Source: an uncultured Verrucomicrobiae bacterium | GTDB lineage: Bacteria > Verrucomicrobiota > Verrucomicrobiia > Chthoniobacterales > UBA10450 | Assembly (NCBI GenBank): GCA_963834385.1 | Contig: CAWIBO010000002.1 | Location: 1,184,001-1,248,000 of the forward strand | Direction of reading: 5' to 3' | DNA length: 64,000 nt | Shown: positions 1 through 64,000 of the stretch, piece by piece | Numbering within the stretch: position 1 is the stretch's first letter | How the letters are laid out: each line of letters begins with the position of its first letter | Translations under genes and position numbers: made by a program | Notes under the pieces: generated by a model | Database searches by the model: none | What the model was told of the DNA's origin: nothing | The model's input: only the letters and a program-made list of their open reading frames with translations

Positions 1-428
1 CCGAGATCGAGGCGCGCGGCCTCCTCGTCGAGACCGAGCTGCGCTCGGACCTCCCGTTGCTCCAGGTCGATCGCGACCAGATGAAGCAGGCTTTCTATAA
101 CGTGATCAAGAACAGTTTCGAGGCCATGAAACGGGGCGGGCTGCTGCGCGTTCGGACGGATATGGACGAGAAACATGTCCTGGTCAGTTTTATCGATAAC
201 GGAAGCGGGATGTCCGCCGAGTCGCTCAGCCGCGTTTTTGAGCCTTACTACACAACCAAGGTGAGCGGGACCGGTCTCGGCCTGCTAATCGTCCGGCGAA
301 TCGTGCGCGAACATGGCGGTGAACTCGCCATCGAGAGTTCGGAGGGCCAGGGTTTCACTCTCACCCTGCGCCTCCCCATGGCCGAACAGCGGGTCCGGAT
401 GCTCGAGGCCGGAAGTAGAACGAATTAG
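1..428 (+). CDS. Sensor histidine kinase, C-terminal HATPase_c part (5'-truncated by window edge)
   Basis: N box (QAFYNVIKNSFEAM), G1 (DNGSGM), F box (FEPYYTTK), G2 (GTGLGL); stop TAG lies inside the first repeat module. Confidence 0.9.
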   Translation, partial: EIEARGLLVETELRSDLPLLQVDRDQMKQAFYNVIKNSFEAMKRGGLLRVRTDMDEKHVLVSFIDNGSGMSAESLSRVFEPYYTTKVSGTGLGLLIVRRIVREHGGELAIESSEGQGFTLTLRLPMAEQRVRMLEAGSRTN

Positions 429-1230
429 GAAACCAGGGGAAGACGAGGATGGAGGGTGGAGGGTAGAGGATGGTCTCCGTCCTACTCGTAATCATAATCG
501 TGCTCGTAATCGCTCCCCCGCTTTCCCAAAAAAAGCTGAAACGCTGAAACGCTGACAAGCTGAAATAAGGAGAAGACGAATTAGGAATCCAGGAGTTGAG
601 ACGAGGATGGAGAATGGAAGATGGAGGATAGAAACTGCTTCCAACGATTCACCACTAACGATTCACGATTCACGCCCCATCAAATCCCCTCCTGCTCATG
701 CTCTTAATCTTGATCTTGCTCCTCTTAGGAAACCAGGAAGACAGGAAGGGACGAGAAGAACCGAGGATCGAAGGTAGAGGATAGAGGATCGCCTCCATCT
801 CGACCTCCGACGCCCGACGCCCGACCACCCGCTCCGCCCGGCGTTTTCCCCCGGTAGGGCGAGACTCCGTCGAGCCTGGGAGAAGGCTTCGCTCCGGAGG
901 GGAAGACAGGATTAACAGGAGGGACAGGATTTAAGGCAAAGGCGTGACCCGTCTTTGATGGCGGCGCTGCATTTCACATGCTGGCAGCGCGTGCTCACAG
1001 GCTCGACGGAGTCTCGCCCCACCGAGGAACCCGGCCCCGCTCCCCAAACTCCTGCTCCTGCTCTTGATCTTGCTCCTGATCCTCTGAAACCCCGATAACC
1101 AATAACCAATAACCAATAACCGTTCAGGAACTGAACCCCGAACCCCGATAACCGGTCATGCCTCCTTTTCCTGTTTTCCTCCTTTCCTGATTAGAATTCT
1201 TTTCCTGGTTTCCTGGCTTCCAAATTGGTC
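420..1230. repeat. Modular mosaic repeat array A
   Basis: Modules GAATTAGGAAACCAGG (422, 578, variant 725), GAGGATGGAG.., TACTCGTAATCATAATCGTGCTCGTAATCG (483-512), GCTGAAAC x3, ATTCACG, CCGACGC, ACAGGATT, AATAACC x4; reverse-complement TTCCTG.. tracts at 1168-1226. Confidence 0.9.
853..1023. repeat. REP-like inverted pair (REPIN-like)
   Basis: GGTAGGGCGAGACTCCGTCGAGCCTG (853-878) and CAGGCTCGACGGAGTCTCGCCCCACC (998-1023): 26-bp inverted repeat with 1 mismatch; GTAG followed by an imperfect palindrome. Confidence 0.75.
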
Positions 1231-1284
1231 CCTCTTCCGCCCCCCGCATGACATCGGCAATGGTCTGCGCGACGTTAAAAACCC

Positions 1285-3396
1285 ATGAGAACCGTCATCC
1301 TTCTTCTGCTGCTCGCTCTTTCTGCTTCAGCCCAGGATTCCTCGCCCGCCGCCACCGCCGCGGCGGACAGCCGGCAACCCTTCACCTTTGCCGCCATGAT
1401 GAAACTGAAGCGCGTTGGTGCGCCCAACCCTTCGCCCGACGGCAAATGGGTGGTCTTCGACGCGGTCGATGTGGATCTTGCGGCCAACACCAGGATTTCC
1501 CGGCTCTGGATCGTGCCCGCGAGCGGCGGGGAAGCGCGCCGGCTGAACCCCGCCACCGACAACCACGAGGAGCGGCCGCGCTTCGCGCCGGACGGAAAAC
1601 ATCTGATCTGGACGTCAAAGGCCACCGATCCGTCGCAGATCTGGATGGCGCCCTTTGACCCGGCCAAGGGTCTCCTGGCGGCGGCCCCGCATCAGGTCAC
1701 CGGCCTTTCCACCGGCGCGGATGGCGGCGTCTGGACGGGTGACGGCAAAAACATTCTTTTTGTTTCCAACGTTTATCCCGACTGCAAGGACGACGCCTGC
1801 AACCGGCAGCGGGACGAGGAGCTGAAGCAGGGCAAAGTTTCCGCCAAGATTTTCACCCGGCTGCTTTACCGGCATTGGGCTTCCTACACCGAGTTCAAGC
1901 GGAGCCATCTTTTTGTCGTGAGCGCTCTCTCCCGGGCCGGGGCCAGGGAATCAATTCCCGCGCGCGACCTCACCCCGGGCGACCACGACGTGCCGCCCTT
2001 TAACCTCGGCGGCCAGGACATGTACGCCTCCTCTCCGGACGGTCAGGAGGTCGCCTACACCAGCAATACCGACAAGGTGGAGGCCACCAGCACCAATAAC
2101 GATGTCTTCATCATCCCGCTCTCGGGGGGCAGCCCGAAGAAGATTTCGACCAGCCCGGGCAACGACAACACGCCCCTCTATTCGCCGGACGGAAAATGGA
2201 TTGCCTGGCGGTCCATGGCGCGGGCCGGCTACGAGGCCGATCGGCAGACCCTGGTGGCGTACGAACGGGCCGGAGGCCGGCTGCGCGACCTGACAGCGAC
2301 GCTGGATCGCTCCGCCGGCAGCTTCACCTGGGCGCTGGAGAACGCGAAACCGGTCCTCGCTTTTGTGGCGGAACAACGGGGATACGCCCCTCTCTATGTC
2401 GTGGGCCTGGAGGGCGCGAAACCGCGCCAGGTGGGCGATGCGAAACTGCACCTCGACGATCTCGTCTTTGCGCAGGACCACCTTTATGCCACCCGCATGT
2501 CCGTCGCGCAGCCGAACGAGATCGTCCGGCTTACCCTTTCCGCCGACCCGGCGATCTCCGCGGTCACGCACATGAACGACGCGCTCCTCTCGGAGATCAG
2601 CATGCAACCGCTCGAGTCGTTCACCTTCCAGGGCGCGAACAACGACGAGGTGGAGGGTTTCCTGGTCCGCCCGCCCGGGTTCGATCCCAAACAGAAATAT
2701 CCCGTCAAGTTCCTCATCCATGGCGGACCGCAGGGAGCGTGGGGTGATTCCTGGTCCTACCGATGGAACCCGCAGCTTTTTGCCGCGACCGGCAATTATG
2801 CCGTGATCATGATCAACTTCCATGGGTCGACCGGCTACGGCCAGGCCTTTACCGACGCGATCCAGGGCGAGTGGGGCGGCAAACCGTATGAGGACCTCAT
2901 GAAAGGCCTCGATCATGCGCTGGAGAAATATCCCTTCCTCGATGGGAAACGCGTGGCGGCGCTCGGGGCCAGTTACGGCGGATACATGGTCAACTGGATC
3001 CTCGGGCAGACCGACCGTTTCCGGTGCGTTGTCTCCCACGATGGCGTCTTCAACACCGAGGCCGCCTACGGCACCACCGAGGAACTCTGGTTCGTGGAGT
3101 GGGAATTCAAAGGCCCGCCGTGGGAACAGCGTGAGCTCTACCGGAAGTGGTCGCCCCACCTCCACGCCGAAAAATTCAAAACGCCGACCCTCGTCGTCCA
3201 CGGGCAGCTCGATTATCGGCTCGACGTTTCCGAGGGGTTCCAGCTCTTCACCACCCTGCAACGTCTGGGTGTGCCCTCGAAAATGCTCTATTTCCCCGAC
3301 GAAGGCCATTGGGTGCTGAAACCGCAAAACTCCCAGCTCTGGTATCAGACCGTGAACGATTGGGTCGACCAGTGGTGTAAAAGTAGCCGGGAATAG
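1285..3396 (+). CDS. Secreted S9 family peptidase (prolyl oligopeptidase/dipeptidyl peptidase-like) with PD40-type propeller
   Basis: Signal peptide; SPDG repeats; HGGP, GASYGG nucleophile, GQLDYR and DEGHW triad motifs. Confidence 0.92.
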   Translation: MRTVILLLLLALSASAQDSSPAATAAADSRQPFTFAAMMKLKRVGAPNPSPDGKWVVFDAVDVDLAANTRISRLWIVPASGGEARRLNPATDNHEERPRFAPDGKHLIWTSKATDPSQIWMAPFDPAKGLLAAAPHQVTGLSTGADGGVWTGDGKNILFVSNVYPDCKDDACNRQRDEELKQGKVSAKIFTRLLYRHWASYTEFKRSHLFVVSALSRAGARESIPARDLTPGDHDVPPFNLGGQDMYASSPDGQEVAYTSNTDKVEATSTNNDVFIIPLSGGSPKKISTSPGNDNTPLYSPDGKWIAWRSMARAGYEADRQTLVAYERAGGRLRDLTATLDRSAGSFTWALENAKPVLAFVAEQRGYAPLYVVGLEGAKPRQVGDAKLHLDDLVFAQDHLYATRMSVAQPNEIVRLTLSADPAISAVTHMNDALLSEISMQPLESFTFQGANNDEVEGFLVRPPGFDPKQKYPVKFLIHGGPQGAWGDSWSYRWNPQLFAATGNYAVIMINFHGSTGYGQAFTDAIQGEWGGKPYEDLMKGLDHALEKYPFLDGKRVAALGASYGGYMVNWILGQTDRFRCVVSHDGVFNTEAAYGTTEELWFVEWEFKGPPWEQRELYRKWSPHLHAEKFKTPTLVVHGQLDYRLDVSEGFQLFTTLQRLGVPSKMLYFPDEGHWVLKPQNSQLWYQTVNDWVDQWCKSSRE

Positions 3397-3434
3397 CGTT
3401 TGAGGGATTGTCCTGTTGCGACAAAATTGCACAG

Positions 3435-4898
3435 GTGCCCCAAAACGACCCAGCCGGCCTCCAGCCGACCGTTCTGATCGTCGATGACGAGAAGCCGACG
3501 CGGGACGGTTTGCGCCGGCTGCTGGAGGACCAGTACGACACCTACATCGCGGAGGACATCCGCGGCGCCATGGACGTGCTTGAGCGCGAGTCGATCGATC
3601 TCGTCCTGACGGATCTTCGCCTGGCCGGCGACGACGGGATGGACCTGGTGGAGAAGGCGCTGAAAAGATCGCACCCGCCCATTGTCGTCATGATGACGGC
3701 CTACGGCTCGGTCGACACCGCGGTGGAGGCGATGAAACGGGGTGTCTACGACTTTGTGACCAAGCCGCTGAACCTGGACAAGGTGGAAATGCTGATCGCC
3801 CGGGCCTTGAACAGCCGCAAGATCGAGCAGGAGAACCGGAGCCTGCGCCAGCAGGTCAACGAGCGGTTTGGCCTCGAGAACATCGTCGGCGAATCCGCCC
3901 CCCTGCGCGAAGTCCTCGACACCATCCGGCAGGTGGCCCCCTCCTCGGCCAACGTCCTGATCGAGGGCGAAAGCGGCACGGGCAAGGAACTGGCGGCGCA
4001 CGCCATCCATAACCTGAGCCGGCGGAACAAGGCAAAATTCGTCACGGTGCATTGCGCCGCCCTTTCACCCACGCTCCTGGAGAGCGAGCTTTTCGGGCAC
4101 GAACGCGGCGCCTTCACCGGGGCGCACGAGCGCCGGATCGGCCGGTTCGAACAGGCCAACGGCGGCACCATTTTCCTCGATGAAATCGGCGAGATCGACG
4201 CCAGCACCCAGGTGAAGCTCCTGCGCGTGATCAGCGAGGAGCGCTCCTTTGAACGCGTGGGCGGCAGCCAGACCCTCCGGGCCGACGTCCGGCTCATCGC
4301 GGCCACGAACAAGAACCTCCAGGAACTGGTCAAGGAGGGGAAGTTCCGGGACGACCTCTATTTCCGCCTCAATGTCGTCCATCTCACCATGCCGCCGTTG
4401 CGCGATCGCCGGGAAGATATTCCGCTTCTCGTGCGCGGCTTTTTGCGGCACTTCTGTAAGGCGAATGACAAGCCGCTGCTCGAAATCGCCCCGGAGGCCA
4501 TGAACGTCCTCCTCAGCTACGATTGGCCGGGCAACGTGCGCGAGCTGCGGACCGCCGTCGAACACGGCGTGGTCATGGCCACGGGCAAACAGATTCAATT
4601 GCGCGAACTGCCCATGAACGTCCGCCAGACGGCCGTGGCCAGCCTTCCGGCGGGCATCACCCCGGCCCGCGCTTTCGGCGAAAAGGCCAGCCCGCTCGAT
4701 CTCCACGAGACCGAGCGCCGCCTCATCATGCAGGCGCTCGCCGCCAGCGAAGGCAACGTCACCGCCGCGGCCAAAAAACTGGGCATCAGCCGCCGCACCC
4801 TGCACCGGAAGATCAACGAAATGAACGCGGAGAAACAAAAGGCGGCGGGCGGGAGTCCCGGCGCCGGGGACGAGGAGCACGATGGCCGGGCCAGCTGA
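3435..4898 (+). CDS. Sigma-54-dependent NtrC-family response regulator (REC-AAA+-Fis HTH)
   Basis: LIVDDE receiver, GESGTGKE Walker A, GAFTGA, WPGNVREL, LGISRRTL HTH; start uncertain (GTG 3435 or TTG 3408). Confidence 0.93.
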   Translation: MPQNDPAGLQPTVLIVDDEKPTRDGLRRLLEDQYDTYIAEDIRGAMDVLERESIDLVLTDLRLAGDDGMDLVEKALKRSHPPIVVMMTAYGSVDTAVEAMKRGVYDFVTKPLNLDKVEMLIARALNSRKIEQENRSLRQQVNERFGLENIVGESAPLREVLDTIRQVAPSSANVLIEGESGTGKELAAHAIHNLSRRNKAKFVTVHCAALSPTLLESELFGHERGAFTGAHERRIGRFEQANGGTIFLDEIGEIDASTQVKLLRVISEERSFERVGGSQTLRADVRLIAATNKNLQELVKEGKFRDDLYFRLNVVHLTMPPLRDRREDIPLLVRGFLRHFCKANDKPLLEIAPEAMNVLLSYDWPGNVRELRTAVEHGVVMATGKQIQLRELPMNVRQTAVASLPAGITPARAFGEKASPLDLHETERRLIMQALAASEGNVTAAAKKLGISRRTLHRKINEMNAEKQKAAGGSPGAGDEEHDGRAS

Positions 4899-6612
4899 CG
4901 CCATCCAGCGCGCGGTGCACGCGCTCGAATCCGGCGGCCTGGCCGTCTGGGTCCGGCGCGCCCTCATCGTGGTCGCGCTGGTCGGCCTCGCCCTCTTTTA
5001 CCAGATACGGGAGTTCCGCGGTCTGGCCACTTCGCACGCGATGGACCAGGCCCAGATCGGGCGGCAGCTCGCCAGCGGACACGGCTTCCGCACCCAGTTC
5101 ATCCGGCCGCGCGCCATCGGGCAATTGCAGGCCCGGGGCAAGGACGTCGCCACCAACATCTGGTACGACACCTACAACGCGCCCCTGCCGCCCCTCCTGA
5201 ATGCCGTGGTTCTCTTTCCTTTCAAGGCGCGCTGGCAAATGACGCCCGCCGACGTCATCTATGCCGGCGACAAGGTCATCGCCTTCACCGGCATCCTTCT
5301 TTTCTTCGCCTCGCTCGTCCTGCTCTACTTCATCGCGCGGCGGCTCTTTGATCAGCGCCTCGCGCTCATGGCCTGCGGGATCATGGTCCTGTGCGACCTC
5401 CTTTGGCAGTACTCGATCTCCGGTCTGCCGCAGATGCTCATGCTCTTCCTTTTCCACGGCACGATTTATCTCGTGGTCCGCGCCGTCCAGGCCCAGGACG
5501 TGGGCGGGCGTGTCGGCTTCTGGCTCGCGGGCGTGGGGGCCGGTTTCGGTCTCCTGGCGCTCACCCATGCCCTCACCATCTGGATCTTCGTGGCCGCGCT
5601 CCTCTTTTTCGCGATTCACTTCCGCCCGCGCGGCTGGGCCGCTCTCTTGGTCCTCGCTGTTTTCCTGGCGATCTATTCGCCCTGGCTCCTCCGGAACTAT
5701 GTGGTCTCAGGCCATCCCGGCGGCGTCGCCATCTACTCGGTCCTGGCCGATATGAAATATTCCGAGGCGGGCTGGATGCGCCGGATCGGCCTCGATACCA
5801 CCGGCGTCGGTCCGGCGGCCCTGCGGACGAAGATTGTCAGCAATGTCGTCGGCCAGGCCGGCCAGCTCGTGCGGCATCTCGGCTGGAACGTGGTCGCTCT
5901 CGCCTTCTTTTTCAGCCTCATGCACCGCTTTAAACGGCCGGAAACCGCCATGCTCAAATGGATGCTGCTCGCTCTCTGGCTCGGCGCTTTTGCCGGGATG
6001 TCTCTCTATGGTCTGCCCGAGGAGCAGGGCTTCGCCGCGAACCAGCTCCATCTGCTTTTTCTGCCGCTCATGACCTGCTTCGGGCTCGCCTTTCTTCTCG
6101 TGCAATGGAACCGCACGGAGGTCGACCTGCGCGTGGCGCGGGTTGGTTTCATCGTCGGCCTTTTCCTCCTCTGCTCGTTGCCGCTCCTGTTCAACATGAT
6201 CATGCCGCGAAAGGCGCAGATCCGCTGGCCCCCTTACGTCCCGCCTTACATCGCCGTCCTCAACTCCTGGATGGGTCCGGCCGAGATCACCGCCTCCGAC
6301 ATGCCCTGGGCCATCGCCTGGTATGCCGATCGGCGCGCCCTTTGGGTCCCCGAAAACGTCCGCGTCATGACCGAGCTGAATGACTGGGGCCGCCTCGGCG
6401 GACCGATCAACGGCCTTTATCTCACGCCGATCAGCGGCAGCCAGAATGTCCTCACGGATATTCTCAAGGGGGAATACCGCAACTGGGCCACCGTCATCCT
6501 GCGCAGCGTCGATCTCCAGACGTTCCCCCTGAAATGGGCCACCCTGCTCGGGCTCGAGAACGAATGCGTTTTCTTCAGCAACGAAGACCGCCAGAAACTT
6601 CCGGCACGGTGA
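4882..6612 (+). CDS. Multi-pass membrane protein, GT-C (ArnT/PMT-like) glycosyltransferase-like
   Basis: Many TM segments; DQAQIGR..G periplasmic loop, YNAPLPP motif, PWLLRNY motif; overlaps both neighbours. Confidence 0.65.
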   Translation: MAGPADAIQRAVHALESGGLAVWVRRALIVVALVGLALFYQIREFRGLATSHAMDQAQIGRQLASGHGFRTQFIRPRAIGQLQARGKDVATNIWYDTYNAPLPPLLNAVVLFPFKARWQMTPADVIYAGDKVIAFTGILLFFASLVLLYFIARRLFDQRLALMACGIMVLCDLLWQYSISGLPQMLMLFLFHGTIYLVVRAVQAQDVGGRVGFWLAGVGAGFGLLALTHALTIWIFVAALLFFAIHFRPRGWAALLVLAVFLAIYSPWLLRNYVVSGHPGGVAIYSVLADMKYSEAGWMRRIGLDTTGVGPAALRTKIVSNVVGQAGQLVRHLGWNVVALAFFFSLMHRFKRPETAMLKWMLLALWLGAFAGMSLYGLPEEQGFAANQLHLLFLPLMTCFGLAFLLVQWNRTEVDLRVARVGFIVGLFLLCSLPLLFNMIMPRKAQIRWPPYVPPYIAVLNSWMGPAEITASDMPWAIAWYADRRALWVPENVRVMTELNDWGRLGGPINGLYLTPISGSQNVLTDILKGEYRNWATVILRSVDLQTFPLKWATLLGLENECVFFSNEDRQKLPAR

Positions 6613-8003
6613 TGGACAGGAACGCCGCCAGGAAAATCTTCGGGACGGACGGTGTGCGCGGCGTGGCCAACGTCGAGCCGGTTACGGCGGAGACGGCGCT
6701 CAAGCTCGGGCGCGCGGCCGCCCATGTCTTTACCCAGCTGCACCCGCAGGCGCACAGTGCCGGGACTCGTCCGAAGATCGTGCTCGGCAAGGACACGCGC
6801 CTGAGCGGTTACATGCTCGAGAACGCCTTCGTGGCCGGGATCACCTCGCTCGGCGTGGATGTCCTCGTCATTGGCCCGCTCCCCACCCCCGGTGTCGCCT
6901 ACATCACGCGCTCCCTTCGGGCCGATGCCGGCATTGTCCTCTCCGCCTCGCACAACCCCTACGAGGACAACGGCATCAAGTTCTTCCGGCACGACGGCTA
7001 CAAGCTCGATGACCGCATCGAGGAGCAGATCGAGCAGCTTGTCTTCACCGGCGAGATCGATGCCATCCGTCCGACCGCGGGGAACATCGGGCGGGCCCGC
7101 CGGATCGACGACGCCCTCGGCCGTTACGTCGAGTTCGCCAAGGCCAGTTTTCCCCGGGGCATGACCCTCGAGAAAATGCATGTGGCCGTCGACGTGGCCA
7201 ACGGCGCCGCCTACAAGTCCACTCCCTGCATCCTGCGGGAACTGGGCGCGACCCTGACTGTGGCGCACAACGAGCCGAACGGGACCAACATCAACGCCGA
7301 TTGCGGGAGCACGCATCCCGGGGAGATCCAGCGTCTCCAGCGCGAGAGCGGCGCCCGGGTCGGCTTGACGCACGATGGCGACGCCGACCGCGTTCTTCTC
7401 TGCGACGAGCAGGGCGAGCTCGTCGATGGCGACGAGATCCTGGCCATCGCCGCGGTCGACCTTCTGCAGCACGACCAGCTTCGCGACAAGACTCTCGTGG
7501 CCACCGTCATGAGCAATTTCGGGCTCGAGGAAACCATCGGCGCGGCCGGCGGCCAGGTGATACGCACTGCCGTGGGCGATCGTTACGTTCTCGCCGAGAT
7601 GGTGCAGCGCAATCTCAACCTCGGCGGTGAACAGAGCGGCCACATGATCTTCCGCGATTTCACCACCACCGGCGACGGCATCATCAGCGCCCTCCAGATT
7701 CTTCGCATCATGACCGCGACCGGCCGTCCGCTCAGTGAACTCAAGAAATGTCTGCGGAAGTTTCCCCAGGCCCAGCGCAATCTGCGTGTCCGGGAAAAGG
7801 TGCCGCTGGAAAAGCTTTCCGGGGTGATGAGCCTGGTGCGCGAGACGGAGACGGAGCTCTCCGGCAAGGGGCGTGTCCTCTTGCGTTATTCCGGGACGGA
7901 ACCGAAGATCCGCCTTCTCATCGAGGGGCGCGACCGCGAAAAGATCGAGCAGCGCGCCGACCGGATTGCCGGCGCCATCCGCGATGAGATCGGTTCCGAC
8001 TAG
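6612..8003 (+). CDS. glmM: Phosphoglucosamine mutase
   Basis: FGTDGVRG, GKDTRLSGYMLE, SASHNP phospho-Ser, DGDADR, GGEQSGH, RYSGTEP. Confidence 0.96.
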   Translation: MDRNAARKIFGTDGVRGVANVEPVTAETALKLGRAAAHVFTQLHPQAHSAGTRPKIVLGKDTRLSGYMLENAFVAGITSLGVDVLVIGPLPTPGVAYITRSLRADAGIVLSASHNPYEDNGIKFFRHDGYKLDDRIEEQIEQLVFTGEIDAIRPTAGNIGRARRIDDALGRYVEFAKASFPRGMTLEKMHVAVDVANGAAYKSTPCILRELGATLTVAHNEPNGTNINADCGSTHPGEIQRLQRESGARVGLTHDGDADRVLLCDEQGELVDGDEILAIAAVDLLQHDQLRDKTLVATVMSNFGLEETIGAAGGQVIRTAVGDRYVLAEMVQRNLNLGGEQSGHMIFRDFTTTGDGIISALQILRIMTATGRPLSELKKCLRKFPQAQRNLRVREKVPLEKLSGVMSLVRETETELSGKGRVLLRYSGTEPKIRLLIEGRDREKIEQRADRIAGAIRDEIGSD

Positions 8004-8034
8004 GCGGCTCGTTTTTCCCAATGATTTTTAACAG

Positions 8035-8697
8035 ATGACTCTTTCCCGCATCCTTGAAGCGCTGCTTTTCAGCGCGCAAAAACCGCTCACCACCCGTGAA
8101 CTCCTTGACGCCGTCAAGGGAGAGGGGGAGACGGACGAACTGGTCCCGAACGAGTTTGCGCGGACGCGTGAGGCCGAGGTGGCGGCGGCGCTCGAGGAGC
8201 TGAAGGTCGAATACATCGGGCAGCAGCGCGCCTTTCAACTGGCGGAACAGGCCGATGGCTGGCAGCTCGTGACCGATCCCGCATACGGCGAATGGATCCG
8301 CCGCCTTTTCCCGGCGCCGAAACCCGCCCGCCTGAGCGCGCCCGCCCTCGAGACACTCGCCATCATCGCCTATCGACAGCCGATCACGCGCGCCGATGTC
8401 GAGGCCGTGCGCGGCGTTGCCATCGACGGCGTTTTGCAGACGCTTTTGGAACGCGGTCTGGTCAGGATCGGCGGCCGGGCCGAAGTCCCGGGCCGTCCGT
8501 TGCTCTACGAGACCACCGGTTTTTTCCTCGAGCACTTCGGCCTGCGCAACCTGGACGAACTCCCAAACGCCGAGGAGCTCCGCACCCGTTACCTGCCCAA
8601 AGCCCCGCCGCCAAAGACGCCCGCGCCCGCCGGGGAGGAGCTTAACGAAGATGAATCAGGAAAGCAGGAAGGGCCGAGGATGGAGAATGGAGAATAG
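8035..8697 (+). CDS. scpB: SMC-ScpAB complex subunit ScpB
   Basis: LEALLF, LSAPALETLAIIAYRQPITRADVEAVRGV, PGRPLLYETT..FLEHFGL. Confidence 0.95.
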   Translation: MTLSRILEALLFSAQKPLTTRELLDAVKGEGETDELVPNEFARTREAEVAAALEELKVEYIGQQRAFQLAEQADGWQLVTDPAYGEWIRRLFPAPKPARLSAPALETLAIIAYRQPITRADVEAVRGVAIDGVLQTLLERGLVRIGGRAEVPGRPLLYETTGFFLEHFGLRNLDELPNAEELRTRYLPKAPPPKTPAPAGEELNEDESGKQEGPRMENGE

Positions 8698-8977
8698 AGG
8701 ATCGCCCCCCTCCTACTCCTACTCGTAATCATAATCGTGCTCCTAATCGTCCCCGGCTTTCCCGAAAACGCTGAAACACTGACAAGCTCAAAAGCTGAAA
8801 TAGGGAGAAGACGAATTAGGAAACCAGGAAGGCAGGAAGGGGAAGAAGCCGTGATCGGTGATCCGTGATCTGAACCCCGAACCCTGAACTCCGAACCCTG
8901 ATAACGAATAACCGCGTTCGTTCCACTCCGACCATTCACGATTCACCACTCACCATTCACGTCCTCCCCGCCCCCCC
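8650..8977. repeat. Modular mosaic repeat array B
   Basis: Same modules as array A; about 8705-8964 is a near-direct repeat of about 10293-10523. Confidence 0.9.
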
Positions 8978-10108
8978 TCACCGCGCCGGCGTTGTCGCCC
9001 CAAAATACTTCGTCTCCAGCTCATCGAAGTATCCCTGTTCGCGCAGGGCGAGAATGGCGCGGCTGATCCGTTTCCGGTAGGGGCTGTTCTGCGGCAGGAC
9101 CACGCCGTAGCTCTGTTTCTCAAATAACTCACCGACCACGCCGAGTTTCGCGTCGGGATTGTTCCGCGCGTAATACCGCAGCATCGGCGCGTCGTAGACC
9201 ACCGCTTTCACTTCATCCTTCTCCAGGGCGCGCGCGGCCGCATCGACATCAGGGAAGCCCTTCACATTCAACCCCTGTTTCTCCAGGAATGCCGCCGCCG
9301 TGCTCGCGTTCACCGTTCCCACCGGGAACTTTCTCGTCTTCAAATCGGCGATGCTCTGGATGTCGCTGTTCAGGGTGTCGACCGTCATCGCGCTGGTGAT
9401 GGTGGCGGTGATGTAGGTAAAAAGCGCCGCGCCGGCCAGCATCCAGATGATCGCGGTCAGCCGCCCCGCCACCCCGAGCGGAGCCTTGTTCTCGCAACCG
9501 CCCGTGATGATGGTGCAGATCGACCACCAAAGCGCTTCCCAGACGCCGGCGACATATCCTTCCGGAAACGATTCCGCGTTCCGTTTCCGTTCCAGCAGCC
9601 AGATGATGTGCGAATTGAGCAGCAGGACCACGAGCAAACCGATGATCAGCCAGACAATGTCGCCCTTGAACAGGTTGCCCAGCAGCTTCACGAAGGAGCT
9701 GCCCGGTTCGTCGCGGGTCAGGATTTGCAGGCCCGACTCCTTGAAGGGATAGCTGAAATCGACCGTTTCCTCCCGCTCGGAGGTGATGCTGACCGCGGCC
9801 ATGCCGACCTGCGCGCCACTGCCACGGACGTCGTCCAGCATCTGTTGCACGTTCTCCACCACCTTGTAGCCGGCGTCGGGATCAAACGGCAGCTTTGCTT
9901 CCCGGACGATGCGTTCCCACAGCTCGATGCTGTAACCGGTGAGCCGGCCATTCTTCTCGAAGACGAACGGCGTGATCTTGCGGGTGACCACCGTGATCGA
10001 CTCGGACGGCGTCGGCGTTGGCTCAGGCTGCGCCGACAGGGCGCCGGGCAGCAGAATCACGGTTGAAAGAGCGAGGAAAACCAGCCGGCGGAACGTGTTT
10101 GTGAACAT
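8978..10108 (-). CDS. Ligand-gated ion channel, GluR0-like (split SBP family 3 domain with TM1-pore loop-TM2)
   Basis: Signal peptide; PFVF..GYSIELW, SITSEREETVDFSYP; TM-IWLLER..WWSICT pore helix-P.GVAGR-TM; AVVYDAPML..YG C-lobe. Confidence 0.85.
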   Translation of the reverse strand: MFTNTFRRLVFLALSTVILLPGALSAQPEPTPTPSESITVVTRKITPFVFEKNGRLTGYSIELWERIVREAKLPFDPDAGYKVVENVQQMLDDVRGSGAQVGMAAVSITSEREETVDFSYPFKESGLQILTRDEPGSSFVKLLGNLFKGDIVWLIIGLLVVLLLNSHIIWLLERKRNAESFPEGYVAGVWEALWWSICTIITGGCENKAPLGVAGRLTAIIWMLAGAALFTYITATITSAMTVDTLNSDIQSIADLKTRKFPVGTVNASTAAAFLEKQGLNVKGFPDVDAAARALEKDEVKAVVYDAPMLRYYARNNPDAKLGVVGELFEKQSYGVVLPQNSPYRKRISRAILALREQGYFDELETKYFGATTPAR

Positions 10109-10174
10109 GAGAGGACTGGAGGCAAGAGGGAATCCGCGATCCCGTCAAGCCGATTGCCGTTTTCTGAAAAGCGG

Positions 10175-10590
10175 AGAACAGGAGGGAAACGAATTAGGAA
10201 ACCAGGAAAGCAGGAAGGGAATGGCGAACGGAATGCGGTCTTACCGCCATTCACGATTCACAACTCACCATTCACGTTCCCTCGACTCCTGCTCCCCCTC
10301 CTACTCGTGATCTTAATCGTGCTCGTAATCGCTCCCCTGCTTTCGCGAAAAAGCTGAAACAGGGAGAAGACGAATTAGGAAACCAGGAAGGCAGGAAGGG
10401 GAAGAAGCCGTGATCGGTGCTCCGTGATCTGAACCCCGAACCCTGATAACCAATAACGAATAGCGAATACCGCGTTCGTTCCAATCCCACCATCACGATT
10501 CACAACTCACCATTCACGTTCCCTCCGAACCCGAACCCTGAACCCTGAACCCGAACCCCGCCCCACCGCTCACCGCTCACCGCTCACCGA
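10175..10590. repeat. Modular mosaic repeat array C
   Basis: Same modules; internal exact 33-bp repeat TCACGATTCACAACTCACCATTCACGTTCCCTC (10251-10283, 10493-10525); ends in TCACCGC heptamers. Confidence 0.9.
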
Positions 10591-12163
10591 TCACCGCGCC
10601 GTAAACGCTCCATTCCCTTCCTCGAGATAAACCCGGCCGGCCACCTTGGTTACTCGCAGATACTGCCGCCAGGTTCCGCTCTCGAACCGACGCGTTCTTT
10701 CCCTCGTCTCGGTCTCGGCTGGCGGCGCCTTGCCCCCTTCGCGCAGGGCCTCGTGCAGGACCCGGCCATCCATCGCGGCTGGCGGCTCGATTCCGAGCAG
10801 GTGCAAGATCGTCGGGGCGAGATCGGCATTCCCGCTCGGCGTGGCGCTGTCGAGTCCGCGCGCGAAATCCGGCCCGGCCGCGACCAGCACATTGCGCACA
10901 TCGAAACGGGAGAGGGAGGCGTGCGTTCCCTTCCCGACGCCCCGGGCGGCATCAGCCACCAGTTCCCCTTGCACGCCGTGCCGGTTGGCGCCTGCCGCCC
11001 AGCGCATCGAGACGATCACGTCCGGCCCTTCCGCCGTGGCCAGGCCGGCGGCGGCCAGCGGAAAGGTTCCCTCCATCTCTTCACGGGTGAGAATGACGCC
11101 GGCAAAATCGGATTGCTGCAGCCAACTGACCAGGCGCGCGATTGTCGCCCGGTCGCGCCCGGTCACGTAAAAGAGAGAGGAACCGCCGTTGCCCACGATC
11201 ATGACCTGGCCCGGCACCGGCTTCTCCGGCAGCGCGTCCGGCGCGTCGAACCCGGCCGCCCGGAGCAGTTTCGGAACGTTCACCGCGCGCGTGATCGTGG
11301 AAAAACCGTGGTCGGAGACCACCATGATGTTGGTTTTCTCCAGTAGCTTCTTCTCCCGGAGAACGTCGCGGACCAGGGCAAGATTGGCGTCGGACTGCGC
11401 CACGGCCGCCAGGCTCGCGGGCGAGCCCGGCGCTTCCTCGTGCGCGGTCAGGTCGGGTTCGCTCAGCCAGAGAAGCGAAAAATCGGGCAGCCCGTCGCGC
11501 CAGAGCACCTCGAGTCAGCGCTCGCGCGGTGAATCGGTTCCGCGCTTCGTTCGTGTCCGCCATGCCGACAAGGAACGGACCGAGAAGTTTTTCGGCCAAT
11601 TCGCGCGCGGCGGCGGGCATGGGCGCGCCCGCGAACACTGTCACCCGGATGCCATTCGGCTTGGTCCAGCGCGCATGCGCCCATTCAGCCCGGCGATCGA
11701 ACAGGAAGGCGACGGACTTGCTTCCGGCCACGGCCGCAGTTCGTCCTTTTGCCTGCAGGATCTCCGGCAGGGTCGGGGCGGCCAGGTATTTGCCCCCGCT
11801 CAATTCGTCCCCCCGCCGGACTGTTTCCTCGTCCCCGGTATCAATCGGGCGCGTTGCCTCCAGGCGCGGACGGAACTCACGGTTGGCAATGAGGCCGCTA
11901 CGCCCCGGTTGCATTCCGGTGACGAGGGCCGCGCCGTTTACCTGCGTGGCCGTCGGATAAACCGCGTGATGACGCTGGAATCGGACGCCATCACGCGTCA
12001 TCTGCCAGAGCGTCGGCGTCAGCCGCGCGGTCACCGCTTCCGGCCGCAGACCGTCCATGACCACGAGCACGAAATGGCGTTCTGCCGGGAGCGTTTCGCC
12101 GGCCGGCGCCATTCCCATGCTCAGGGCGAAAAGCACCAGGGTCGGGAGGAAACGCGCGCGCAT
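10591..12163 (-). CDS. Alkaline phosphatase superfamily nucleotide pyrophosphatase/phosphodiesterase (frameshift near 11510)
   Basis: N-half VMDGLRP, YPTATQVN..TG in ORF 11081-12163; C-half EPDLTAH, VVSDHG, GTHASL, NADLAPT in ORF 10591-11508. Confidence 0.85.
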
Positions 12164-12288
12164 GCCTGGGAAGAGTGACGCGGAAATCGCGGGTGGCGCA
12201 AGCCTGCCCCCGGGGCTTCCGATGGTTTGCGCTGGTCACCGCGCCCCGCGTGGGCTTGCATGCAGGGCGGCGCGCGGCGCCGCGCACC

Positions 12289-13095
12289 ATGAAAACCGAG
12301 GGCATTGTCGAAGTTAAACAGGGCGCCAGGATCAACCTGAAAGAGATTGATCCGGCCGCGAAAGCGGCCGCTTCCAAGGACGCCGCCTGCAACCGCCTGA
12401 AGAAGCTGCAGGAACGTTTCGCCGATCTGCAGGTGACCTTCTTCGCCGAGCATCAGCGCAGTTTTCTCCTCGTCCTCCAGGCCATGGACACCGGCGGCAA
12501 GGATGGCGCGGTCAAAGCCATCTGCCATGGCATCGATCCGAACGGCATTCGCCTCTCCAACTTCAAATACCCGAGCCCAGAGGAATGGGACCATGATTTT
12601 CTCTGGCGGGTGCACAAGGTCACCCCGGCGAAAGGCATGATCGCGATCTGGAACCGCTCACATTACGAGGATGTGCTCGTGCCGCGCGTGCATGACCAGA
12701 TCAAGGAGGAGGTCTGGCGCAAACGTTGCGAGGATATCGTCGCCTTCGAGCGTTTGCTCCGGCATAACGGGACCACCATCCTGAAGTTCTTTCTGCACAT
12801 CTCGAAAGAGGAACAGAAAGAGCGTTTGCAGGCGCGGCTCGATAAACCGGACAAGCACTGGAAATTCAATCCGGGTGACCTCAAGGAGCGCGCCCTCTGG
12901 GACCGTTACATGGAGGTGAACGCCGAGGTCATGGCCGCCACCAGCACCCCCGGGGCTCCCTGGCGCATCGTGCCGGCCAACCGAAAATGGTCCCGCGACC
13001 TTTTCCTGCTCGAGACCATCGTCGGCGCCATGGAAAAACTGCGGCCCCGTTTTCCCACCCCCGATTTCGATCCGGCAAAGATCAAGATCGTCTAG
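12289..13095 (+). CDS. ppk2: Polyphosphate kinase 2 family protein
   Basis: QAMDTGGKDG Walker A, FKYPSPEE..HDFLWR, WNRSHYEDVL, KFFLHISKEEQ, APWRIVPANRKW. Confidence 0.92.
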   Translation: MKTEGIVEVKQGARINLKEIDPAAKAAASKDAACNRLKKLQERFADLQVTFFAEHQRSFLLVLQAMDTGGKDGAVKAICHGIDPNGIRLSNFKYPSPEEWDHDFLWRVHKVTPAKGMIAIWNRSHYEDVLVPRVHDQIKEEVWRKRCEDIVAFERLLRHNGTTILKFFLHISKEEQKERLQARLDKPDKHWKFNPGDLKERALWDRYMEVNAEVMAATSTPGAPWRIVPANRKWSRDLFLLETIVGAMEKLRPRFPTPDFDPAKIKIV

Positions 13096-13808
13096 AGGAG
13101 CCGCCACTTCGGCGTGCCGTCCGGGCGCGCCTGCCAGAGCCGCACGCCGCCGAGGTAAGCCCGGCGGTTATCGCCTCGTTCCACTCCCTCCGGCAAACGC
13201 TTCAGCGCCTTGGAGAGACCGCCACCGAGTACCACGTAATCCGCGATGGTGGCGATCTTCAGCTGGCGCACGACCGCATGCACTTCCGCTTCCCATTCTT
13301 TCCGGGGCCGCGCGCTGAAGGCCTCGACCCCCAGCCGCGCTTCCAGCCGGTCGGCGCCGGGATAAGGCAGGTGGCCCAGCTCGAGGGGCAGAATCGTCTG
13401 GTCCCAGAGCAGGGCCGAGCCCAGCCCGGTTCCCAGCCCCAGGAAAAGCATCCGGCCCCCGTGATAACTGCCGAGGGCCTGGAGCGAGGCATCATTGATC
13501 ACGCGGACCGGCAGGCCGAGAGCCCGCGTGAAGTTGAACCCGATCCAGCCCGCGGCCAGGTGGGTCGGCTCGCGCAGGATGCGGCCTCCGCGAATCGCGG
13601 CGGGAAACCCAAGGGCGACGCGATCGTATTTCCAGTCGCGGGTGGCTTCGCGCAATGCGGGGGCAAGATCGCGCGGGCCGAAATGATCGCCGGAATCAAT
13701 CTTCCGCCGCCGCCGCGCCGAGATCATCAGCTTGATGTGGGTGCCGCCGATATCGACCACGAGGGTGCGCTCGGCGCCTTTCCCCTTCGTCCCGCTCTTC
13801 GCTTTCAA
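13092..13808 (-). CDS. ROK family sugar kinase, polyphosphate glucokinase-like
   Basis: VDIGGTHIK, INDASLQALG, LGLGTGLGSAL, ELGHL, VVLGGG; lacks the ROK Cys zinc motif, as in PpgK. Confidence 0.8.
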   Translation of the reverse strand: MKAKSGTKGKGAERTLVVDIGGTHIKLMISARRRRKIDSGDHFGPRDLAPALREATRDWKYDRVALGFPAAIRGGRILREPTHLAAGWIGFNFTRALGLPVRVINDASLQALGSYHGGRMLFLGLGTGLGSALLWDQTILPLELGHLPYPGADRLEARLGVEAFSARPRKEWEAEVHAVVRQLKIATIADYVVLGGGLSKALKRLPEGVERGDNRRAYLGGVRLWQARPDGTPKWRLL

Positions 13809-13815
13809 CCGCGGC

Positions 13816-16003
13816 CTAGTCTCCGAATCCGACCCCGCGCGTGATCCGCTGCAGGATGCCGCCTTTATCCGGCTTGGCCGCGGTCACGGCCGGCCAGCAA
13901 TCGATGATCTCGAGGGCGAGGAAACGGAACAAAGTCAGGCGGGCAAACTTCAGGTCGAGCCGCAAATTCTTGGCGATCTGCTGCACGGAACGGGCCCCGT
14001 TAAACTGCGAGGCGAACTGGGCCTCAGCCACGGTCAGGCGCAGGTGTTGGACCCGGTCGAATCCGTCCCGCGTATAGGCCGGGATGCAGCCGGGATCGAT
14101 GGCCGGAGCGGTGCTGAGTTCCGGGTACTGGACAAAGCGGAGCACGTTCAGGCACCACTGGTCGATCTCACCTTCGCCGGGCTGGTCGCTCGCGTAATCC
14201 GGCAGCCGGTCGAGCAATTCAAAGACGAACCGGACCCGTTTCGTCGTCCAGAGCTGGGCAAAAAGTTTCTGGCCGTGATGCTGCACCAGTTGCTGGGCCG
14301 GGTCGCGCAGGATCAGGTCTTCCCGGGCCAGGGTGATGAACAGGGGCGCGCCGGTCTCCCTCTGCGCCTGCTTGGCCCACTCGGTCGCGGTCCCCGTCCA
14401 CGTTCACCAGGGTGATCGGCGCTTCCGGGCAGTAAATCTCCGGGTCGCGTGTCGTGACCAGGACCACCTTGCCCTGCTGCGCCAGGAGTTCGACCGGGCT
14501 CTTGTTCCAAAAACAGCGGAGCACGCCGGTCAGCTTCTCGCGCCCGATCGTCTGCAGCGCCCAGTGCAGCGAAAAGAAGGTGGTGTCGCCGCAAAAATAG
14601 GTCGCCTCGCTCGCTCCGCGGGTCGAGCCGGCCTCGTAGCTGACCGGCATCGGCGCTGTCTCCACCTGGTCGGTGATGTTCATGGCACTCTCGTCCGCCC
14701 CAAAAATGTTGCCCGTGGGCGCGTCGGCCATTGGCTCCGGCTCCCACATCGGGGGGGCGCTCTCCGGCTGCGGTTGAAAAGATCCTTCCTCCGCCGCCAC
14801 CGGGCTTTCCGCCTGGGGTTCCGGTGCCGGTTCCATCGCCGGTGTTTCCGGTTCCGCCGGGATCGGCTCGGGTTCGTTGGCAGGGAGATGCTTGGACACG
14901 GTGCTCAGGAGAAGGTCGGAGGTGAACGGCTTGCTCAGCGAACCGATTACGTTGCGGTTCACGAACTCGTCGGGTTTAAGGTCCGACCCAAATCCCGACA
15001 TGTAAAGGACCGGCACTTCCGCCGTGCGCCCATCCTCCAGCAGACGCTGGCTGACCTCGTTCCCCTTCATGTCCGGCAGCACGTAATCGAGCAGGATCAG
15101 GTCGGGCTTCTCCCGCGCGGCCGCGCGCAACCCTTCCTCCGCCGTCCCCGCCGAGAACACCTGGTAGCGCGCGTCGGTCAGGATTTCGCTCACGAAACTC
15201 AGCAGCATCATGCTGTCGTCCACCACCAGCACCTTGGGCGAGCCCGAGCTGGCCGGCCGCCTCGCTTTGGCCCGCGTGGCCGCGGCATCGGCGGTCTCGT
15301 CAATGTTTCGCACCGCTTCCATGAGCAGGACCTGCCAGTCGAGATTGATCGTCCGCGGGGGTTGCTCGCCCGAAAGCTCGGAGATCTTGCCCCCTTTCCA
15401 GTTCACGATCTCGTTAAAGGCGGCCAGCCCTTCCTTGCCGGGGGCGGTCGCGTGTCGCACCTGCCCGTTCTCGAAATAGACCCGCGCCTTTTCACCCTTT
15501 GGCCCGGTGAACTCGAGCGCCGAACTCGATCCCCCGATGCACTTGAGCTGGATGATGTCGGCGATGTGCAGGTCGCTCAGGGTCCCGGCGAATTTTTGTT
15601 CCTCGCCCTCGGCGGAGGCGAGCAGCGCCCCGGCCAGGTCCACGAAATCGCCATGCGGGAACGGCTTCTCCAGGTAATGAATCGCCCCCAGCCCGGAGAC
15701 CTGTTCCCGTTGCAGCTCGAAATGGCGCGCGGTCAGGATAATGGCGCGGGCGTTCGGGTGGCTCGTCCGCAGATCGTAAAGGAATTCCTGGCCGAGGTCG
15801 TAGGTGGCGTCGAGATCAAGCACGAACAGGTTCGGCTTCAAGCCCACCACCATGCTTTGCGCTTCCTCGAGGCTGTGCGCGACATGCACCTGCGCGCCCG
15901 CGGCCGCTTCCGCCACCGCCGAGGTGATTTCATTCCCAAGTTGCTCGTCAGGGGCCAGGACAAGCACCTGTCCGGCGTTGGGCGATGGATCGTTTTCGTT
16001 CAC
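13816..16003 (-). CDS. Multi-domain response regulator: REC-PATAN(DUF4388)-REC-Pro/Glu linker-PATAN-like (frameshift near 14390)
   Basis: Two receiver domains (LFVLD..KP; VVDD..LILLD..KP), FAGTLSDLHIADIIQL PATAN start, second domain LQTIGREKLTGVL; C-terminus continues in ORF 13816-14286. Confidence 0.75.
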
Positions 16004-16132
16004 GGCTGGCGGGTCTCGGCGCGGCCGTTCTTCGCCCGCGCTCCCCTGTAGAAATGCCCGCTTCCGGCGAAATGGAAAGGATTTTCTCAGGAAGCGTTCG
16101 GCTTCCGAACGCGCCTCCGCGTCGCCCCCCGC

Positions 16133-16252
16133 TTAACGGGTATGCACGCCGGCCGAGACCGCTTCCCCGCTGTCGGTCCGCACCGTGGTGGTGCATCCGA
16201 TGAAGGAAGCCAGGACGAGAACTGCACCGAGCGTGAGAAGAATGGTTTTCAT
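16133..16252 (-). CDS. Small putative lipoprotein (39 aa)
   Basis: MKTILLTLGAVLVLASFIG-C: basic N-region, hydrophobic core, lipobox-like Cys; AAAAGG just upstream. Confidence 0.65.
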   Translation of the reverse strand: MKTILLTLGAVLVLASFIGCTTTVRTDSGEAVSAGVHTR

Positions 16253-16328
16253 ATGCCTTTTAATCGCACGCGGCCCCTCCGCCGATCGTCTCCCGTTTTC
16301 CTGGGCCGGTCTTTCGGCCCGAACCGCC

Positions 16329-17730
16329 CTACCCCGGCCCGCCAAAAATCGACGACAACGCCCTTCGGCTCACTTTCCCCCGCTCGTTCGCCGGAATTCG
16401 GTCGACGAAGAAGATCCGTTTCGGCACCTGCCACCCGCTTAACCTCTCGCGGCAATGCGCCAGCAACGCCGCTTCATCCTGGTTCTTCGCCACCACGCAG
16501 GCCGCCACCTCTTCGTTGCGCACCGCCGAGGCCCGCCCGAACGCCACCGCCTCGCGCACCCCGGGAAACCGCAGCAACTCCGCCTCCACCTCCGCCGGGT
16601 TCACCTTCTTTCCCGCCACGTTGATCACGTCGGACACCCGCCCCACGATCCGGTAGGCCGTCTCCCCGTTTTTCCAGCAGGTCGCCCGGGACAAACACGC
16701 CTTCCCCGAGGTGCGCCGGGTCGGGCTCCGGATAGTAGCCCTCCGCCACGGCCGCGCTGCGCACCCGGATTTGCGACGTCGTTGCTCCTCCGTCGGCCAG
16801 CTCGATGGTCACGCCTTCCAGGGGCGTCCCAACGAATCCGTCCGCCGGATTCGTTCCGTCGCGGTCATAACAGATCCCGCCGCACTCCGACGACCCGTAG
16901 AAGGAATGAATCGGCTGCCCAAACCGCTCAAGAAAAGCGTGCGCCAGTCTCGCCGTCAGGGGTGCACCGGCCGACAAACAAAGGCGCAGGTGCGGCAGCG
17001 GCGGGACGTTCTCCATCTCGCAGAACGGCTGGAAGAAAACCGGCATGCCGGGAAAAACGGTCGCGCCGCTCGCCGCGAGGTCGTCCAGGACCGCGCGCGG
17101 CATCCGATCCCGGCTCAGGACCAGCGGCACCCCGCGAAACAGCAGCGGGGTGAGCAGGTTCGAGAACCCGTAGGAATGCGAGACCGGGATCACTCCGAAG
17201 TTCCGGTCCTGCGCCGTGATCCCCATGGTCGCGCAGATCTGGTCGCAATCCGCCAGGAGCTGGCGGCCGCGAAACCGAATCGCGCGCGGGGCCGCCGTCG
17301 TCCCGGAGGTCAGTTTCAGGAGCGCCGGCGCTTCTCCCTCCCACGGCGGCGGGGCGTTGCCGCCGGGGCAGGGGGCAAACTGCAGATCGTCCGGGCCGGT
17401 GACAATCAGCGCGACGCCACAGGCGGCGCAGGCCCGGTCCCGTTCCGCCGGGGAAACGGTCTGCTCGAGCGGCAGCACCACCAAACCCTTTCGCCAGCAG
17501 GCGAGCAGGAGCGCCGGCCAGGCCGGATGGTTCCCGGTCTGGATCGCCACCACGCTCCCGGGCGGCCCCGCCTTTTCCAGGCGCGAACCGAGCGCGCGCG
17601 CTTCCTCTTCCACCGCGGAAAAGGTGCGCGCAACAGCCCCGCGCCGGTCGAACACGGCCGGGCTATCTCCCTGGCGCCCAAGCGTTTCCGCCCAGCGCTC
17701 CAGGCACGGGCCGGCGGCGGACCCGGTCAC
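16329..17730 (-). CDS. AMP-dependent acyl-CoA synthetase/ligase (frameshift near 16660)
   Basis: [30 protein letters not shown] in first frame; [20 protein letters not shown] and N..GK in second frame. Confidence 0.85.
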
Positions 17731-17777
17731 TTGCGGGAAGGCGTTTCCGCGCCTATAGTCGCAATCCGTTTCCGACC

Positions 17778-18008
17778 ATGAAAGCCGATATCCATCCCGA
17801 TTATCACGTGACCGACATTTCCTGCGCTTGCGGCGCGGTTTATCATACCCGCTCGACGCGGCGTGACATTAAAATCGGCATTTGCGCGGCCTGTCATCCG
17901 TTTTTTACCGGCGAACAGAAATTCGTCGACACCGCCGGTCGCGTGGAAAAATTCGCGCGCCGTTACGGCAGCACCAAGGCCTCGCGCGTCGGGGTCAAGA
18001 AATCCTAG
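17778..18008 (+). CDS. rpmE: 50S ribosomal protein L31 (zinc-binding type)
   Basis: [32 protein letters not shown]. Confidence 0.97.
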
Positions 18009-18093
18009 CTTCTTCAGCATGAACACGGCGGTCTTCGGGCCGCCGTTTTGCTTGTACCCGACCCGCTCTTGCCCGACACCTCTCTTTTCCTAA

Positions 18094-19173
18094 ATGGACC
18101 TTGCCCCGCTTATTGACCGTAAACGCAGTCGCTTCGACGAACTCGAACGCGAGATCGCCGATCCCGCGCTTTTCGAGAACCGGAAACGCGCCAGCGAGAT
18201 CATGCGCGAGCACTCCGGGATCAAGCAGCTTCTCGCCCGCTGGGGCGAACTCGAGACCTCCCGGCGGCAGCTCGAGGACAACCGCGAACTCTCCACCGCA
18301 GCCGACGCCGACCTGGCCCTGATGGCGCAGGAGGAAATTCCGGCGCTCGAGAAACGCGTGGCCGACCTCGAGCGCGCGGTCCTCATCGATCTGCTGCCGT
18401 CCGATGAATCGGAGGAGCGCGATGCCATTGTCGAGATTCGCGCCGGCACCGGCGGGAGCGAAGCGGCCATTTTCGCCGCCGACCTTTACCGGATGTACAA
18501 CCGGTTCGCCGAAACGCGCGGGCTCAAGATCGAGGACCTCGATTCCAGTCCCTCGGAGTTGGGCGGCCTGAAGGAATCGATCTTCCGTGTCTCGGGCGAG
18601 GCGGTTTTCCGGCTGCTCCGTTACGAGAGCGGGGTTCACCGCGTCCAGCGCGTCCCGGCGACCGAGGCCCAGGGCCGGATTCACACTTCCACCGCCACCG
18701 TGGCCGTTCTGCCCGAGGCCGAGGAAGTCGATCTCGAGCTGAAACCGGACGAACTTCGGATCGAGGTTTGCCGCGCCGGCGGCCCGGGCGGGCAGGGGGT
18801 CAACACCACCGATTCCGCCGTGCAGATTCTGCATATCCCGACCGGGCGGATCGTCCGTTGCCAGGACGGCCGGAGCCAGCAGAAGAACAAGGAGAAAGCG
18901 CTCGCCATCATGCGCGCCCGGCTGCTCGAGGACAAACGTCGCGAGGAAGAGGCGAAATATTCCGCGACCCGCAAAAACCAGATCGGCTCCGGCGGTCGCG
19001 AGGAAAAGATCCGCACCTACAACTTCCCGCAGAACCGCATCACCGATCACCGCATCGGCCTGACGCTCTATAATCTGGATCGCGTCATGGAAGGCAGCCT
19101 CGACGAATTGATCGCCTCCCTGCAAAGCGCCGACATCGAGGAACGCCTGAAAAACTCCGCCCTCTCTGTCTAA
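18094..19173 (+). CDS. prfA: Peptide chain release factor 1
   Basis: EIRAGTGG, ESGVHRVQRVPATE (PxT motif), GGQ, RTYNFPQNR. Confidence 0.97.
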   Translation: MDLAPLIDRKRSRFDELEREIADPALFENRKRASEIMREHSGIKQLLARWGELETSRRQLEDNRELSTAADADLALMAQEEIPALEKRVADLERAVLIDLLPSDESEERDAIVEIRAGTGGSEAAIFAADLYRMYNRFAETRGLKIEDLDSSPSELGGLKESIFRVSGEAVFRLLRYESGVHRVQRVPATEAQGRIHTSTATVAVLPEAEEVDLELKPDELRIEVCRAGGPGGQGVNTTDSAVQILHIPTGRIVRCQDGRSQQKNKEKALAIMRARLLEDKRREEEAKYSATRKNQIGSGGREEKIRTYNFPQNRITDHRIGLTLYNLDRVMEGSLDELIASLQSADIEERLKNSALSV

Positions 19174-19189
19174 CGCGCCGCAGCGCGTT

Positions 19190-19690
19190 GGAAGATGGAA
19201 GATGGAAGATGAAGGGAGGGACGCGCTTCCGCGTGTCCGATTCCAAAAACCGAAACAAGGAGAAAAACAAATTAGGAAACCAGGTTGAGACGAGGATGGA
19301 GAATAGCGAATGGAGGATAGCTTCCCCCTCCTACGCAGGAATCCTAATCGTGCTCCTAATCGCTCTGTTGACCTCCCGAAAAGCTGAAATAAGGAGAGAA
19401 TGAATTAGGAACCAAGGAAAGCAGGATGGGACGAGGATCGAGGGTGGAAAATGGAGGATCGCTCCCCTTAACACTTAAGACTTAACACTTAACACACGCC
19501 TCCCCAGTTACTGATTCCTCTTTTCCTGATTAAAGACTTCCCGGTTTCCTGGCTTCCAAATTAGTCCATTCGAGAAATCGAGATTCGAAAATCCCTTTCC
19601 TGCTTTCCTCCTTTCCTAATTAGATTCCTTTTCCTGGTTTCCTGGTTGTCCCAATCGAAAATCGAGATTCAAAAATCGAAAATTCCCCTC
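19190..19690. repeat. Modular mosaic repeat array D
   Basis: GGAAGAT x3, GGAG-hairpin, AATTAGGAA modules (19270, 19403), TAATCGTGCTCCTAATCG, TTAACAC, inverse TTCCTG tracts, AAATCGA heptamers. Confidence 0.9.
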
Positions 19691-19692
19691 CT

Positions 19693-20520
19693 TCCCTCCT
19701 CTCGGTCCTGCAATCGACCACCGCCTGGTTCGCGAAACGCGGCGTGGAAAGCCCGCGCCTTAACGCGGAACACCTCCTGGCCCACGTCCTCGGCCGGAAA
19801 CGGATCGAGCTTTATCTCGAGTTCGAGCGGCCCCTCGCCGAGACCGAGCTGGCCCCGCTGCGCGATCTGGTCCGGCGCCGCGGCCAGGGCGAACCGCTCC
19901 AGCATCTCCTCGGCACGGTCGAGTTCTGCGGCATGACTTTTCTCTGCGACAAACGCGCCCTCGTTCCCCGCCCGGAAACCGAGGAACTCGTCACCCTCCT
20001 CCAATCGAAAATCGAAAATCGAACCTCGAAAATCCTCGACGTCGGCACCGGCAGCGGCGTGATCGCCCTCGCGCTCGCCGCCCGTTTTCCCGAGGCCACG
20101 GTGCACGCGCTTGATCTCAGCCACGACGCGCTTGCTCTCGCCCGCGAAAACGCCGCCCGGCTCGGGTTGACGGACCGCGTCCAGTTCGAGCAGGGCGATC
20201 TTCTCCCGGCCGGGACCGATCGTTACGACGTCATCGTCGCCAACCTTCCCTATGTGCCCGCGAATGACCCAGTCAGCCGCGAAGTGGCCCATGATCCGGC
20301 CACCGCGCTCTATGGCGGAGCCACCGGCACCGAAGTGATCCAGCGCCTGATCGAATCAGCCCCGCCGCGCCTTGCCCCGGGCGGTCTGCTCGCGCTCGAG
20401 ATCGGCCAGGGCCAGGCGGCCGCGCTCGAGGAGTTGCTGCGCGCCGCGGGTTACCACGATATCTCGACCGTGAAGGATTTTGGGGGTATCCTCCGCTTCC
20501 TGTTTTCCCGGTATGGATAA
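19693..20520 (+). CDS. prmC: Release factor glutamine methyltransferase (HemK); start codon not evident
   Basis: SLLSVLQSTTAWFAKRGVESPRL, GEPLQHLLG, LVPRPETEELV, DVGTGSG, NLPY; follows prfA. First in-frame canonical start is GTG 19744. Confidence 0.92.
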   Translation, partial: SLLSVLQSTTAWFAKRGVESPRLNAEHLLAHVLGRKRIELYLEFERPLAETELAPLRDLVRRRGQGEPLQHLLGTVEFCGMTFLCDKRALVPRPETEELVTLLQSKIENRTSKILDVGTGSGVIALALAARFPEATVHALDLSHDALALARENAARLGLTDRVQFEQGDLLPAGTDRYDVIVANLPYVPANDPVSREVAHDPATALYGGATGTEVIQRLIESAPPRLAPGGLLALEIGQGQAAALEELLRAAGYHDISTVKDFGGILRFLFSRYG

Positions 20521-21775
20521 GATCCTTGTGCATGGCGGCCATGAGCTGTCCGGTTCCATCAAGATCAGCGGCTCGAAGAACTCGGCCCTGCCGATCCTGG
20601 CCGCCACTCTGCTCACGCGCGAGCCCTGCACCCTTCATCGGGTGCCCGACCTGAGCGATACCAATTACATGCTCCAGATCCTGGCCCATCTCGGGGCGCA
20701 GGTGGAACGCGCCAGCGGCACCGTCACCGTCACCGCGGAAAAGATCGAATCGATCGCCCCCTACGATGTGGTCCGCCGGATGCGCGCCTCCGTCTGCGTG
20801 CTGGGACCGCTCCTGGGCCGTTGCCGCGAGGCCACCGTCTCGCTCCCGGGCGGCTGCGTCATTGGCGATCGCCCGATCGATCTGCATTTGAAGGGGTTCG
20901 AGGCGCTCGGCGCCGCCATCCGGGTCGAGGGCGGCAACGTCAAGGTTTTCGCCCCGAAACTTCAGGGCGCGGTCATCAACCTGCGCGGCAAGTTCGGGCC
21001 CACCGTGCTCGGGACCGACAATGTCATGATGGCCGCCGTCCTGGCCGAGGGCACCACCGTGATCGAGGGGGCCGCCCAGGAACCGGAGGTGTGCGACCTG
21101 GCCGATTTCCTGAACAAGATGGGCGCAAAGATCGAGGGGGCCGGCACCCGCCGCATGATCATCGAGGGGGTGAAGGAACTACACGGGGCGGAGCACACCG
21201 TCATTCCGGACCGGATCGAAGCGGGGACGTTCCTTGTCGCCGGCGCCATGGCGGGCAAAGGGGTCACGCTCAAGCGGGTGAACGCGAAGCATGTCGAGGC
21301 GGTCACGGCAGCGCTGACCTCGTGCGGTTACAAGATCGAGAGCAAAGGCGACAGCATGACGGTCTCGCCGAACGGCGCGGTGCAGCCGCTGGAGATTGCC
21401 ACCGAGCCGTACCCCGGGTTCCCCACCGATATGCAGGCGCAGATGTGCGCGCTTCTCTCCACCACGGACGGAATCAGTGTGGTCACCGAGAACGTTTTTC
21501 CGCAGCGCTACATGCATGTGGCGGAATTGAAGCGCATGGGCGCCAATGTGCAGCTCGAGGGAGCCACGGCCGTTATCCACGGCGTGGAGAAACTGCTCGG
21601 CGCGCCGGTGATGGCGAGTGATCTGCGAGCCTCGGCGGCGTTGGTCCTGGCCGGGCTGAAAGCGGAGGGGATCACCGAGATCGGGCGCGTTTATCACATT
21701 GACCGCGGTTACGAGCACCTGGACGAAAAGCTCGGCGAGCTTGGCGCGCATATTGAACGTGTTAAAGATAAGTGA
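20513..21775 (+). CDS. murA: UDP-N-acetylglucosamine 1-carboxyvinyltransferase
   Basis: SGSKNSALP, RMRAS, LPGGCVIGDRPIDLH, PDRIEAGT, PGFPTDMQ, DLRAS, IDRGYE. Confidence 0.97.
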   Translation: MDKILVHGGHELSGSIKISGSKNSALPILAATLLTREPCTLHRVPDLSDTNYMLQILAHLGAQVERASGTVTVTAEKIESIAPYDVVRRMRASVCVLGPLLGRCREATVSLPGGCVIGDRPIDLHLKGFEALGAAIRVEGGNVKVFAPKLQGAVINLRGKFGPTVLGTDNVMMAAVLAEGTTVIEGAAQEPEVCDLADFLNKMGAKIEGAGTRRMIIEGVKELHGAEHTVIPDRIEAGTFLVAGAMAGKGVTLKRVNAKHVEAVTAALTSCGYKIESKGDSMTVSPNGAVQPLEIATEPYPGFPTDMQAQMCALLSTTDGISVVTENVFPQRYMHVAELKRMGANVQLEGATAVIHGVEKLLGAPVMASDLRASAALVLAGLKAEGITEIGRVYHIDRGYEHLDEKLGELGAHIERVKDK

Positions 21776-22158
21776 TGGACACCACGACTCCTCCCCCCGC
21801 GCCCTCCTCGCCGCCTCCCGTGACCAGTCCCCGCACCTGGGCGGTCCTTTGTCATGCCACCGCCTTGAGCGGCGTCGTCCTGCACGTCTTCGGATTTGTC
21901 CTGGGACCGCTGGTCGTCTGGCTGGCCAAGCGCGGTGAATCCGCCGAGATCGACGCGCACGGCAAGGAATCGCTCAATTTCCAGTTGTCGATGCTGCTCT
22001 GGAGCCTGATCGCCTCGATTCTGATCGTGGTCCTGATCGGGATCCCGATTTTGATCGGCCTTTACGTGATCAACATCGTCCTCACCATCATCGCCTCGCT
22101 CAAAGCGAGCGAAGGCACTCTCTACCGCTACCCGCTCACCATCCGTTTCCTCGGGTAA
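21775..22158 (+). CDS. DUF4870-like membrane protein
   Basis: WAVLCH, GPLVVWL, HGKESLNFQ, YRYPLTIRF. Confidence 0.85.
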   Translation: MDTTTPPPAPSSPPPVTSPRTWAVLCHATALSGVVLHVFGFVLGPLVVWLAKRGESAEIDAHGKESLNFQLSMLLWSLIASILIVVLIGIPILIGLYVINIVLTIIASLKASEGTLYRYPLTIRFLG

Positions 22159-22194
22159 ACCAGCTGCCTTGGCTCGGCGGCGGTTGGTGGAAGT

Positions 22195-22470
22195 GGGCGG
22201 AAGATGGAAGACGGAGGGAGCGCTTCCGCGTGTCCGATTCCAAAAGCTGAAACGCTAAAAAGCTGACAAGCTGAAATTCGGAGAGGATGAATTAGGGAAC
22301 CCAGGAAAGACCAGGAAGGAAGATAAGGATGGCTCCCCTCTTACTCGTAATCATAATCGTGCTCGTAATCGTCCCCCTGCTTTTTTGAAACGCTGAAATG
22401 AGACGAAGGGATGATTCAGGAAACCAGGAAGGCGGGAAGGGATAGGGTGGAGATGAGCGGGAGAGCGGAA
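22195..22470. repeat. Modular mosaic repeat array E
   Basis: Starts like array D; GCTGAAA, GAATTAGG, exact 30-mer at 22342-22371 identical to 483-512. Confidence 0.9.
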
Positions 22471-22509
22471 ATAAAAATTTAGGACAGCGGTGATTCCCAA
22501 ACGAGAATC

Positions 22510-23133
22510 ATGCCCAGCATGGAACTTGTCCCGCTGAGAGAAGAGGATGTGGATGCGGCCGCGGCGGCTCTTGCCCGCGCTTTTCAGGATGATCCACTGC
22601 AAAGGTACGTGCTTCCCGACCCGGCGGAGCGCGTCGCCCTTTCGCCGGGACATTTCGCGCCGATTCTTCGTTACGGACTGCGTTTCGGCGAGGTTTGGAC
22701 CACGGAGGGTGCGCCCCTCGGTGCGGCGGTCTGGCTTCCACCCGGCGAATGGGAGGTCACCCCTGAACGCGCCGCCGTGGCCGGGCTCGACCAACTGCCC
22801 CAGGCCATCGGTGAGGCGGCGGCGCAGCGGTTTTTCTCGGTGCTTGGGGCCGTGGAACCATTCCACCGGGAGATTTCGCCGCATTGGTACCTGATGGTCC
22901 TGGGAGTTGCGCCCGAGGGGCAAGGCAGGGGACTGGGGCGGGCACTGGTTCAGCAGGTTTTGCCTCGGGCGGAGGCGGCCCGGGTGCCGTGTTATCTGGA
23001 GACGGCTCAGCCATCCAACGTCGGCTTCTACCAGGGGCTTGGTTTCACCGTGGTCACGTCGGTGGTGGAACCGCAGAGCAACCTGGAGTTGTGGACATTC
23101 CGCCGCGACCCCGGGGGAACCAGCGCCGTTTGA
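22510..23133 (+). CDS. GNAT family N-acetyltransferase (puromycin acetyltransferase-like)
   Basis: LARAFQDDP, HWYLMVLGVAPEGQGRGLG, YLET..NVGFYQGLGF. Confidence 0.88.
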   Translation: MPSMELVPLREEDVDAAAAALARAFQDDPLQRYVLPDPAERVALSPGHFAPILRYGLRFGEVWTTEGAPLGAAVWLPPGEWEVTPERAAVAGLDQLPQAIGEAAAQRFFSVLGAVEPFHREISPHWYLMVLGVAPEGQGRGLGRALVQQVLPRAEAARVPCYLETAQPSNVGFYQGLGFTVVTSVVEPQSNLELWTFRRDPGGTSAV

Positions 23134-23162
23134 CGACCAGCCAGGAGTTTCCTCCTGCCGTC

Positions 23163-23770
23163 ATGGAAAAGATCGACCTCAGAAAGGAGCTGAAGCAGCT
23201 CTACAAAGTCTCGGCCCGGGAGGTTGTGGAAGTGATGGTGCCGCCGCTCCGTTACCTGATGGTGGATGGGAAAGGCGACCCCAACCGATCGCAGGAATAC
23301 GCGCAGGCGGTGGAAGCGCTCTTCACCGTTTCCTACAAGGCGAAGTTTGCCGTGAAGAAGGGACCGCAGGCGATTGATTACGCGGTCATGCCGCTGGAAG
23401 GCTTGTGGTGGGCGGATGACTGGTCTGCCTTTGCGGCGGGCGACAAGCAGAACTGGAATTGGACGATGATGATCCTGCAGCCGGCCTTTGTGCCGGCGAC
23501 ACCATCAACGAGGCGATCGCCGAGGCCGGGCGAAAGAAGGCTCTACCGGCCCTAAGCAAACTGCGGCTGGAGGAGTTCGCCGAGGGTCGGTGCGCGCAGA
23601 TCCTGCACATCGGTCCGTTTTCGGAGGAAGGCCCCACGATCGCGAAGCTGCACCGGTTCATCGAAGAGCGCGCCAGCCTTGCGGGAAAACATCACGAGAT
23701 TTACCTGAGCGATGTCCGGCGCGCCGATCCGGCAAGATGGAAAACGATCGTGCGACAGCCGATGAAGTGA
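23163..23770 (+). CDS. GyrI-like small-molecule-binding domain protein (frameshift near 23497)
   Basis: MEKIDLRKELKQLY, DGKGDPN, VMPLEGLWW, then QILHIGPF..HHEIYLSD..KTIVRQP in next frame. Confidence 0.85.
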
Positions 23771-23867
23771 CGCCCTTATCCGCTTGCCTTTCGGGAGGCC
23801 GGGCCTCAGAGCAGAGGTGAAGGAAAGGTCACCGGGTTCGGGCGAACCCCCAGGGACCGCACCGCGA

Positions 23868-24305
23868 ATGAAAAATCAAATCTGCCTTCTCCTCCTCGCG
23901 CTCTCTCACCTGGCGGCGACCTCGATCCTCGCCGAAACGGAAACACCGGAGGCGAACGAGCAACGGGTGCGGGATTATGTGGCGGCCTTCAACCGGCACG
24001 ACCTCGACACGATGCTCAGCATGGTCACGGAAGAGATCCAGTGGCTGAGCGCGGCGGGCGACAAGATCACGGTCGAGACCCAGGGCAAGGCAAAGCTGCG
24101 CGAGAGCATGGAGGCTTATTTCAAATCAACGCCCAGCGTGAAATCGGAGCTGGAGTGGGTGAAGGCAACGGCGTCACGCGTGGCGGCGCTGGAGCGGGCG
24201 GCCTGGCAGGGCAAGTCCGGCCCGAGATCGCAGGCCAGCCTCTCCGTCTATGAGTTCGATGGAAAACTGATTTCCAGGGTCTATTATTTCCCCGCTGAGA
24301 AATGA
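23868..24305 (+). CDS. Secreted SnoaL/NTF2-like protein
   Basis: Signal peptide; VRDYVAAFNRHDLD, VYEF.GKLISRVYY. Confidence 0.78.
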   Translation: MKNQICLLLLALSHLAATSILAETETPEANEQRVRDYVAAFNRHDLDTMLSMVTEEIQWLSAAGDKITVETQGKAKLRESMEAYFKSTPSVKSELEWVKATASRVAALERAAWQGKSGPRSQASLSVYEFDGKLISRVYYFPAEK

Positions 24306-24329
24306 GGCGGTCGCGCCGCCCTTCAACCC

Positions 24330-24987
24330 ATGGATCATGCCGACTTCTCCAACCTGATGGCACGGACGGAGTCACCGGTGGTGCTGCTCGAGGGGACGCG
24401 GGAGCTTCCACCGGCGCAGGCGGGTGACCTGACTGCGTTTGCGGCGCATCTGGCGCACACCTATCCGACGCGCGCGTTTTCGCACCGGGAACGCCCGCGG
24501 CTCGGACGAGGCCTTCGCCAGGGGCGTGGCTGGGGTCGACGCTTCCCGGCTCGAGTTCGTGCTGCCCTATGCCACGCATCGCCGGGGACAGCGCCCGGCC
24601 GAGTCACGCGTCACGGCCATTGACGATATTTCCGCGGCCTGCGCGAACGAGGTGATCGACGCCACCGTGGCGGCTTCACCGCAGTATGAACGCGTGGCGG
24701 TAAATTATCGCCGGCGCACCACGCATCCCCGGCAGCGGGCGACGGCCCAGCTTATCCTGCGGGACACCCTCAAGGTCACGGGAACGGCCACCTTTCGGCC
24801 ACCCGTTGCCGGCATCTTTTTTGTGAACGCGGCTGACCCTGAGCGCGGCGGGACCGGTCACACCATGCGCGTCTGCCGGTCGCAGGGAGTGCCGGTGATC
24901 AACCAGTTTCAATGGCTGGAATGGCCCTATGGAAGGACCTCGCATGAATCCTCAGACCAGCTCTTCTTCTCGCGGCGACGGTCCTGA
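24330..24987 (+). CDS. DprA/SLOG-like Rossmann-fold protein (frameshift near 24467)
   Basis: VVLLEGTR, FRTGNARGSDEAF, GGTGHTMRVC..GVPV resemble SLOG/DprA-fold motifs. Confidence 0.5.
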
Positions 24988-25424
24988 TGTTCCTGCCGGG
25001 CATCGTTCGCTCCGGCGAACCGCCCACCTCGGAGGAAGCGAAGAAGATTGAAGCCCTGGTGATCAAGGCGGCGGCGCTGGTCGAGGAGCGGGGGAAAGCT
25101 GCGGCCTTCGCCGAGTTCAGCAAGCGCGACAGTGCATGGTGGCACGGCAACACCTACCTATTCGCCTACGACCAGGAGCTGAATGTCCTGCTGAACCCGG
25201 CGTTTCCGCAACGGGTTGGGACCAACCCTCGCGGTCAGAAGGATGCCAACGGCAAGGCTTTTCACGATGAGTTTCTGCGGGTGATCCAGACAAGCGGTTC
25301 CGGCTGGGTGGACTACCTGTTTCCCCGGCCGGGCCAGACCAAGCCGTCGTCCAAGTGGAGTTACGTGACGAAGGTGAACATCGACGGGCAGCCGGGCATC
25401 ATCGGCGCGGGATTTTACCCGTGA
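24987..25424 (+). CDS. Stand-alone single Cache domain protein (signal peptide probably starts near 24944 via a frameshift)
   Basis: YLFAYD, VGTN..KDANGK, GSGWVDYLFPRPG..KWSYV, IGAGFY. Confidence 0.8.
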   Translation: MFLPGIVRSGEPPTSEEAKKIEALVIKAAALVEERGKAAAFAEFSKRDSAWWHGNTYLFAYDQELNVLLNPAFPQRVGTNPRGQKDANGKAFHDEFLRVIQTSGSGWVDYLFPRPGQTKPSSKWSYVTKVNIDGQPGIIGAGFYP

Positions 25425-25521
25425 CGGAGCGGGTCGCGTGGCCGGGTGGGGCCGCGATTATCAGGCCGCTCTCTTGCATTGACAGGACGGACTCGAATAC
25501 CGCTTATCGTCGGGGCAACCC

Positions 25522-25950
25522 ATGACAATCCTTCGAAATATCGCGGCCGTGGTGATCGGCATCGTGCTGGGCAGCGCGTTGAACATGTTTCTCGTGACGA
25601 TGGGGTCGAAGATGGTCCCGCCGCCGCCTGGCCTGAACATGGCCGACCCACAAAGCCTCTCAACGCTCGGTCATCTGCTTGAGCCGAAACATTTTGTCTT
25701 CCCGTTCCTGGCGCACGCGCTTGGCACTTTTTTCGGTGCGTTTGCCGCGCACGTGGCCGGCACCGGGCGACGTTCCCTATTGAGTTACATCGTCGCGGGC
25801 ATGTTCCTCATTGGCGGGATCATGGCGGCGTTCATGATCCCGGCCCCGGCCTGGTTCCTGGCGGCTGATCTTGTTTTGGCCTACATCCCGATGGCCTGGC
25901 TGGCCACCCGCCTTGGTTACCGGGTGCGCGGTCCGGTGAGCAGCGTTTAA
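25522..25950 (+). CDS. Hypothetical four-TM membrane protein
   Basis: Hydrophobic segments, FPFLAHALGT, PAPAWF..DLVLAYIPMAWL. Confidence 0.75.
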   Translation: MTILRNIAAVVIGIVLGSALNMFLVTMGSKMVPPPPGLNMADPQSLSTLGHLLEPKHFVFPFLAHALGTFFGAFAAHVAGTGRRSLLSYIVAGMFLIGGIMAAFMIPAPAWFLAADLVLAYIPMAWLATRLGYRVRGPVSSV

Positions 25951-25983
25951 TCGCCAGCAGGCCTTGCGCGCGCAAACAGGCAG

Positions 25984-26505
25984 ATGAACGCGCTCCCGAT
26001 TGTCGTTCTCCTGGCGGTGACGGCGACGATAAGTGCGGCCGGCGCTGAGACCATCCACTACGCCACGTTCACCGGCGAAAATTACTCGGTGAAAAAATGG
26101 CACAGCGCCCCGTTGGCCCTCTTCAAAAAGACGCAGCCCGAAAACGTTTTTGATTCGTACACCGTTCATCCGGGCCGGGATGGAACGATCGTTGTCCGGC
26201 GTGAATACGCGACACCGTCCGGCGACTGGCGTTTTGAATTCACCTATACCTACGGTGACGATCGGCGCCTGCGCAGGATGCGTTCCGAGCTTTTTACTTT
26301 TGGCGGTCTCGACGCCTCCGGCGAGGCGCAGGGGTTTACCCGGTGCATTCGCACCTTTACGGTCGCGCCTGACGGAACGATGCGGAAGATTTCTGAACGC
26401 GTCGTGGACGAGAAGACCGGCCGGAGAGTGACACGGCATTTTCATGAACCTGCAGTGGAACACTGGATGACGCTGGACGAACTCCCGATCTCACCCGCGC
26501 CATGA
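25984..26505 (+). CDS. Hypothetical secreted protein
   Basis: Signal-peptide-like N-terminus; co-oriented in cluster; no motif recognised. Confidence 0.6.
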   Translation: MNALPIVVLLAVTATISAAGAETIHYATFTGENYSVKKWHSAPLALFKKTQPENVFDSYTVHPGRDGTIVVRREYATPSGDWRFEFTYTYGDDRRLRRMRSELFTFGGLDASGEAQGFTRCIRTFTVAPDGTMRKISERVVDEKTGRRVTRHFHEPAVEHWMTLDELPISPAP

Positions 26506-26627
26506 TCAGGCTCCCCGGTTCCCTTGCGCCTGTCGAAACCTCGCCGGGCAGGAATGTTGTCCTTCGGCCGACGACTTCTGTATGCTGGGCGTGCTTGTGA
26601 AAGTTTCGCACCCCAAACGAACAGAAA

Positions 26628-27023
26628 GTGGTCCGGCGAAAGGGGACGGATCTGCGCGCGGCGCTCGCCTCGGCGCCCAAGGCGAAGGCGCAATGGGACC
26701 AACTGACGCCGATCGCCCGGCGCGATTTTGAGAGCTGGATCGCCGCGGCGAAAAAGGAGGAAACCCGCCAGGGCCGGATCAGGAAAGCCTGCTCGATGCT
26801 GGCGGCCGGGAAGAAGAGGCCCTGCTGTTACTCCATCGTTTCGCTTGATCTTCATCTTGCGCTCAAGGCGACGCCGAAGGCAAAGGCCCGGTGGAGCGAG
26901 CTGACGCCGGATGAACGCCGGGATTTCATCGGCTGGATGGACGCCGCCAAAGACAAGGAAGCGCATCGCCGCCGGATCGAGCAAGCGTGCGCGCTGCTCG
27001 CCGCCGGAAAACGACAACCATGA
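26628..27023 (+). CDS. YdeI/OmpD-associated family protein, two tandem domains
   Basis: Internal repeat DL..AL...PKAKA.W..LTP..RRDF..W..AAK..E....RI..AC..LAAGK occurs twice; start uncertain. Confidence 0.82.
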   Translation: MVRRKGTDLRAALASAPKAKAQWDQLTPIARRDFESWIAAAKKEETRQGRIRKACSMLAAGKKRPCCYSIVSLDLHLALKATPKAKARWSELTPDERRDFIGWMDAAKDKEAHRRRIEQACALLAAGKRQP

Positions 27024-27427
27024 AGAAATCCAGACCCGCGCCGGCCAGCGCCCGGAAAGCGGCAGGCAAACGTCCCACGACGATTCCCGAGTATATCCGG
27101 GGCGCGCCGCCGGCGGGTCAGCCGCATCTTCGGCGGCTCTACGAGATTCTCAAAAGCGTCGCGCCGAAAGCGGAGGAGACGATCAAGTGGGGCAACCCGT
27201 TCTTCATCGAGCCCCGGTTCGTTTTCGCGTTCTCCGCGCACAAGGCGCATTGCAGTTTCGCGCCCGGGACGGCGGCGCTGGAGGTTTTCCGCAAGGAACT
27301 GTCCGAACACCAGACCACCGCGAACTATCTCAAGGTGCCTTACGACCAGCCGCTGCCGGAAAAGCTGATCCGCCGGATCGCGCAGTATCGGATGGAGCAC
27401 ATGGGCGAAGGCGATTCCTTCTGGTGA
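27020..27427 (+). CDS. DUF1801 (YdhG-like) protein
   Basis: PTTIPEYI, APKAEETIKWGNP, FSAHKAH, PYDQPLPEKLI. Confidence 0.82.
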   Translation: MKKSRPAPASARKAAGKRPTTIPEYIRGAPPAGQPHLRRLYEILKSVAPKAEETIKWGNPFFIEPRFVFAFSAHKAHCSFAPGTAALEVFRKELSEHQTTANYLKVPYDQPLPEKLIRRIAQYRMEHMGEGDSFW

Positions 27428-27499
27428 AAAACCCGTGGAAGGAGTCTCCCGTGGCAGTCGGAAGCAAAGACCGACTTTAGGACAAAACGAGGTGCAATC

Positions 27500-27695
27500 A
27501 TGACCAATGCCCGACAACGCGCGATCGTCCGATGGATCCACATCATCTTCGGGCTCCCAATCATCGGCTACATTTACGGACCGCCCGAGGAAGTGGCGCC
27601 ATACGCGCCGATGTTTCAGTTCGTATTTGTTCCCGTGATTGTTCTCTCGGGACTCTGGATGTGGAAAGGCGAGGCGGTTCGCCGGTTGTTTTTGC
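27500..27695 (+). pseudogene. Small two-TM membrane protein lacking its native stop (reads through into the antisense of the next gene to 27943)
   Basis: Coherent protein up to ..SGLWMWKGEAVRRLF, then antisense-type sequence. Confidence 0.55.
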
Positions 27696-28686
27696 TGGCG
27701 CTTACCGGCACGATGACGCCGGTGGCAATGTTGAAATCAACGCTGCCACCACTGGTGATCGAGAGAGGGGTGGCAGTGAGGATGGAATGCCCGATGCCAT
27801 CTTCGACCAGGACGAGGCCCGGGTTGCTCGCGAGCATGCGACCCACGTCGTTCTGCTGGTGCCCGGGCTGCCCATTGTTCGAATCACCCGAGCGCCAGGT
27901 GAAACGCTGGCGACCATCGGCCTGGCCCATGATGGCAACATAAGAGCCGTTGCCGGCGGCGTTATCGCCGAGGGAATACTCGTTCACTGCCGTGTCCATG
28001 CTGTAGTCGCTCTGGTGGGTCAGGTTGTAGGCGTGCCCGTTTTCGTGCGCCGCGATTGTCCCGATGTAGTTGCCGTTGATGATGCCGCCCGTGGCGGCGC
28101 CGGCCTGCGCCTCCGTGAACATCCAATTGGTGTGATTGCCTCCTGAGGACGTGGTCGAATTGACGCCCAGGCCGGAGACACCGTCGGCATCATTGCTATA
28201 CCATTTCACCGTTCCGCCCATGCCATTGTCGCGCACCTGCGAGCCAATCACCGTGTGCATCAGGTTGGTTTGCGAATCGTAATACGCCTGGCGCATCGCA
28301 TCGGTGCCGGCCATGCCGGCGGCGACGGCCGGATCGATCGTGGTCACATTGACGTTGAACGGTGCGTAGGATTGCGCCATGCGCGCCCAAAGAATCTTGA
28401 TCTGCTCCTGTTCCGTCGCGTTAAAGGTGCCGGTGCTGGCGACGTCGTTCAGAGAAGGGGTGAAGCCTGGGGTCTGACCGTTCCACTGCCCATCGAAATT
28501 GAAGCCGGCCACATTAAGGTAAATGGTGAAAGGCGCTCCCGGGTTGCTGCTCAGTTCCGGGACCCCTCCGGTATGATCTTCGGCGTGGAGCGAGGTAAGA
28601 AACAGGAGGAGGGCTGCTGCGGCCAGGGCTCGGATCGAAAGCCGCGAAAAAGTGAATTGCCTGTGTCGGGAGGAGGAGGTGTGCAT
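27690..28686 (-). pseudogene. Secreted metzincin-like zinc metalloprotease, 3'-truncated
   Basis: Signal peptide, YAPFNVNVTTIDP, HENGHAYNLTH zinc motif, AIMG Met-turn; runs into antisense of upstream gene after ..VPVSASK. Confidence 0.65.
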
Positions 28687-28958
28687 TTGGAAAGTCCGAG
28701 AAAACGGGAAATTTAATGGGAGCACAAGCGAATTTGGAAATTTAATAGTAATAAGTTTCTCATATTCGGATATTTGTGTTTTGAGCCCCGGTTCTTTCGC
28801 GCTCCCGCGAGAAATCCGCAGTCTGTGGGAAACGTCGAGCGAGGCCTGGGCAGAGGCGATTTTTTCGGTTGCGCCCGCGGGCCGGCCCGGCTCGGGGAAA
28901 ACAAGAGAAGGCGCGAATGTTTTGGACGAATCGCACCCGGAACGGAATTAATCGTTCC

Positions 28959-29330
28959 ATGCCAGAGATCGAGGTCATCCTGAAACGGTTCGAGTCACCC
29001 GATGAAGTCCGGGTGATGACGAAAGGGCGTTTCGAGCTGGTGCACCTGGGCGGGGTGACCATTGGGCGGGCCACCTACGAGCCCGGCTGGAAATGGAGCG
29101 AACATGTCGGGCCTGGCCTGGGCGCGAGCCGATGCCACGTCCCGCACGTCGGGCTGGTCCTCTCCGGCACGGCCACGGCGGCCTTTGACGACGGGACCGT
29201 TTACGAATTGAAAGCCGGCGAGCTGTTTTACATCCCGCCCACGCCGCACGACAGCTGGGTGGTGGGCAACGAGCGGTATGTCTCGCTCCATTTCCTCGGC
29301 GCGGAAAAGTACGCCACCCCCAAGAAGTGA
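28959..29330 (+). CDS. Cupin domain protein
   Basis: EPGWKWSEHV, CHVPHVG, IPPTPHDSWVVG. Confidence 0.85.
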   Translation: MPEIEVILKRFESPDEVRVMTKGRFELVHLGGVTIGRATYEPGWKWSEHVGPGLGASRCHVPHVGLVLSGTATAAFDDGTVYELKAGELFYIPPTPHDSWVVGNERYVSLHFLGAEKYATPKK

Positions 29331-29351
29331 GGCCGCCGGGCCGGACGACGG

Positions 29352-30281
29352 TCAGGCCAGCCGGCGCAACGCGTTCATGTTCACCACGTCTTCCTTCAGC
29401 TCTTTTCCTTTCGGTGTCTCGAGCACCTTGGGCAGACGGGCCAGGCGGCGGTCCTGCATGATGAACCGGAAAGCCGGGAGCCCGATCCGGCCTTTCCCGA
29501 TATGCTCATGCCGATCGACGCGGGAACCTCGCTCCGTTTTGGAATCGTTCAGGTGCAGGGCGACAAGGCGGTCCAGGCCGATGACCCGGTCGAACTCGCG
29601 GAAGACTTTCCTGGTCGATTCCTCGGTCGCGAGGTCGTAGCCCGCGGCGAAGACGTGCGCGGTATCGAGGCAAACGCAGAGCCGTTCCGGTTCGCGGACA
29701 TTCTCGATGAGGTGCGCAATCTCCTCGAAGGTGCAGCCAAGGCAGGAGCCCTGGCCGGCGGTGGTCTCGAGGGCGATGCGCGTTTTCACCTTCGGCAGGA
29801 CGGCGTGAACCGCGTCGATCGACTGGACAATGCGCTCGAGCCCGGCCTCGATCCCGGCGCCGAGATGGGCGCCCGGGTGAAGGACAAGGAACGGCAGTTC
29901 GAGCTGGTCAGCCCGGGTCAGTTCCTCGGCGAGGGCGCGGAGCGAGTTGGCGTGGAACTGCGGGTTGGTCGCGGCCAGGTTGATGAGGTAGTTGGCGTGG
30001 GCAAATGCCGCAGTGATCTCGCGCCGTTGCGCGTGCTCGAGGAAGGCGCGGATCTCCTCCGGGGCAAGGGGCCGGGCGAACCACTGCATGTTGTTCTTCA
30101 CGAAGATCTGCATGGCGGTGCACTTGATGGAACAGGCGCGCTCGATGGCGCGGTGGGCGCCGCCCCCGATCGACATATGCGCGCCGAGAAGATGCGCAGT
30201 GCCCGTCTTGCGGGGTTCCGACCGGCCCGAGGCCTTTCGCGCGCCGCCCGCGGGGGCTTTGGCTTTTCTGGCCGCGGGCAT
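29352..30281 (-). CDS. nfo: Endonuclease IV
   Basis: LGAHMSIGGG, HANYLINL, HPG, LETTAGQG, CLDTAH, HLNDSK, DRHEHIG, LETP. Confidence 0.95.
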   Translation of the reverse strand: MPAARKAKAPAGGARKASGRSEPRKTGTAHLLGAHMSIGGGAHRAIERACSIKCTAMQIFVKNNMQWFARPLAPEEIRAFLEHAQRREITAAFAHANYLINLAATNPQFHANSLRALAEELTRADQLELPFLVLHPGAHLGAGIEAGLERIVQSIDAVHAVLPKVKTRIALETTAGQGSCLGCTFEEIAHLIENVREPERLCVCLDTAHVFAAGYDLATEESTRKVFREFDRVIGLDRLVALHLNDSKTERGSRVDRHEHIGKGRIGLPAFRFIMQDRRLARLPKVLETPKGKELKEDVVNMNALRRLA

Positions 30282-30283
30282 TG

Positions 30284-32677
30284 CTAGAAATTCTTGGCGT
30301 GCCACCGCGGGTTCGCCAGCGGACCTTCGCCTTTGTACTCGAAAAACTTGTAGACCGGGGTGAGCACGATTCCGAGCCCGCTGGCGTCGAGCCGCATGTC
30401 GAAATCGAGCCTGTCGTCCAGGAAATGGATGTCGCCGCGCCCGAGCATGCTGAAAAGCCGGCCGGCGATCTTGACGTTGTCGGTGTGGATGACGCCGTCC
30501 GCGAGGGTGAAACTGGCGGTGGCCTGGCGGGCAATGCTGTAGCCCGATCCCGGGATAATGGCGCTAAGAAGGCCGGAGAGCGGGCCGAAGATGGGGATGG
30601 CAAAGACATCGCCGTTCACCACCTTGATCTCGCCCTGGCCCCGCATCTGGCGGGCGTCATCGCCGAACCCGGAGAAGGCGTAGGTTCCGCTGAGAACGCC
30701 GCGGGAGGATTTGTAACCGAAATAAAGATCGGTTAGTCGCGGGAAATCGACCCCTTCGACCGCGACGGTGGCGGTATGGCGCGGGTCACCGCGCGCCAGC
30801 GAGATATCGGCGGTGCCGCGGACGTTTCCCCCGAAGAGCCGGCCGTTCACTTCCACCAACTGGAGACGGTCGTCGGTGAAGAGGAGCTGGCCGTTCACGC
30901 TCTCAAAGGGCAGGGAACGCTTGAGAAAGGTGTAATCCATCCCGCGGGGAGCGTTCACCGACAGCGCGAGGCGGGTGTTCTTGCCGCCGCGAAACTGGAC
31001 CACGCCATCGACGGTGACCCGGGGCGGCTGGCGGAACCGGTAGGGCTCGATGTCCGGGGCGATCTTCGGCTCGATCCAGTGGATCACTTCCGCCGGACGC
31101 AGGGTGGACTCGACGCCTGTGATCCGGACCTCGTGCCGGGCGAAGTCGTAGACGAAAGAGCCGGTACCGACGCCTTCATCGCGCGTGATCCGAAAATCAT
31201 CGTAGTGGACCGCGCCCTCCGCGAAGCGAACCTGCGCGGTGGCACTGTTCATCCAGTAACCGCGAAACTTTGTCCTGGGCAGCGCGAGCGTGCCTTCCCC
31301 GCGCCATGTCTCCGGGCGGCGGGAAGCGCCGCGGATCGCCATCTGCACCGCGGGCGGCCCGGTCCATTCCCATTCCTTCAGGAAATTTTGCAGACCGGGT
31401 GAGAGCAGGGGGAGGAGGGCCACCGGGGAGATGCCGCCGTCGAGGTCGAGCCGGAAATCGCCCGGCGCATCGAGCAGCTGGGCCCGGAGCGTGCCGGTGG
31501 GCTGTGTGATCTCGATGTCGCGCAGGAGGGTGCGGCGGCCGTCCCACGAAAAATCGGCGGAGAGCGCGGTGAACGGAACCGCCTCAAGGCTGAAATTGGT
31601 GACTTCGAGGCGTCCGACGAGGCTGCCGCTTTTCTCCGTGGCGGTGGAGAAGCTGCCCGCCAGCTCGAGGCGTTGTTCGCCGGTCACGGTGATTTTCTCG
31701 AGGTTTTCCCGGAAACCGGCCGCGACCAGCGCGCCGGCGAGATCGGCCGTGCTTCGCAATTGCAGACGGGCCCGCTCTTCCCGTGGACCCCAGGAACCGC
31801 TGGCCACGAGCTCACCGCGCGCATCCTTCCATTGCAGCGCGGAGATGGTGAGCCGCTGTTCGCTCCAGTCGGCCCGCGCCAGGAAATCGCGGAAGGCATA
31901 GCCACCGAAATCGGCCTGGTCGCAGGTGAGCGCGGCGGTGATGTGGGCCTTTTCCATGGCGGCGATGTCTCCGCGAAAAGCGACCTGGAGATGCGGCGCC
32001 GCCCCGGAGTAGCGGACCCGGCCGAGCTCCCGCGCGAGCCAGCGGGCCAGGGCCAGCCGCTGTTCCCATTCCGCCGGGTCCGCCTCGCGCGGCCGGTAAT
32101 CGTCGCGCTTGACCAGCTGGCCGGAAGCGGTGAGCCGGATGCCGGCAAGCCAGCCTTCCGCGTGGATGACGTCGATGCGCTCGGGCGGGAAATAAACGCG
32201 GGCGCTGAAGTGGCGAAGCTGCGCGGGGACCGCGTCGGCGGGGTCGTTCTCCGCGGGCGGCAGGGTCAACTCCGCGTCCTTGACCTCGAGGGCGTTCAGG
32301 AAAGGTTGGCCGTGCAAAAGCGCGGAATAATTCAGGTCGAGCGTGACCTCGCTGATGATGGCGATGGTGCTGGCGCGCCGGCGGTAATCGAAGATGCGAA
32401 CATCGCGCGCGACCAGGCCGCGGAACGGATCGAGGGTGAGCTTGCGGATGGAGGCCTCGACGCCCGCCTTGCGCAATTCCTCCACCACGAGGTGCCGGGT
32501 CTGGCGGCCAAACCCGCGTTTGCCGAGGTACCAGCCCCCAAATAAGAAAAGGGCGACCAGGGCGACGAGGACGAGGCGCAGGGAAAGAATCGCCACCCAG
32601 CGCGGGGTGGCGGGCAGGCGGGTGGTCCGCCAGAGGGAAGGCGGACGCTCGGGCAGGGGCGCGGAGGTGAAAGGCAT
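30284..32677 (-). CDS. AsmA-like (YhdP/TamB-type) envelope protein
   Basis: N-terminal TM anchor, long beta-rich body, AsmA-like C-terminus; start uncertain (32677 or 32746). Confidence 0.7.
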   Translation of the reverse strand: MPFTSAPLPERPPSLWRTTRLPATPRWVAILSLRLVLVALVALFLFGGWYLGKRGFGRQTRHLVVEELRKAGVEASIRKLTLDPFRGLVARDVRIFDYRRRASTIAIISEVTLDLNYSALLHGQPFLNALEVKDAELTLPPAENDPADAVPAQLRHFSARVYFPPERIDVIHAEGWLAGIRLTASGQLVKRDDYRPREADPAEWEQRLALARWLARELGRVRYSGAAPHLQVAFRGDIAAMEKAHITAALTCDQADFGGYAFRDFLARADWSEQRLTISALQWKDARGELVASGSWGPREERARLQLRSTADLAGALVAAGFRENLEKITVTGEQRLELAGSFSTATEKSGSLVGRLEVTNFSLEAVPFTALSADFSWDGRRTLLRDIEITQPTGTLRAQLLDAPGDFRLDLDGGISPVALLPLLSPGLQNFLKEWEWTGPPAVQMAIRGASRRPETWRGEGTLALPRTKFRGYWMNSATAQVRFAEGAVHYDDFRITRDEGVGTGSFVYDFARHEVRITGVESTLRPAEVIHWIEPKIAPDIEPYRFRQPPRVTVDGVVQFRGGKNTRLALSVNAPRGMDYTFLKRSLPFESVNGQLLFTDDRLQLVEVNGRLFGGNVRGTADISLARGDPRHTATVAVEGVDFPRLTDLYFGYKSSRGVLSGTYAFSGFGDDARQMRGQGEIKVVNGDVFAIPIFGPLSGLLSAIIPGSGYSIARQATASFTLADGVIHTDNVKIAGRLFSMLGRGDIHFLDDRLDFDMRLDASGLGIVLTPVYKFFEYKGEGPLANPRWHAKNF

Positions 32678-32775
32678 CTGGCGTCCTAGGCCCGGCGTTT
32701 CATGGCCGGGATGAGAGGAGAAGAACCGGCCGCGAGTTTGCCGCATGATTCGGCGATGCGGGGCGGACGTTCTCG

Positions 32776-32781
32776 TATAAT
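32776..32781 (+). promoter_or_regulatory. Perfect -10 box 9 nt before the DUF420 start (near-leaderless transcript candidate)
   Basis: TATAAT in a GC-rich background. Confidence 0.4.
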
Positions 32782-32790
32782 CTCCATGCG

Positions 32791-33240
32791 ATGACTGTTT
32801 CCGATCTGCCGGCCCTGAACGCAACGCTCAACGCCATTGCGACCGTATTTATCTCGGCTGGCTGGTACTGGATACGGCGGGGGTTCTGGCAGCGCCATAT
32901 TGTCTGCATGGTCGCCTCGATTGTCACCTCGGCGGCCTTTCTCGTCTCCTATCTTACCTACCATTACCTGCGGGGCGGCCAGTCGACCCGGTTCGCGGGG
33001 GAAGGACCCGTCGCGGTGGTTTATTATTTTATCCTCATCACCCATATCCTGCTCGCGTTCATCATCCTGCCGCTGGTGATCGCCACCCTGGTCCCGGTTT
33101 TCCGGCGGAGGTGGGACCGGCACCGGCGCCTGGGGAAATGGACCATGCCGGTCTGGCTCTATGTCTCGGTCACCGGGGTGATCGTCTATTTCATGCTTTA
33201 CCGCTGGTTTCCGCCGCCTGACCTTGCACCGGGCGGGTAG
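32791..33240 (+). CDS. DUF420 membrane protein
   Basis: LPALNATLN, FLVSYLTYH, ILITHILLA, HRRLGKWTMPVWLYVSVTGVIVY. Confidence 0.9.
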   Translation: MTVSDLPALNATLNAIATVFISAGWYWIRRGFWQRHIVCMVASIVTSAAFLVSYLTYHYLRGGQSTRFAGEGPVAVVYYFILITHILLAFIILPLVIATLVPVFRRRWDRHRRLGKWTMPVWLYVSVTGVIVYFMLYRWFPPPDLAPGG

Positions 33241-33281
33241 TTGATGTTTGCTGGCGGCGACGGAATTTCCGGGTTCAACCT

Positions 33282-33677
33282 ATGGTAACGATTGCGACGT
33301 TCGACGAACTGACGAAGGCAAAGCACCTGAAAGAGCGGTTGCAGGCGGCCGGGCTCACGGCCGATGTGCATAACGAGGGCCATCTCCAGCAGCTGGCTTT
33401 CATGTCGAAGCCGCATGCCAACGCCACGGTGGCGGTGGAGGAAAGAGACTTCGAGCGCGCGCATCAGCTTCTGCTCGAGTGGGAAAAGAGCGATCCCGAG
33501 ATGGTCTCCGCCATTCGCTGTCCGCAGTGCGGTTCGCCCCGGATCCAATATCCCCAGCTCTCCCGCAAGTTCATCGTGCCTGGTCTGGCGGCGCTCTTCC
33601 TGGCCCTGCGACTTTTCCAGAAGGAATTTTACTGCCAGGATTGCCATTACACCTGGCCCAAGGAAGGCGAAAGCTAG
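33282..33677 (+). CDS. DUF2007-like protein with CxxC zinc-ribbon motifs
   Basis: MVTIATF..A..L...L..AG; CPQCGS and CQDCHY flanking a TM segment. Confidence 0.65.
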   Translation: MVTIATFDELTKAKHLKERLQAAGLTADVHNEGHLQQLAFMSKPHANATVAVEERDFERAHQLLLEWEKSDPEMVSAIRCPQCGSPRIQYPQLSRKFIVPGLAALFLALRLFQKEFYCQDCHYTWPKEGES

Positions 33678-33749
33678 GAGGGGCCGGGGCGGCGCGTCCG
33701 CTGGCTCTCTTCCTTTCTTTCGCTACCTTAGTCACCCCCCTGTGCGGTC

Positions 33750-34589
33750 ATGATCAAGTGGCTTTTTGCTCTCTTCCTGGCGCTGCTCATCTTTGGCGGC
33801 GCCTGGTTTTTCGCCTACGAGGTGATCTTGAAACCCGAGATCGCCTTGCGCGAAGAACTCCGGGCTGACGCGCCGCCCCAACCCACGCCCGACATCGGTG
33901 GACCGGAGTTCGCCCGGGCCCTCGCCCTGAAGGAGGAGGGAAAGACCGAGGAGGCGCGCGCCGCCTTTGAAACCTTCCTGGAGAAATATTCCACGGTTCC
34001 GCGGGCGGAGGCGGCCCGCGATCAGCTCGGCGAATTGAACGTCAGCCTCCTCCTCTCGAAACAACCCTCGCCGGACAAGGAGGAGTACGTGGTGAAATCG
34101 GGCGACGTCATCGCCCGGATCGCGAACCGGAAAAAGACCACGCCGGAACTGATCATGCGGATCAACAACCTCACCGGCACCATGCTCCGGATCGACGACC
34201 GGCTCCTGATCGCCTCGCCGGAATTTTCGATCCAGATCGACAAGAGTGACGGGGCGCTGACCCTCTTGAACCGGGGAAAATTCTTCAAGCGTTACCGGAT
34301 TCTCGAGGTGAAAACCCCGCCCCGGCAGGCTTCCCGCGTGGAAAGCCGGGTGGCGGACGTGATTGCCTGGAAAGAGGGCAAACGGCTCGGGCTGGCTTCG
34401 CCTGATTACATGAAAAGCGCGCGCTGGATTCGCCTCCAGCCCATGCTTTATCTTTATGCCCTGCCCGAGCCCGGAGTCCCGGATGCCGGCGTGCCCGCGC
34501 CGGCCGTCGGTTTCGGGCTGGCCGGGTCCGACCTGATCGAGCTGAGTGCTCTTGTAAATAAAAGGACGGCTGTCACCATAACAGACTGA
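33750..34589 (+). CDS. Membrane-anchored LysM domain protein with TPR-like helix pair
   Basis: N-terminal TM; YVVKSGDVIARIA..TTPELIMRINNL LysM. Confidence 0.8.
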   Translation: MIKWLFALFLALLIFGGAWFFAYEVILKPEIALREELRADAPPQPTPDIGGPEFARALALKEEGKTEEARAAFETFLEKYSTVPRAEAARDQLGELNVSLLLSKQPSPDKEEYVVKSGDVIARIANRKKTTPELIMRINNLTGTMLRIDDRLLIASPEFSIQIDKSDGALTLLNRGKFFKRYRILEVKTPPRQASRVESRVADVIAWKEGKRLGLASPDYMKSARWIRLQPMLYLYALPEPGVPDAGVPAPAVGFGLAGSDLIELSALVNKRTAVTITD

Positions 34590-34591
34590 AA

Positions 34592-35587
34592 ATGGATCCT
34601 GTCGCCCCGCTTGATTTCGAAAAGCCGATCCTGGAGCTGCAACGGCGGCTGCGGGAGCTGAAGGACCATTCCGACGAGCAGGACCTCGATTTCGAGGCGG
34701 AAGTGGAATCGATCGAGAAAAAGATCCAGGAAACCCGGCGCCAGATTTACGACAACCTCACCGCCTGGCAGCGGGTCCAGATCGCCCGGCATGTGCAGCG
34801 GCCTTTCGCGCTCGATTATGTGGCGCGCTGTTTCACCGAGTGGGTGGAGCTGCACGGCGACCGTCTTTTTGGCGACGACAAGGCGATGCCCAGCGGGCTG
34901 GCCCGGCTCGGCCCGCACCGGTGCGTCGTCATCACCCACCAAAAAGGGCGCGACACGCGGGAGAACGTAAAACGCAATTTCGGCTGCGCTCATCCCGAGG
35001 GGTATCGGAAGGCGCTGCGCCTCATGAGAATGGGGGAAAAATTCAACATCCCGATCATTGCCCTGATCGACACGCCCGGGGCTTACCCCGGCATCGGCTC
35101 GGAGGAACGCCACATCGCCGAGGCCATCGCGGTCAACCTGCGCGAGATGATGACGCTGCGGGTCCCCGTGGTGGCCGCCGTCATCGGCGAAGGCGGCTCC
35201 GGCGGCGCCCTTGGGATCGGCGTGGCCGACCGCGTTCTCATCATGGAGAACGCCTATTATTCCGTGATCAGCCCCGAAGCCTGTTCCGCCATTCTCTGGA
35301 AGGACCGCAAGCATGCGCCGCAGGCGGCCGAGGCGCTGAAGCTGACCGCGCAGGACCTGGTGCGCCTCGGCGTGGTCGACGAAGTCGTGCCCGAGCCGGA
35401 AGGGGGCGCCCATCGCGACCATGATCTCGCGGCGGCCCAGCTCGGGACGGCGCTGCGCCAGAACCTCGAGAAACTGCTGGAGAAACCGGTCGAGCAGCTT
35501 CTGAAGCAGCGTTACAAAAAGTTTCGCGCCCTTGGTCGCTTCGAGGAAAACAGCACCGCGACCCGGTCCACTTCCGCGCGGGCCTAG
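34592..35587 (+). CDS. accA: Acetyl-CoA carboxylase carboxyltransferase alpha subunit
   Basis: LDFEKPI, ELHGDR, PEGYRKALR, DTPGAYPG, GEGGSGGAL, YSVISPE. Confidence 0.97.
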   Translation: MDPVAPLDFEKPILELQRRLRELKDHSDEQDLDFEAEVESIEKKIQETRRQIYDNLTAWQRVQIARHVQRPFALDYVARCFTEWVELHGDRLFGDDKAMPSGLARLGPHRCVVITHQKGRDTRENVKRNFGCAHPEGYRKALRLMRMGEKFNIPIIALIDTPGAYPGIGSEERHIAEAIAVNLREMMTLRVPVVAAVIGEGGSGGALGIGVADRVLIMENAYYSVISPEACSAILWKDRKHAPQAAEALKLTAQDLVRLGVVDEVVPEPEGGAHRDHDLAAAQLGTALRQNLEKLLEKPVEQLLKQRYKKFRALGRFEENSTATRSTSARA

Positions 35588-36429
35588 GCGGACGCCTGCG
35601 GAAGCGCAGCGGTTTTCTTTCGCGGCACCGGCGGGGGCGGCGGCGGAAAGAGATAGCGCAGCACAGCCTCGAAACGGTGTCCCCAGGCCGACTCATCGTG
35701 GCCGGCCCCCTCGAACTCGCTGTAATGCAGATCGTCATCCAGCCGCCAGCCGGCTCCAGTGAGAGCGTCGCGCAGTTCCCGCGCCTTTTCCCAGCCAGGC
35801 TCGGCCGTGCCCGTGTCCAGCCAGATCCGCAGCGGCAGCTTCGCCTCGAGCGAGCTGACCATCCCGAGGATCACCTTGTTATCCCACCAGACCGAGGGTG
35901 AGATCACCGCCAGCCGGCCAAAAATGTGAGGGAACCAAAGGCCAAGGCAGATGGTGACGAGCCCGCCGAGGGAGGAACCGCCCAGGCCGGTGGCCTCCGG
36001 CTCGGACCGGGTCCGATAGGTGCGATCGATGAACGGCTTCACTTCCTCGACGAGGAAACGGCCGTAGTCACGGGCCTGGCCGCGGCTGGTGTCCGGATGG
36101 TTCGGCTCCACCGGCGCGGCCGTGGGGGTGTATTCGTGGATCCGGTTCTCCCCGGTGTTCTCGACCGCCACGATGATCAGCGGCTCAATCAAGCGGGTGC
36201 CGATGAGGCGCTGGGCGGTTTCGTCCGCGCCCCATTCCACGCCGGCGAACGCGGTCGCGGCATCGAAAAGGTTCTGGCCGTCATTGAGATAAAGGACGGG
36301 GTAACGCTTTGTTTTGCCCTGGCGATAACCGCGCGGGAGATAAACCAGGAGACGGCGCTCGTTCCCCAGGATCTCCGAGCGGAAACCGGGATGCTCATGA
36401 ATGTTGCCGGTAAGCGTGTGTTCAGCCAT
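35584..36429 (-). CDS. Putative esterase, alpha/beta hydrolase (IroE/Fes-like)
   Basis: VYLPRGY, YPVLYLNDGQN, GSSLGG, HDESAW. Confidence 0.88.
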   Translation of the reverse strand: MAEHTLTGNIHEHPGFRSEILGNERRLLVYLPRGYRQGKTKRYPVLYLNDGQNLFDAATAFAGVEWGADETAQRLIGTRLIEPLIIVAVENTGENRIHEYTPTAAPVEPNHPDTSRGQARDYGRFLVEEVKPFIDRTYRTRSEPEATGLGGSSLGGLVTICLGLWFPHIFGRLAVISPSVWWDNKVILGMVSSLEAKLPLRIWLDTGTAEPGWEKARELRDALTGAGWRLDDDLHYSEFEGAGHDESAWGHRFEAVLRYLFPPPPPPVPRKKTAALPQASA

Positions 36430-36524
36430 GCGGGAAAGGGAGATGCTTCGCCGAGGAAATCGCGCTTGTCCAACAAGGCGGCCGTGGTCATTTTGAAACG
36501 CGGCCGCACCGCCGGCCCGGACCA

Positions 36525-37235
36525 ATGACCGAACGCTATCTGCGCTGGTGGACGCCGCACCTGAGCCGCGATTTCGAGATGCTGGCCTTCGGCGATGGCG
36601 GTGGTTTGCCGCTGATTTTGTTTCCGACCTCGTTCGGCCGTTATTACCAGAACAAGGATTTTCATCTCACCGGCGCCTGCGCGTCGCTGGTGGAAAGCGG
36701 ACGGGTCACGATCTATTGCCCGGACTCAATTGATCTCGAAAGTTTTTACAACAAGGGGATTCACCCGGCCGACCGGATGCGGACGCACAACGCCTACGAG
36801 CGGGTCCTGGTGCATGATGTTTTCGACCTGGCCCGGCGCGAGTGCGGCACCCACCGCGTGGCCTTGTGCGGGGCCAGCCTGGGCGCCTATCACGCCGCCA
36901 ACATCGCCTTTCGCCACCCTGACGCCGTCAGCCACCTGATCACCCTGAGCGGGGCCTTTGAGATCTCCTCGTTTTTCGACGGCTACCACGACGAGAACAT
37001 TTATTTCAACAGCCCCTACGAGTATCTGCCGAACATGCCGGACCCGTGGAAATTCAACCACCTCGGGATCATCCTGGGCACGGGGGAATGGGATAACACC
37101 CGGCAGGAATCGATCCGGCTGGCGGAGGTTTTAAGCGCCAAAGGCATCCAACACTGGCTCGACGACCGGAAATGGTGCGGCCACGACTGGACTTACTGGC
37201 GGGACATGCTGCCTTATTACCTCGGCAGCATCTGA
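36525..37235 (+). CDS. Esterase family alpha/beta hydrolase
   Basis: FPTSFGR, GASLG nucleophile elbow, GHDWTYW. Confidence 0.85.
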   Translation: MTERYLRWWTPHLSRDFEMLAFGDGGGLPLILFPTSFGRYYQNKDFHLTGACASLVESGRVTIYCPDSIDLESFYNKGIHPADRMRTHNAYERVLVHDVFDLARRECGTHRVALCGASLGAYHAANIAFRHPDAVSHLITLSGAFEISSFFDGYHDENIYFNSPYEYLPNMPDPWKFNHLGIILGTGEWDNTRQESIRLAEVLSAKGIQHWLDDRKWCGHDWTYWRDMLPYYLGSI

Positions 37236-37266
37236 ACCCCGGCCACTGCTCTCACCCAATCTCACC

Positions 37267-38250
37267 ATGAAAAAAATCGGAATTCTCTTTGGACAGGAAG
37301 GAAGTTTCCCGCCGGCTTTCGTCGAGCGGGTGAATCAAAAAACGGGGGGCGAGGACATTCGGGCCGAGTTCGTCCGGATCGACAAGGTGATCCAGGGCGA
37401 GCCGTGCGGCTACGACGTCGTGATCGACCGGATTTCGCAGGATGTGCCGTTCTACCGGGGCTGGCTGAAGAACGAGGCCCTGACCGGCTGCGCCGTGGTG
37501 AACAACCCGTTCTGGTGGAGCGCGGACGAAAAATTCTTCAATAACGCGCTCGCCACCAGGATCGGCGTGGCGGTGCCGAAGACCGTCCTGCTTCCGTCGC
37601 ACGAGCTGCCGCCCGACACGAGCGACAACTCCTTTCGCAACCTGGCCTACCCGCTCGATTGGGACGCGATTTTCGACTACATCGGCTGGCCGGCCTTCTT
37701 CAAGCCGTTCGCGGGCGGTGGCTGGAAGAACGTCTATCGGCTGCACAATCCCGATGAGTTTTTCCGGGCCTACAACGAAACGGGCCAGCTCGTCATGATG
37801 CTGCAGGAGGAAGTGAAGTTCGACATGTACTTCCGCTGCTATTCCATCGACCAGCGCAAGGTGCGGGTCATGAACTACGAGCCGCGGCACCCGTATCATC
37901 TCCGCTACCAGACCGACTGGGAGGCGCCGAAGAACATCCTCGAACAGGTCGAATGGGGCGTCCTCCAGTTGAACCAGTATCTCGGTTACGACCTGAACAC
38001 GGTGGAGTTTGCCATCCGCGACGGCGTGCCCCTGGCGATCGATTTCTGCAACCCGGCCCCGGATGCCGAGGTTTCGTCGGTCGGACAGGCGAATTTCGAC
38101 TGGGTGGTCGACGCGGTCTCCGACATGGCCATCCGCAAGGCGCGGGAACACGTCCCGGGGCGCGACAACCTGAGCTGGGGCAAATTCATCCAGGCGGCCG
38201 CCACCGGGCGTTCGCTCGCCGAGGTGGGCCAGACCGTGCGCGCCGAATAG
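37267..38250 (+). CDS. ATP-grasp domain protein (RimK/glutathione synthetase-like)
   Basis: DRISQ, VNNPF, VPKT, FFKPFAGGGWKNV, LQE, EFA..IDFCNPAPD. Confidence 0.85.
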   Translation: MKKIGILFGQEGSFPPAFVERVNQKTGGEDIRAEFVRIDKVIQGEPCGYDVVIDRISQDVPFYRGWLKNEALTGCAVVNNPFWWSADEKFFNNALATRIGVAVPKTVLLPSHELPPDTSDNSFRNLAYPLDWDAIFDYIGWPAFFKPFAGGGWKNVYRLHNPDEFFRAYNETGQLVMMLQEEVKFDMYFRCYSIDQRKVRVMNYEPRHPYHLRYQTDWEAPKNILEQVEWGVLQLNQYLGYDLNTVEFAIRDGVPLAIDFCNPAPDAEVSSVGQANFDWVVDAVSDMAIRKAREHVPGRDNLSWGKFIQAAATGRSLAEVGQTVRAE

Positions 38251-38317
38251 AAACCCGCCGCGGCCCGGGATGACAGACCGGGCAGGACGGTTTAACATTT
38301 CCGGCGGCCGGCACAGC

Positions 38318-39464
38318 ATGAAAGACCACGTCTTCACCCTCGGCATTGAGGAGGAGTTCGCCATTGTCGATCCGGCGACCGGCCAGCTCCGTTCGCACAT
38401 CCAGGAGATTCTCGAGGACGGCAAAATCACTCTGAAGGAGAGGGTCAAGCCCGAGATGCACCAGTCGGTGGTGGAACTGGGCACGGAAATCTGCCGCGAC
38501 ATCTCGGACGCGCGCAACCATGTGGTCGACCTGCGCAGCCGCCTGGCCGCGCTGGCGGCGCGGAGCGGGCTCAAGATCGCCTCGGTCGGCACGCACCCGA
38601 TTTCCCACTGGCGGGACCAGTCGATCACCGAGGGCGAACGTTACAAGGAGATCGTGCGCGACATGCAGCTCCTGGCGCGCGCCAACCTCATCTTCGGCCT
38701 GCACGTGCACGTCGGCATCCCGGACCGCGAGACCGCCATCCAGGTGATGAACCAGGCGCGTTATTTCCTGCCGCATCTCTACGCGCTCTCGGTCAACTCG
38801 CCCTTCTGGGTCGGGCACGACACCGGCCTGAAAGGCTACCGCTTGAAGGTGTTCGAGCGGTTCCCCCGCACCGGCATCCCGGACGCCTTCGAGTCGCTGG
38901 CCGAGTACGAGGATTTCCTGCGGCTTGCTGGTGAAGACGAAGTGCATCGATAACGCCAAGAAGATCTGGTGGGACATCCGCCTGCATCCCTTCTTCGACA
39001 CCCTGGAGGTGCGGGTGTGCGATGCGCAAACGCGGGTGGACGACACCCTGGCCATTGCCGCGCTGGTGCAGGCGATCATTACCAAGCTTTTCAAGCTGCA
39101 GCAGCGGAACCTCAGTTTCCGCATCTATCGCCGGCGCGTCCTCGATGAGAACCGGTGGCGGGCGGCGCGCTACGGCATTGACGGCAAACTGATCGACTTT
39201 GGGCGGGAAACCGAGGTGGAAACGCGCAGCCTCATCACCGAGCTCCTCGAGTTTGTGGCGGCCGAGACGGAGGAACTGGGGAGCAAACGCGAGATGGAGC
39301 ATGTCGAACGGATCCTGCGGGAGGGCACCGGGGCCGACCGGCAACTGGCGGTGTTCGAGCGCACCGGCGACATGCAGGAGGTGGTTCGGCAGATCGTCTC
39401 CGAGACGTATGAAGGGCTCGACCGGAGCGCGCCCCCGTTGGTGACCGCGCCGGCCGGCGCCTGA
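38318..39464 (+). CDS. Carboxylate-amine ligase, YbdK/GCS2 family (frameshift near 38920)
   Basis: TLGIEEEF, GTHP, FGLHVHVG, NSPFW; then WWDIRLHPFFDTLEVRVCD, ENRWRAARYG. Confidence 0.9.
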
Positions 39465-39480
39465 CCCCGCCCGGGCCGGC

Positions 39481-40347
39481 TCAGGCCGGCACGATCACCC
39501 GCAGGGTCCGGTCTTCCATCTGGAAAGTGACCGGGCATTCGCCGACCAGTTCGCCGTCGATCTCGACCGGGACGGCGGTGTCGGCGCTGACCCGCAACGC
39601 GCGCGTCTGGAAGTATTCGACCTCGGGCGCGCGGATTTCCGAGCTGAAGAAGACGTTCTGGAGGTAGCGGATGATCTCGAGATAACCGAGCTGCTTGAAG
39701 AGGACGACGTCGAGCAGGCCATCATCGAGGCGGGCCAGCTTGAAGAACGGGAAAGGACCGCCGTAGAGGCGGCCGTTGCCCACGAGGACAAAGGAGGCCT
39801 CCGTGGCCGCGGTGTCGGCGCATTCAATGTGCAGCCGGGGCGGTTTGCGCGCGGCGATCTGGGCCGCGGAAATGATGTAACTGAGCGGACCGAAACTTTT
39901 CTTGAAGGCAAAGGTCGTCTCCTTGACCGCCTGGGCGTCGAGACCGACGCCGGCGAGCTGGACGAAATGCTTGCCGTTGGCGCTGGCGACATCGACCACG
40001 CGGGTGTGCCGGCGGCGGATGACATCCCAGCAGGCCCCGAGGTTATGACAGGGCAGGCCGAGCTCGGAGGCGAAGACGTTGACCGTGCCCAACGGGAGCA
40101 GGCCGAGGGTGGCGCTGCTGCCGGCGAGCCCGTTCACGACCTCGTTGATGGTGCCGTCGCCCCCCGCGGCCACGATGGTGCGGTAACGGCCATCGGCGGC
40201 GCCGGCCCGCGCCATGCGCTCCGCTTCCCCGGGCGAAGTGGTCAGGAGCATGTCGCAATTTTCCGCCATTTCCGTCACGCGGGCGAGCTGGGCGCGGGCC
40301 CGGTCGCTGCGCGCGGCCGGGTTAAGAATGACAAGCGTATCGGTCAA
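39481..40347 (-). CDS. Diacylglycerol kinase family lipid kinase
   Basis: ILNPAA, GGDGTINEVVNG, PLGTVNVFA, GVGLDA, DDGLLD, IDGE. Confidence 0.9.
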   Translation of the reverse strand: MTDTLVILNPAARSDRARAQLARVTEMAENCDMLLTTSPGEAERMARAGAADGRYRTIVAAGGDGTINEVVNGLAGSSATLGLLPLGTVNVFASELGLPCHNLGACWDVIRRRHTRVVDVASANGKHFVQLAGVGLDAQAVKETTFAFKKSFGPLSYIISAAQIAARKPPRLHIECADTAATEASFVLVGNGRLYGGPFPFFKLARLDDGLLDVVLFKQLGYLEIIRYLQNVFFSSEIRAPEVEYFQTRALRVSADTAVPVEIDGELVGECPVTFQMEDRTLRVIVPA

Positions 40348-40414
40348 AATGGCAGGGGCGGGGCTTTGGTCTTTTCTTCAAGGGGGCGCCACGTAGCTTT
40401 CCCCGGTGCGACAC

Positions 40415-41922
40415 GTGACAAAATCGATCTGGCTGGTGCTGGCTGCCGTGGCCGGGGTGCTCGTGGCCGGGTTGCTGGCCTTGAATCTGTATGTGCAGTC
40501 GGAGGGAACACAAACCCGAATTCAGCAGGAACTCAGCCAGCGGCTTGGGACCGAGCTGCGCATCCAGCGAATCAGCATCACCCCGTGGTATGGCCTGAAG
40601 TTGAGCGGGATCTCCATGCCCCGAAGCGATCAGCCCGGGGCCGACAATTTCCTGACCGCGCGCACCTTTCGTCTTCGGGTGGAGACCGCCTCGCTTTTTC
40701 GCCGGCGGCTGGTGATCAAGGAAGTGTCGCTGATCCGGCCGGAAGTGGTCTGGCTGCAGAATCGCGATGGGAACTGGCGCCTGCCGCAGCAGCGCGTGGC
40801 CCCGGCGGCGACCGCGACCGGGTCGGCACCGGAGTTGGAGGGCGAAACAGTGCCGCCCCCGCCCGATGCGACGGCCGATGAGCCAGCCGGGCCACCGCAG
40901 CTGACGCCAACCGTCTCCGGCGGCTACGTCCCGGAAATCCGGCGGGTGCAGGTAAAGGAAGGGGCCTTCCAGTTCCTGAATCGCGAGGGGGAAGTGGTGG
41001 CCAAGTTTCTGGGCGTGAACTTTCGCTCCAATTTCCGCAGCGACCTGAGCCTGCGCGGCACGGTCAAGATCGCGAACGTCTCGATCCGCGACCGTGTTTT
41101 TCTGCAGGAGCTGGTTTCGCCGTTGCGATACGAGCCCGCTTCACTCGAGATCACGGAGGTCCGGGCGAAAGTGGCCGGGGGCGATCTGGGAGGGGCGTTC
41201 AAGATGCAGCCGCGCGCAGGAAGATTCGCCTTTCGAGGCTTCGCTGAAGTTCAGCGAGGTCGATGCCGACAAGTTGATCACGCAGGCGGGAGGTCCGGCG
41301 GGCGTGGTGCAGGGGCGGCTGGAGGGTTATCTGAACGCGCAGGGCCGGACGGCCGACCCGGACGCGCTGGCGGGGCAGGGCGAGATTTATCTGCGCGACG
41401 GACAGGTGCAGCGTTACAGCCTCCTGGTGGCGCTGGGGCAGATCCTGCAGATCGAGGAGCTGGCGCAGCTGAAGTTCGACGAGGCGCACATCAAATACCG
41501 GATCGAGCCCGGCGTTGTCCTGGTGGACGAACTCCTTTTCCGCTCGCCCAACATCCGTTTGAGCGCGCAGGGCACGGTCAATTTCCGCGGCAAGATGCGG
41601 CTCGAGGCGCAGCTGGCCGTGAGCGACCAGGTGGGCGGAACCCTTTTCGGCGCCCTCCGCCGCAACTTCGTGCCCACGGCCGAGCCCGGGTTTCGCCGCG
41701 GTCGATTTCAATGTGCGCGGCACCGTGGCCAAGCCGCGGACAAACCTGGTCGACAAGGTGGTGGGGCGCGACCTGAAGGATTTCGGCGGCATCATCAACA
41801 GTTTCCTTGGGCGAGGTGACCGGAAGAAGAAGAAAGAGCGGACGATGGAGCTTGCCCCGGAGCTGAACCTGCCCCCGGTCGAGGCGCCGGCGCTCTCGCC
41901 TTCTCCGCTGCCCACTCCATGA
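40415..41922 (+). CDS. AsmA family protein (frameshifts near 41215 and 41690)
   Basis: N-terminal TM; LVIKEVSLIRPEV..NRDGNW; continuation in ORFs 41094-41819 and 41713-41922. Confidence 0.7.
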
Positions 41923-42476
41923 GAGTAATCGCGGGCAGCGCGGGCGGGCGTCAGCTTCGCGTGCCGCGCCATGGCGTTCGGCCCACGATGGACCGGGTCA
42001 AGGCCGCCATTTTTTCCAGTCTCGGCGACAAGGTCATCGGCGCGCGCGTGCTTGATCTCTTTGCCGGGGCCGGCGGCCTCGGGATCGAGGCGCTCAGCCG
42101 GGGGGCGACCGAGGCCACTTTCGTCGAGAACGACCGGGAAGCCGTGGAAACGATTGAGCGCAACCTTCTCCTGGCCGGGGTGAAGGGACGCGTGCGGCGG
42201 CGGGACGTTTTCGATTTTCTGCGGGGGGAGAACTCGGTTTTCGATGTTATCCTGGCCGACCCGCCCTACGAGCACGCCGAGGGCGATCCGCCGTTCACCG
42301 CGCGGCTGCTGCAGAGCGCGGAGCTGGCGGCGCTGCTGGCCGCCGACGGTATTCTTGTGCTGGAGAAGCGTCCCGGCGAGTCGCTTCCGGAAATGCCGGG
42401 CTGGGAGATGATCAGGCAACGCGCCTACGGCGCGACCGAGGTGCTGATGCTGAGACGCGTGATCGCGGCCCCATGA
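41919..42476 (+). CDS. rsmD: 16S rRNA m2G966 methyltransferase
   Basis: MRVIAG..GGR, RPTMDRVK, LDLFAG.G.LGIEALSRGA, DPPY, YG. Confidence 0.94.
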   Translation: MRVIAGSAGGRQLRVPRHGVRPTMDRVKAAIFSSLGDKVIGARVLDLFAGAGGLGIEALSRGATEATFVENDREAVETIERNLLLAGVKGRVRRRDVFDFLRGENSVFDVILADPPYEHAEGDPPFTARLLQSAELAALLAADGILVLEKRPGESLPEMPGWEMIRQRAYGATEVLMLRRVIAAP

Positions 42477-43798
42477 TTCGGTTCCTCTACAACCTGCTCT
42501 TTCCGGTGGCGCTCCTGCTTTTCCTGCCGGGTTACCTGGTGAAGATGGTGCGCCGGGGAAATTACCGGGACGGGTTCGGGCAACGGCTCGGGTGGTATGG
42601 CGCGGATTTGCGCCGCCGGTTGCAGAACGGAGGTGCGCGCACCTGGCTGCATGCGGTGAGCGTGGGCGAAGTGGGCGTGGCGCTGTCCCTGGCCGACGAG
42701 CAGCGTGGACGCGACCCAGCCTTTGCCTGCGTGCTCACAGTGACGACCACGACCGGTCATGCGGTGGCGCGCCGCCGGGCGCCGGCGTGGATGGAGGTGA
42801 TCTACGCGCCGCTCGATTTCTGGCCGGTCATGCGCCGCGCCTTCGAGGTGATCCAGCCGCGCAGCCTGATCCTGGTCGAGGCCGAGGTCTGGCCAAACAT
42901 GATGGCGGAAGCGCAGCGGCGGGATGTTCCCGTGCTTTTGGCGAACGCCCGCCTGTCGCCCCGCTCGGAGAAACGGTTCCGGCGTTTTCGTCCGCTGGTG
43001 GCGCCTTTGTTTCAGCGTTTGCAGGCGATTGGCGTAACCTCGCCGGAGGATGTCGAGCGCTGGCAGAGCCTGGGTGTTCCGGCGGATCGCATCACCGTCA
43101 CGGGCAACATCAAGTTCGATACGGCGCGGGCGGTAACCGACCCGGAATTGCCGCACGCCGTCCTGGCCGCGCGCGGTTTTGATCCGGCCCGGCCTGTTCT
43201 CCTCGGCGGGAGCACGCATCCGGGGGAAGAGCGCATCCTGGGCGAGACCTGGCAGCGGTTGCGGGCCCGGGTTCCCAATCTTTTTCTGGTGATCGCCCCG
43301 CGCCACGTGGAGCGGGCCGGGCGCGTCGCCCAACGATTGCAGGAACTTTCGCTCCGGGTGGCGCGCCGGAGCGAGGAGACGCCACTCGCGGGCGAGGTCG
43401 ACTGCCTGATTCTCGATGTCACGGGTGAGCTGCGGCATTGGTATGCGCTGGCCACGGTCGCGTTCATCGGCAAAAGCCTGACCGCCCGGGGCGGGCAGAA
43501 TCCTATCGAGCCGATCCTGGCGGGCGTACCGGTGGTGTTTGGGCCGCACATGGAAAACTTCGCCTTTCTCGCCGGCGAACTGGTGAAACGAGGTGCCGCC
43601 GTGCGGGTGGCGGAGGCGGCGGAACTGGCGGGCGTAATGGAAAAGCTGTTTGAGGATGCGGCCGGGCGGGCCCGGATGGTGGCGGCCGCGCACGAAATTC
43701 TGGTTCCTCACCGGGGCGCGACGGAAAAGACCGCTGTTTTACACGAGAAGATGCTCCCTTCCGGGTCTTCGGGAACGCCAACCGGCGTGGTGTCCTGA
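42473..43798 (+). CDS. waaA: 3-deoxy-D-manno-octulosonic acid transferase
   Basis: WLHAVSVGE, EAEVWPN, NARLS, GNIKFD, STHPGEE, APRHVER, GGQNPIEP. Confidence 0.95.
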   Translation: MIRFLYNLLFPVALLLFLPGYLVKMVRRGNYRDGFGQRLGWYGADLRRRLQNGGARTWLHAVSVGEVGVALSLADEQRGRDPAFACVLTVTTTTGHAVARRRAPAWMEVIYAPLDFWPVMRRAFEVIQPRSLILVEAEVWPNMMAEAQRRDVPVLLANARLSPRSEKRFRRFRPLVAPLFQRLQAIGVTSPEDVERWQSLGVPADRITVTGNIKFDTARAVTDPELPHAVLAARGFDPARPVLLGGSTHPGEERILGETWQRLRARVPNLFLVIAPRHVERAGRVAQRLQELSLRVARRSEETPLAGEVDCLILDVTGELRHWYALATVAFIGKSLTARGGQNPIEPILAGVPVVFGPHMENFAFLAGELVKRGAAVRVAEAAELAGVMEKLFEDAAGRARMVAAAHEILVPHRGATEKTAVLHEKMLPSGSSGTPTGVVS

Positions 43799-43843
43799 AA
43801 ATTCTTGCATCAGGGGGGACGGCTTCGATATTGGGCGCCGCAC

Positions 43844-43919
43844 GACCCTATCGTCCAGTGGCCTAGGACACCGCCCTTTCACGGCGGTAACACGGGTTCG
43901 AATCCCGTTAGGGTCGCCA
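43844..43919 (+). tRNA. tRNA-Glu (TTC)
   Basis: Acceptor GACCCTA/TAGGGTC, anticodon arm CCGCC-CTTTCAC-GGCGG, GGTTCGAATCC, 3' CCA. Confidence 0.97.
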
Positions 43920-43984
43920 TTTTTTTGCCCTTTTTTTCGTGGCTAGGACAGCGGTTGTCCGACTGGGTGCTGCAGAGTGAGGGC

Positions 43985-44299
43985 GTGACAGAGAATGGCT
44001 TAAAGGAATATCTGCAGAATTACGTCGGGGCCTGCGAGGAAATGGCCGGGCTCCTTGCGGAAGAGGTCTACTGCGAAAGCTCGCTGCTTTACCGGCATCA
44101 TGTGCCGCGTTTGCTGGCCGGCATCGCATGGTTCCGGATCCGGTGCGCCCGGGAGATTTCCGCGCTCGGTCAGTGGCGCGAGGATGGACGGCAGCCGGCG
44201 GAAGTGGCGGAGATGTATGACGAGGAAGCGGCGCGGCTGGCGGACTGGCTGCAACGCATGATCGGGCGTCACCCTGAGCCTGAAGTCGCGAAACGTTAA
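43985..44299 (+). CDS. Hypothetical helical protein
   Basis: Open frame with plausible composition downstream of tRNA; no motif; start uncertain. Confidence 0.5.
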   Translation: MTENGLKEYLQNYVGACEEMAGLLAEEVYCESSLLYRHHVPRLLAGIAWFRIRCAREISALGQWREDGRQPAEVAEMYDEEAARLADWLQRMIGRHPEPEVAKR

Positions 44300-44361
44300 C
44301 GGGTTCGGGCGCGGAGGAAAAACGGGACGTCGGTCAGGCGGCCCGGGAGCGAATGATAGGC

Positions 44362-45351
44362 ATGAGCGCTCGCGTGGTTGTCATAACAGGAGCATCAGCG
44401 GGGGTGGGGCGCGCCGCGGCGCATGCCTTTGCCCGCGAAGGCGCCCGCATCGGGCTGATGGCGCGGAGCCGCGCCGCCCTCGAGGAAGTTCGCCGGGAAG
44501 TGGAAGGGCTGGGAGGCAGGGCCCTGGTGGTGCCGGGCGACGTGGCGGTCTACGACCAGGTGGAAGCGGCCGCGGCGGCGGTCGAACAGAAGTTCGGGCC
44601 GATCGACGTCTGGGTGAACAACGCCATGGCTTCCGTGTTTTCGCCGATCATCGAGATGAAGCCGGCGGAGTATCAGCGGGTGACGGAAGTGACGTATCTC
44701 GGTTACGTCTATGGAACTCTGGCAGCGCTGAAACGGATGCGGCCGCGCGACCGCGGGGTGATTGTGCAGGTGGGCAGCGCGCTCGCCTACCGCGGCATTC
44801 CGCTGCAAAGCGCCTACTGCGCCGCCAAGCACGCCGTGCAGGGGTTTTGCGATTCGCTGCGATGCGAGCTTTTGCACGATCGCAGCCGGATCCGCGTGAC
44901 CATGCTGCAGATGCCGGCCTTGAACACGCCGCAGTTCGGCTGGGTGAAAAGCCGGCTCCCGCGCAAGGCCCAGCCGGTCCCGCCCATCTTTCAGCCCGAA
45001 GTGGCCGCGCGCGCCATCGTGCACGCGTCGAAACATCCGCGGCGCGAATATTGGGTCGGCCTGCCGGCGGCCGCGGCGGTTTTCGCCAACAAATTCATCC
45101 CGGCGCTGCTGGATCATTACCTGGCTCGCACCGCCTATGAGGGACAGCAGTCCAACGGTCGCGAAGATCCCGATCGGCCGCATAATCTCTGGGAGCCGGT
45201 GGAGAACCGGCACGCCACCCACGGCGATTTCGACGAGCGCGCGCACCGGTTCAGTCCGCAGCTCTGGACCAACACGCACCGCAACGGCCTGGCCCTGGCT
45301 GCGCTGGCGCTGGCGGGCGTGGCGCTCGGGTTGGTTGTCCGGCGTCGCTGA
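44362..45351 (+). CDS. Short-chain dehydrogenase/reductase with C-terminal TM
   Basis: TGASAGVG, WVNNA, YCAAK. Confidence 0.92.
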   Translation: MSARVVVITGASAGVGRAAAHAFAREGARIGLMARSRAALEEVRREVEGLGGRALVVPGDVAVYDQVEAAAAAVEQKFGPIDVWVNNAMASVFSPIIEMKPAEYQRVTEVTYLGYVYGTLAALKRMRPRDRGVIVQVGSALAYRGIPLQSAYCAAKHAVQGFCDSLRCELLHDRSRIRVTMLQMPALNTPQFGWVKSRLPRKAQPVPPIFQPEVAARAIVHASKHPRREYWVGLPAAAAVFANKFIPALLDHYLARTAYEGQQSNGREDPDRPHNLWEPVENRHATHGDFDERAHRFSPQLWTNTHRNGLALAALALAGVALGLVVRRR

Positions 45352-45352
45352 A

Positions 45353-47429
45353 TCAAAAGGCGCGGCGAAGCTCGGAGAGAAGTTCTCGCGCGAGGGTGTC
45401 GGCCGGCGCCAGCTCCAGCGCCTGTTCCAGGTGCGGGATGGCTTCGCGGCCGCGGCCCAGTTGCACCAGGACGATGGCCAGGTTCCGATGGGCCGCGGCA
45501 TTCGCCGGGTCATGCCGGAGCGCGGCCCGGTAACTGGAAATGGCTTCCTCGTAAATGGCTGGCGCCTGGCTGTCGCCCCGCTCCTGCAACCGGCCGGCTT
45601 TGGCGCCGAGAGCGTTGGCCAGGTTCACCCGGACGGTGGCTTCAGTTTTCGGATTGAGTGATTGGTCGCGCGCACCGATCTCGAGGGCACGCCGAAACGC
45701 CGCCACGGCTTCGTCGAAGCTTTCCAGGCGGGCGAGGACCAGGCCGAGTTGGTTGTGGTTCAAGGGATGGCTGGGATATAGCTCCGCCGCCTGTTGCAGA
45801 TGGGGCAGCGCGGCGTTGAACTCGCCGCGAGCGAAGAGAATCTCGCCGAGCCGGTTGTGCCCCTGCCAGGTTTGCGGGTTCTTCTGCAGGTTATCGCGCC
45901 AGAAAGTTTCTTCCGTGCGATAAACGGCGGCCCGCGCCGCAGTCTGAAACAGGTAGCCGGCGAGAAGGAGGACGATCGCGGTCGTCCCGAGGAATCGCGT
46001 CTGCCTTGCGCGACCGTCGCGCAGCCGGACCAGGCCCGCCGCGACCAGGGCGACGAGCGCAATATTGGCGAAATACTGGAGATGATCGGCCACCAGCGTT
46101 CCGCTGCGCGCGAAGGACATGGTCACGAATCCGAGAATAGGCAGAAGAATGATGACGAAAGCGCTGACGCCAAAAAAGAGGCCGCGCATCCTGCCTCGCC
46201 ACCACCAGAGCGACGCGACGAGGAGGATGAGGGCGAACAGAGGCAGGAAATCGAGCGCGCGGACGGCGCCAAAGTTCCACGGTGGATAAACCGCCATGAG
46301 CCGGAAGGGCGCGAGGGCGTGGCCGGCATACCACCAGAGGGCGAGGCCAGCGTTGGCGAGGCGGCGCCCGAAACCGCCCATCTCGATGGGTTCGCCGATC
46401 GAGCTGTGTTGAAACCAGACGGTGAGAGCGCCGAGCAGCGCGGCTACGACAAGAAAAGGAACGATGCGAATGAGGTGACGATTCAGGCGGCGCCCGAACA
46501 TGGCCGCGGCGAAACGAGATCGCGGCCGCCGCGAGACAAACCACGGGCAGAAGCAGGAACTGGGGCTTCAGGCTTCCGTTCTGCAGCAGGTTGAGCGCGC
46601 GCAGGGCGGGGTCATCCGGATTGAGACCGAGGAGGCGCAGGCGGGAATGGAAATACCAGGCGGCCCCGGCGGCGGCGGCCAGGGCGAGCGCGCCGAGCGC
46701 GAGATGAAACATGCGCAAACGCGCGACCTCGGCGGAAGAGGCGGCGCCTTCCCGCCAGGAAGAGAACTCGTTTTTCCACCAGGCCGCGAGGAGAAGGAGA
46801 AAAGGCAGGACAACCCCCGCTGTTTTCGCCAGAAGACCGAGCAGGAAAAGAAGCAGGGCGGCGAGGTAAAGCAGGCTGCGGGGGCGCTCCGCATAACGCA
46901 GGTAGGCGATAAAGGCCAGGAGAAGGAAAAGCAGGGAGAGCGTGTTTTTGCCTTCCGAGATCCAGGCGGCGGAGGCGGCATGGACGGGATGGAGTCCGAA
47001 GAGCAGGCCGGCCAGCCATGCACCCCGGAGGCCGAGAAGCGCCAGGAGCCGCCAGACGAGGAGGGCGTTGAGCGCGTGCAGGAGGACGTTGACGATGTGG
47101 AAGGCGGTGGCGTTCTCCCCAAAGAGCTGGAACTGCAGCCAGAACCAGGTGGTGGTGACCGGAAAGTAATCGACGGAGTCCCGGCCGCTCCAGATTTGCA
47201 GGAGAGAAGACCAGGCGCCGTGCTCGCCGCGGACGAGCGGATTGGCGGTGATCAAGGGGAAATCGTCCCAGATAAAAAAACCGCCGTAGACTGGGACATA
47301 GGCGAGCAGGATGGCGGCGAGGAGCAGAAACGCGCGTTGCCACGAGAGGGGGGAGAGAAGCGGTGAGGCAGGGTCCGGCGCGACGGCGGAAGTAGGACTT
47401 CGGGACGGGCGGCGGGCGCGGCGGGGCAT
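45353..47429 (-). CDS. TMTC-like GT-C membrane protein with C-terminal TPRs (frameshift near 46510)
   Basis: FIWDD..NP, YFP, HPVHAASAAWISEGKN, LLAK, ADHLQY, TPR repeats. Confidence 0.8.
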
Positions 47430-47491
47430 GGGGAGAGGCTAGCCGTGCGAAAACGGCTTTCTATTTGTAATTTGTCGGGAAGTTATACGCG

Positions 47492-48247
47492 ATGTTCCAA
47501 AACCAGAGAGTGGTGGTGGTGATGCCGGCTTACAACGCCGCGCGCACCCTGCGGCAGACCTACGACGAGGTGGTGGCTCATGGGCTGGTCGACGAGATCA
47601 TCCTGGTGGACGACGCCAGCCACGACGGGACGGCGTCAATTGCGCGCGAGCTGCCCTCGGTGCGGGTGGAGGTCCATCCGGATAATCGCGGTTACGGGGC
47701 CAACCAGAAAACGTGTTACCGGCTCGCGCTCGAGGCCGGTGCGGACATCGTGGTCATGATTCATCCCGACTACCAGTACACGCCGCTGATCCTGCCCGCG
47801 ATGGTGGCCATGGTCGGGAGCGGACTCTATTCGTGCGTGCTCGGTTCGCGCATTCTGGGCGGCGGCGCCCTGCGCGGCGGGATGCCGTGGTGGAAATATG
47901 CGGCCAACCGCGGCCTGACCCTGGTAGAAAACATTCTCTTTGGGGCCAAGCTCTCGGAGTACCACACCGGTTACCGCGCTTTTTCCCGCGCCCTGCTGGA
48001 GCGGCTGCCGATCGAGCGAAACTCCGATGATTTCGTTTTCGACAACGAGATGCTGGCCCAGATCATCTGGCTGAAGGAGCCGATCGGCGAGGTGAGTTGC
48101 CCGACCAAATATTTTCCCGAGGCCTCCTCCATCGGATTCGCCGCCAGTGTGCGTTATGGGTTCGGCTGCCTGCGCACGGCGTTGGCCTATCGCCGCGCGC
48201 GCTGGGGCGGGGCCGGTTCCCAGACGGCGATTTTTCCGCAGGCATGA
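47492..48247 (+). CDS. GT2 glycosyltransferase, polyprenol-phosphate sugar synthase (DPM1-like)
   Basis: VVMPAYN, LVDDAS.DGT, NRGYG, HPDYQY, LGSR, TGYRAF. Confidence 0.88.
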   Translation: MFQNQRVVVVMPAYNAARTLRQTYDEVVAHGLVDEIILVDDASHDGTASIARELPSVRVEVHPDNRGYGANQKTCYRLALEAGADIVVMIHPDYQYTPLILPAMVAMVGSGLYSCVLGSRILGGGALRGGMPWWKYAANRGLTLVENILFGAKLSEYHTGYRAFSRALLERLPIERNSDDFVFDNEMLAQIIWLKEPIGEVSCPTKYFPEASSIGFAASVRYGFGCLRTALAYRRARWGGAGSQTAIFPQA

Positions 48248-48265
48248 TCCCGCAAAGCGTTCGCC

Positions 48266-50471
48266 ATGGCTAAACCGCGCCGGAAAAAGAAGGCCGAGCC
48301 GCCTCGGCGGCGATGGGCGCGGTGGTTCGTGGCCGCCGCCGGCATTCTTTTGCTCGTCTGGGTGGTTTACGGCCAGACCGCCCGCTTCGGCTTCGTCTCC
48401 TTCGACGACGATCGCTACGTGCATGACGAGCCGATGGTGGCGCGCGGCTTGAGCGGGGAAGGCGTGGCCTGGGCTTTTACCCGGGTGCACGCCGGCAACT
48501 GGCACCCGCTCACCTCCCTGTCGCTCATGCTCGACGTCGAGCTTTTCGGGGTGAACGCCGGCGCGCATCACCTTGTGAACGTGTTCCTGCACGCCCTGAC
48601 TACCCTCCTGCTCCTCGCAGCCTTGCACCGGCTGACCGGCGCCTTCTGGCGCAGCGCGCTCGTGGCCGCTCTCTTTGCGCTGCATCCGGTCAAGGCGGAG
48701 TCCGTTGCCTGGATCTCGGAACGGAAGGATGTGCTGAGCGGGTTGTTCTTTGTCCTCGCGCTTCTGGCCTACGATCATTTTGCCCGGGCACCGCTTCTTC
48801 GACGCTATCTTCTTCTTTTGCTCGCGGCCGCGCTCGGTCTCCTGGCCAAGCCGATGCTGGTGACCCTGCCGCTGATTCTGCTGCTCCTGGACTTCTGGCC
48901 GATGCGCCGGTGGGCGGACCGCGAACCCGGCCCGTATCCCGCGCGCAGCGCGTCGCGGCTTTTTCTCGAGAAGGTGCCGTTATTGGCCCTGGCCGCCGGC
49001 TCGGCCGCGGCTACGTGGTGGGCGCAAGCCCGCGCGCTGGGCGCCGGCGCATCCATTTCTTTTACCGACCGTCTGGCGAACGCGGCTGTCACGCCCGTCA
49101 TCTATTTGAAGCAGACACTTTGGCCGACCGGGTTGGCGGCGTTTTATCCGCATCCGCAGGGCGAGCTTCCGGTCTGGTGGGCGCTCCTGGCGTTGGCGCT
49201 GCTGGCCTGCGTCACCCTGGCCGGCTGGCATTATCGCCGGGTTGCACCTTTTCTGCTTACGGGCTGGGGCTGGTTTCTCGTCATGCTTCTGCCAGTGCTT
49301 GGACTGATCCAGGTGGGGTGGCAGGCGCGGGCGGATCGTTATCTTTATCTTCCGCAAATCGGCCTGACCATTGCGATTGTCTGGCTGGCGGAACTGGGCC
49401 TGCGTCGACTGGCGGCCGGGCGCGCGCTGGGCTGGAGCCTTGGCCTGGTGGCAATCGCGTCATGCACCGTCCTGGCCCAGCGTCAGGTGGCCACCTGGCG
49501 CGACAGCGAGACTCTCTGGCGTCGGGCCCTTGCCGTGACGCAAAACAACGACATGGCCCACCGCGGCCTGGGCATTGCCCTGGCCCACGACGGCAAATTG
49601 GAAGAAGCCCGCGCCGAACTCGAGCGCGCCGTGGCGTTGCGCCCGGGCAATGCAGACACCAGGGTCAACCTCGCCAACGTCTACCGGAAGCAGGGCGAAA
49701 CGGCGCGGGCGGTAGCGCTCTACCGGGAAATTTTACGCGAGGATCCCGGGCATTGGCATGCCCGTCGCAACCTGGCCGGGACCCTGGCCGAGGCGGGCAG
49801 GATTCCGGAGGCGACCGAGGAATACCTTCGGTTACAGCGGGAACATCCGGAGGATCCTGACTTGGCCGCGTCGCTGGGCGCCCTTTACCTGCAAACGGGG
49901 AACACGGCCGAAGCGGCCCGCTTTTTCCGCGCGGCGCTCGCCCTTCGTCCCGGACAGGCTGAAGCCTTGAACAATCTCGGCATCGCGCTGTTTCGAGAGG
50001 GCCGGGTGGGCGAGGCGGTGGAGAGCTGGCGAGAGGCCGCGGGGTTGCAGCCCGGGAACAGCGACCTGCAAAACAATCTGGGCGTGGCCCTGGCGACACT
50101 CGGACGGGAAGAGGAAGCGATCACGCACTGGTCGCGCGCCCTTGCGCTCGCTCCCCGCGCCTCCACGCAGCTGACCCTCGCCTGGGTTCTCGCGACCAGC
50201 GCCCGCGCCGACCTTCGCGACGGCGCGAGAGCGGTTGAGTTGGCGCAGGCGGCTCTCCGCGGGATGGGAGAGCAAAACGCGATGGCGCTCCGGACACTGG
50301 CGGCCGCCCGCGCCGAGACAGGCGATTTCGACGGAGCGCTGGCGGCCGCCCGGGAGGCCCGTGCGCTGGCGGAGGCGCAGGGCGAGGAGCGCCCTTTCCC
50401 AAGCCCTGGCGGGCGAACTCTCCCAGTACGAGCTCCGGCTGCCGCTGCGCGGAAGCGGGCCTTCCTTCTAG
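48266..50471 (+). CDS. TMTC-like GT-C membrane protein with C-terminal TPRs (late frameshift near 50397)
   Basis: FVSFDDDRYV, NWHPLT, HPVKAESVAWISERKDVL, LAKPMLVTLP, EKVP, ADRYLYLP, many TPRs. Confidence 0.85.
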
Positions 50472-50535
50472 AAGCGCACCGGCGTTCGCGTTTTTAATTT
50501 GTTATTCGGCGTCACCTTTTCGAAGCTGCCTCCGG

Positions 50536-51411
50536 ATGCGAAGCATGACGGGATACGGCCGGGGCGAAAGCCACCTGGGCGACGCCAAGGTGAGCGTGGA
50601 ACTCAATTCCGTGAACCGGAAGCAGAGCGACATCGTGGTCAACCTGCCGCGCGACCTGGTGGCGCTGGAGGCGCGCATCCGGCAGGCGATCAACGAGCGC
50701 ATTGCCCGGGGCCGCATGAACGTGCTCATCGGGTTCCAGGGGAACGCCAACGGCGCGCGCAAACTGGCCCTCGATACCGCGCTGGCCCGCTCCTATCACG
50801 AGGCCATGCGCACGCTGCAGAAGGAACTGGACGCGCCCGGCGAAATCACCATCGGCGCCATTCTGCAGGCGCCCGGGGTCATGCGCATGCCGGAGGAAAC
50901 GGTGGAACCCGAAGAGGCGTGGCCCGCGGTGCAGCAGGCACTGGAGGACGCCCTGGCCGAGTTGATCAAGATGCGCGAACGCGAGGGCAAGCACCTGGCG
51001 AAGGATCTGATTCATCGCCTGAAGACATTGCGCCAGGAACTCAAGAGCGTGCGCGCCCTGCATCCGGACGTGACCAGGCGCTACCGGGCCAGCCTGCTGG
51101 AACGGATCAACAAGGCGGGCCTCGGGCTGGATGAGGCGGATGAACGGCTGCTCAAGGAAATCACTTTTTTTGCCGACCGGGCCGATATCAGCGAAGAACT
51201 GACGCGGCTGGAGAGTCACCTGGCGCAGTTTGCCCATACTCTGCGCCGGAATGAACCGGTCGGGCGCACGCTCGAGTTCCTGGCCCAGGAGATTTTCCGT
51301 GAGCTGAACACCCTTGGGGCGAAGGCGAACGACGCCGACATTGCGCGGCATATTGTGGCGGGGAAGGCGGAACTGGAGAAGATCCGGGAGCAGATACAGA
51401 ACCTTGAGTAA
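50536..51411 (+). CDS. yicC: YicC/YloC family endoribonuclease
   Basis: SMTGYGR, SVNRK, DISEELTRLESH, GRTLEFLAQE..RELNTLGAK, REQIQNLE. Confidence 0.93.
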   Translation: MRSMTGYGRGESHLGDAKVSVELNSVNRKQSDIVVNLPRDLVALEARIRQAINERIARGRMNVLIGFQGNANGARKLALDTALARSYHEAMRTLQKELDAPGEITIGAILQAPGVMRMPEETVEPEEAWPAVQQALEDALAELIKMREREGKHLAKDLIHRLKTLRQELKSVRALHPDVTRRYRASLLERINKAGLGLDEADERLLKEITFFADRADISEELTRLESHLAQFAHTLRRNEPVGRTLEFLAQEIFRELNTLGAKANDADIARHIVAGKAELEKIREQIQNLE

Positions 51412-52021
51412 CCAATTCAGCCGTTACGGCATTCTTTTCGTGGTCTCCGCGCCCTCCGGCGCGGGCAAGACGACCCTGTGCGACGCGTTGCGGCAGACAC
51501 CCGATTTCATCTACTCCGTTTCCTGCACGACGCGGCCGCCGCGCGCGGGCGAGATCGAGGGCGAAGATTACCAGTTCATGGCCGAGGACGAGTTTCTCCG
51601 GCGCGTTAAGGGGAATGAGTTCCTGGAGCACGCCCAGGTGCACGACCATTACTACGGGACGCTGCGCGCCCCGATTCAGGCGCACCTGAGGGAGGGCGTG
51701 GATGTGCTGATCGACATCGATACGCAGGGCGCCGCCGCCATCCGTGACTGCGATGATGCTTTCATTCGCGAAGCCCTCAGCGATGTCTTCATCATGCCGC
51801 CCGACCTGGAGGAGCTGCGGCGGCGGCTGACCAAGCGCGGGACGGAGACGCCGGCCCAGATCGAGCGGCGGCTCCAGACCGCCGCGCGTGAAATGGAGCT
51901 GTGGCGCGACTATCGTTACACCATCATCAGCAAATCCATGGAGGAAGACCTCCTGAAGTTCAGGCACATCATGGGCGCGGAGCGAATGGCCAGCCGCCGA
52001 CTGATCCGGAGCGGAGGATAA
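51404..52021 (+). CDS. gmk: Guanylate kinase
   Basis: SAPSGAGKTT, SVSCTTRPPR.GE..GEDY, YYGT, DIDTQGA. Confidence 0.95.
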   Translation: MSNQFSRYGILFVVSAPSGAGKTTLCDALRQTPDFIYSVSCTTRPPRAGEIEGEDYQFMAEDEFLRRVKGNEFLEHAQVHDHYYGTLRAPIQAHLREGVDVLIDIDTQGAAAIRDCDDAFIREALSDVFIMPPDLEELRRRLTKRGTETPAQIERRLQTAAREMELWRDYRYTIISKSMEEDLLKFRHIMGAERMASRRLIRSGG

Positions 52022-52638
52022 TGAAAAGGAAGCCTGCGCGGACAAAACCGATCGGCTCGAAGGACCAGGCGGGAAAAGGAAGCGGCCGTTCCGTCGTCCT
52101 GGGGGTGACCGGCTCAATTGCCGCCTACAAGTCAGCCGAACTGGCCAGCCTGCTGGTGAAGCAGGGCCACCGCGTCACCGTGGTGATGACAAAGGATGCC
52201 ACCGAGTTTGTCACGCCGCTGACACTGCAAACGCTTTCCAAGAACCCGGTCATGACCAGTTTCTATGATGAAAAGGAAAGCTGGCGCCCGGGACACATCG
52301 AGATCGCCGACAAGGCGAGCCTGGTGGTGATTGCCCCGGCTACGGCGCACGTCATCGCGGAACTGGCGCAGGGGCTGGCCGGTCATCCGCTGGCGGCGAT
52401 CGCCCTGGCCACGCGCGCCCCGATCCTGGTGGCGCCGGCAATGAACGGCAAGATGTGGGAGCACCCCGCCACGCAGGCGAATGTGGCCCTGCTGAAAAAG
52501 CGCGGGGTCGAGTTTATCGGGCCCGAAGCCGGCATGCTCGCCTGCGGCTACGAAGGCGTCGGTCGTCTCTGGCAGGTGAACGACATCGCCTTCCGCGCGG
52601 AGTTTCTCCTGGCGCGGCAGGACAATCTCCTCGCGTGA
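52021..52638 (+). CDS. coaC: Phosphopantothenoylcysteine decarboxylase (stand-alone)
   Basis: [35 protein letters not shown]. Confidence 0.92.
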
Positions 52639-53288
52639 AGTTTCTCGTCACCGCGGGCCCGACGCGGGAGCCGATCGATCCCGTGCGTTTCCTGAGCAAC
52701 CGTTCGTCGGGGCGGATGGGGTACGCCCTGGCGGAGGCGGCGCGCGCGGCCGGGCACGAGGTGACACTGGTGAGCGGGCCGGTGGCGTTGCCAGCGCCCG
52801 CCGGGGTGGAGGTGACACGGGTTGAGACCGCGGCGGAGATGCTGGCGGCGGTGCGGGCGGCGCTTCACGGCGCGGAAGTGGTCATCCTGTGCGCCGCCGT
52901 GGCCGATTACCGCCCGCGAACGATCGCCACGCGAAAGTTGAAGAAGACCGAGGCGACGATGGTGCTCGAGTTGGAGCGCACGACCGACATCCTGGCGGAG
53001 ATCGCGGCGGCGCCGCGCTCGTTTCTCCTCGCGGGGTTCGCCGCGGAGACGAATGACGTCGCGGAGAACGCGCGGCGAAAACTCGCGGCGAAAGGATGCG
53101 ACGCGATCGTGGCGAACGATGTCAGCGGAACCGAAACGGGAATGGAAAGCGATGAGAACGAAGTGGAAATTTTCTTTCGTGAAGGCGCTTCACGAAAAAT
53201 TCCACGCGCTTCGAAGCAAAAAATCGCGCGCGAGCTCGTGAAATTATTTTTTGAGATGCATCAAAAAAGTTTGACAAAAAATTCGTGA
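52635..53288 (+). CDS. coaB: Phosphopantothenate-cysteine ligase (stand-alone)
   Basis: [43 protein letters not shown]. Confidence 0.92.
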
Positions 53289-53298
53289 TGATTAGTCA
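53262..53298 (+). promoter_or_regulatory. Sigma-70-type promoter candidate for the Lys-rich micro-ORF
   Basis: TTGACA at 53271-53276 flanked by A-tracts inside the AT-enriched 3' end of coaB; -10 only weak (TAGTCA 53293-53298). Confidence 0.5.
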
Positions 53299-53367
53299 AC
53301 GTGGTAAGTGAACACGACAAAAGAGTTCACACCCACCGCGATTGCGGATTGAAAGGGGGGATACCTC

Positions 53368-53442
53368 ATGCCAGCAAAGAAGAAAGCTGCTAAGAAAAAA
53401 GCTGTTAAGAAAAAGTCGGCCGCTAAGAAAAAGAAACATTAG
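53368..53442 (+). CDS. 24-aa Lys/Ala-rich micro-protein MPAKKKAAKKKAVKKKSAAKKKKH
   Basis: AAAGGGGGGA Shine-Dalgarno-like run just upstream of ATG, clean frame to TAG, downstream terminator; below ORF-track cutoff. Confidence 0.75.
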   Translation: MPAKKKAAKKKAVKKKSAAKKKKH

Positions 53443-53503
53443 TTTCGTCAGGCAGACTTAATGGAACCCGAATCTCTTTCGGGCTTCCGCACGCAACTTC
53501 AAC

Positions 53504-53542
53504 CCGGGAGGAGAGCGCAAGTTCTCCTCCCGGTTTCTTTTT
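53504..53542 (+). terminator. Rho-independent terminator
   Basis: CCGGGAGGAGAGC-GCAA-GTTCTCCTCCCGG 13-bp stem with GNRA loop, followed by TTTCTTTTT. Confidence 0.88.
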
Positions 53543-53596
53543 CCGGCAGGAAATTTTCGGGCGCGCCCCGGGCGGAACACGTTTAATCTCGCGGGC

Positions 53597-54343
53597 ATGA
53601 CGGAGTATCTCGAGGCGGCGGTGACGGCGGCGCGCAATGCCGGCGCCCTCCTGCGCAACCACTTTGGAAAGCCGCTCGAGGTCAACGAGGTGGCCCGGCA
53701 CGACATCAAGCTCGAGATCGACGTGCGGACGCAGGACCAGATCACCCGGGAACTGCTCGGGCGCTTTCCGGCGCACGCCCTTTATGGCGAGGAGGGAATC
53801 GTGGGCGACCAGGCGAGCGAGTTCCAGTGGGTGGTCGATCCGCTCGATGGCACGGTCAACTTCTTCTACAGCGTCCCGCACTTCTGCGTTTCCATCGCCC
53901 TGCGCCAGGCCGGGCGGATCATCCTCGGCGTGATCTACGATCCGATGCGGGACGAGCTTTGGCAGGTCGGCGAAGGCGAGCCGGCGCGGCTCAACGGGGA
54001 ACCGTGCCGGGTCAGCCGGCGGACCGAGCTTTCCGAGGCGATTCTTTCGGTGGGGCTTTCCAAGACGGGAACCACGATCGAGGCGGGTCTGCCGTTGCTG
54101 CAGAGCTTCGTGCGGCGCGCGCGCAAATGCCGGATGATGGGCAGCGCGGCGCTCGACATGGCCTACGTGGCCTGCGGCCGGCTCGACGCCTACATTGAGC
54201 CCGGGGTGAGCCTGTGGGATATCGCCGCGGGCAAGATCCTGGTGGAGAATGCAGGCGGACGGGTGGAAATGACCGAGCGAACCGATTTCAAGAACAAGTA
54301 CAGCGTGGTCGCTTCGAGCGGCCTGCTCGACCTGCAGCCATGA
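53597..54343 (+). CDS. suhB: Inositol monophosphatase family protein
   Basis: GEE, WVVDPLDGTVNF, GSAALDMAYVACGRLD, WDIAAG. Confidence 0.88.
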   Translation: MTEYLEAAVTAARNAGALLRNHFGKPLEVNEVARHDIKLEIDVRTQDQITRELLGRFPAHALYGEEGIVGDQASEFQWVVDPLDGTVNFFYSVPHFCVSIALRQAGRIILGVIYDPMRDELWQVGEGEPARLNGEPCRVSRRTELSEAILSVGLSKTGTTIEAGLPLLQSFVRRARKCRMMGSAALDMAYVACGRLDAYIEPGVSLWDIAAGKILVENAGGRVEMTERTDFKNKYSVVASSGLLDLQP

Positions 54344-54816
54344 TTCGCACCGGCATCGGTTATGACGCCCACCGGCTTGTCGCCGGACGTAAACTCGTGC
54401 TTGGAGGCGTGGAAATTCCGCATGAGCGCGGCCTTGAAGGCCATTCCGACGCCGACGTCCTGGTGCACGCGATCGCCGACGCCCTGCTCGGCGCGGCCGG
54501 GGAAGCGGATATCGGCCATCATTTTCCGAACACGGACGAAGCCATCCGGGGGATCAGCAGCATCGAGATCCTGGCGCGGGCGGTGGAACTGCTGGCGGCG
54601 AAGGGAGCACGCCCGGTCAACATCGATGCCACCCTGATCGCGGAAGCGCCGAAGATCGCGCCGCACATCCCCGCCATGCGGGAGAAGCTGGCCGGCGCGC
54701 TCGGCCTTGGGCAGGATCGCGTCAGCATCAAGGCGACCACGAATGAGGGGCTGGGCACGATCGGTCGCGGCGAAGGGATGGCGGCGATGGCCGTGGCCAC
54801 GATCGAGCAGGGGTAA
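54340..54816 (+). CDS. ispF: 2-C-methyl-D-erythritol 2,4-cyclodiphosphate synthase
   Basis: GIGYDAH, GHSDADV..HAIADALLGA, DIGHHFP, KATTNEGLG. Confidence 0.96.
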   Translation: MIRTGIGYDAHRLVAGRKLVLGGVEIPHERGLEGHSDADVLVHAIADALLGAAGEADIGHHFPNTDEAIRGISSIEILARAVELLAAKGARPVNIDATLIAEAPKIAPHIPAMREKLAGALGLGQDRVSIKATTNEGLGTIGRGEGMAAMAVATIEQG

Positions 54817-54821
54817 GCCGG

Positions 54822-56210
54822 ATGGCGTTGCGTCTATTCAACACCCGGTCGCGCGTCCTGGAGGAGTTCCAGCCGCTGGACCCGGCGGGGCCCGTGCGGA
54901 TGTACACCTGCGGGCCGACGGTTTACAGCCACGCGCACATCGGAAATTTCCGCGCCTACCTCTTCGAGGACCTCCTGCAGCGTCACCTCGAGCGCCGCGG
55001 TTTTCGGGTGCAGCGGGTGATGAACATCACCGACGTGGACGACAAGACGATCAGGGGGGCCCGGCAGGCGGGCGTGCCACTGGCCGACTTCACCGCGCCG
55101 TTCCGGAAAGCCTTTCATGAGGACCTGGCGGCGCTCCGGATCAAACCGGCGGACGAATATCCTGCGGCGACGGAGGAGCGCCACATCCGGCGGATGATTG
55201 AGATGATCGGGACGCTGATGGAGCGCGGGCTGGCCTACAAGGCGGAGGACAACTCGGTCTATTTCCGCATCCGGGAGTTTCCCGACTACGGCAAGCTGGC
55301 GCATTTCAACCTGGACGAGTTGCAGGCCAGCGGGCGGGTCAAGAACGACGAGTACGACAAGGAGCATGTGGGGGATTTTGCGCTCTGGAAGGCGTGGGAC
55401 GAGGAGGATGGCGAGGTGGCCTGGGAAAGTCCGTGGGGCCGGGGCCGACCCGGCTGGCATATCGAGTGCAGCGCGATGGCGACGCAGATCCTGGGCGACC
55501 AGCTCGATCTCCATTGCGGAGGGGTGGACAACATCTTCCCGCATCACGAAGCCGAGATTGCGCAAACCGAAGGCGTGACCGGGAAGGCGTTTGTCCGTTA
55601 CTGGGTGCATTGCGCGCATCTGCTGGTCGAGGGGCAGAAGATGTCGAAGTCCCTCGGCAATTTTTACACCCTGCGCGATGTGCTGGAGCGCGGTTACAGC
55701 GGGCGGGAAGCGCGCTACGCCCTGCTCCGGGTGCATTACCGGAGCCAGCTCAACTTCACCTGGGACGGGATGGAGGAGGCGCGACAGGCCCTGGGCCGGG
55801 TCGATGAGTGGCTCGTCCGGTTGCGGGCGACGGCCGCGTCGTCGCCCGAGGGAGAGATCGCTGACGGGTTTGCCGAGGCCCTCGATGACGACCTGAACAT
55901 TTCGGGCGCGCTCGGCTTTCTCTTCGAGAGCATTCGGGAAACGAACCGGCTTATGGACGGGGGAGAATTGACCGGGGGCCGGGCCTCGGCCTGGCTGGCC
56001 TGGTGGGAGCAGGTCAATGCCGTCCTGCAACTGGAGGGGGGCGAGGCGGAGAAAACGCCGGTGGAAGTCGAGCGGCTCGGGGAGGAGCGGGCGCAGGCAA
56101 GGCTTGCAAAAAACTGGGCGCGCAGTGATGAATTGCGCGAGCAGATCGCGGCCCTGGGCTGGGATGTGCGCGACACCAAGGACGGCCAGAAGATCAGCCG
56201 GGCCCTGTGA
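54822..56210 (+). CDS. cysS: Cysteine-tRNA ligase
   Basis: YTCGPTVY, HIGN, DFALWK, GRPGWHIECSAM, FPHHE, KMSKS. Confidence 0.97.
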   Translation: MALRLFNTRSRVLEEFQPLDPAGPVRMYTCGPTVYSHAHIGNFRAYLFEDLLQRHLERRGFRVQRVMNITDVDDKTIRGARQAGVPLADFTAPFRKAFHEDLAALRIKPADEYPAATEERHIRRMIEMIGTLMERGLAYKAEDNSVYFRIREFPDYGKLAHFNLDELQASGRVKNDEYDKEHVGDFALWKAWDEEDGEVAWESPWGRGRPGWHIECSAMATQILGDQLDLHCGGVDNIFPHHEAEIAQTEGVTGKAFVRYWVHCAHLLVEGQKMSKSLGNFYTLRDVLERGYSGREARYALLRVHYRSQLNFTWDGMEEARQALGRVDEWLVRLRATAASSPEGEIADGFAEALDDDLNISGALGFLFESIRETNRLMDGGELTGGRASAWLAWWEQVNAVLQLEGGEAEKTPVEVERLGEERAQARLAKNWARSDELREQIAALGWDVRDTKDGQKISRAL

Positions 56211-56905
56211 GTGACCAAGCAATGTTCGCCCCCGAAGAATACCTGGCCCTTGAGCGCACCGCGCACGCGAAGCTGTTCGAGAACCAAAAGTATGTCTGGG
56301 ACGCGCTGAAACAGATTGAGAGTTACCTGCAATTCCGGCTGAAACCGGCGGTGCTGGGCGAGCTGGTGGGGAAACCGTTCCTGAGCAACGCCGTCTTTGT
56401 GGGGGCCGGGACCGTGGTGGAACAGGGCGCCGTGCTGAAAGGACCGGCCTGGATCGGCGAGAACTGTCAGATCCGCAGCGGCTGTTATGTGCGCGAAAAC
56501 GTGATCGTGGGCGACGGCGCCGTCCTGGGGAACTCGTGCGAGTTCAAGAACTGCATCCTCTTCGATGAGGTGCAGGTGCCTCATTTCAACTACGTGGGCG
56601 ATTCGATCCTCGGTTACCGCGCCCATCTCGGGGCCGGGGTGATCCTCTCAAACGTGAAGCTGGATCACCGGGAAATCATGGTTGCCGCCACGGAGGGGAG
56701 CATCGCCACGGGCCTGAAAAAATTTGGGGCCATCATTGGCGACCGGACGGAAGTGGGCTGCAACGCCGTGATCAACCCCGGCGCGGTCATCGGCCGCGAT
56801 TGCATCATCTATCCCCAGACCAATTTCCGGGGCGTGCTGGCCGCCGGCAGCATCGTCAAGCTGCGGCAGACCACGCAGGTGCTGACCCGGCGCGACCTTG
56901 AATAA
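56207..56905 (+). CDS. Hexapeptide-repeat acyltransferase, GlmU C-terminal-like (no nucleotidyltransferase domain)
   Basis: GPAWIG, GNSCEFKN, PHFNYVGDSILG, TGLKKFGAIIGD, GCNAVINPG. Confidence 0.8.
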   Translation: MSDQAMFAPEEYLALERTAHAKLFENQKYVWDALKQIESYLQFRLKPAVLGELVGKPFLSNAVFVGAGTVVEQGAVLKGPAWIGENCQIRSGCYVRENVIVGDGAVLGNSCEFKNCILFDEVQVPHFNYVGDSILGYRAHLGAGVILSNVKLDHREIMVAATEGSIATGLKKFGAIIGDRTEVGCNAVINPGAVIGRDCIIYPQTNFRGVLAAGSIVKLRQTTQVLTRRDLE

Positions 56906-56908
56906 GGT

Positions 56909-57560
56909 TCATTCCGCCGTCGGAGCGGGCTGGTCGTCCAGCCAGCCGAGGTCGAAGAGCATGCGCTCGAACCACCGCGTCGTCCTCTCCTCGAAGATCT
57001 GCCCGGCCGTTTTCCTCCAGCGCCGGGCGGCCCTCTTTTCCCCGTGCGCAAAAGCCCAGGCCGCCTGGGCATAATAGTAGGAGGGAGATTCTGTCGGGAA
57101 CTTGATCGCGGCAAAGGCGGCCTGCGCTTTCTCCTCGTTCTTCTCCGCGAGGAAGGTCATGAGCACGGCGAAGCGCAGGCGCTCGTTTGAGATCAGGATA
57201 TTGGTCTCGCGCAGCACCTCCTCATAGGCCGCCCGCGCCTCGGGATAACGGCGGGCGCGAAAGTGCGCGTCCGCCAGGTGAAGCCGCGGGAGAAAAAGGG
57301 CGGGGTTGGCCTTGTGCGCGGCGGCAAAGGCGGTCCGGGCCTCCTCAAGGCGCCCTTGCTCGAGAAAAATGGCTCCGCGCAGGTCGAGGGCCTCGGCGCT
57401 TTCCTGGCCTGTGCTCTGGAGAAGGGCGGCTGACTCCTCCGGTTGGCCAGCGTGTAAAAGATTGCGGGCATGATCCACCACAGTGGAGACAGGCGCGACC
57501 GTTGCGGCCAGGCAGGGGGAAAGCGCGAGGAATAAGCCGCAGAGAAAACCGAGCCTGGGA
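56909..57560 (-). CDS. Secreted TPR protein; start codon not identifiable
   Basis: Signal-like RLGFLCGLFLALSPCLA then TPR-like helices; the ORF-track start lies across the tRNA. Confidence 0.6.
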
Positions 57561-57581
57561 GTGTGCCGGAGAAATCGGAAA

Positions 57582-57669
57582 TGGCGGATGGGCAGGGATT
57601 CGAACCCTGGGTGCCTTTCGGCACACACGCTTTCCAGGCGTGCACAATAGACCGCTCTGTCACCCATCC
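57582..57669 (-). tRNA. tRNA-Ser (GGA)
   Basis: GGATGGG/CCCATCC acceptor, CACGC-CTGGAAA-GCGTG anticodon arm, long variable arm GTGCC-GAAA-GGCAC, GGTTCGAATCC, CCA. Confidence 0.96.
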
Positions 57670-57681
57670 GGTTGATGCGGT

Positions 57682-58503
57682 TCAAAGCTGCAGCCGATGA
57701 AAGAGTTCGTCGAGCGGGAGTTGCAACCCGATGAAAAACTCGCCGAAATCGGCAAAATCGGCGCTGACCGGGTCAAAGCGCATCTCGTAAACGATGGCCT
57801 TGATCTGGAACGTGTCGCGGGCAAAGAGCGTGACGAACCATTCCGCGTCGTCGAGCCCGGTGGAGCCGGTGATGAGCTGCTTCACTTTCCCGGCGTACTG
57901 GCGGCCGACGCGGGCATGCCCGCCCATGAGCTGCCGGCGCTGGTCGTAGGGCAGGGAATACCAGTTGTGGCGGTCGCCCCGGCGCTTGCTCATGTTATAG
58001 AAGCAGACCACCGGCCAGTCGGGCAGGGTGGGATACACCCGTTCGTGCCGGTATTTGGCGATGCGTTCCCGGAAGCTGGCCATGGCCTGCTCGAACTCCG
58101 GCGTGCCGGGGGTGAGCTTCTCGCCGGATTCGAGGGTGGCGGCGTGTTCCTCATCGGTCGTGCGATACTCGCTCTCCTCCGTAAGGGAGAGATAACTGTA
58201 GACCGGCTCGAGGATGTCGGGACCGAGCGACTGGCTGAGTTTTTTCTCGAACTCGTTGGCCCGGTGCAGGTCGGGCGTCACGAGCATGAAGCCAAGGTCG
58301 GCCTTGGGCGTGACCATGCTCAGAGTCAGAAGCTGGGTGGATTCGGTGGCGCGGACCTCCTGCACGAGGGAGGAGAGACGGGTCTTGGCCTTGCGCCTTT
58401 CCTCGTCATGCAGGAGCTGCCACTGGCCCTGTTCCACCCGGTAGAAGAGATGGAGACAATGCCAGCCCTGTTCGGGCACCAGAGGAGCGGGTTTGTCGGA
58501 CAC
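57682..58503 (-). CDS. hemQ: Coproheme decarboxylase / chlorite dismutase-like heme protein
   Basis: GWHCLH, YSYLSLTEESEY, CFYNMSKRR..NWYSL, H..VGRQY, QLITGSTGLDDAEW, VYEMRFD..SA. Confidence 0.82.
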   Translation of the reverse strand: MSDKPAPLVPEQGWHCLHLFYRVEQGQWQLLHDEERRKAKTRLSSLVQEVRATESTQLLTLSMVTPKADLGFMLVTPDLHRANEFEKKLSQSLGPDILEPVYSYLSLTEESEYRTTDEEHAATLESGEKLTPGTPEFEQAMASFRERIAKYRHERVYPTLPDWPVVCFYNMSKRRGDRHNWYSLPYDQRRQLMGGHARVGRQYAGKVKQLITGSTGLDDAEWFVTLFARDTFQIKAIVYEMRFDPVSADFADFGEFFIGLQLPLDELFHRLQL

Positions 58504-58506
58504 AGG

Positions 58507-59325
58507 TTACTTTGACACTTCGCTGGGCGAGGGCGAGCCCGCCTGGGCCAGATGGGGCATGCAATATTCCTCGCCGTCGCGCGCGACGCGGAACTCCAGG
58601 CTGGGGTCGGTCTGCTCGGTCGCGCCGCAGATGGCGCACCGGTGCAACGGCTCGGCCTCGCTCTGCGAGCTTTCCTCGAAACGCCGGCGGCGGCTGGTGA
58701 CCGTGCGGCGGTGGCGGAAATTGCGGACATACTCCGGCCCGAAAAAGATGAGGTAATTGCTGAAAGCGGCGACCAGGGCCATGCGATAGGGGTTGGAGCC
58801 GGTGACGAAACCGAGCAGGAGGAAAAAGGCGAAGAACCAGGCCAGCCACTTGATCTTCACCGGCAGGACGAAAAGGATGTAAATGATCTCCTCCGGGTAA
58901 AAGCGGGCAAAGGCGAAGAAGAGCGAGGCGGCCAGCATTTCGTTGGAGAACTCCGCCCCGAAGACAAAGGCGGCCACGGTGGTGCCGATCATCCCGGCGA
59001 TGAAGTAGAGGGTGAGCCGGAAAGCGCCCCAGGCGCGTTCGAGGCCCTCGCCGATAAACCAGAGGAACCAGAGCGCAATGATAAGGAAAAGGGGGCTGAG
59101 CAGGCCGGCGCCCGGGCCCGGGGCGCGCGGGATGAAGATATAACTGACCAGTCGCCAGACCTCTCCGTCCTTCACCGCCGCGGGTTTCAGGTCGAGAACC
59201 GACATGAGATCGGGGTTTACGAAAAGGAGCAGGTAAACCATGAGGGTAAACCCGATCACGATGCGGATAAGGCCGGGAATGGCCATCCAGCCCATCCTGC
59301 GTTCAAGTCGATCAAGCCAGCTCAT
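58507..59325 (-). CDS. Rhomboid-like membrane protein with C-terminal Cys/His motif
   Basis: GEVWRLVSYIF, GEGLERAWG, PVKIKWL, HRCAICG..EYCMPHL. Confidence 0.7.
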   Translation of the reverse strand: MSWLDRLERRMGWMAIPGLIRIVIGFTLMVYLLLFVNPDLMSVLDLKPAAVKDGEVWRLVSYIFIPRAPGPGAGLLSPLFLIIALWFLWFIGEGLERAWGAFRLTLYFIAGMIGTTVAAFVFGAEFSNEMLAASLFFAFARFYPEEIIYILFVLPVKIKWLAWFFAFFLLLGFVTGSNPYRMALVAAFSNYLIFFGPEYVRNFRHRRTVTSRRRRFEESSQSEAEPLHRCAICGATEQTDPSLEFRVARDGEEYCMPHLAQAGSPSPSEVSK

Positions 59326-59405
59326 TCGGGGTATGATGTTAGAGGTCGTGGGCGGCCTCTTCAAGCGCGCGCCCCTGCGTTGACACCCCGCCGGCACGCG
59401 GTCTA

Positions 59406-60515
59406 TTGGCGGACGTGACCGGCGCCGCCCAAAAGACCACCCCGCTGCATGACGAGCATGTCCGGGCCGGGGCCAAGCTGGTGCCCTTTGGGGGCTGGCT
59501 GATGCCGGTGCAATACAGCGGGATCGGGCAGGAACACCAGGCGGTGCGCGAGGCGGTGGGCATGTTCGACATCTCCCATATGGGCCAGTTGGTGGCCTCG
59601 GGCGAGGGCACCGGGGCCTGGTTGAACCGGATGCTGACGAACAACATCGACAAGCTCGAGCCGGGCAGCGGCCAGTATACCTTCCTGCTGAACAAAGAGG
59701 GCGGCATCATTGATGACCTTATTGTCTACCGCACCGGTCCCTCCGGTTTCCTGCTGGTGGTGAACGCTTCCCGCGCGGAGGAGGACCTGGCCTGGCTGCA
59801 GACACATCTGCCGGAGGGAATCACCCTGCGGAGCCGAAGCGACCAGTTTGCCGGGCTGGCCCTCCAGGGGCCGAAGGCGGTGGAGCTGTTCCATCGGGTT
59901 TTCGGTGAGGAGGCGGAACCGCCGGCGCGCAACCAGATCGCGACCTTCACGAGCGACGGAATCGCGGTGGAGGTGGCGCGGACCGGTTACACCGGGGAGG
60001 ACGGGTTTGAATGGTTTTTCCCGGCAGAATCCGCCTCACGCGTCTGGCGGGACCTGCTGGAAAAGGGGGAGTCGCTGGGGCTCAAGCCGTGCGGGCTCGG
60101 CGCGCGCGACACGCTCCGGCTGGAAATGTGCTATCCCCTCAACGGTTCCGACCTGACCCCGGAGCACAATCCTGTCGAGGCCGGGCTCGGTTTCTTTGTG
60201 GATATCACGAAACCCGATTTCGTTGGGCGGGAAATCGTCGCGCGCGACAAGGAGTCCGGGCCGGCACGCAAGCTGGTGCCCTTTCGCATGACGGCGAAAG
60301 GTCCGCCGCCGCGTCCCCATTACGCTGTTTTTGCGGGTGAAGAAAAGCTGGGGGAAGTCACCAGCGGCACTCTTTCGCCCAGTCTCAAGGAAGGCATCGG
60401 GATGGCTTACATCCCGGCCGACCGGGCCCGGGTGGGGGGTGAGCTTCTCATCGATATTCGCGGCCAGAAATTCCCTGCTGTCATCGTCAAGAAACCGTTC
60501 TACAAAAAATCATGA
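59406..60515 (+). CDS. gcvT: Glycine cleavage system aminomethyltransferase T
   Basis: TPLH, FGGWLMPVQY, FDISHMG, GGIIDD, RTGYTGEDGFE, GLGARDTLRLE. Confidence 0.96.
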   Translation: MADVTGAAQKTTPLHDEHVRAGAKLVPFGGWLMPVQYSGIGQEHQAVREAVGMFDISHMGQLVASGEGTGAWLNRMLTNNIDKLEPGSGQYTFLLNKEGGIIDDLIVYRTGPSGFLLVVNASRAEEDLAWLQTHLPEGITLRSRSDQFAGLALQGPKAVELFHRVFGEEAEPPARNQIATFTSDGIAVEVARTGYTGEDGFEWFFPAESASRVWRDLLEKGESLGLKPCGLGARDTLRLEMCYPLNGSDLTPEHNPVEAGLGFFVDITKPDFVGREIVARDKESGPARKLVPFRMTAKGPPPRPHYAVFAGEEKLGEVTSGTLSPSLKEGIGMAYIPADRARVGGELLIDIRGQKFPAVIVKKPFYKKS

Positions 60516-60889
60516 ATGTTCCAGAAGACCGCCGCTACACCGAAACACACGAATGGATCAAGCCGGAGGGCGACAAGGTTCGCGTCGGCATCACCGACCA
60601 CGCCCAGGCCGAGCTGACCGACGTGGTTTACGTGGAATTGCCGAAGGTGGGGACGCAGGCGGAGGCGAAGAAGCAGATCGCAGTGGTCGAGTCGGTCAAA
60701 GCCGCGAGCGACATTTACGCGCCGGTGAAAGGCGAGGTGGTGGAGGTGAACGAGGCGCTTTCGAGCAACCCGGCCCTGATCAACACCGATCCCTTCGGCG
60801 ACGGCTGGATTTTCGTCCTCAAGGTGGCGAACCCGGACGAGGTGAACCAGCTGAAGGACGCGGCCGGCTACAAGCAGACCATCGGTTAG
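60512..60889 (+). CDS. gcvH: Glycine cleavage system protein H
   Basis: HEW, GITDHAQ, VESVKAASDIYAP lipoyl-Lys, NTDPFGDGW. Confidence 0.96.
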   Translation: MNVPEDRRYTETHEWIKPEGDKVRVGITDHAQAELTDVVYVELPKVGTQAEAKKQIAVVESVKAASDIYAPVKGEVVEVNEALSSNPALINTDPFGDGWIFVLKVANPDEVNQLKDAAGYKQTIG

Positions 60890-61257
60890 CCGGCGCAGAG
60901 GTCGTGCACGGCCCGGACGACCTCGTCGAGGGCCACGGGCGTGACGTTGAAGGAAAAGCCGTCGAGGACGCCGCTGGAGAGGAACCCGGTGTTCCCGAGC
61001 AGGCCGCTCAGGCAGATGATCGGGGCGTGCTGCAGGAAGGGATCAGCCTGGAGGGCGCGGGTGAGGGCGGCGGTATGGGCGGCGCTGGAGTCGAGCAGGA
61101 CGACATCCGGCTGGAACCACCGCAGGGCGTGCAAGGCCCGGCGGTCGTCGTGCTCGGCCCGGATGGTGTAGGCGCCAGAGGCGCCCAGGGCAGTCGCGAT
61201 CACCCGGGTTACTTCCGGATCATGATCGACAAGCAGGACTTTGCGGGGAAGGCGCAT
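60886..61257 (-). CDS. Stand-alone atypical receiver domain protein
   Basis: KVLLVDHD, PDVVLLD, PIICLS; conserved Lys absent (VTP). Confidence 0.7.
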   Translation of the reverse strand: MRLPRKVLLVDHDPEVTRVIATALGASGAYTIRAEHDDRRALHALRWFQPDVVLLDSSAAHTAALTRALQADPFLQHAPIICLSGLLGNTGFLSSGVLDGFSFNVTPVALDEVVRAVHDLCAG

Positions 61258-61284
61258 GGCGAAGGTTGTGCGCCCATTTGCCTT

Positions 61285-61300
61285 AGCATCGGATGTGCCA
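61285..61300 (-). promoter_or_regulatory. Sigma-54 -24/-12 promoter candidate
   Basis: TGGCAC-ATCCG-ATGCT on minus strand, 27 nt upstream of the receiver gene ATG. Confidence 0.55.
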
Positions 61301-61413
61301 GCCCGGCCAAACCGGCCACTTCGGGCCACTGCGCTCGAGAGAAGGATGGGTTTCCGCCCGGAAGTCGCGCCTTTTTTTCGGGGTCGCGCTGTGCTTAACT
61401 GATTTTTCCGCTC

Positions 61414-61728
61414 ATGCCCAAAGACGACAAGAAAGCCGCCGCCGACCTCAACTTTGAGACGGCCATGGATCGCCTCGAGGAAATCGTGGAAAAGATGGAA
61501 TCGGGCAAGCTGCTCCTGGACGACCTGATTGGCCGTTACGAGGAGGGGATGAAGCTGGTAAAAATCTGCCAGGAACGGCTTGCCAGCGCCGAGCAACGCA
61601 TCGAGATCATCACCCGCAGCAATGACGGCAAGGCGGCCGTGAAGAACTTTGAACCAGGCGCTGAGGCCGCCCCTGCGCCCGCCGCTGCAAAAGGAGACAC
61701 CGAAGATGGAGAAGTCAGACTCTTCTAA
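61414..61728 (+). CDS. xseB: Exodeoxyribonuclease VII small subunit
   Basis: FETAMDRLEEIVEKMESG.L.LDD..YEEG..L...C...L..AEQRI. Confidence 0.93.
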   Translation: MPKDDKKAAADLNFETAMDRLEEIVEKMESGKLLLDDLIGRYEEGMKLVKICQERLASAEQRIEIITRSNDGKAAVKNFEPGAEAAPAPAAAKGDTEDGEVRLF

Positions 61729-63622
61729 AAACAAACCTGTCCTGGCCGGCATTCAATCGCCGGCTGACGTGAAGAAGCTGGAGGAAAACCAGCTGCCCCA
61801 GCTTGCCCAGGAGGTCAGGGAAACGCTCATTGAAGTCCTTTCCCAGACCGGGGGTCATCTCGGCCCCAACCTGGGCGTGGTCGAGCTGACCATTGCCATG
61901 CACCGTGTTTTTTCGACGCCAAAAGACCGCTTTGTCTTTGATGTCAGCCACCAGGGCTACGTGCACAAGATGCTCACCGGGCGGCTTGATCGCATTGGAA
62001 CCATGCGGCAATACCAGGGCCTGAACGGGTTCCTTCTCCGGACGGAGAGCGAGCACGATTGCTACGGGGCCGGGCATGCCGGCACCGCCATCTCGGCCGG
62101 GCTGGGCATGGCGGTCGGACGCGACCTGCGCGGCGGCGACGAGCACGTCGTGGTCGTGGCGGGCGACGCGGCCCTGACCTGCGGCATCAGCTACGAGGCG
62201 TTGAACAACGCGAAGTCACAGACCAAGCGTTTCATCGTCGTCCTGAACGACAACGAGTGGTCGATCGCCAAGAACGTTGGCGCCATCGCCTCCTACCTGA
62301 ACAACATCGCGACCAGTCCCACCTTTGCCCATCTGCACGACAAGGCACGCTCCTTCATCGAGACGGTGGCGGGCCGGGCCGCGGCCGAGTTCGCCCACAA
62401 AGTGGAGGAGGGGATGAAGAACCTCATCGTGCCGAGCGTGATTTTCGAGGAACTGGGGCTGCGCTACTACGGCCCGATCGACGGGCACGATATCGGGTTG
62501 CTCACCCGCACCTTCGAGTTCCTGAAGACGCAGGAGGAGCCGGTCCTGCTGCACATTCTGACCAAGAAAGGCAAAGGCTACGAGCCCGCCCTGGCCAAGC
62601 CGGACAAGTTCCATGGGCTCGGCAAATACAAGGTCGAGAGCGGCGAGACCGCGCCCGCGCCGACGCCGACCTACTCCGAGATCATCGGGACGACGCTTTC
62701 AAAGTTTGCCGACTCGAACAAGAACATCGTGGGAATCACCGCGGCCATGCCGAGCGGCACCGGGCTGGGCCTGTTCCAGGCGCGGCATCCGGAGCGGTAT
62801 TTCGACGTGGGCATTGCCGAGGAACACGCGGCTCTTTTTGCCTGCGGCCTGGCCACACAGGGCTTGAAGCCGTTCCTGACCATTTATTCCACCTTCATGC
62901 AGCGGGCTTACGACATGATCATCCACGACATGGCGTTGCAGAGCCTGAACGTGGCCCTGTGCATGGACCGGGCCGGCCTGAGCGGCGATGACGGTCCGAC
63001 GCACCACGGTCTTTTCGACATCGGCTACCTGCGGCACGTGCCGAACATCGTGCACATGCAACCGAAGGACGAAGAAGAGTTCGTGGACATGCTCTGGACC
63101 ATGGCCAATTACACGGCCGGGCCGATCGCGATCCGCTATCCCCGCGGCGCCGGCACCGGGGCCAAGCCGAAGGAGACCCCGAAGCTGCTCGAGATTGGCA
63201 AGGCCGAGGTGGTGCAGCACGGGCGGGAAGTGGCCATCTTCGGCCTGGGCAACATGTTCGAGGTGGCGGTGGAAGCTGCGCGCAAGCTGGAGGCCCAGGG
63301 CATCTCGGTCGCGCTGGTCAACCCTCGCTGGATCAAGCCGATCGACGTCGGCACCCTGGAGTTCTTTGCCCGGAGCGTGGAAGTGGTCTGCACGATCGAA
63401 GACCACGTGCTCCACAATGGTTTCGGGTGCGCGGTCATGGAGCATTTGCACAGCCAGATGATCAACACCCCGGTGGTGCGGGTTGGCTGGCCCGACCAGT
63501 TCGTCGAGCACGGCACCATCCCAATCCTGCGTCAGAAGCACGGCCTGACGGCCGACGCCCTGGTCGAGAAGGTCATGCCGCTCCTGCGCAAAAAGCAGGA
63601 CAAGCAGTCCAGCGCCGCCTAG
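61706..63622 (+). CDS. dxs: 1-deoxy-D-xylulose-5-phosphate synthase
   Basis: GGHLGPNLG, DVSHQ, GHAGT, GDAA..LNDN, GPIDGH, DVGIAEEHA, DRAG..DGPTHHG, IRYPRG. Confidence 0.97.
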   Translation: MEKSDSSKNKPVLAGIQSPADVKKLEENQLPQLAQEVRETLIEVLSQTGGHLGPNLGVVELTIAMHRVFSTPKDRFVFDVSHQGYVHKMLTGRLDRIGTMRQYQGLNGFLLRTESEHDCYGAGHAGTAISAGLGMAVGRDLRGGDEHVVVVAGDAALTCGISYEALNNAKSQTKRFIVVLNDNEWSIAKNVGAIASYLNNIATSPTFAHLHDKARSFIETVAGRAAAEFAHKVEEGMKNLIVPSVIFEELGLRYYGPIDGHDIGLLTRTFEFLKTQEEPVLLHILTKKGKGYEPALAKPDKFHGLGKYKVESGETAPAPTPTYSEIIGTTLSKFADSNKNIVGITAAMPSGTGLGLFQARHPERYFDVGIAEEHAALFACGLATQGLKPFLTIYSTFMQRAYDMIIHDMALQSLNVALCMDRAGLSGDDGPTHHGLFDIGYLRHVPNIVHMQPKDEEEFVDMLWTMANYTAGPIAIRYPRGAGTGAKPKETPKLLEIGKAEVVQHGREVAIFGLGNMFEVAVEAARKLEAQGISVALVNPRWIKPIDVGTLEFFARSVEVVCTIEDHVLHNGFGCAVMEHLHSQMINTPVVRVGWPDQFVEHGTIPILRQKHGLTADALVEKVMPLLRKKQDKQSSAA

Positions 63623-63652
63623 AGCGGGCCGTTCGCGCGGCCTGACTTTTCC

Positions 63653-64000
63653 ATGAGCATGGTCGAGGCCCGCGGACTGACGAAGGTCTACCGCACCTAC
63701 CGCAAGGAAAGCGGGCTGCGCGGCGCGATCAAGGGGCTGTTCAAGCGGCGCTACGATGAGACGCGGGCGGCGGATGACGTCAGCTTTCAGATCGAGGAGG
63801 GTGAACTGGTGGGTTTCCTCGGGCCGAACGGCGCGGGGAAAACCACGGTGCTGAAGATGCTCTCGGGCCTGCTCAACCCGAGCGGTGGCGACGCGCGCGT
63901 CCTCGGTTTCGTGCCCTGGGAGCGCCGCAACGAGATGAAACGGCAATTCAGTCTGCTCATGGGCCAGAAGAACGCGCTCTGGTGGGACCTGCCCGCACAG
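63653..64000 (+). CDS. ABC transporter ATP-binding protein (3'-truncated by window edge)
   Basis: [38 protein letters not shown]. Confidence 0.9.

Follow-up and report, generated by a model that had tools for sequence, protein, structure and literature searches.

Background

BIMEs combine a small number of conserved motifs, arranged in a fixed order, into intergenic mosaics. Small genes held between repeats are known from the ORF-bearing IVS of the Coxiella burnetii 23S rRNA, described as an S23p/four-helix-bundle ORF within terminal inverted repeats, with tandem heptamers (GACAGAT) ahead of the start codon; the same source reports that a Xanthomonas S23-type protein is a homopentamer (PMC4990558). 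The Avd protein of diversity-generating retroelements is described as an S23-like pentameric barrel which binds RNA (10.1101/2023.10.23.563531). Heptamer simple repeats form a further group, including the STRR of cyanobacteria, the GGGAATC-type repeats of Xanthomonas and Nostoc (PMC4692102) and the TAACTGA repeats of Beggiatoaceae (PMC4679880). They are portrayed as short intergenic 7-mer runs, often in convergent pairs, near gene ends, and their origin and function are left open by the authors (PMC4692102, PMC4679880). In the literature searched, which comprised main texts and few subscription journals, no account of intergenic cassettes with word arms, or of mosaics of this kind, was found; the prior art in these texts consists of pieces only, namely the heptamers of the Coxiella IVS and the unexplained heptamer repeats.

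The present analysis concerns a stretch of 64,000 nucleotides (the window) from an uncultured Verrucomicrobiae bacterium (genome G000), for which a preliminary description had listed five intergenic arrays assembled from short-period words.

Five arrays between host genes

When re-read from the sequence, arrays and words were found where they had been placed, and the five arrays are confirmed as real in the assembled sequence. They are 240-800 nt long, with 5-12 distinct words of period 6-9 in each. Modules are given below as lettered words, in left or right (inverted) arm form.

57..428, + strand, end of a histidine kinase gene (host gene)
421..1221, + strand, array 1: left A, B, C, D, A, B; right E; left N, A, B; K; REP pair around left J; left N; right F, G, A, A
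853..876, + strand, GTAG-type REP, left copy, within array 1
1000..1023, - strand, GTAG-type REP, inverted copy, within array 1
8035..8697, + strand, scpB (host gene)
8653..8960, + strand, array 2: left A, B, C, D, A, M; then right G, F, E
10185..10597, + strand, array 3: left A, right E, left C, D, A, M; then right G, F, E, G, L
18094..19173, + strand, prfA, release factor 1 (host gene)
19189..19683, + strand, array 4: left B; REP-like half site; A, B, C, D, A, B; right I, A, A; two AATCGAA (H) runs
19702..20520, + strand, prmC (host gene), adjoining array 4
20003..20034, + strand, lone AATCGAA module, in frame in prmC, in the interdomain linker of PrmC
21772..22158, + strand, gene of a DUF4870 protein (host gene), upstream of array 5
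22199..22441, + strand, array 5: left arms alone, B, D, A, B, C, D, A, B

Some modules reach into the neighbouring genes: the TAG of the first A module of array 1 (426-428) is the stop codon of the histidine kinase gene, and the scpB stop codon (8695-8697) falls within module B of array 2. Array 4, with its half site at 19215-19238, fills the gap between prfA and prmC, and no in-frame ATG, GTG or TTG is present where the prmC of relatives begins. In array 1, the K module has no arm assignment and a single right arm, E, stands amid left arms. Array 1 also contains an inverted GTAG-type pair which the preliminary listing had omitted, and the 14-mers of its left copy are the most repeated in the genome; we take the pair to be REP on the basis of the REP consensus and of the PF01797 matches in the genome.

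A 30-mer at 483-512 is identical to 22342-22371, these being its two exact copies genome-wide, and variants differ by one letter at 8720, two at 10302 and eight at 19333; the exact pair and the places of its variants agree with the preliminary description. The statement that all arrays share one orientation needs amendment, since the AGGAA module is also reversed in arrays 1 and 4 (1157-1221, 19515-19647); what was seen as one orientation is really a succession of left arms and then right arms. Similarly, confinement to the first 22.5 kb is correct for the five arrays of the window, but the family is genome-wide.

Cassettes as the probable source of the words

The words occur as arms of cassettes, which consist of a left word arm, a small gene and an inverted right word arm, the gene encoding either a four-helix-bundle protein (PF05635/TIGR02436) or a GxxExxY nuclease-fold protein (TIGR04256). 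G000 holds eight genes of the first type and three of the second, an intact GxxExxY protein being encoded at G000:C3:1409-1756, and inverted word arms, as judged by eye, are found at six of the eight and at all three; these arms include the A, B, D, E, F, I and M/L words, together with N on the left side only. A set of 173 cassettes, mostly from relatives, comprised 120 of the four-helix-bundle and 53 of the GxxExxY type; in 95 of the former and 52 of the latter, the upstream flank had three or more 7-mers in common with the downstream flank after inversion, compared with 13% of random pairs. The tie between such words and these two gene types, which the preliminary description had put forward, thus holds in the genome and in the larger set.

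An arm dictionary built from other genomes only assigned the window modules to their cassette types, and the array modules equal the arms which bracket cassette genes. Eleven of the 14 words named earlier are terminal cassette arms, GAACCCY has a weak dictionary match, and AATCGAA and CCGACGC matched no dictionary word. It had been remarked that no cognate enzyme is visible in the window, and indeed no four-helix-bundle or GxxExxY gene or remnant was detected in the 64 kb at E<=1.

Like the Coxiella IVS as described in PMC4990558, the cassettes combine a four-helix-bundle ORF, terminal inverted arms and heptamers; unlike it, they lie between protein-coding genes, form many word-specific lineages and employ GxxExxY genes too. 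RNase III excises IVSs of this kind from RNA, which would be a putative property of the elements described here. The window arrays are more distant, being located between protein genes rather than in 23S rRNA, with no Rfam match in positions 1-23000 and no PF05635 ORF in the window (eight are elsewhere in the genome). Moreover, whereas cassettes have terminal inverted repeats comparable to the IVS stem, arrays do not: of 294 left arms, only 60 are matched by a partner of their own, which identifies the arrays as orphan stacks and not hairpins, and folding is weak (z from +0.9 to -3.4, 12-25 shuffles). Neither this nor the Rfam result supports the structured RNA that had been listed among the candidate roles.

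Word and protein vary together. In a label-free Mantel comparison, rho was 0.30 for n=114 (null maximum 0.055) and 0.39 for n=51 (null maximum 0.105), and 27 word changes were counted on the protein tree versus 95 after shuffling, the tree being a quick one and the word classes hand-drawn after seeing the data. Within one family, shared descent alone may suffice to produce such covariation. Of 175 four-helix-bundle pairs with a shared word, 84 are split between two host loci, and the arms are unrelated in 62 of the 207 pairs that occupy one locus; the GxxExxY cassettes gave only 15 host-locus groups, probably over-merged, and were left out of this comparison. A PD-(D/E)XK-like D..ExK pattern is present in 52 of the 53 GxxExxY proteins, and a G000 protein matches PDB 2GSC at 1e-14. 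At single gaps, contents differ between genomes: between nuoF and nuoG, G000 has a broken GxxExxY cassette with A arms and L081 an empty C-word hairpin, and between gap and pgk a four-helix-bundle gene is accompanied by an N arm in G000 and by a C arm in L082 and L097.

Arms are also found far from any such gene. The exact 27-mer of the C module is spread across phyla (Acidobacteriota, Planctomycetota, Hydrogenedentota and others), and a cassette gene lies within 1 kb at 2 of its 27 places in GTDB; arms are therefore mostly gene-less, and the words may have come first, with the gene following them. In the PrmC linker, relatives have other heptamer words at the position of the lone AATCGAA module; 17 consensus heptamers are distributed over 66 of the 81 distinct rows, and the PrmC tree records 39 changes. 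These in-frame arms and the 25 C-word sites without a nearby gene would suit a reading in which the arms themselves are the mobile unit, word runs being written or copied, possibly from RNA templates, into gene ends and tolerant linkers, and the small genes being passengers or binding proteins. Lone, partnerless and gene-less arms directly after stop codons fit as well, as does an arm run within 400 nt downstream at 15 of 30 integron-integrase loci, with a cargo remnant in only one of the 30; the related Avd pentamer, furthermore, is reported to bind RNA in a retroelement (10.1101/2023.10.23.563531). However, Avd differs in that word-arm binding is putative here and that no reverse transcriptase (PF00078) was found in G000, a genome 89.6% complete. 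None of 12 module patterns has a consistent strand preference relative to transcription, many PrmC words differ by one letter, which is compatible with slippage, and long blocks have been copied colinearly, which points to DNA-level recombination. We consider movement of the arms on their own unlikely.

Order, copying and distribution across the genome

The words exceed chance by a wide margin: on contig C5, most module patterns have 8-64 matches versus 0-8 in an order-4 Markov copy, with the exception of CCGACGC (0 vs 0), TCACCGC (3 vs 5) and GAAGATG (5 vs 1). Across the genome, 107 clusters contain at least two module types, and period 7 accounts for 254 intergenic TRF rows as opposed to 56 in genes. 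About 10% of clusters are possibly false, to judge from Markov controls, which yielded 6-14 as against 84 in the real sequence. Short intergenic period-7 tandem runs are thus over-represented, as in the STRR and other heptamer repeats; here, instead of one word per locus, about a dozen 6-9-mer words are chained. Words are tied to cassette lineages, whereas the published accounts, in the texts consulted, concern single words with no partner gene (PMC4692102, PMC4679880).

Arrays are commonest where they are least harmful, occupying 30 of the 113 gaps between convergent genes, 63 of the 525 between co-directional genes and 13 of the 309 between divergent genes. No composite array was found in 150 family genomes, the listed matches being single modules of at most 92 nt, and the prfA-prmC gaps of relatives hold neither a cassette nor such an array. 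It is therefore quite improbable that the arrays are selected regulatory or decoy platforms in untranslated regions, titrating or recruiting cassette proteins or setting mRNA processing: the composite is private to G000 and missing from the same gaps in relatives, and the genes flanking arrays in the window are functionally unrelated. In favour of such platforms, the words are conserved across phyla, arms provide stop codons, and a regulatory role was proposed for the TAACTGA repeats in PMC4679880.

The non-random module order noted in the window extends genome-wide, A>B occurring 10 times versus 1 reversed, B>C 4 versus 0, C>D 9 versus 1 and D>A 13 versus 2, with REP>J at 25 versus 1. Among 106 arrays, which are not independent samples, 69 run from left to right arms, 5 from right to left, 18 from left to left and 14 from right to right, and the fraction of left-before-right pairs is 0.83 versus 0.50 when permuted (maximum 0.60 of 2000). 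Simple Russian-doll nesting was considered and is unsupported (13 nested vs 17 crossing pairs, 80% of arms unpaired).

Array 2 is 81% identical over 340 nt to G000:C5:109170-109491, and array 3 is 80% identical to array 2 over 261 nt. In general, paralogous blocks share 75-87% identity over 150-340 nt and have diverged through both substitutions and indels. The best paralogue is no more than 30 kb away in the case of 41 of 78 arrays, versus 3.7 expected. The A-B-C-D-A series is an inherited series of junctions copied within the genome, not a universal grammar: the shared order first described is real, yet it belongs to a block with local paralogues and none found in the 150 family genomes. The apparent grammar is explained by left arms preceding right arms and by local block copying.

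Recurrence of blocks of up to 340 nt at 81% identity, REP copies built into arrays with their fixed order relative to J, and two PF01797 matches above cut-off could indicate one non-autonomous MITE/BIME-type family, mobilised in its entirety by RAYT or another transposase. Fixed-order mosaics with a REP pair are reminiscent of BIMEs. Nevertheless, one REP pair and one half site are all that the arrays of the window contain, most modules being periodic cassette arms rather than REP palindromes, and RAYT is at most a candidate mover of them. Lengths of 240-800 nt and differing ends, with no common terminal inverted repeats, are unlike a MITE, and the paralogue boundaries of arrays 2-5 coincide neither with REP ends nor with a fixed terminus. 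A single family of this kind is very improbable.

Frameshift-like breaks in the assembly, and evidence that consists of assembled sequence, leave some room for an artefact or for plain polymerase slippage. Such an origin is hardly credible in view of the divergent paralogues, the same words in independent genomes, the dictionary match and the left-to-right order, and simple slippage, as had been argued, cannot account for the catalogue of words.

Proposed origin and meaning

The arrays are best explained as stacked gene-less arms of at least eight cassette types, and we think it probable that they arose as cassettes arrived again and again at the same gene gap and lost their genes, whole stacks later being copied locally by recombination. 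Each new cassette or arm may enter at or inside an older one; the mode of arm movement is the inferred part of this explanation. Crossovers in related cargo genes or shared arms could link left and right stacks that come from different sites, and gene conversion among nearby arrays with AGGAA arms would spread the A-B-C-D-A block. The words would likely serve as binding sites of the cognate proteins: ring-shaped four-helix-bundle pentamers may sit on about 4-5 repeat units, and GxxExxY nucleases would cut near their own arms, thereby starting conversion. Most of the array DNA is probably debris that is tolerated. The initial suggestion of a cargo-less mobile element family came close, although this is not one two-ended element but unmatched arms of many cassette types.

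No insertion, deletion or conversion event between close strains was caught because the sets searched hold no close strains (PrfA at most 83% and PrmC at most 73% identical); likewise, the empty-site comparison comprised 30 relatives, none of the same genus, and no metagenome contig exceeded 73% PrmC identity. The A-type GxxExxY gene of G000 is broken and, with no reverse transcriptase found either, no active mover was identified in the genome.

A bolder version, which we advance tentatively as possible rather than probable, is that the cassettes are an undescribed class of minimal selfish elements: every protein lineage would read its own 6-9-base word, in a code of at least 20 entries, and drive the insertion, stacking and exchange of arms. 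They would then be the source of the heptamer repeats that abound in many bacterial genomes, and the arrays would preserve, as fossils, a series of invasions of a single site. For the bacterial excess of heptamer repeats, the texts of PMC4692102 and PMC4679880 give no accepted origin or function, and the arrays would offer a testable origin; they also tie TIGR02436 and TIGR04256, large families without a known substrate, to such repeats. The word-to-protein table pairs each repeat with the protein predicted to bind or cut it, and makes the question testable with purified proteins and oligonucleotides. If recognition is real, nature would here provide a collection of small, repeat-specific nucleases and nucleic-acid binders, and repeats would have a new way to spread which also rewrites gene ends and protein linkers.

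Symmetry of two array neighbourhoods about the replication origin was tested and is unsupported, given the position of dnaA at C2:718 kb and an irregular skew. A search of sequencing runs listed two DNA holders, with a share of 0.09, and no RNA holder, which is evidence neither for nor against the arrays. An integron integrase, considered as a mover by attC-type recombination but not adopted, adjoins one of the paralogous arrays, and an arm is often found after its stop codon.

Word arrays in the window

The five intergenic arrays in the first part of the window, with their words and repeated 30-mer, are present as the preliminary description reported. They are real and well structured, being made of orphan cassette arms coded by word, which are stacked according to side and locally copied. 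A cassette denotes here a left arm of repeated words, a four-helix-bundle or GxxExxY gene, and an inverted right arm. Ordinary genes flank all five arrays.

Arrays (window positions)
421..1221: array 1, between histidine kinase and S9 peptidase genes
8653..8960: array 2, between scpB and solute-binding channel protein genes
10185..10597: array 3, between channel protein and phosphodiesterase genes
19189..19683: array 4, between prfA and prmC
22199..22441: array 5, between DUF4870 and GNAT genes

Module letters
A, AGGAA type; B, GAGGATG; C, CTCGTR; N, CTCTTR; D, GCTGAAA
E, ATTCACG; F, AATAACC; G, GAACCCY; H, AATCGAA; I, TTAACAC
J, ACAGGATT; K, CCGACGC; L, TCACCGC; M, CCGTGAT

The window is C2:1184001-1248000 of genome G000 (2.9 Mb, 64% GC, five contigs). 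Clusters of two or more module types number 107 in this genome, and all module patterns except K and L are far commoner in it than in a Markov control. Period-7 repeat rows number 254 in intergenic regions versus 56 within genes, as split by gene calls from our own codon model. Convergent gaps are favoured and divergent gaps avoided, a preference which fits tolerance better than function, and array modules provide the stop codons of the histidine kinase gene and scpB. A structured fold is not supported, the five arrays folding hardly better than shuffles.

Separately, the phosphodiesterase gene (window 10591-12163) is divided between two overlapping frames, indicating a frameshift or an assembly error. 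An inverted REP pair (window 853-1023) surrounds about 120 nt including one J arm. The genome also has a second mosaic family, made up of a REP-J-E repeat unit.

Cassette genes carrying the words

A connection of such words with small four-helix-bundle and GxxExxY genes, stated in the preliminary description, was borne out in this genome, where array words compose the inverted arms of those genes. Eight four-helix-bundle loci (PF05635; TIGR02436 confirmed for the seven scanned) and three GxxExxY loci (PF13366; TIGR04256 confirmed for the two scanned) were found, with inverted arms judged clear by eye in 6/8 and 3/3, respectively.

Cassette gene flanks in G000 (contig:position)
C5:789487: D arms
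C5:558249: M/L arms
C5:760259: F arms
C5:349580: B plus E arms
C2:743024: I arms
C2:898757: N arm, left side only
C3:254809: A arms, broken GxxExxY gene

Among 40 family genomes, PF05635 matches occur in 37 and PF13366 matches in 33; these and some other tallies over relatives, including a 150-genome count, contain rows for the unpublished genomes G002, G007 or G014, on which no sequence-level claim depends. A set of 120 distinct four-helix-bundle and 53 distinct GxxExxY cassettes was assembled from the matching loci and 100 further regions taken down ranked lists (80 listed PF05635 and 20 PF13366 matches). The upstream flank shares at least three 7-mers with the inverted downstream flank in 95/120 and 52/53 of them, compared with 13% of random pairings. 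Each word can thus be given a side, left where it stands upstream of the gene and right where it stands inverted downstream.

Word and protein lineage

The arm word tracks protein lineage, with 27 changes versus 95 in shuffles on a quick tree of 105 columns, using 20 word classes drawn by hand after the data were seen. Label-free correlation of protein and arm similarity, computed on rows with arms of at least 12 nt, gave rho 0.30 (n=114) and 0.39 (n=51), with permutation maxima of 0.055 and 0.105. Such covariation does not prove recognition, as kin would share labels. Of 175 four-helix-bundle pairs with a common word, 84 are at different host loci, and of 207 pairs at the same locus, 62 have arms unrelated to each other; therefore, gene and arms move, and displace each other, as units. 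Cassettes have been swapped at fixed places: the nuoF-nuoG gap holds an A-armed broken GxxExxY gene in G000 and an empty C hairpin in a Chthoniobacterales relative (L081), and the gap-pgk site has an N arm in G000 and a C arm in two Verrucomicrobiae loci (L082, L097). An exact module-C 27-mer occurs at 27 places in GTDB, in several phyla, and at two of them it adjoins a four-helix-bundle gene as its arm.

Single arms away from arrays count against a complete mechanism and speak for a rival, less likely reading, in which the arms themselves are mobile, the small genes being passengers or binding proteins rather than the source of the words. An arm run stands alone within 400 nt downstream of the stop codon at 15/30 family integrase loci, versus 0/13 scpB and 4/15 prfA loci. 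Moreover, a heptamer run read in frame sits in the linker between the PrmC domains (window 20003-20034; relatives' loci L289-L368 and L017-L044) in 66 of 81 distinct sequences, its words changing between sequences (17 consensus words, 39 changes on the tree), and in 0/7 PrmC rows from other families.

The sole integron integrase of the genome (C5:81295-82257, L369) adjoins a paralogous array. The prmC gene has no in-frame canonical start where relatives start (window 19624-19744), array 4 containing an ATT in frame (19624) and a TTG out of frame (19646); the start may be provided by array 4, or a one-base assembly error may lie there.

Sidedness and stacking of orphan arms

The reading of the arrays as orphan cassette arms draws on a dictionary of 11-mers from cassette arms of other genomes only, which assigns window modules to cassette types and sides. 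A and J belong to two GxxExxY lineages and B, C/N, D, E, F, I and M/L to four-helix-bundle lineages; G matches weakly, and H and K have no match in this dictionary. The arrays read with left arms at the start and right arms at the end. Among 106 clusters with at least three labelled runs, the order is L..R in 69, R..L in 5, L..L in 18 and R..R in 14, and left precedes right in a fraction 0.83 of pairs versus 0.50. In these figures about one in ten labelled clusters may be noise, and paralogous arrays are non-independent samples. An inverted partner lies downstream of only 60 of 294 left runs, so the arms are mostly orphans; paired arms are nested in 13 cases and crossing in 17.

Recurrence of module order

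The shared grammar proposed earlier holds in that A>B>C>D>A transitions are directional, but the 10 clusters in which C and D occur together all lie in two neighbourhoods (C2 1184-1206 kb and C5 82-109 kb). Colinear alignments between arrays show 75-87% identity across 150-340 nt, and the best paralogue lies less than 30 kb away for 41 of 78 arrays (3.7 expected). Array 2 has matches in 98/150 family genomes, four candidates being scored per genome, and each listed match spans one module and no more than 92 nt; no such array was found in the prfA-prmC gaps of relatives. Therefore, the order reflects one historical junction chain, copied locally in this lineage.

A small gene pair between two A-type arrays (G000:C2:423270-423919) resembles, from its motifs, an antitoxin and a PIN-domain toxin.

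Comparison with described systems and proposed mechanism

By the usual definitions of BIME and MITE, the window arrays belong to neither, and they were likewise found to differ from the intervening sequence (IVS) and single-word STRR families. They appear to work like IVS-type cassette debris laid out as a BIME-like mosaic. Among published cases, the Coxiella 23S rRNA intervening sequence comes closest, with heptamers preceding the S23p ORF within inverted repeats (PMC4990558). In the accessible portions of other articles, heptamer repeats are given neither a partner gene nor a settled origin (PMC4692102; PMC4679880) and the domain is named in a figure legend only (PMC10910872). No account of intergenic word-arm cassettes or their mosaics was found in full-text searches of main articles in the available literature.

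To account for what is observed (what the words are, their two sides, the unpartnered arms, the paralogous blocks and the exchange of cassettes at fixed sites), the following course is proposed. Cassettes would arrive repeatedly at one gap and subsequently lose the cargo gene; crossovers would bring together left and right stacks that do not match, and gene conversion via common A arms could carry blocks to nearby arrays. It is plausible that cassette proteins recognise their own words, because one G000 protein matches the five-chain structure 2GSC, S23p is described as a homopentamer (PMC4990558), the similar Avd pentamer is described as binding RNA (10.1101/2023.10.23.563531), arms are about 3-5 word units long, and the D..ExK pattern is retained in 52/53 GxxExxY proteins. 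Counting against a complete mechanism, no cassette cargo gene lies within the 64-kb window, as the preliminary description had stated in finding no cognate enzyme there, no reverse transcriptase was found in the 89.6% complete genome, and the A-type GxxExxY nuclease gene is broken. A bolder reading, that an active protein-to-repeat code generates bacterial heptamer repeats, is offered tentatively and considered rather unlikely.

At one locus (L008; G000:C2:1006162-1006443), a 578-aa open frame ends in a four-helix-bundle domain, which seems to have been joined to the upstream gene via repeat-derived sequence. Some single relatives have several different cassettes within a few kb, every one with a word of its own (L201, G046:C2:379634-386854; L231; L273), which may be a state from which the stacks arise.

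Follow-up and report, generated by a model that had tools for sequence, protein, structure and literature searches.

What, if anything, is encoded between coaB and a suhB-like gene in the genome of an uncultured Verrucomicrobiae bacterium? In the stretch of DNA that was analyzed (64,000 nucleotides, hereafter the window), this interval carries an open reading frame for a peptide of 24 amino acids (MPAKKKAAKKKAVKKKSAAKKKKH; positions 53368 to 53442, + strand), and the frame is kept in relatives. Its translation holds 13 lysines and no acidic residue, just as a first-pass annotation of this DNA had it. By share of lysine, the peptide ranks first among the 41,059 ATG-started frames of 15 to 150 amino acids found genome-wide, with the runner-up at 0.33, and a single copy fitting the micro-ORF pattern is present in this genome. 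Searches of Pfam, NCBIfam, and the PDB with the window peptide gave no matches. Upstream lie gmk, coaC, and then coaB (52638 to 53288, + strand; C-terminal half of TIGR00521), whose last codons overlap the micro-gene promoter. The coaC and coaB genes are separate here (window 52021-53288), and the overlapping -35 element constrains the last residues of CoaB. The downstream neighbor, which lies outside the unit, is an inositol monophosphatase family gene (53597 to 54343, + strand; PF00459), and this suhB-like gene scores below every NCBIfam cut-off.

The first-pass annotation had described a self-contained transcription unit, and each element that it listed (TTGACA, leader repeats, Shine-Dalgarno sequence, reading frame, hairpin, and terminator) was found where it had been placed. 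The -35-like hexamer TTGACA (53271 to 53276, + strand) is set amid A-tracts, and TTGAC is found upstream of 45 of the 48 syntenic orthologs, which suggests a role in the promoter. A possible noncanonical -10 element, TAGTCA (53293 to 53298, + strand), follows after a 16-nt spacer, and in the ortholog leaders compared TA recurs at a distance of 16-17 nt. A consensus sigma-70 scan found no full promoter and did not accept TAGTCA 16 nt past TTGACA, so a canonical promoter with a canonical -10 is not supported; a genome-wide profile downstream of TTGAC[AG] (47 sites) likewise gave no clear -10.

Two inverted repeats are present in the leader. The first, GTGAAC/GTTCAC (53308 to 53330, + strand), is represented by GTGAA...TTCAC in all 23 family loci, with a variable loop. 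The second, CCGC/GCGG (53336 to 53347, + strand), lies immediately 5' of the Shine-Dalgarno sequence; 42 of 49 loci retain its stem, three have a wobble variant, one has a compensatory variant, and three are unpaired as parsed. RNAalifold recovered only this second hairpin from the family leaders, and without covariation. The first of these repeats may be an RNA hairpin, a degenerate DnaA-box-like DNA site, or both.

The extended Shine-Dalgarno sequence (53351 to 53362, + strand) is predicted to form 12 pairs with the 16S tail of the same genome. Its strength had been pointed out already, and at -17.2 kcal/mol it is equaled by none of 2,083 heuristic gene calls. Downstream of the frame, a 3' UTR hairpin (53463 to 53488, + strand) has arms of differing sequence and scores z < -2 in 16 of 23 family loci. 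It is followed by an intrinsic terminator with a G-rich 5' arm and an anti-SD-like 3' arm (53504 to 53542, + strand; 13 pairs, with the stem at 53504-53533 plus a U-tract). The terminator had been called the clearest of the window and is indeed the best there, ranking sixth of 221 genome-wide with all five stronger ones outside the window. Compensatory change is seen at four of 11 terminator pairs, and the stem motif (G-rich 5' arm, C-rich 3' arm) is kept in 44 of 48 orthologs. The 3' arm (window 53504-53533, and in orthologs) resembles the 16S anti-SD, and its sequence is kept across the order; comparable arms are also present behind look-alike genes of Nitrospira and Acidobacteriota, though not in every lineage. 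A control using hairpins from the fetched loci (42 hairpins, 38% of them pairing at -9 kcal/mol or better, vs. 74% of 68) was left unused because it probably contained missed copies of the same terminator.

Is the frame a gene? Loci of relatives were fetched by way of the neighboring genes rather than by the peptide. In the coaB-suhB region, the frame proved to be conserved, in line with the first-pass proposal: a lysine-rich frame with the same Shine-Dalgarno sequence is present in 25 of 30 suhB loci, and 48 syntenic orthologs were obtained in all. A Lys/Ala/Pro frame adjoins coaBC in all 26 same-family genomes with a fetched neighborhood, this genome included; G014 stands outside this count because it gave no neighbor (coaC) match, and G026 likewise lacks a coaC match. 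In other families of the order, the micro-gene follows coaC in 23 of 28 assessable genomes, lies upstream of suhB in G038, and is found at a different place in G040. It was found neither after coaC nor by pattern in G025, G037, G033, and G078. The last two are reduced genomes of 0.9 Mb each (L044, L045), and their congener G239 (2.5 Mb) encodes a form of 58 aa.

The orthologs, whose counts include the unpublished genomes G002 and G007, range from 17 to 34 aa inside the family (this maximum, alone among the conclusions, depending on the unpublished genomes, namely on G002) and from 22 to 110 aa outside it. Among their 1,935 residues, there are no acidic and no aromatic ones and only nine Leu or Ile; Lys makes up 43% and Arg 2.5%, and residue 2 is always Pro or Ala. 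The script that collected them demanded 30% Lys and a Shine-Dalgarno sequence, and imposed neither the absence of acidic and aromatic residues nor the Pro or Ala at position 2. In 25 genes, Ala is encoded by each of its four codons (45/41/39/31) and Lys by a mix of AAA (154) and AAG (133). Runs of at least nine A occur in none of these 25 genes vs. 8.9 expected by synonymous reshuffling, with the caveat that the genes are related and not independent. Ribosomes slide on poly(A), so the mixing of codons and the lack of such runs fit selection for a translated peptide and against poly(A) ribosome sliding. A further codon argument did not survive. The first-pass annotation had read the use of GCT and GTT as a sign of high expression, and GCT does account for an unusual four of six Ala codons in the window frame vs. 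6% in the genome; however, the ribosomal-protein, elongation-factor, and chaperone gene sets use GCT at just 5-9%, and the preference is absent among the orthologs. The identity of the locus as a known noncoding RNA, which had been named as a possible refutation, is not supported by an Rfam 15 search, in which no family matched (best E 1.1, 19 of 70 bits). Overall, the conserved frame with its own Shine-Dalgarno sequence, promoter-like site, and terminator bears out the description of a self-contained mini-gene, and judged by its sequence the locus is almost certainly a protein-coding gene.

Public RNA libraries offer a view of possible transcription. The query was an ortholog, L148, whose lineage is sampled more often than that of the window. 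Contigs from all eight RNA-library runs examined (eight studies; 22 runs listed) cover the L148 unit, which is weak evidence for its presence in RNA libraries, as contigs carry no strand or level and may include DNA. In five runs (X5, X13, X15, X16, X20), the contigs are confined to L148:1107-1346, and in three others (X4, X8, X9) the flanking genes are covered too. At the terminator U-tract, three X5 contigs run into adapter and one X15 contig has a clean end, and one in X16 reaches the U-tract and then continues with unlike sequence; these ends are a weak hint that an RNA 3' end lies at this site. Coverage gaps and depth were not used because the runs were found via the L148 stretch itself, because conservation may be higher in the unit than in its flanks, and because some short pieces come from other organisms.

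The promoters of many relatives carry a second type of signal. The 9-mer that was searched for is the DnaA-box consensus, and the copies found are nearly always TTATTCACA. Of 52 loci, 22 have a perfect box in the 150 nt upstream, vs. 0.7 expected from shuffles. Within 100 nt, it is found in 20 of 48 loci (seven of 25 in the family and 13 of 23 others), and 11 of those 13 nonfamily loci have two or more boxes. The first copy overlaps the -10 region in orthologs, and in seven of 25 family loci a perfect box sits at the position of leader inverted repeat 1. In the window, the promoter contains no box even when one mismatch is allowed. Tandem boxes occur at the micro-gene promoter in all five genomes searched; tandem copies were otherwise limited to two sites, including one before dnaA. 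In G027, the 405 nt preceding dnaA contain no box.

In the genome of the window (G000), boxes of the TTATTCACA type are found in tandem before dnaA (C2:718999), as a cluster of four at rsmA (C3:313698-313753; rsmA boxes recur in G027 and G032), and singly near mreB/rpe (C3:103580), ku (C5:103711), a PafA/Dop-like (Pup-ligase/Dop-like) gene (C5:671009), and a fabF-like gene that has a hybrid kinase gene divergent from it (C2:49241). From their positions, these sites are possibly a DnaA or cell-cycle regulon, and the 11-bp hexamer repeat would presumably also fit an OmpR-type regulator. The idea that the micro-gene locus is an origin of replication is not supported, since dnaA is ~520 kb away, the contig skew minimum is ~150 kb away, and no box cluster is present in what is an incomplete assembly.

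Similar frames can be found well beyond the order. A pattern scan that covered 16 of 64 parts of GTDB gave at least 119 loci, or an estimated ~500 overall, and this is an undercount because the pattern fixed the Shine-Dalgarno sequence and the first and last codons. In 113 of the 119 loci, the frame is 14-81 aa long (median 18) and at least 40% Lys; 111 of the frames lack acidic residues, and although the pattern does not impose a frame, the stop that it matched is in frame in 110 of the 119 loci. By their record titles, the loci belong to about ten bacterial phyla and five DPANN archaea. Verrucomicrobiota include Candidatus Udaeobacter and Chthoniobacterales, in which leaders and terminators match those of the window's family and by inference place the window there. 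Other taxa include Nitrospirota, Acidobacteriota, Methylomirabilota, Chloroflexota, Elusimicrobia, Phycisphaerae, Bipolaricaulota, Vulcanimicrobiota, and delta- and gamma-proteobacteria. Three records (L122 of the Woeseiaceae, L103, and L125) may be binning errors, because their peptides and flanks match records of other phyla. Given the low complexity of the look-alikes, homology and convergence are both possible. Beyond the order, 25 loci were inspected downstream of coaC and none showed the micro-gene; the pattern likewise had no match in three families of the class (0 of 14, 0 of 8, and 0 of 4).

The gene context of the look-alikes varies between phyla and gives no functional pointer (78 heuristic ORFs from 42 loci, searched against Pfam). 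In Methylomirabilota and some Nitrospirota (L104, L114, L124, L135, L150, L154), micro-ORFs follow genes for nucleotidyltransferase, HEPN, or HVO_A0114 domains. Two tandem micro-ORFs are present in each of L124, L176, and L201, and longer Lys/Val/Ala repeat ORFs occur in L123 and L164 (38 and 81 aa, respectively); the one in L123 comes after mfd and is itself followed by a second lysine-rich frame. The first-pass remark that such a peptide would be invisible to standard annotation was borne out by an exact-match look-up of ten peptides of up to 110 aa, none of which is present among 15 billion catalogued proteins. A comparison of the 110-aa ortholog with proteins of 30-59 aa gave no match at E <= 10. 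The ESM Atlas holds hypothetical look-alike clusters of 46-70 aa, one of them with HC2 in 17% of its members. No description of the micro-gene family was found in the literature searched, which included few subscription journals, and small-protein catalogues may contain some members.

What might the peptide do? We favor, with a probability of roughly 0.55 and by analogy with better-known proteins, a minimal polycation resembling the tail of histone H1 that acts on the nucleoid. The gene would be transcribed as a single-gene mRNA of ~240 nt with hairpins protecting both ends, and maximal loading through the Shine-Dalgarno sequence would yield many copies of the peptide. Removal of the initiator Met, probable given the invariable Pro or Ala at residue 2, would leave a disordered polycation of 23 residues. 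This product is predicted to bind the DNA backbone without sequence preference and to neutralize and compact the nucleoid as do the Lys/Ala/Pro tails of histone H1, Hc2, and AlgP. If charge density alone matters, length would be free to drift, as it might have done between 17 and 110 aa. More tentatively, the DnaA-box-like array over the -10 and leader in many relatives might couple peptide supply to the replication cycle.

The free variation in length, the Lys/Ala/Pro make-up, the sub-cut-off likeness of long orthologs to H1-like families, and the box motif that many ortholog promoters share with dnaA speak for such a role, as do published observations; the lack of a box at the window's own promoter and the uninformative neighbors in other phyla speak against it. 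Peptides with KPAA repeats are reported to bind DNA in vitro (PMC9239181), and DNA condensation is described for Hc1 and Hc2, in the latter case by pentamers (PMC2848022). A condensed nucleoid is reported for Chthoniobacter flavus (PMC2647929). Against an exclusive role, condensed nucleoids are reported for Verrucomicrobium and Prosthecobacter too (PMC2647929). In this genome, a sole HU/IHF-family match was returned (G000:C1:192421-192690) from a genome that is 89.6% complete, and matches should not be equated with copy numbers. Also against the favored reading, an AKK-repeat tail is already present in this genome, at the N terminus of a DksA/TraR zinc-finger protein (L251:234-965, G000:C3) that presumably resembles DdbA of Streptomyces.

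Composition alone cannot tell DNA from RNA or polyphosphate as the ligand, and the best surviving rival, which we consider rather unlikely, is that the peptide mainly binds RNA or the ribosome, as a polyamine-like RNA chaperone, a translation damper, or a loosely bound ribosomal protein. Its size is like that of eL41, bS22, and bTHX, and the extreme Shine-Dalgarno sequence together with the anti-SD-like terminator arm would be compatible with RNA-level feedback. The six-fold variation in length and the lack of aromatic residues are unlike a protein that has a fixed pocket; there is also no PDB match, and no ribosomal-protein family appears in the 78 neighbor ORFs scanned. A separate ORF of 34 aa, rich in Lys and Arg, lies elsewhere in the genome (G000:C2:314864, - strand) and is taken by us to resemble small ribosomal proteins of the bS22/COX24 type, which weakens the case for this role. 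On the other side, lysine-rich low-complexity regions are reported in ribosomal proteins and RNA binders (PMC6821194), and Hc2 itself is described as having higher affinity for RNA (PMC2848022).

Polyphosphate is an improbable target. Here the peptide would coat polyphosphate granules, or serve as a general gene-encoded substitute for polyamines with no preferred polyanion. AlgP is reported to localize to polyphosphate granules, which its KPAA tail positions (PMC9239181), and the C. flavus nucleoid encloses electron-dense granules (PMC2647929). A ppk gene is present in this genome, but no polyphosphate gene is found among the Pfam-named neighbors, and the promoter motif also occurs at dnaA, mreB, and ku. 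Furthermore, two spermidine-synthase-family matches in the genome mean that polyamines need not be missing.

Still harder to sustain is an action in cis or as RNA, either as an attenuator for suhB-ispF-cysS whose terminator would be switched by translation of the lysine-rich frame, or with a structured RNA as the product. The hairpins and the terminator sequence are conserved, and of 221 hairpins the terminator has the 3' arm that pairs best with the gene's own Shine-Dalgarno sequence. However, enforcing this pairing costs 19.3 kcal/mol, a gap that led us to reject a switch between the Shine-Dalgarno sequence and the terminator as energetically disfavored. Which genes lie downstream also varies from family to family, and 11 loci of other phyla have a convergent Pfam-named gene there. 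An Ala/Pro/Lys make-up maintained over up to 110 codons and the lack of an Rfam match argue for the peptide as the product. Finally, a cationic toxin or antimicrobial silenced by RNA structure in the manner of type I toxin-antitoxin systems would match the small size, high positive charge, and structure flanking the Shine-Dalgarno sequence, but is very improbable given the lack of a hydrophobic segment (nine Leu/Ile and no aromatics per 1,935 residues), the one pattern copy at a housekeeping locus stable across the order, and a Shine-Dalgarno core predicted to be mostly unpaired.

If the peptide does act on the nucleoid as an H1-like polycation, it would bear on a problem of some breadth. Chthoniobacterales include abundant soil bacteria. 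The factor that condenses nucleoids in PVC bacteria is named as an open question (PMC3177640), and the micro-gene offers a cheap and directly testable candidate, as the peptide can be synthesized. It cannot be assumed to be a general PVC condensing factor, because the gene was unseen in the 25 coaC loci outside the order and missed by the pattern in three families of the class. The orthologs of 17-110 aa provide a natural experiment on the minimal length of an H1-like tail. Tryptic proteomics and length-limited gene callers would miss such a peptide, and if the look-alikes in other phyla act alike, microproteins that bind nucleic acids would be an abundant class that has escaped notice. The most far-reaching version of this idea seems doubtful to us: a large uncatalogued "micro-H1" class of 14-35 residues in about ten bacterial phyla plus DPANN that, in Chthoniobacterales, would be dosed by DnaA with replication and be the missing nucleoid-condensing factor.

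The family was compared with known systems of several kinds. Protamines are Arg-rich, tiny, stand-alone polycations, and the micro-gene peptide is likewise tiny and stand-alone; with Lys far exceeding Arg in the orthologs (43% vs. 2.5%), however, the first-pass label "protamine-like" does not fit. The very small basic ribosomal proteins eL41, bS22, and bTHX (20-35 aa), which gene callers easily overlook, are constant in length and in their Arg-rich sequence, whereas the micro-gene family is similar in size but variable in both sequence and length and has no PDB match. Chlamydial Hc1 (HctA) has a Lys-rich DNA-binding region and comes from the same superphylum as the micro-gene host, but its conserved N-terminal dimerization domain is lacking here, and the Pfam Hc1 model gave no matches with the window peptide and 13 longer sequences tested.

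Likeness to chlamydial Hc2 (HctB; PF07382, NF038052) and to NF038053, the Burkholderia-type histone H1-like protein, is closer, since the family shares repeats of two to three basic residues with Ala, Pro, Val, or Thr and, like Hc2, varies in length with repeat number (17-110 aa). Among the 13 longer orthologs tested, eight match PF07382 HC2 and eight match NF038053, with E values down to 2e-7 and all below cut-off; the best scores are 31.8 of 40 bits for PF07382, 20.8 of 135 for NF038052, and 29.3 of 80 for NF038053, and the 24-aa window peptide has no score against the Hc2 and NF038053 profiles. These sub-cut-off matches and the ortholog make-up support the earlier view of a composition like that of H1 tails and Hc2. 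Hc2 is described as a protein of 165-237 aa with a separate C-terminal domain (PMC2848022), whereas the micro-gene orthologs are repeat only, with no C-terminal domain and a longest syntenic form of 110 aa. By analogy, then, the product would resemble Hc2, Hc1, and NF038053 proteins in action but, given these scores and this architecture, is no member of them. With the KPAA tails of Pseudomonas AlgP and PhaF and the C-terminal tail of histone H1, the peptide shares Lys, Ala, and Pro, an expected disorder, and a lack of acidic residues. Those tails are fused to folded domains, whereas the micro-gene appears to encode the tail alone, with a promoter-like site and a terminator of its own.
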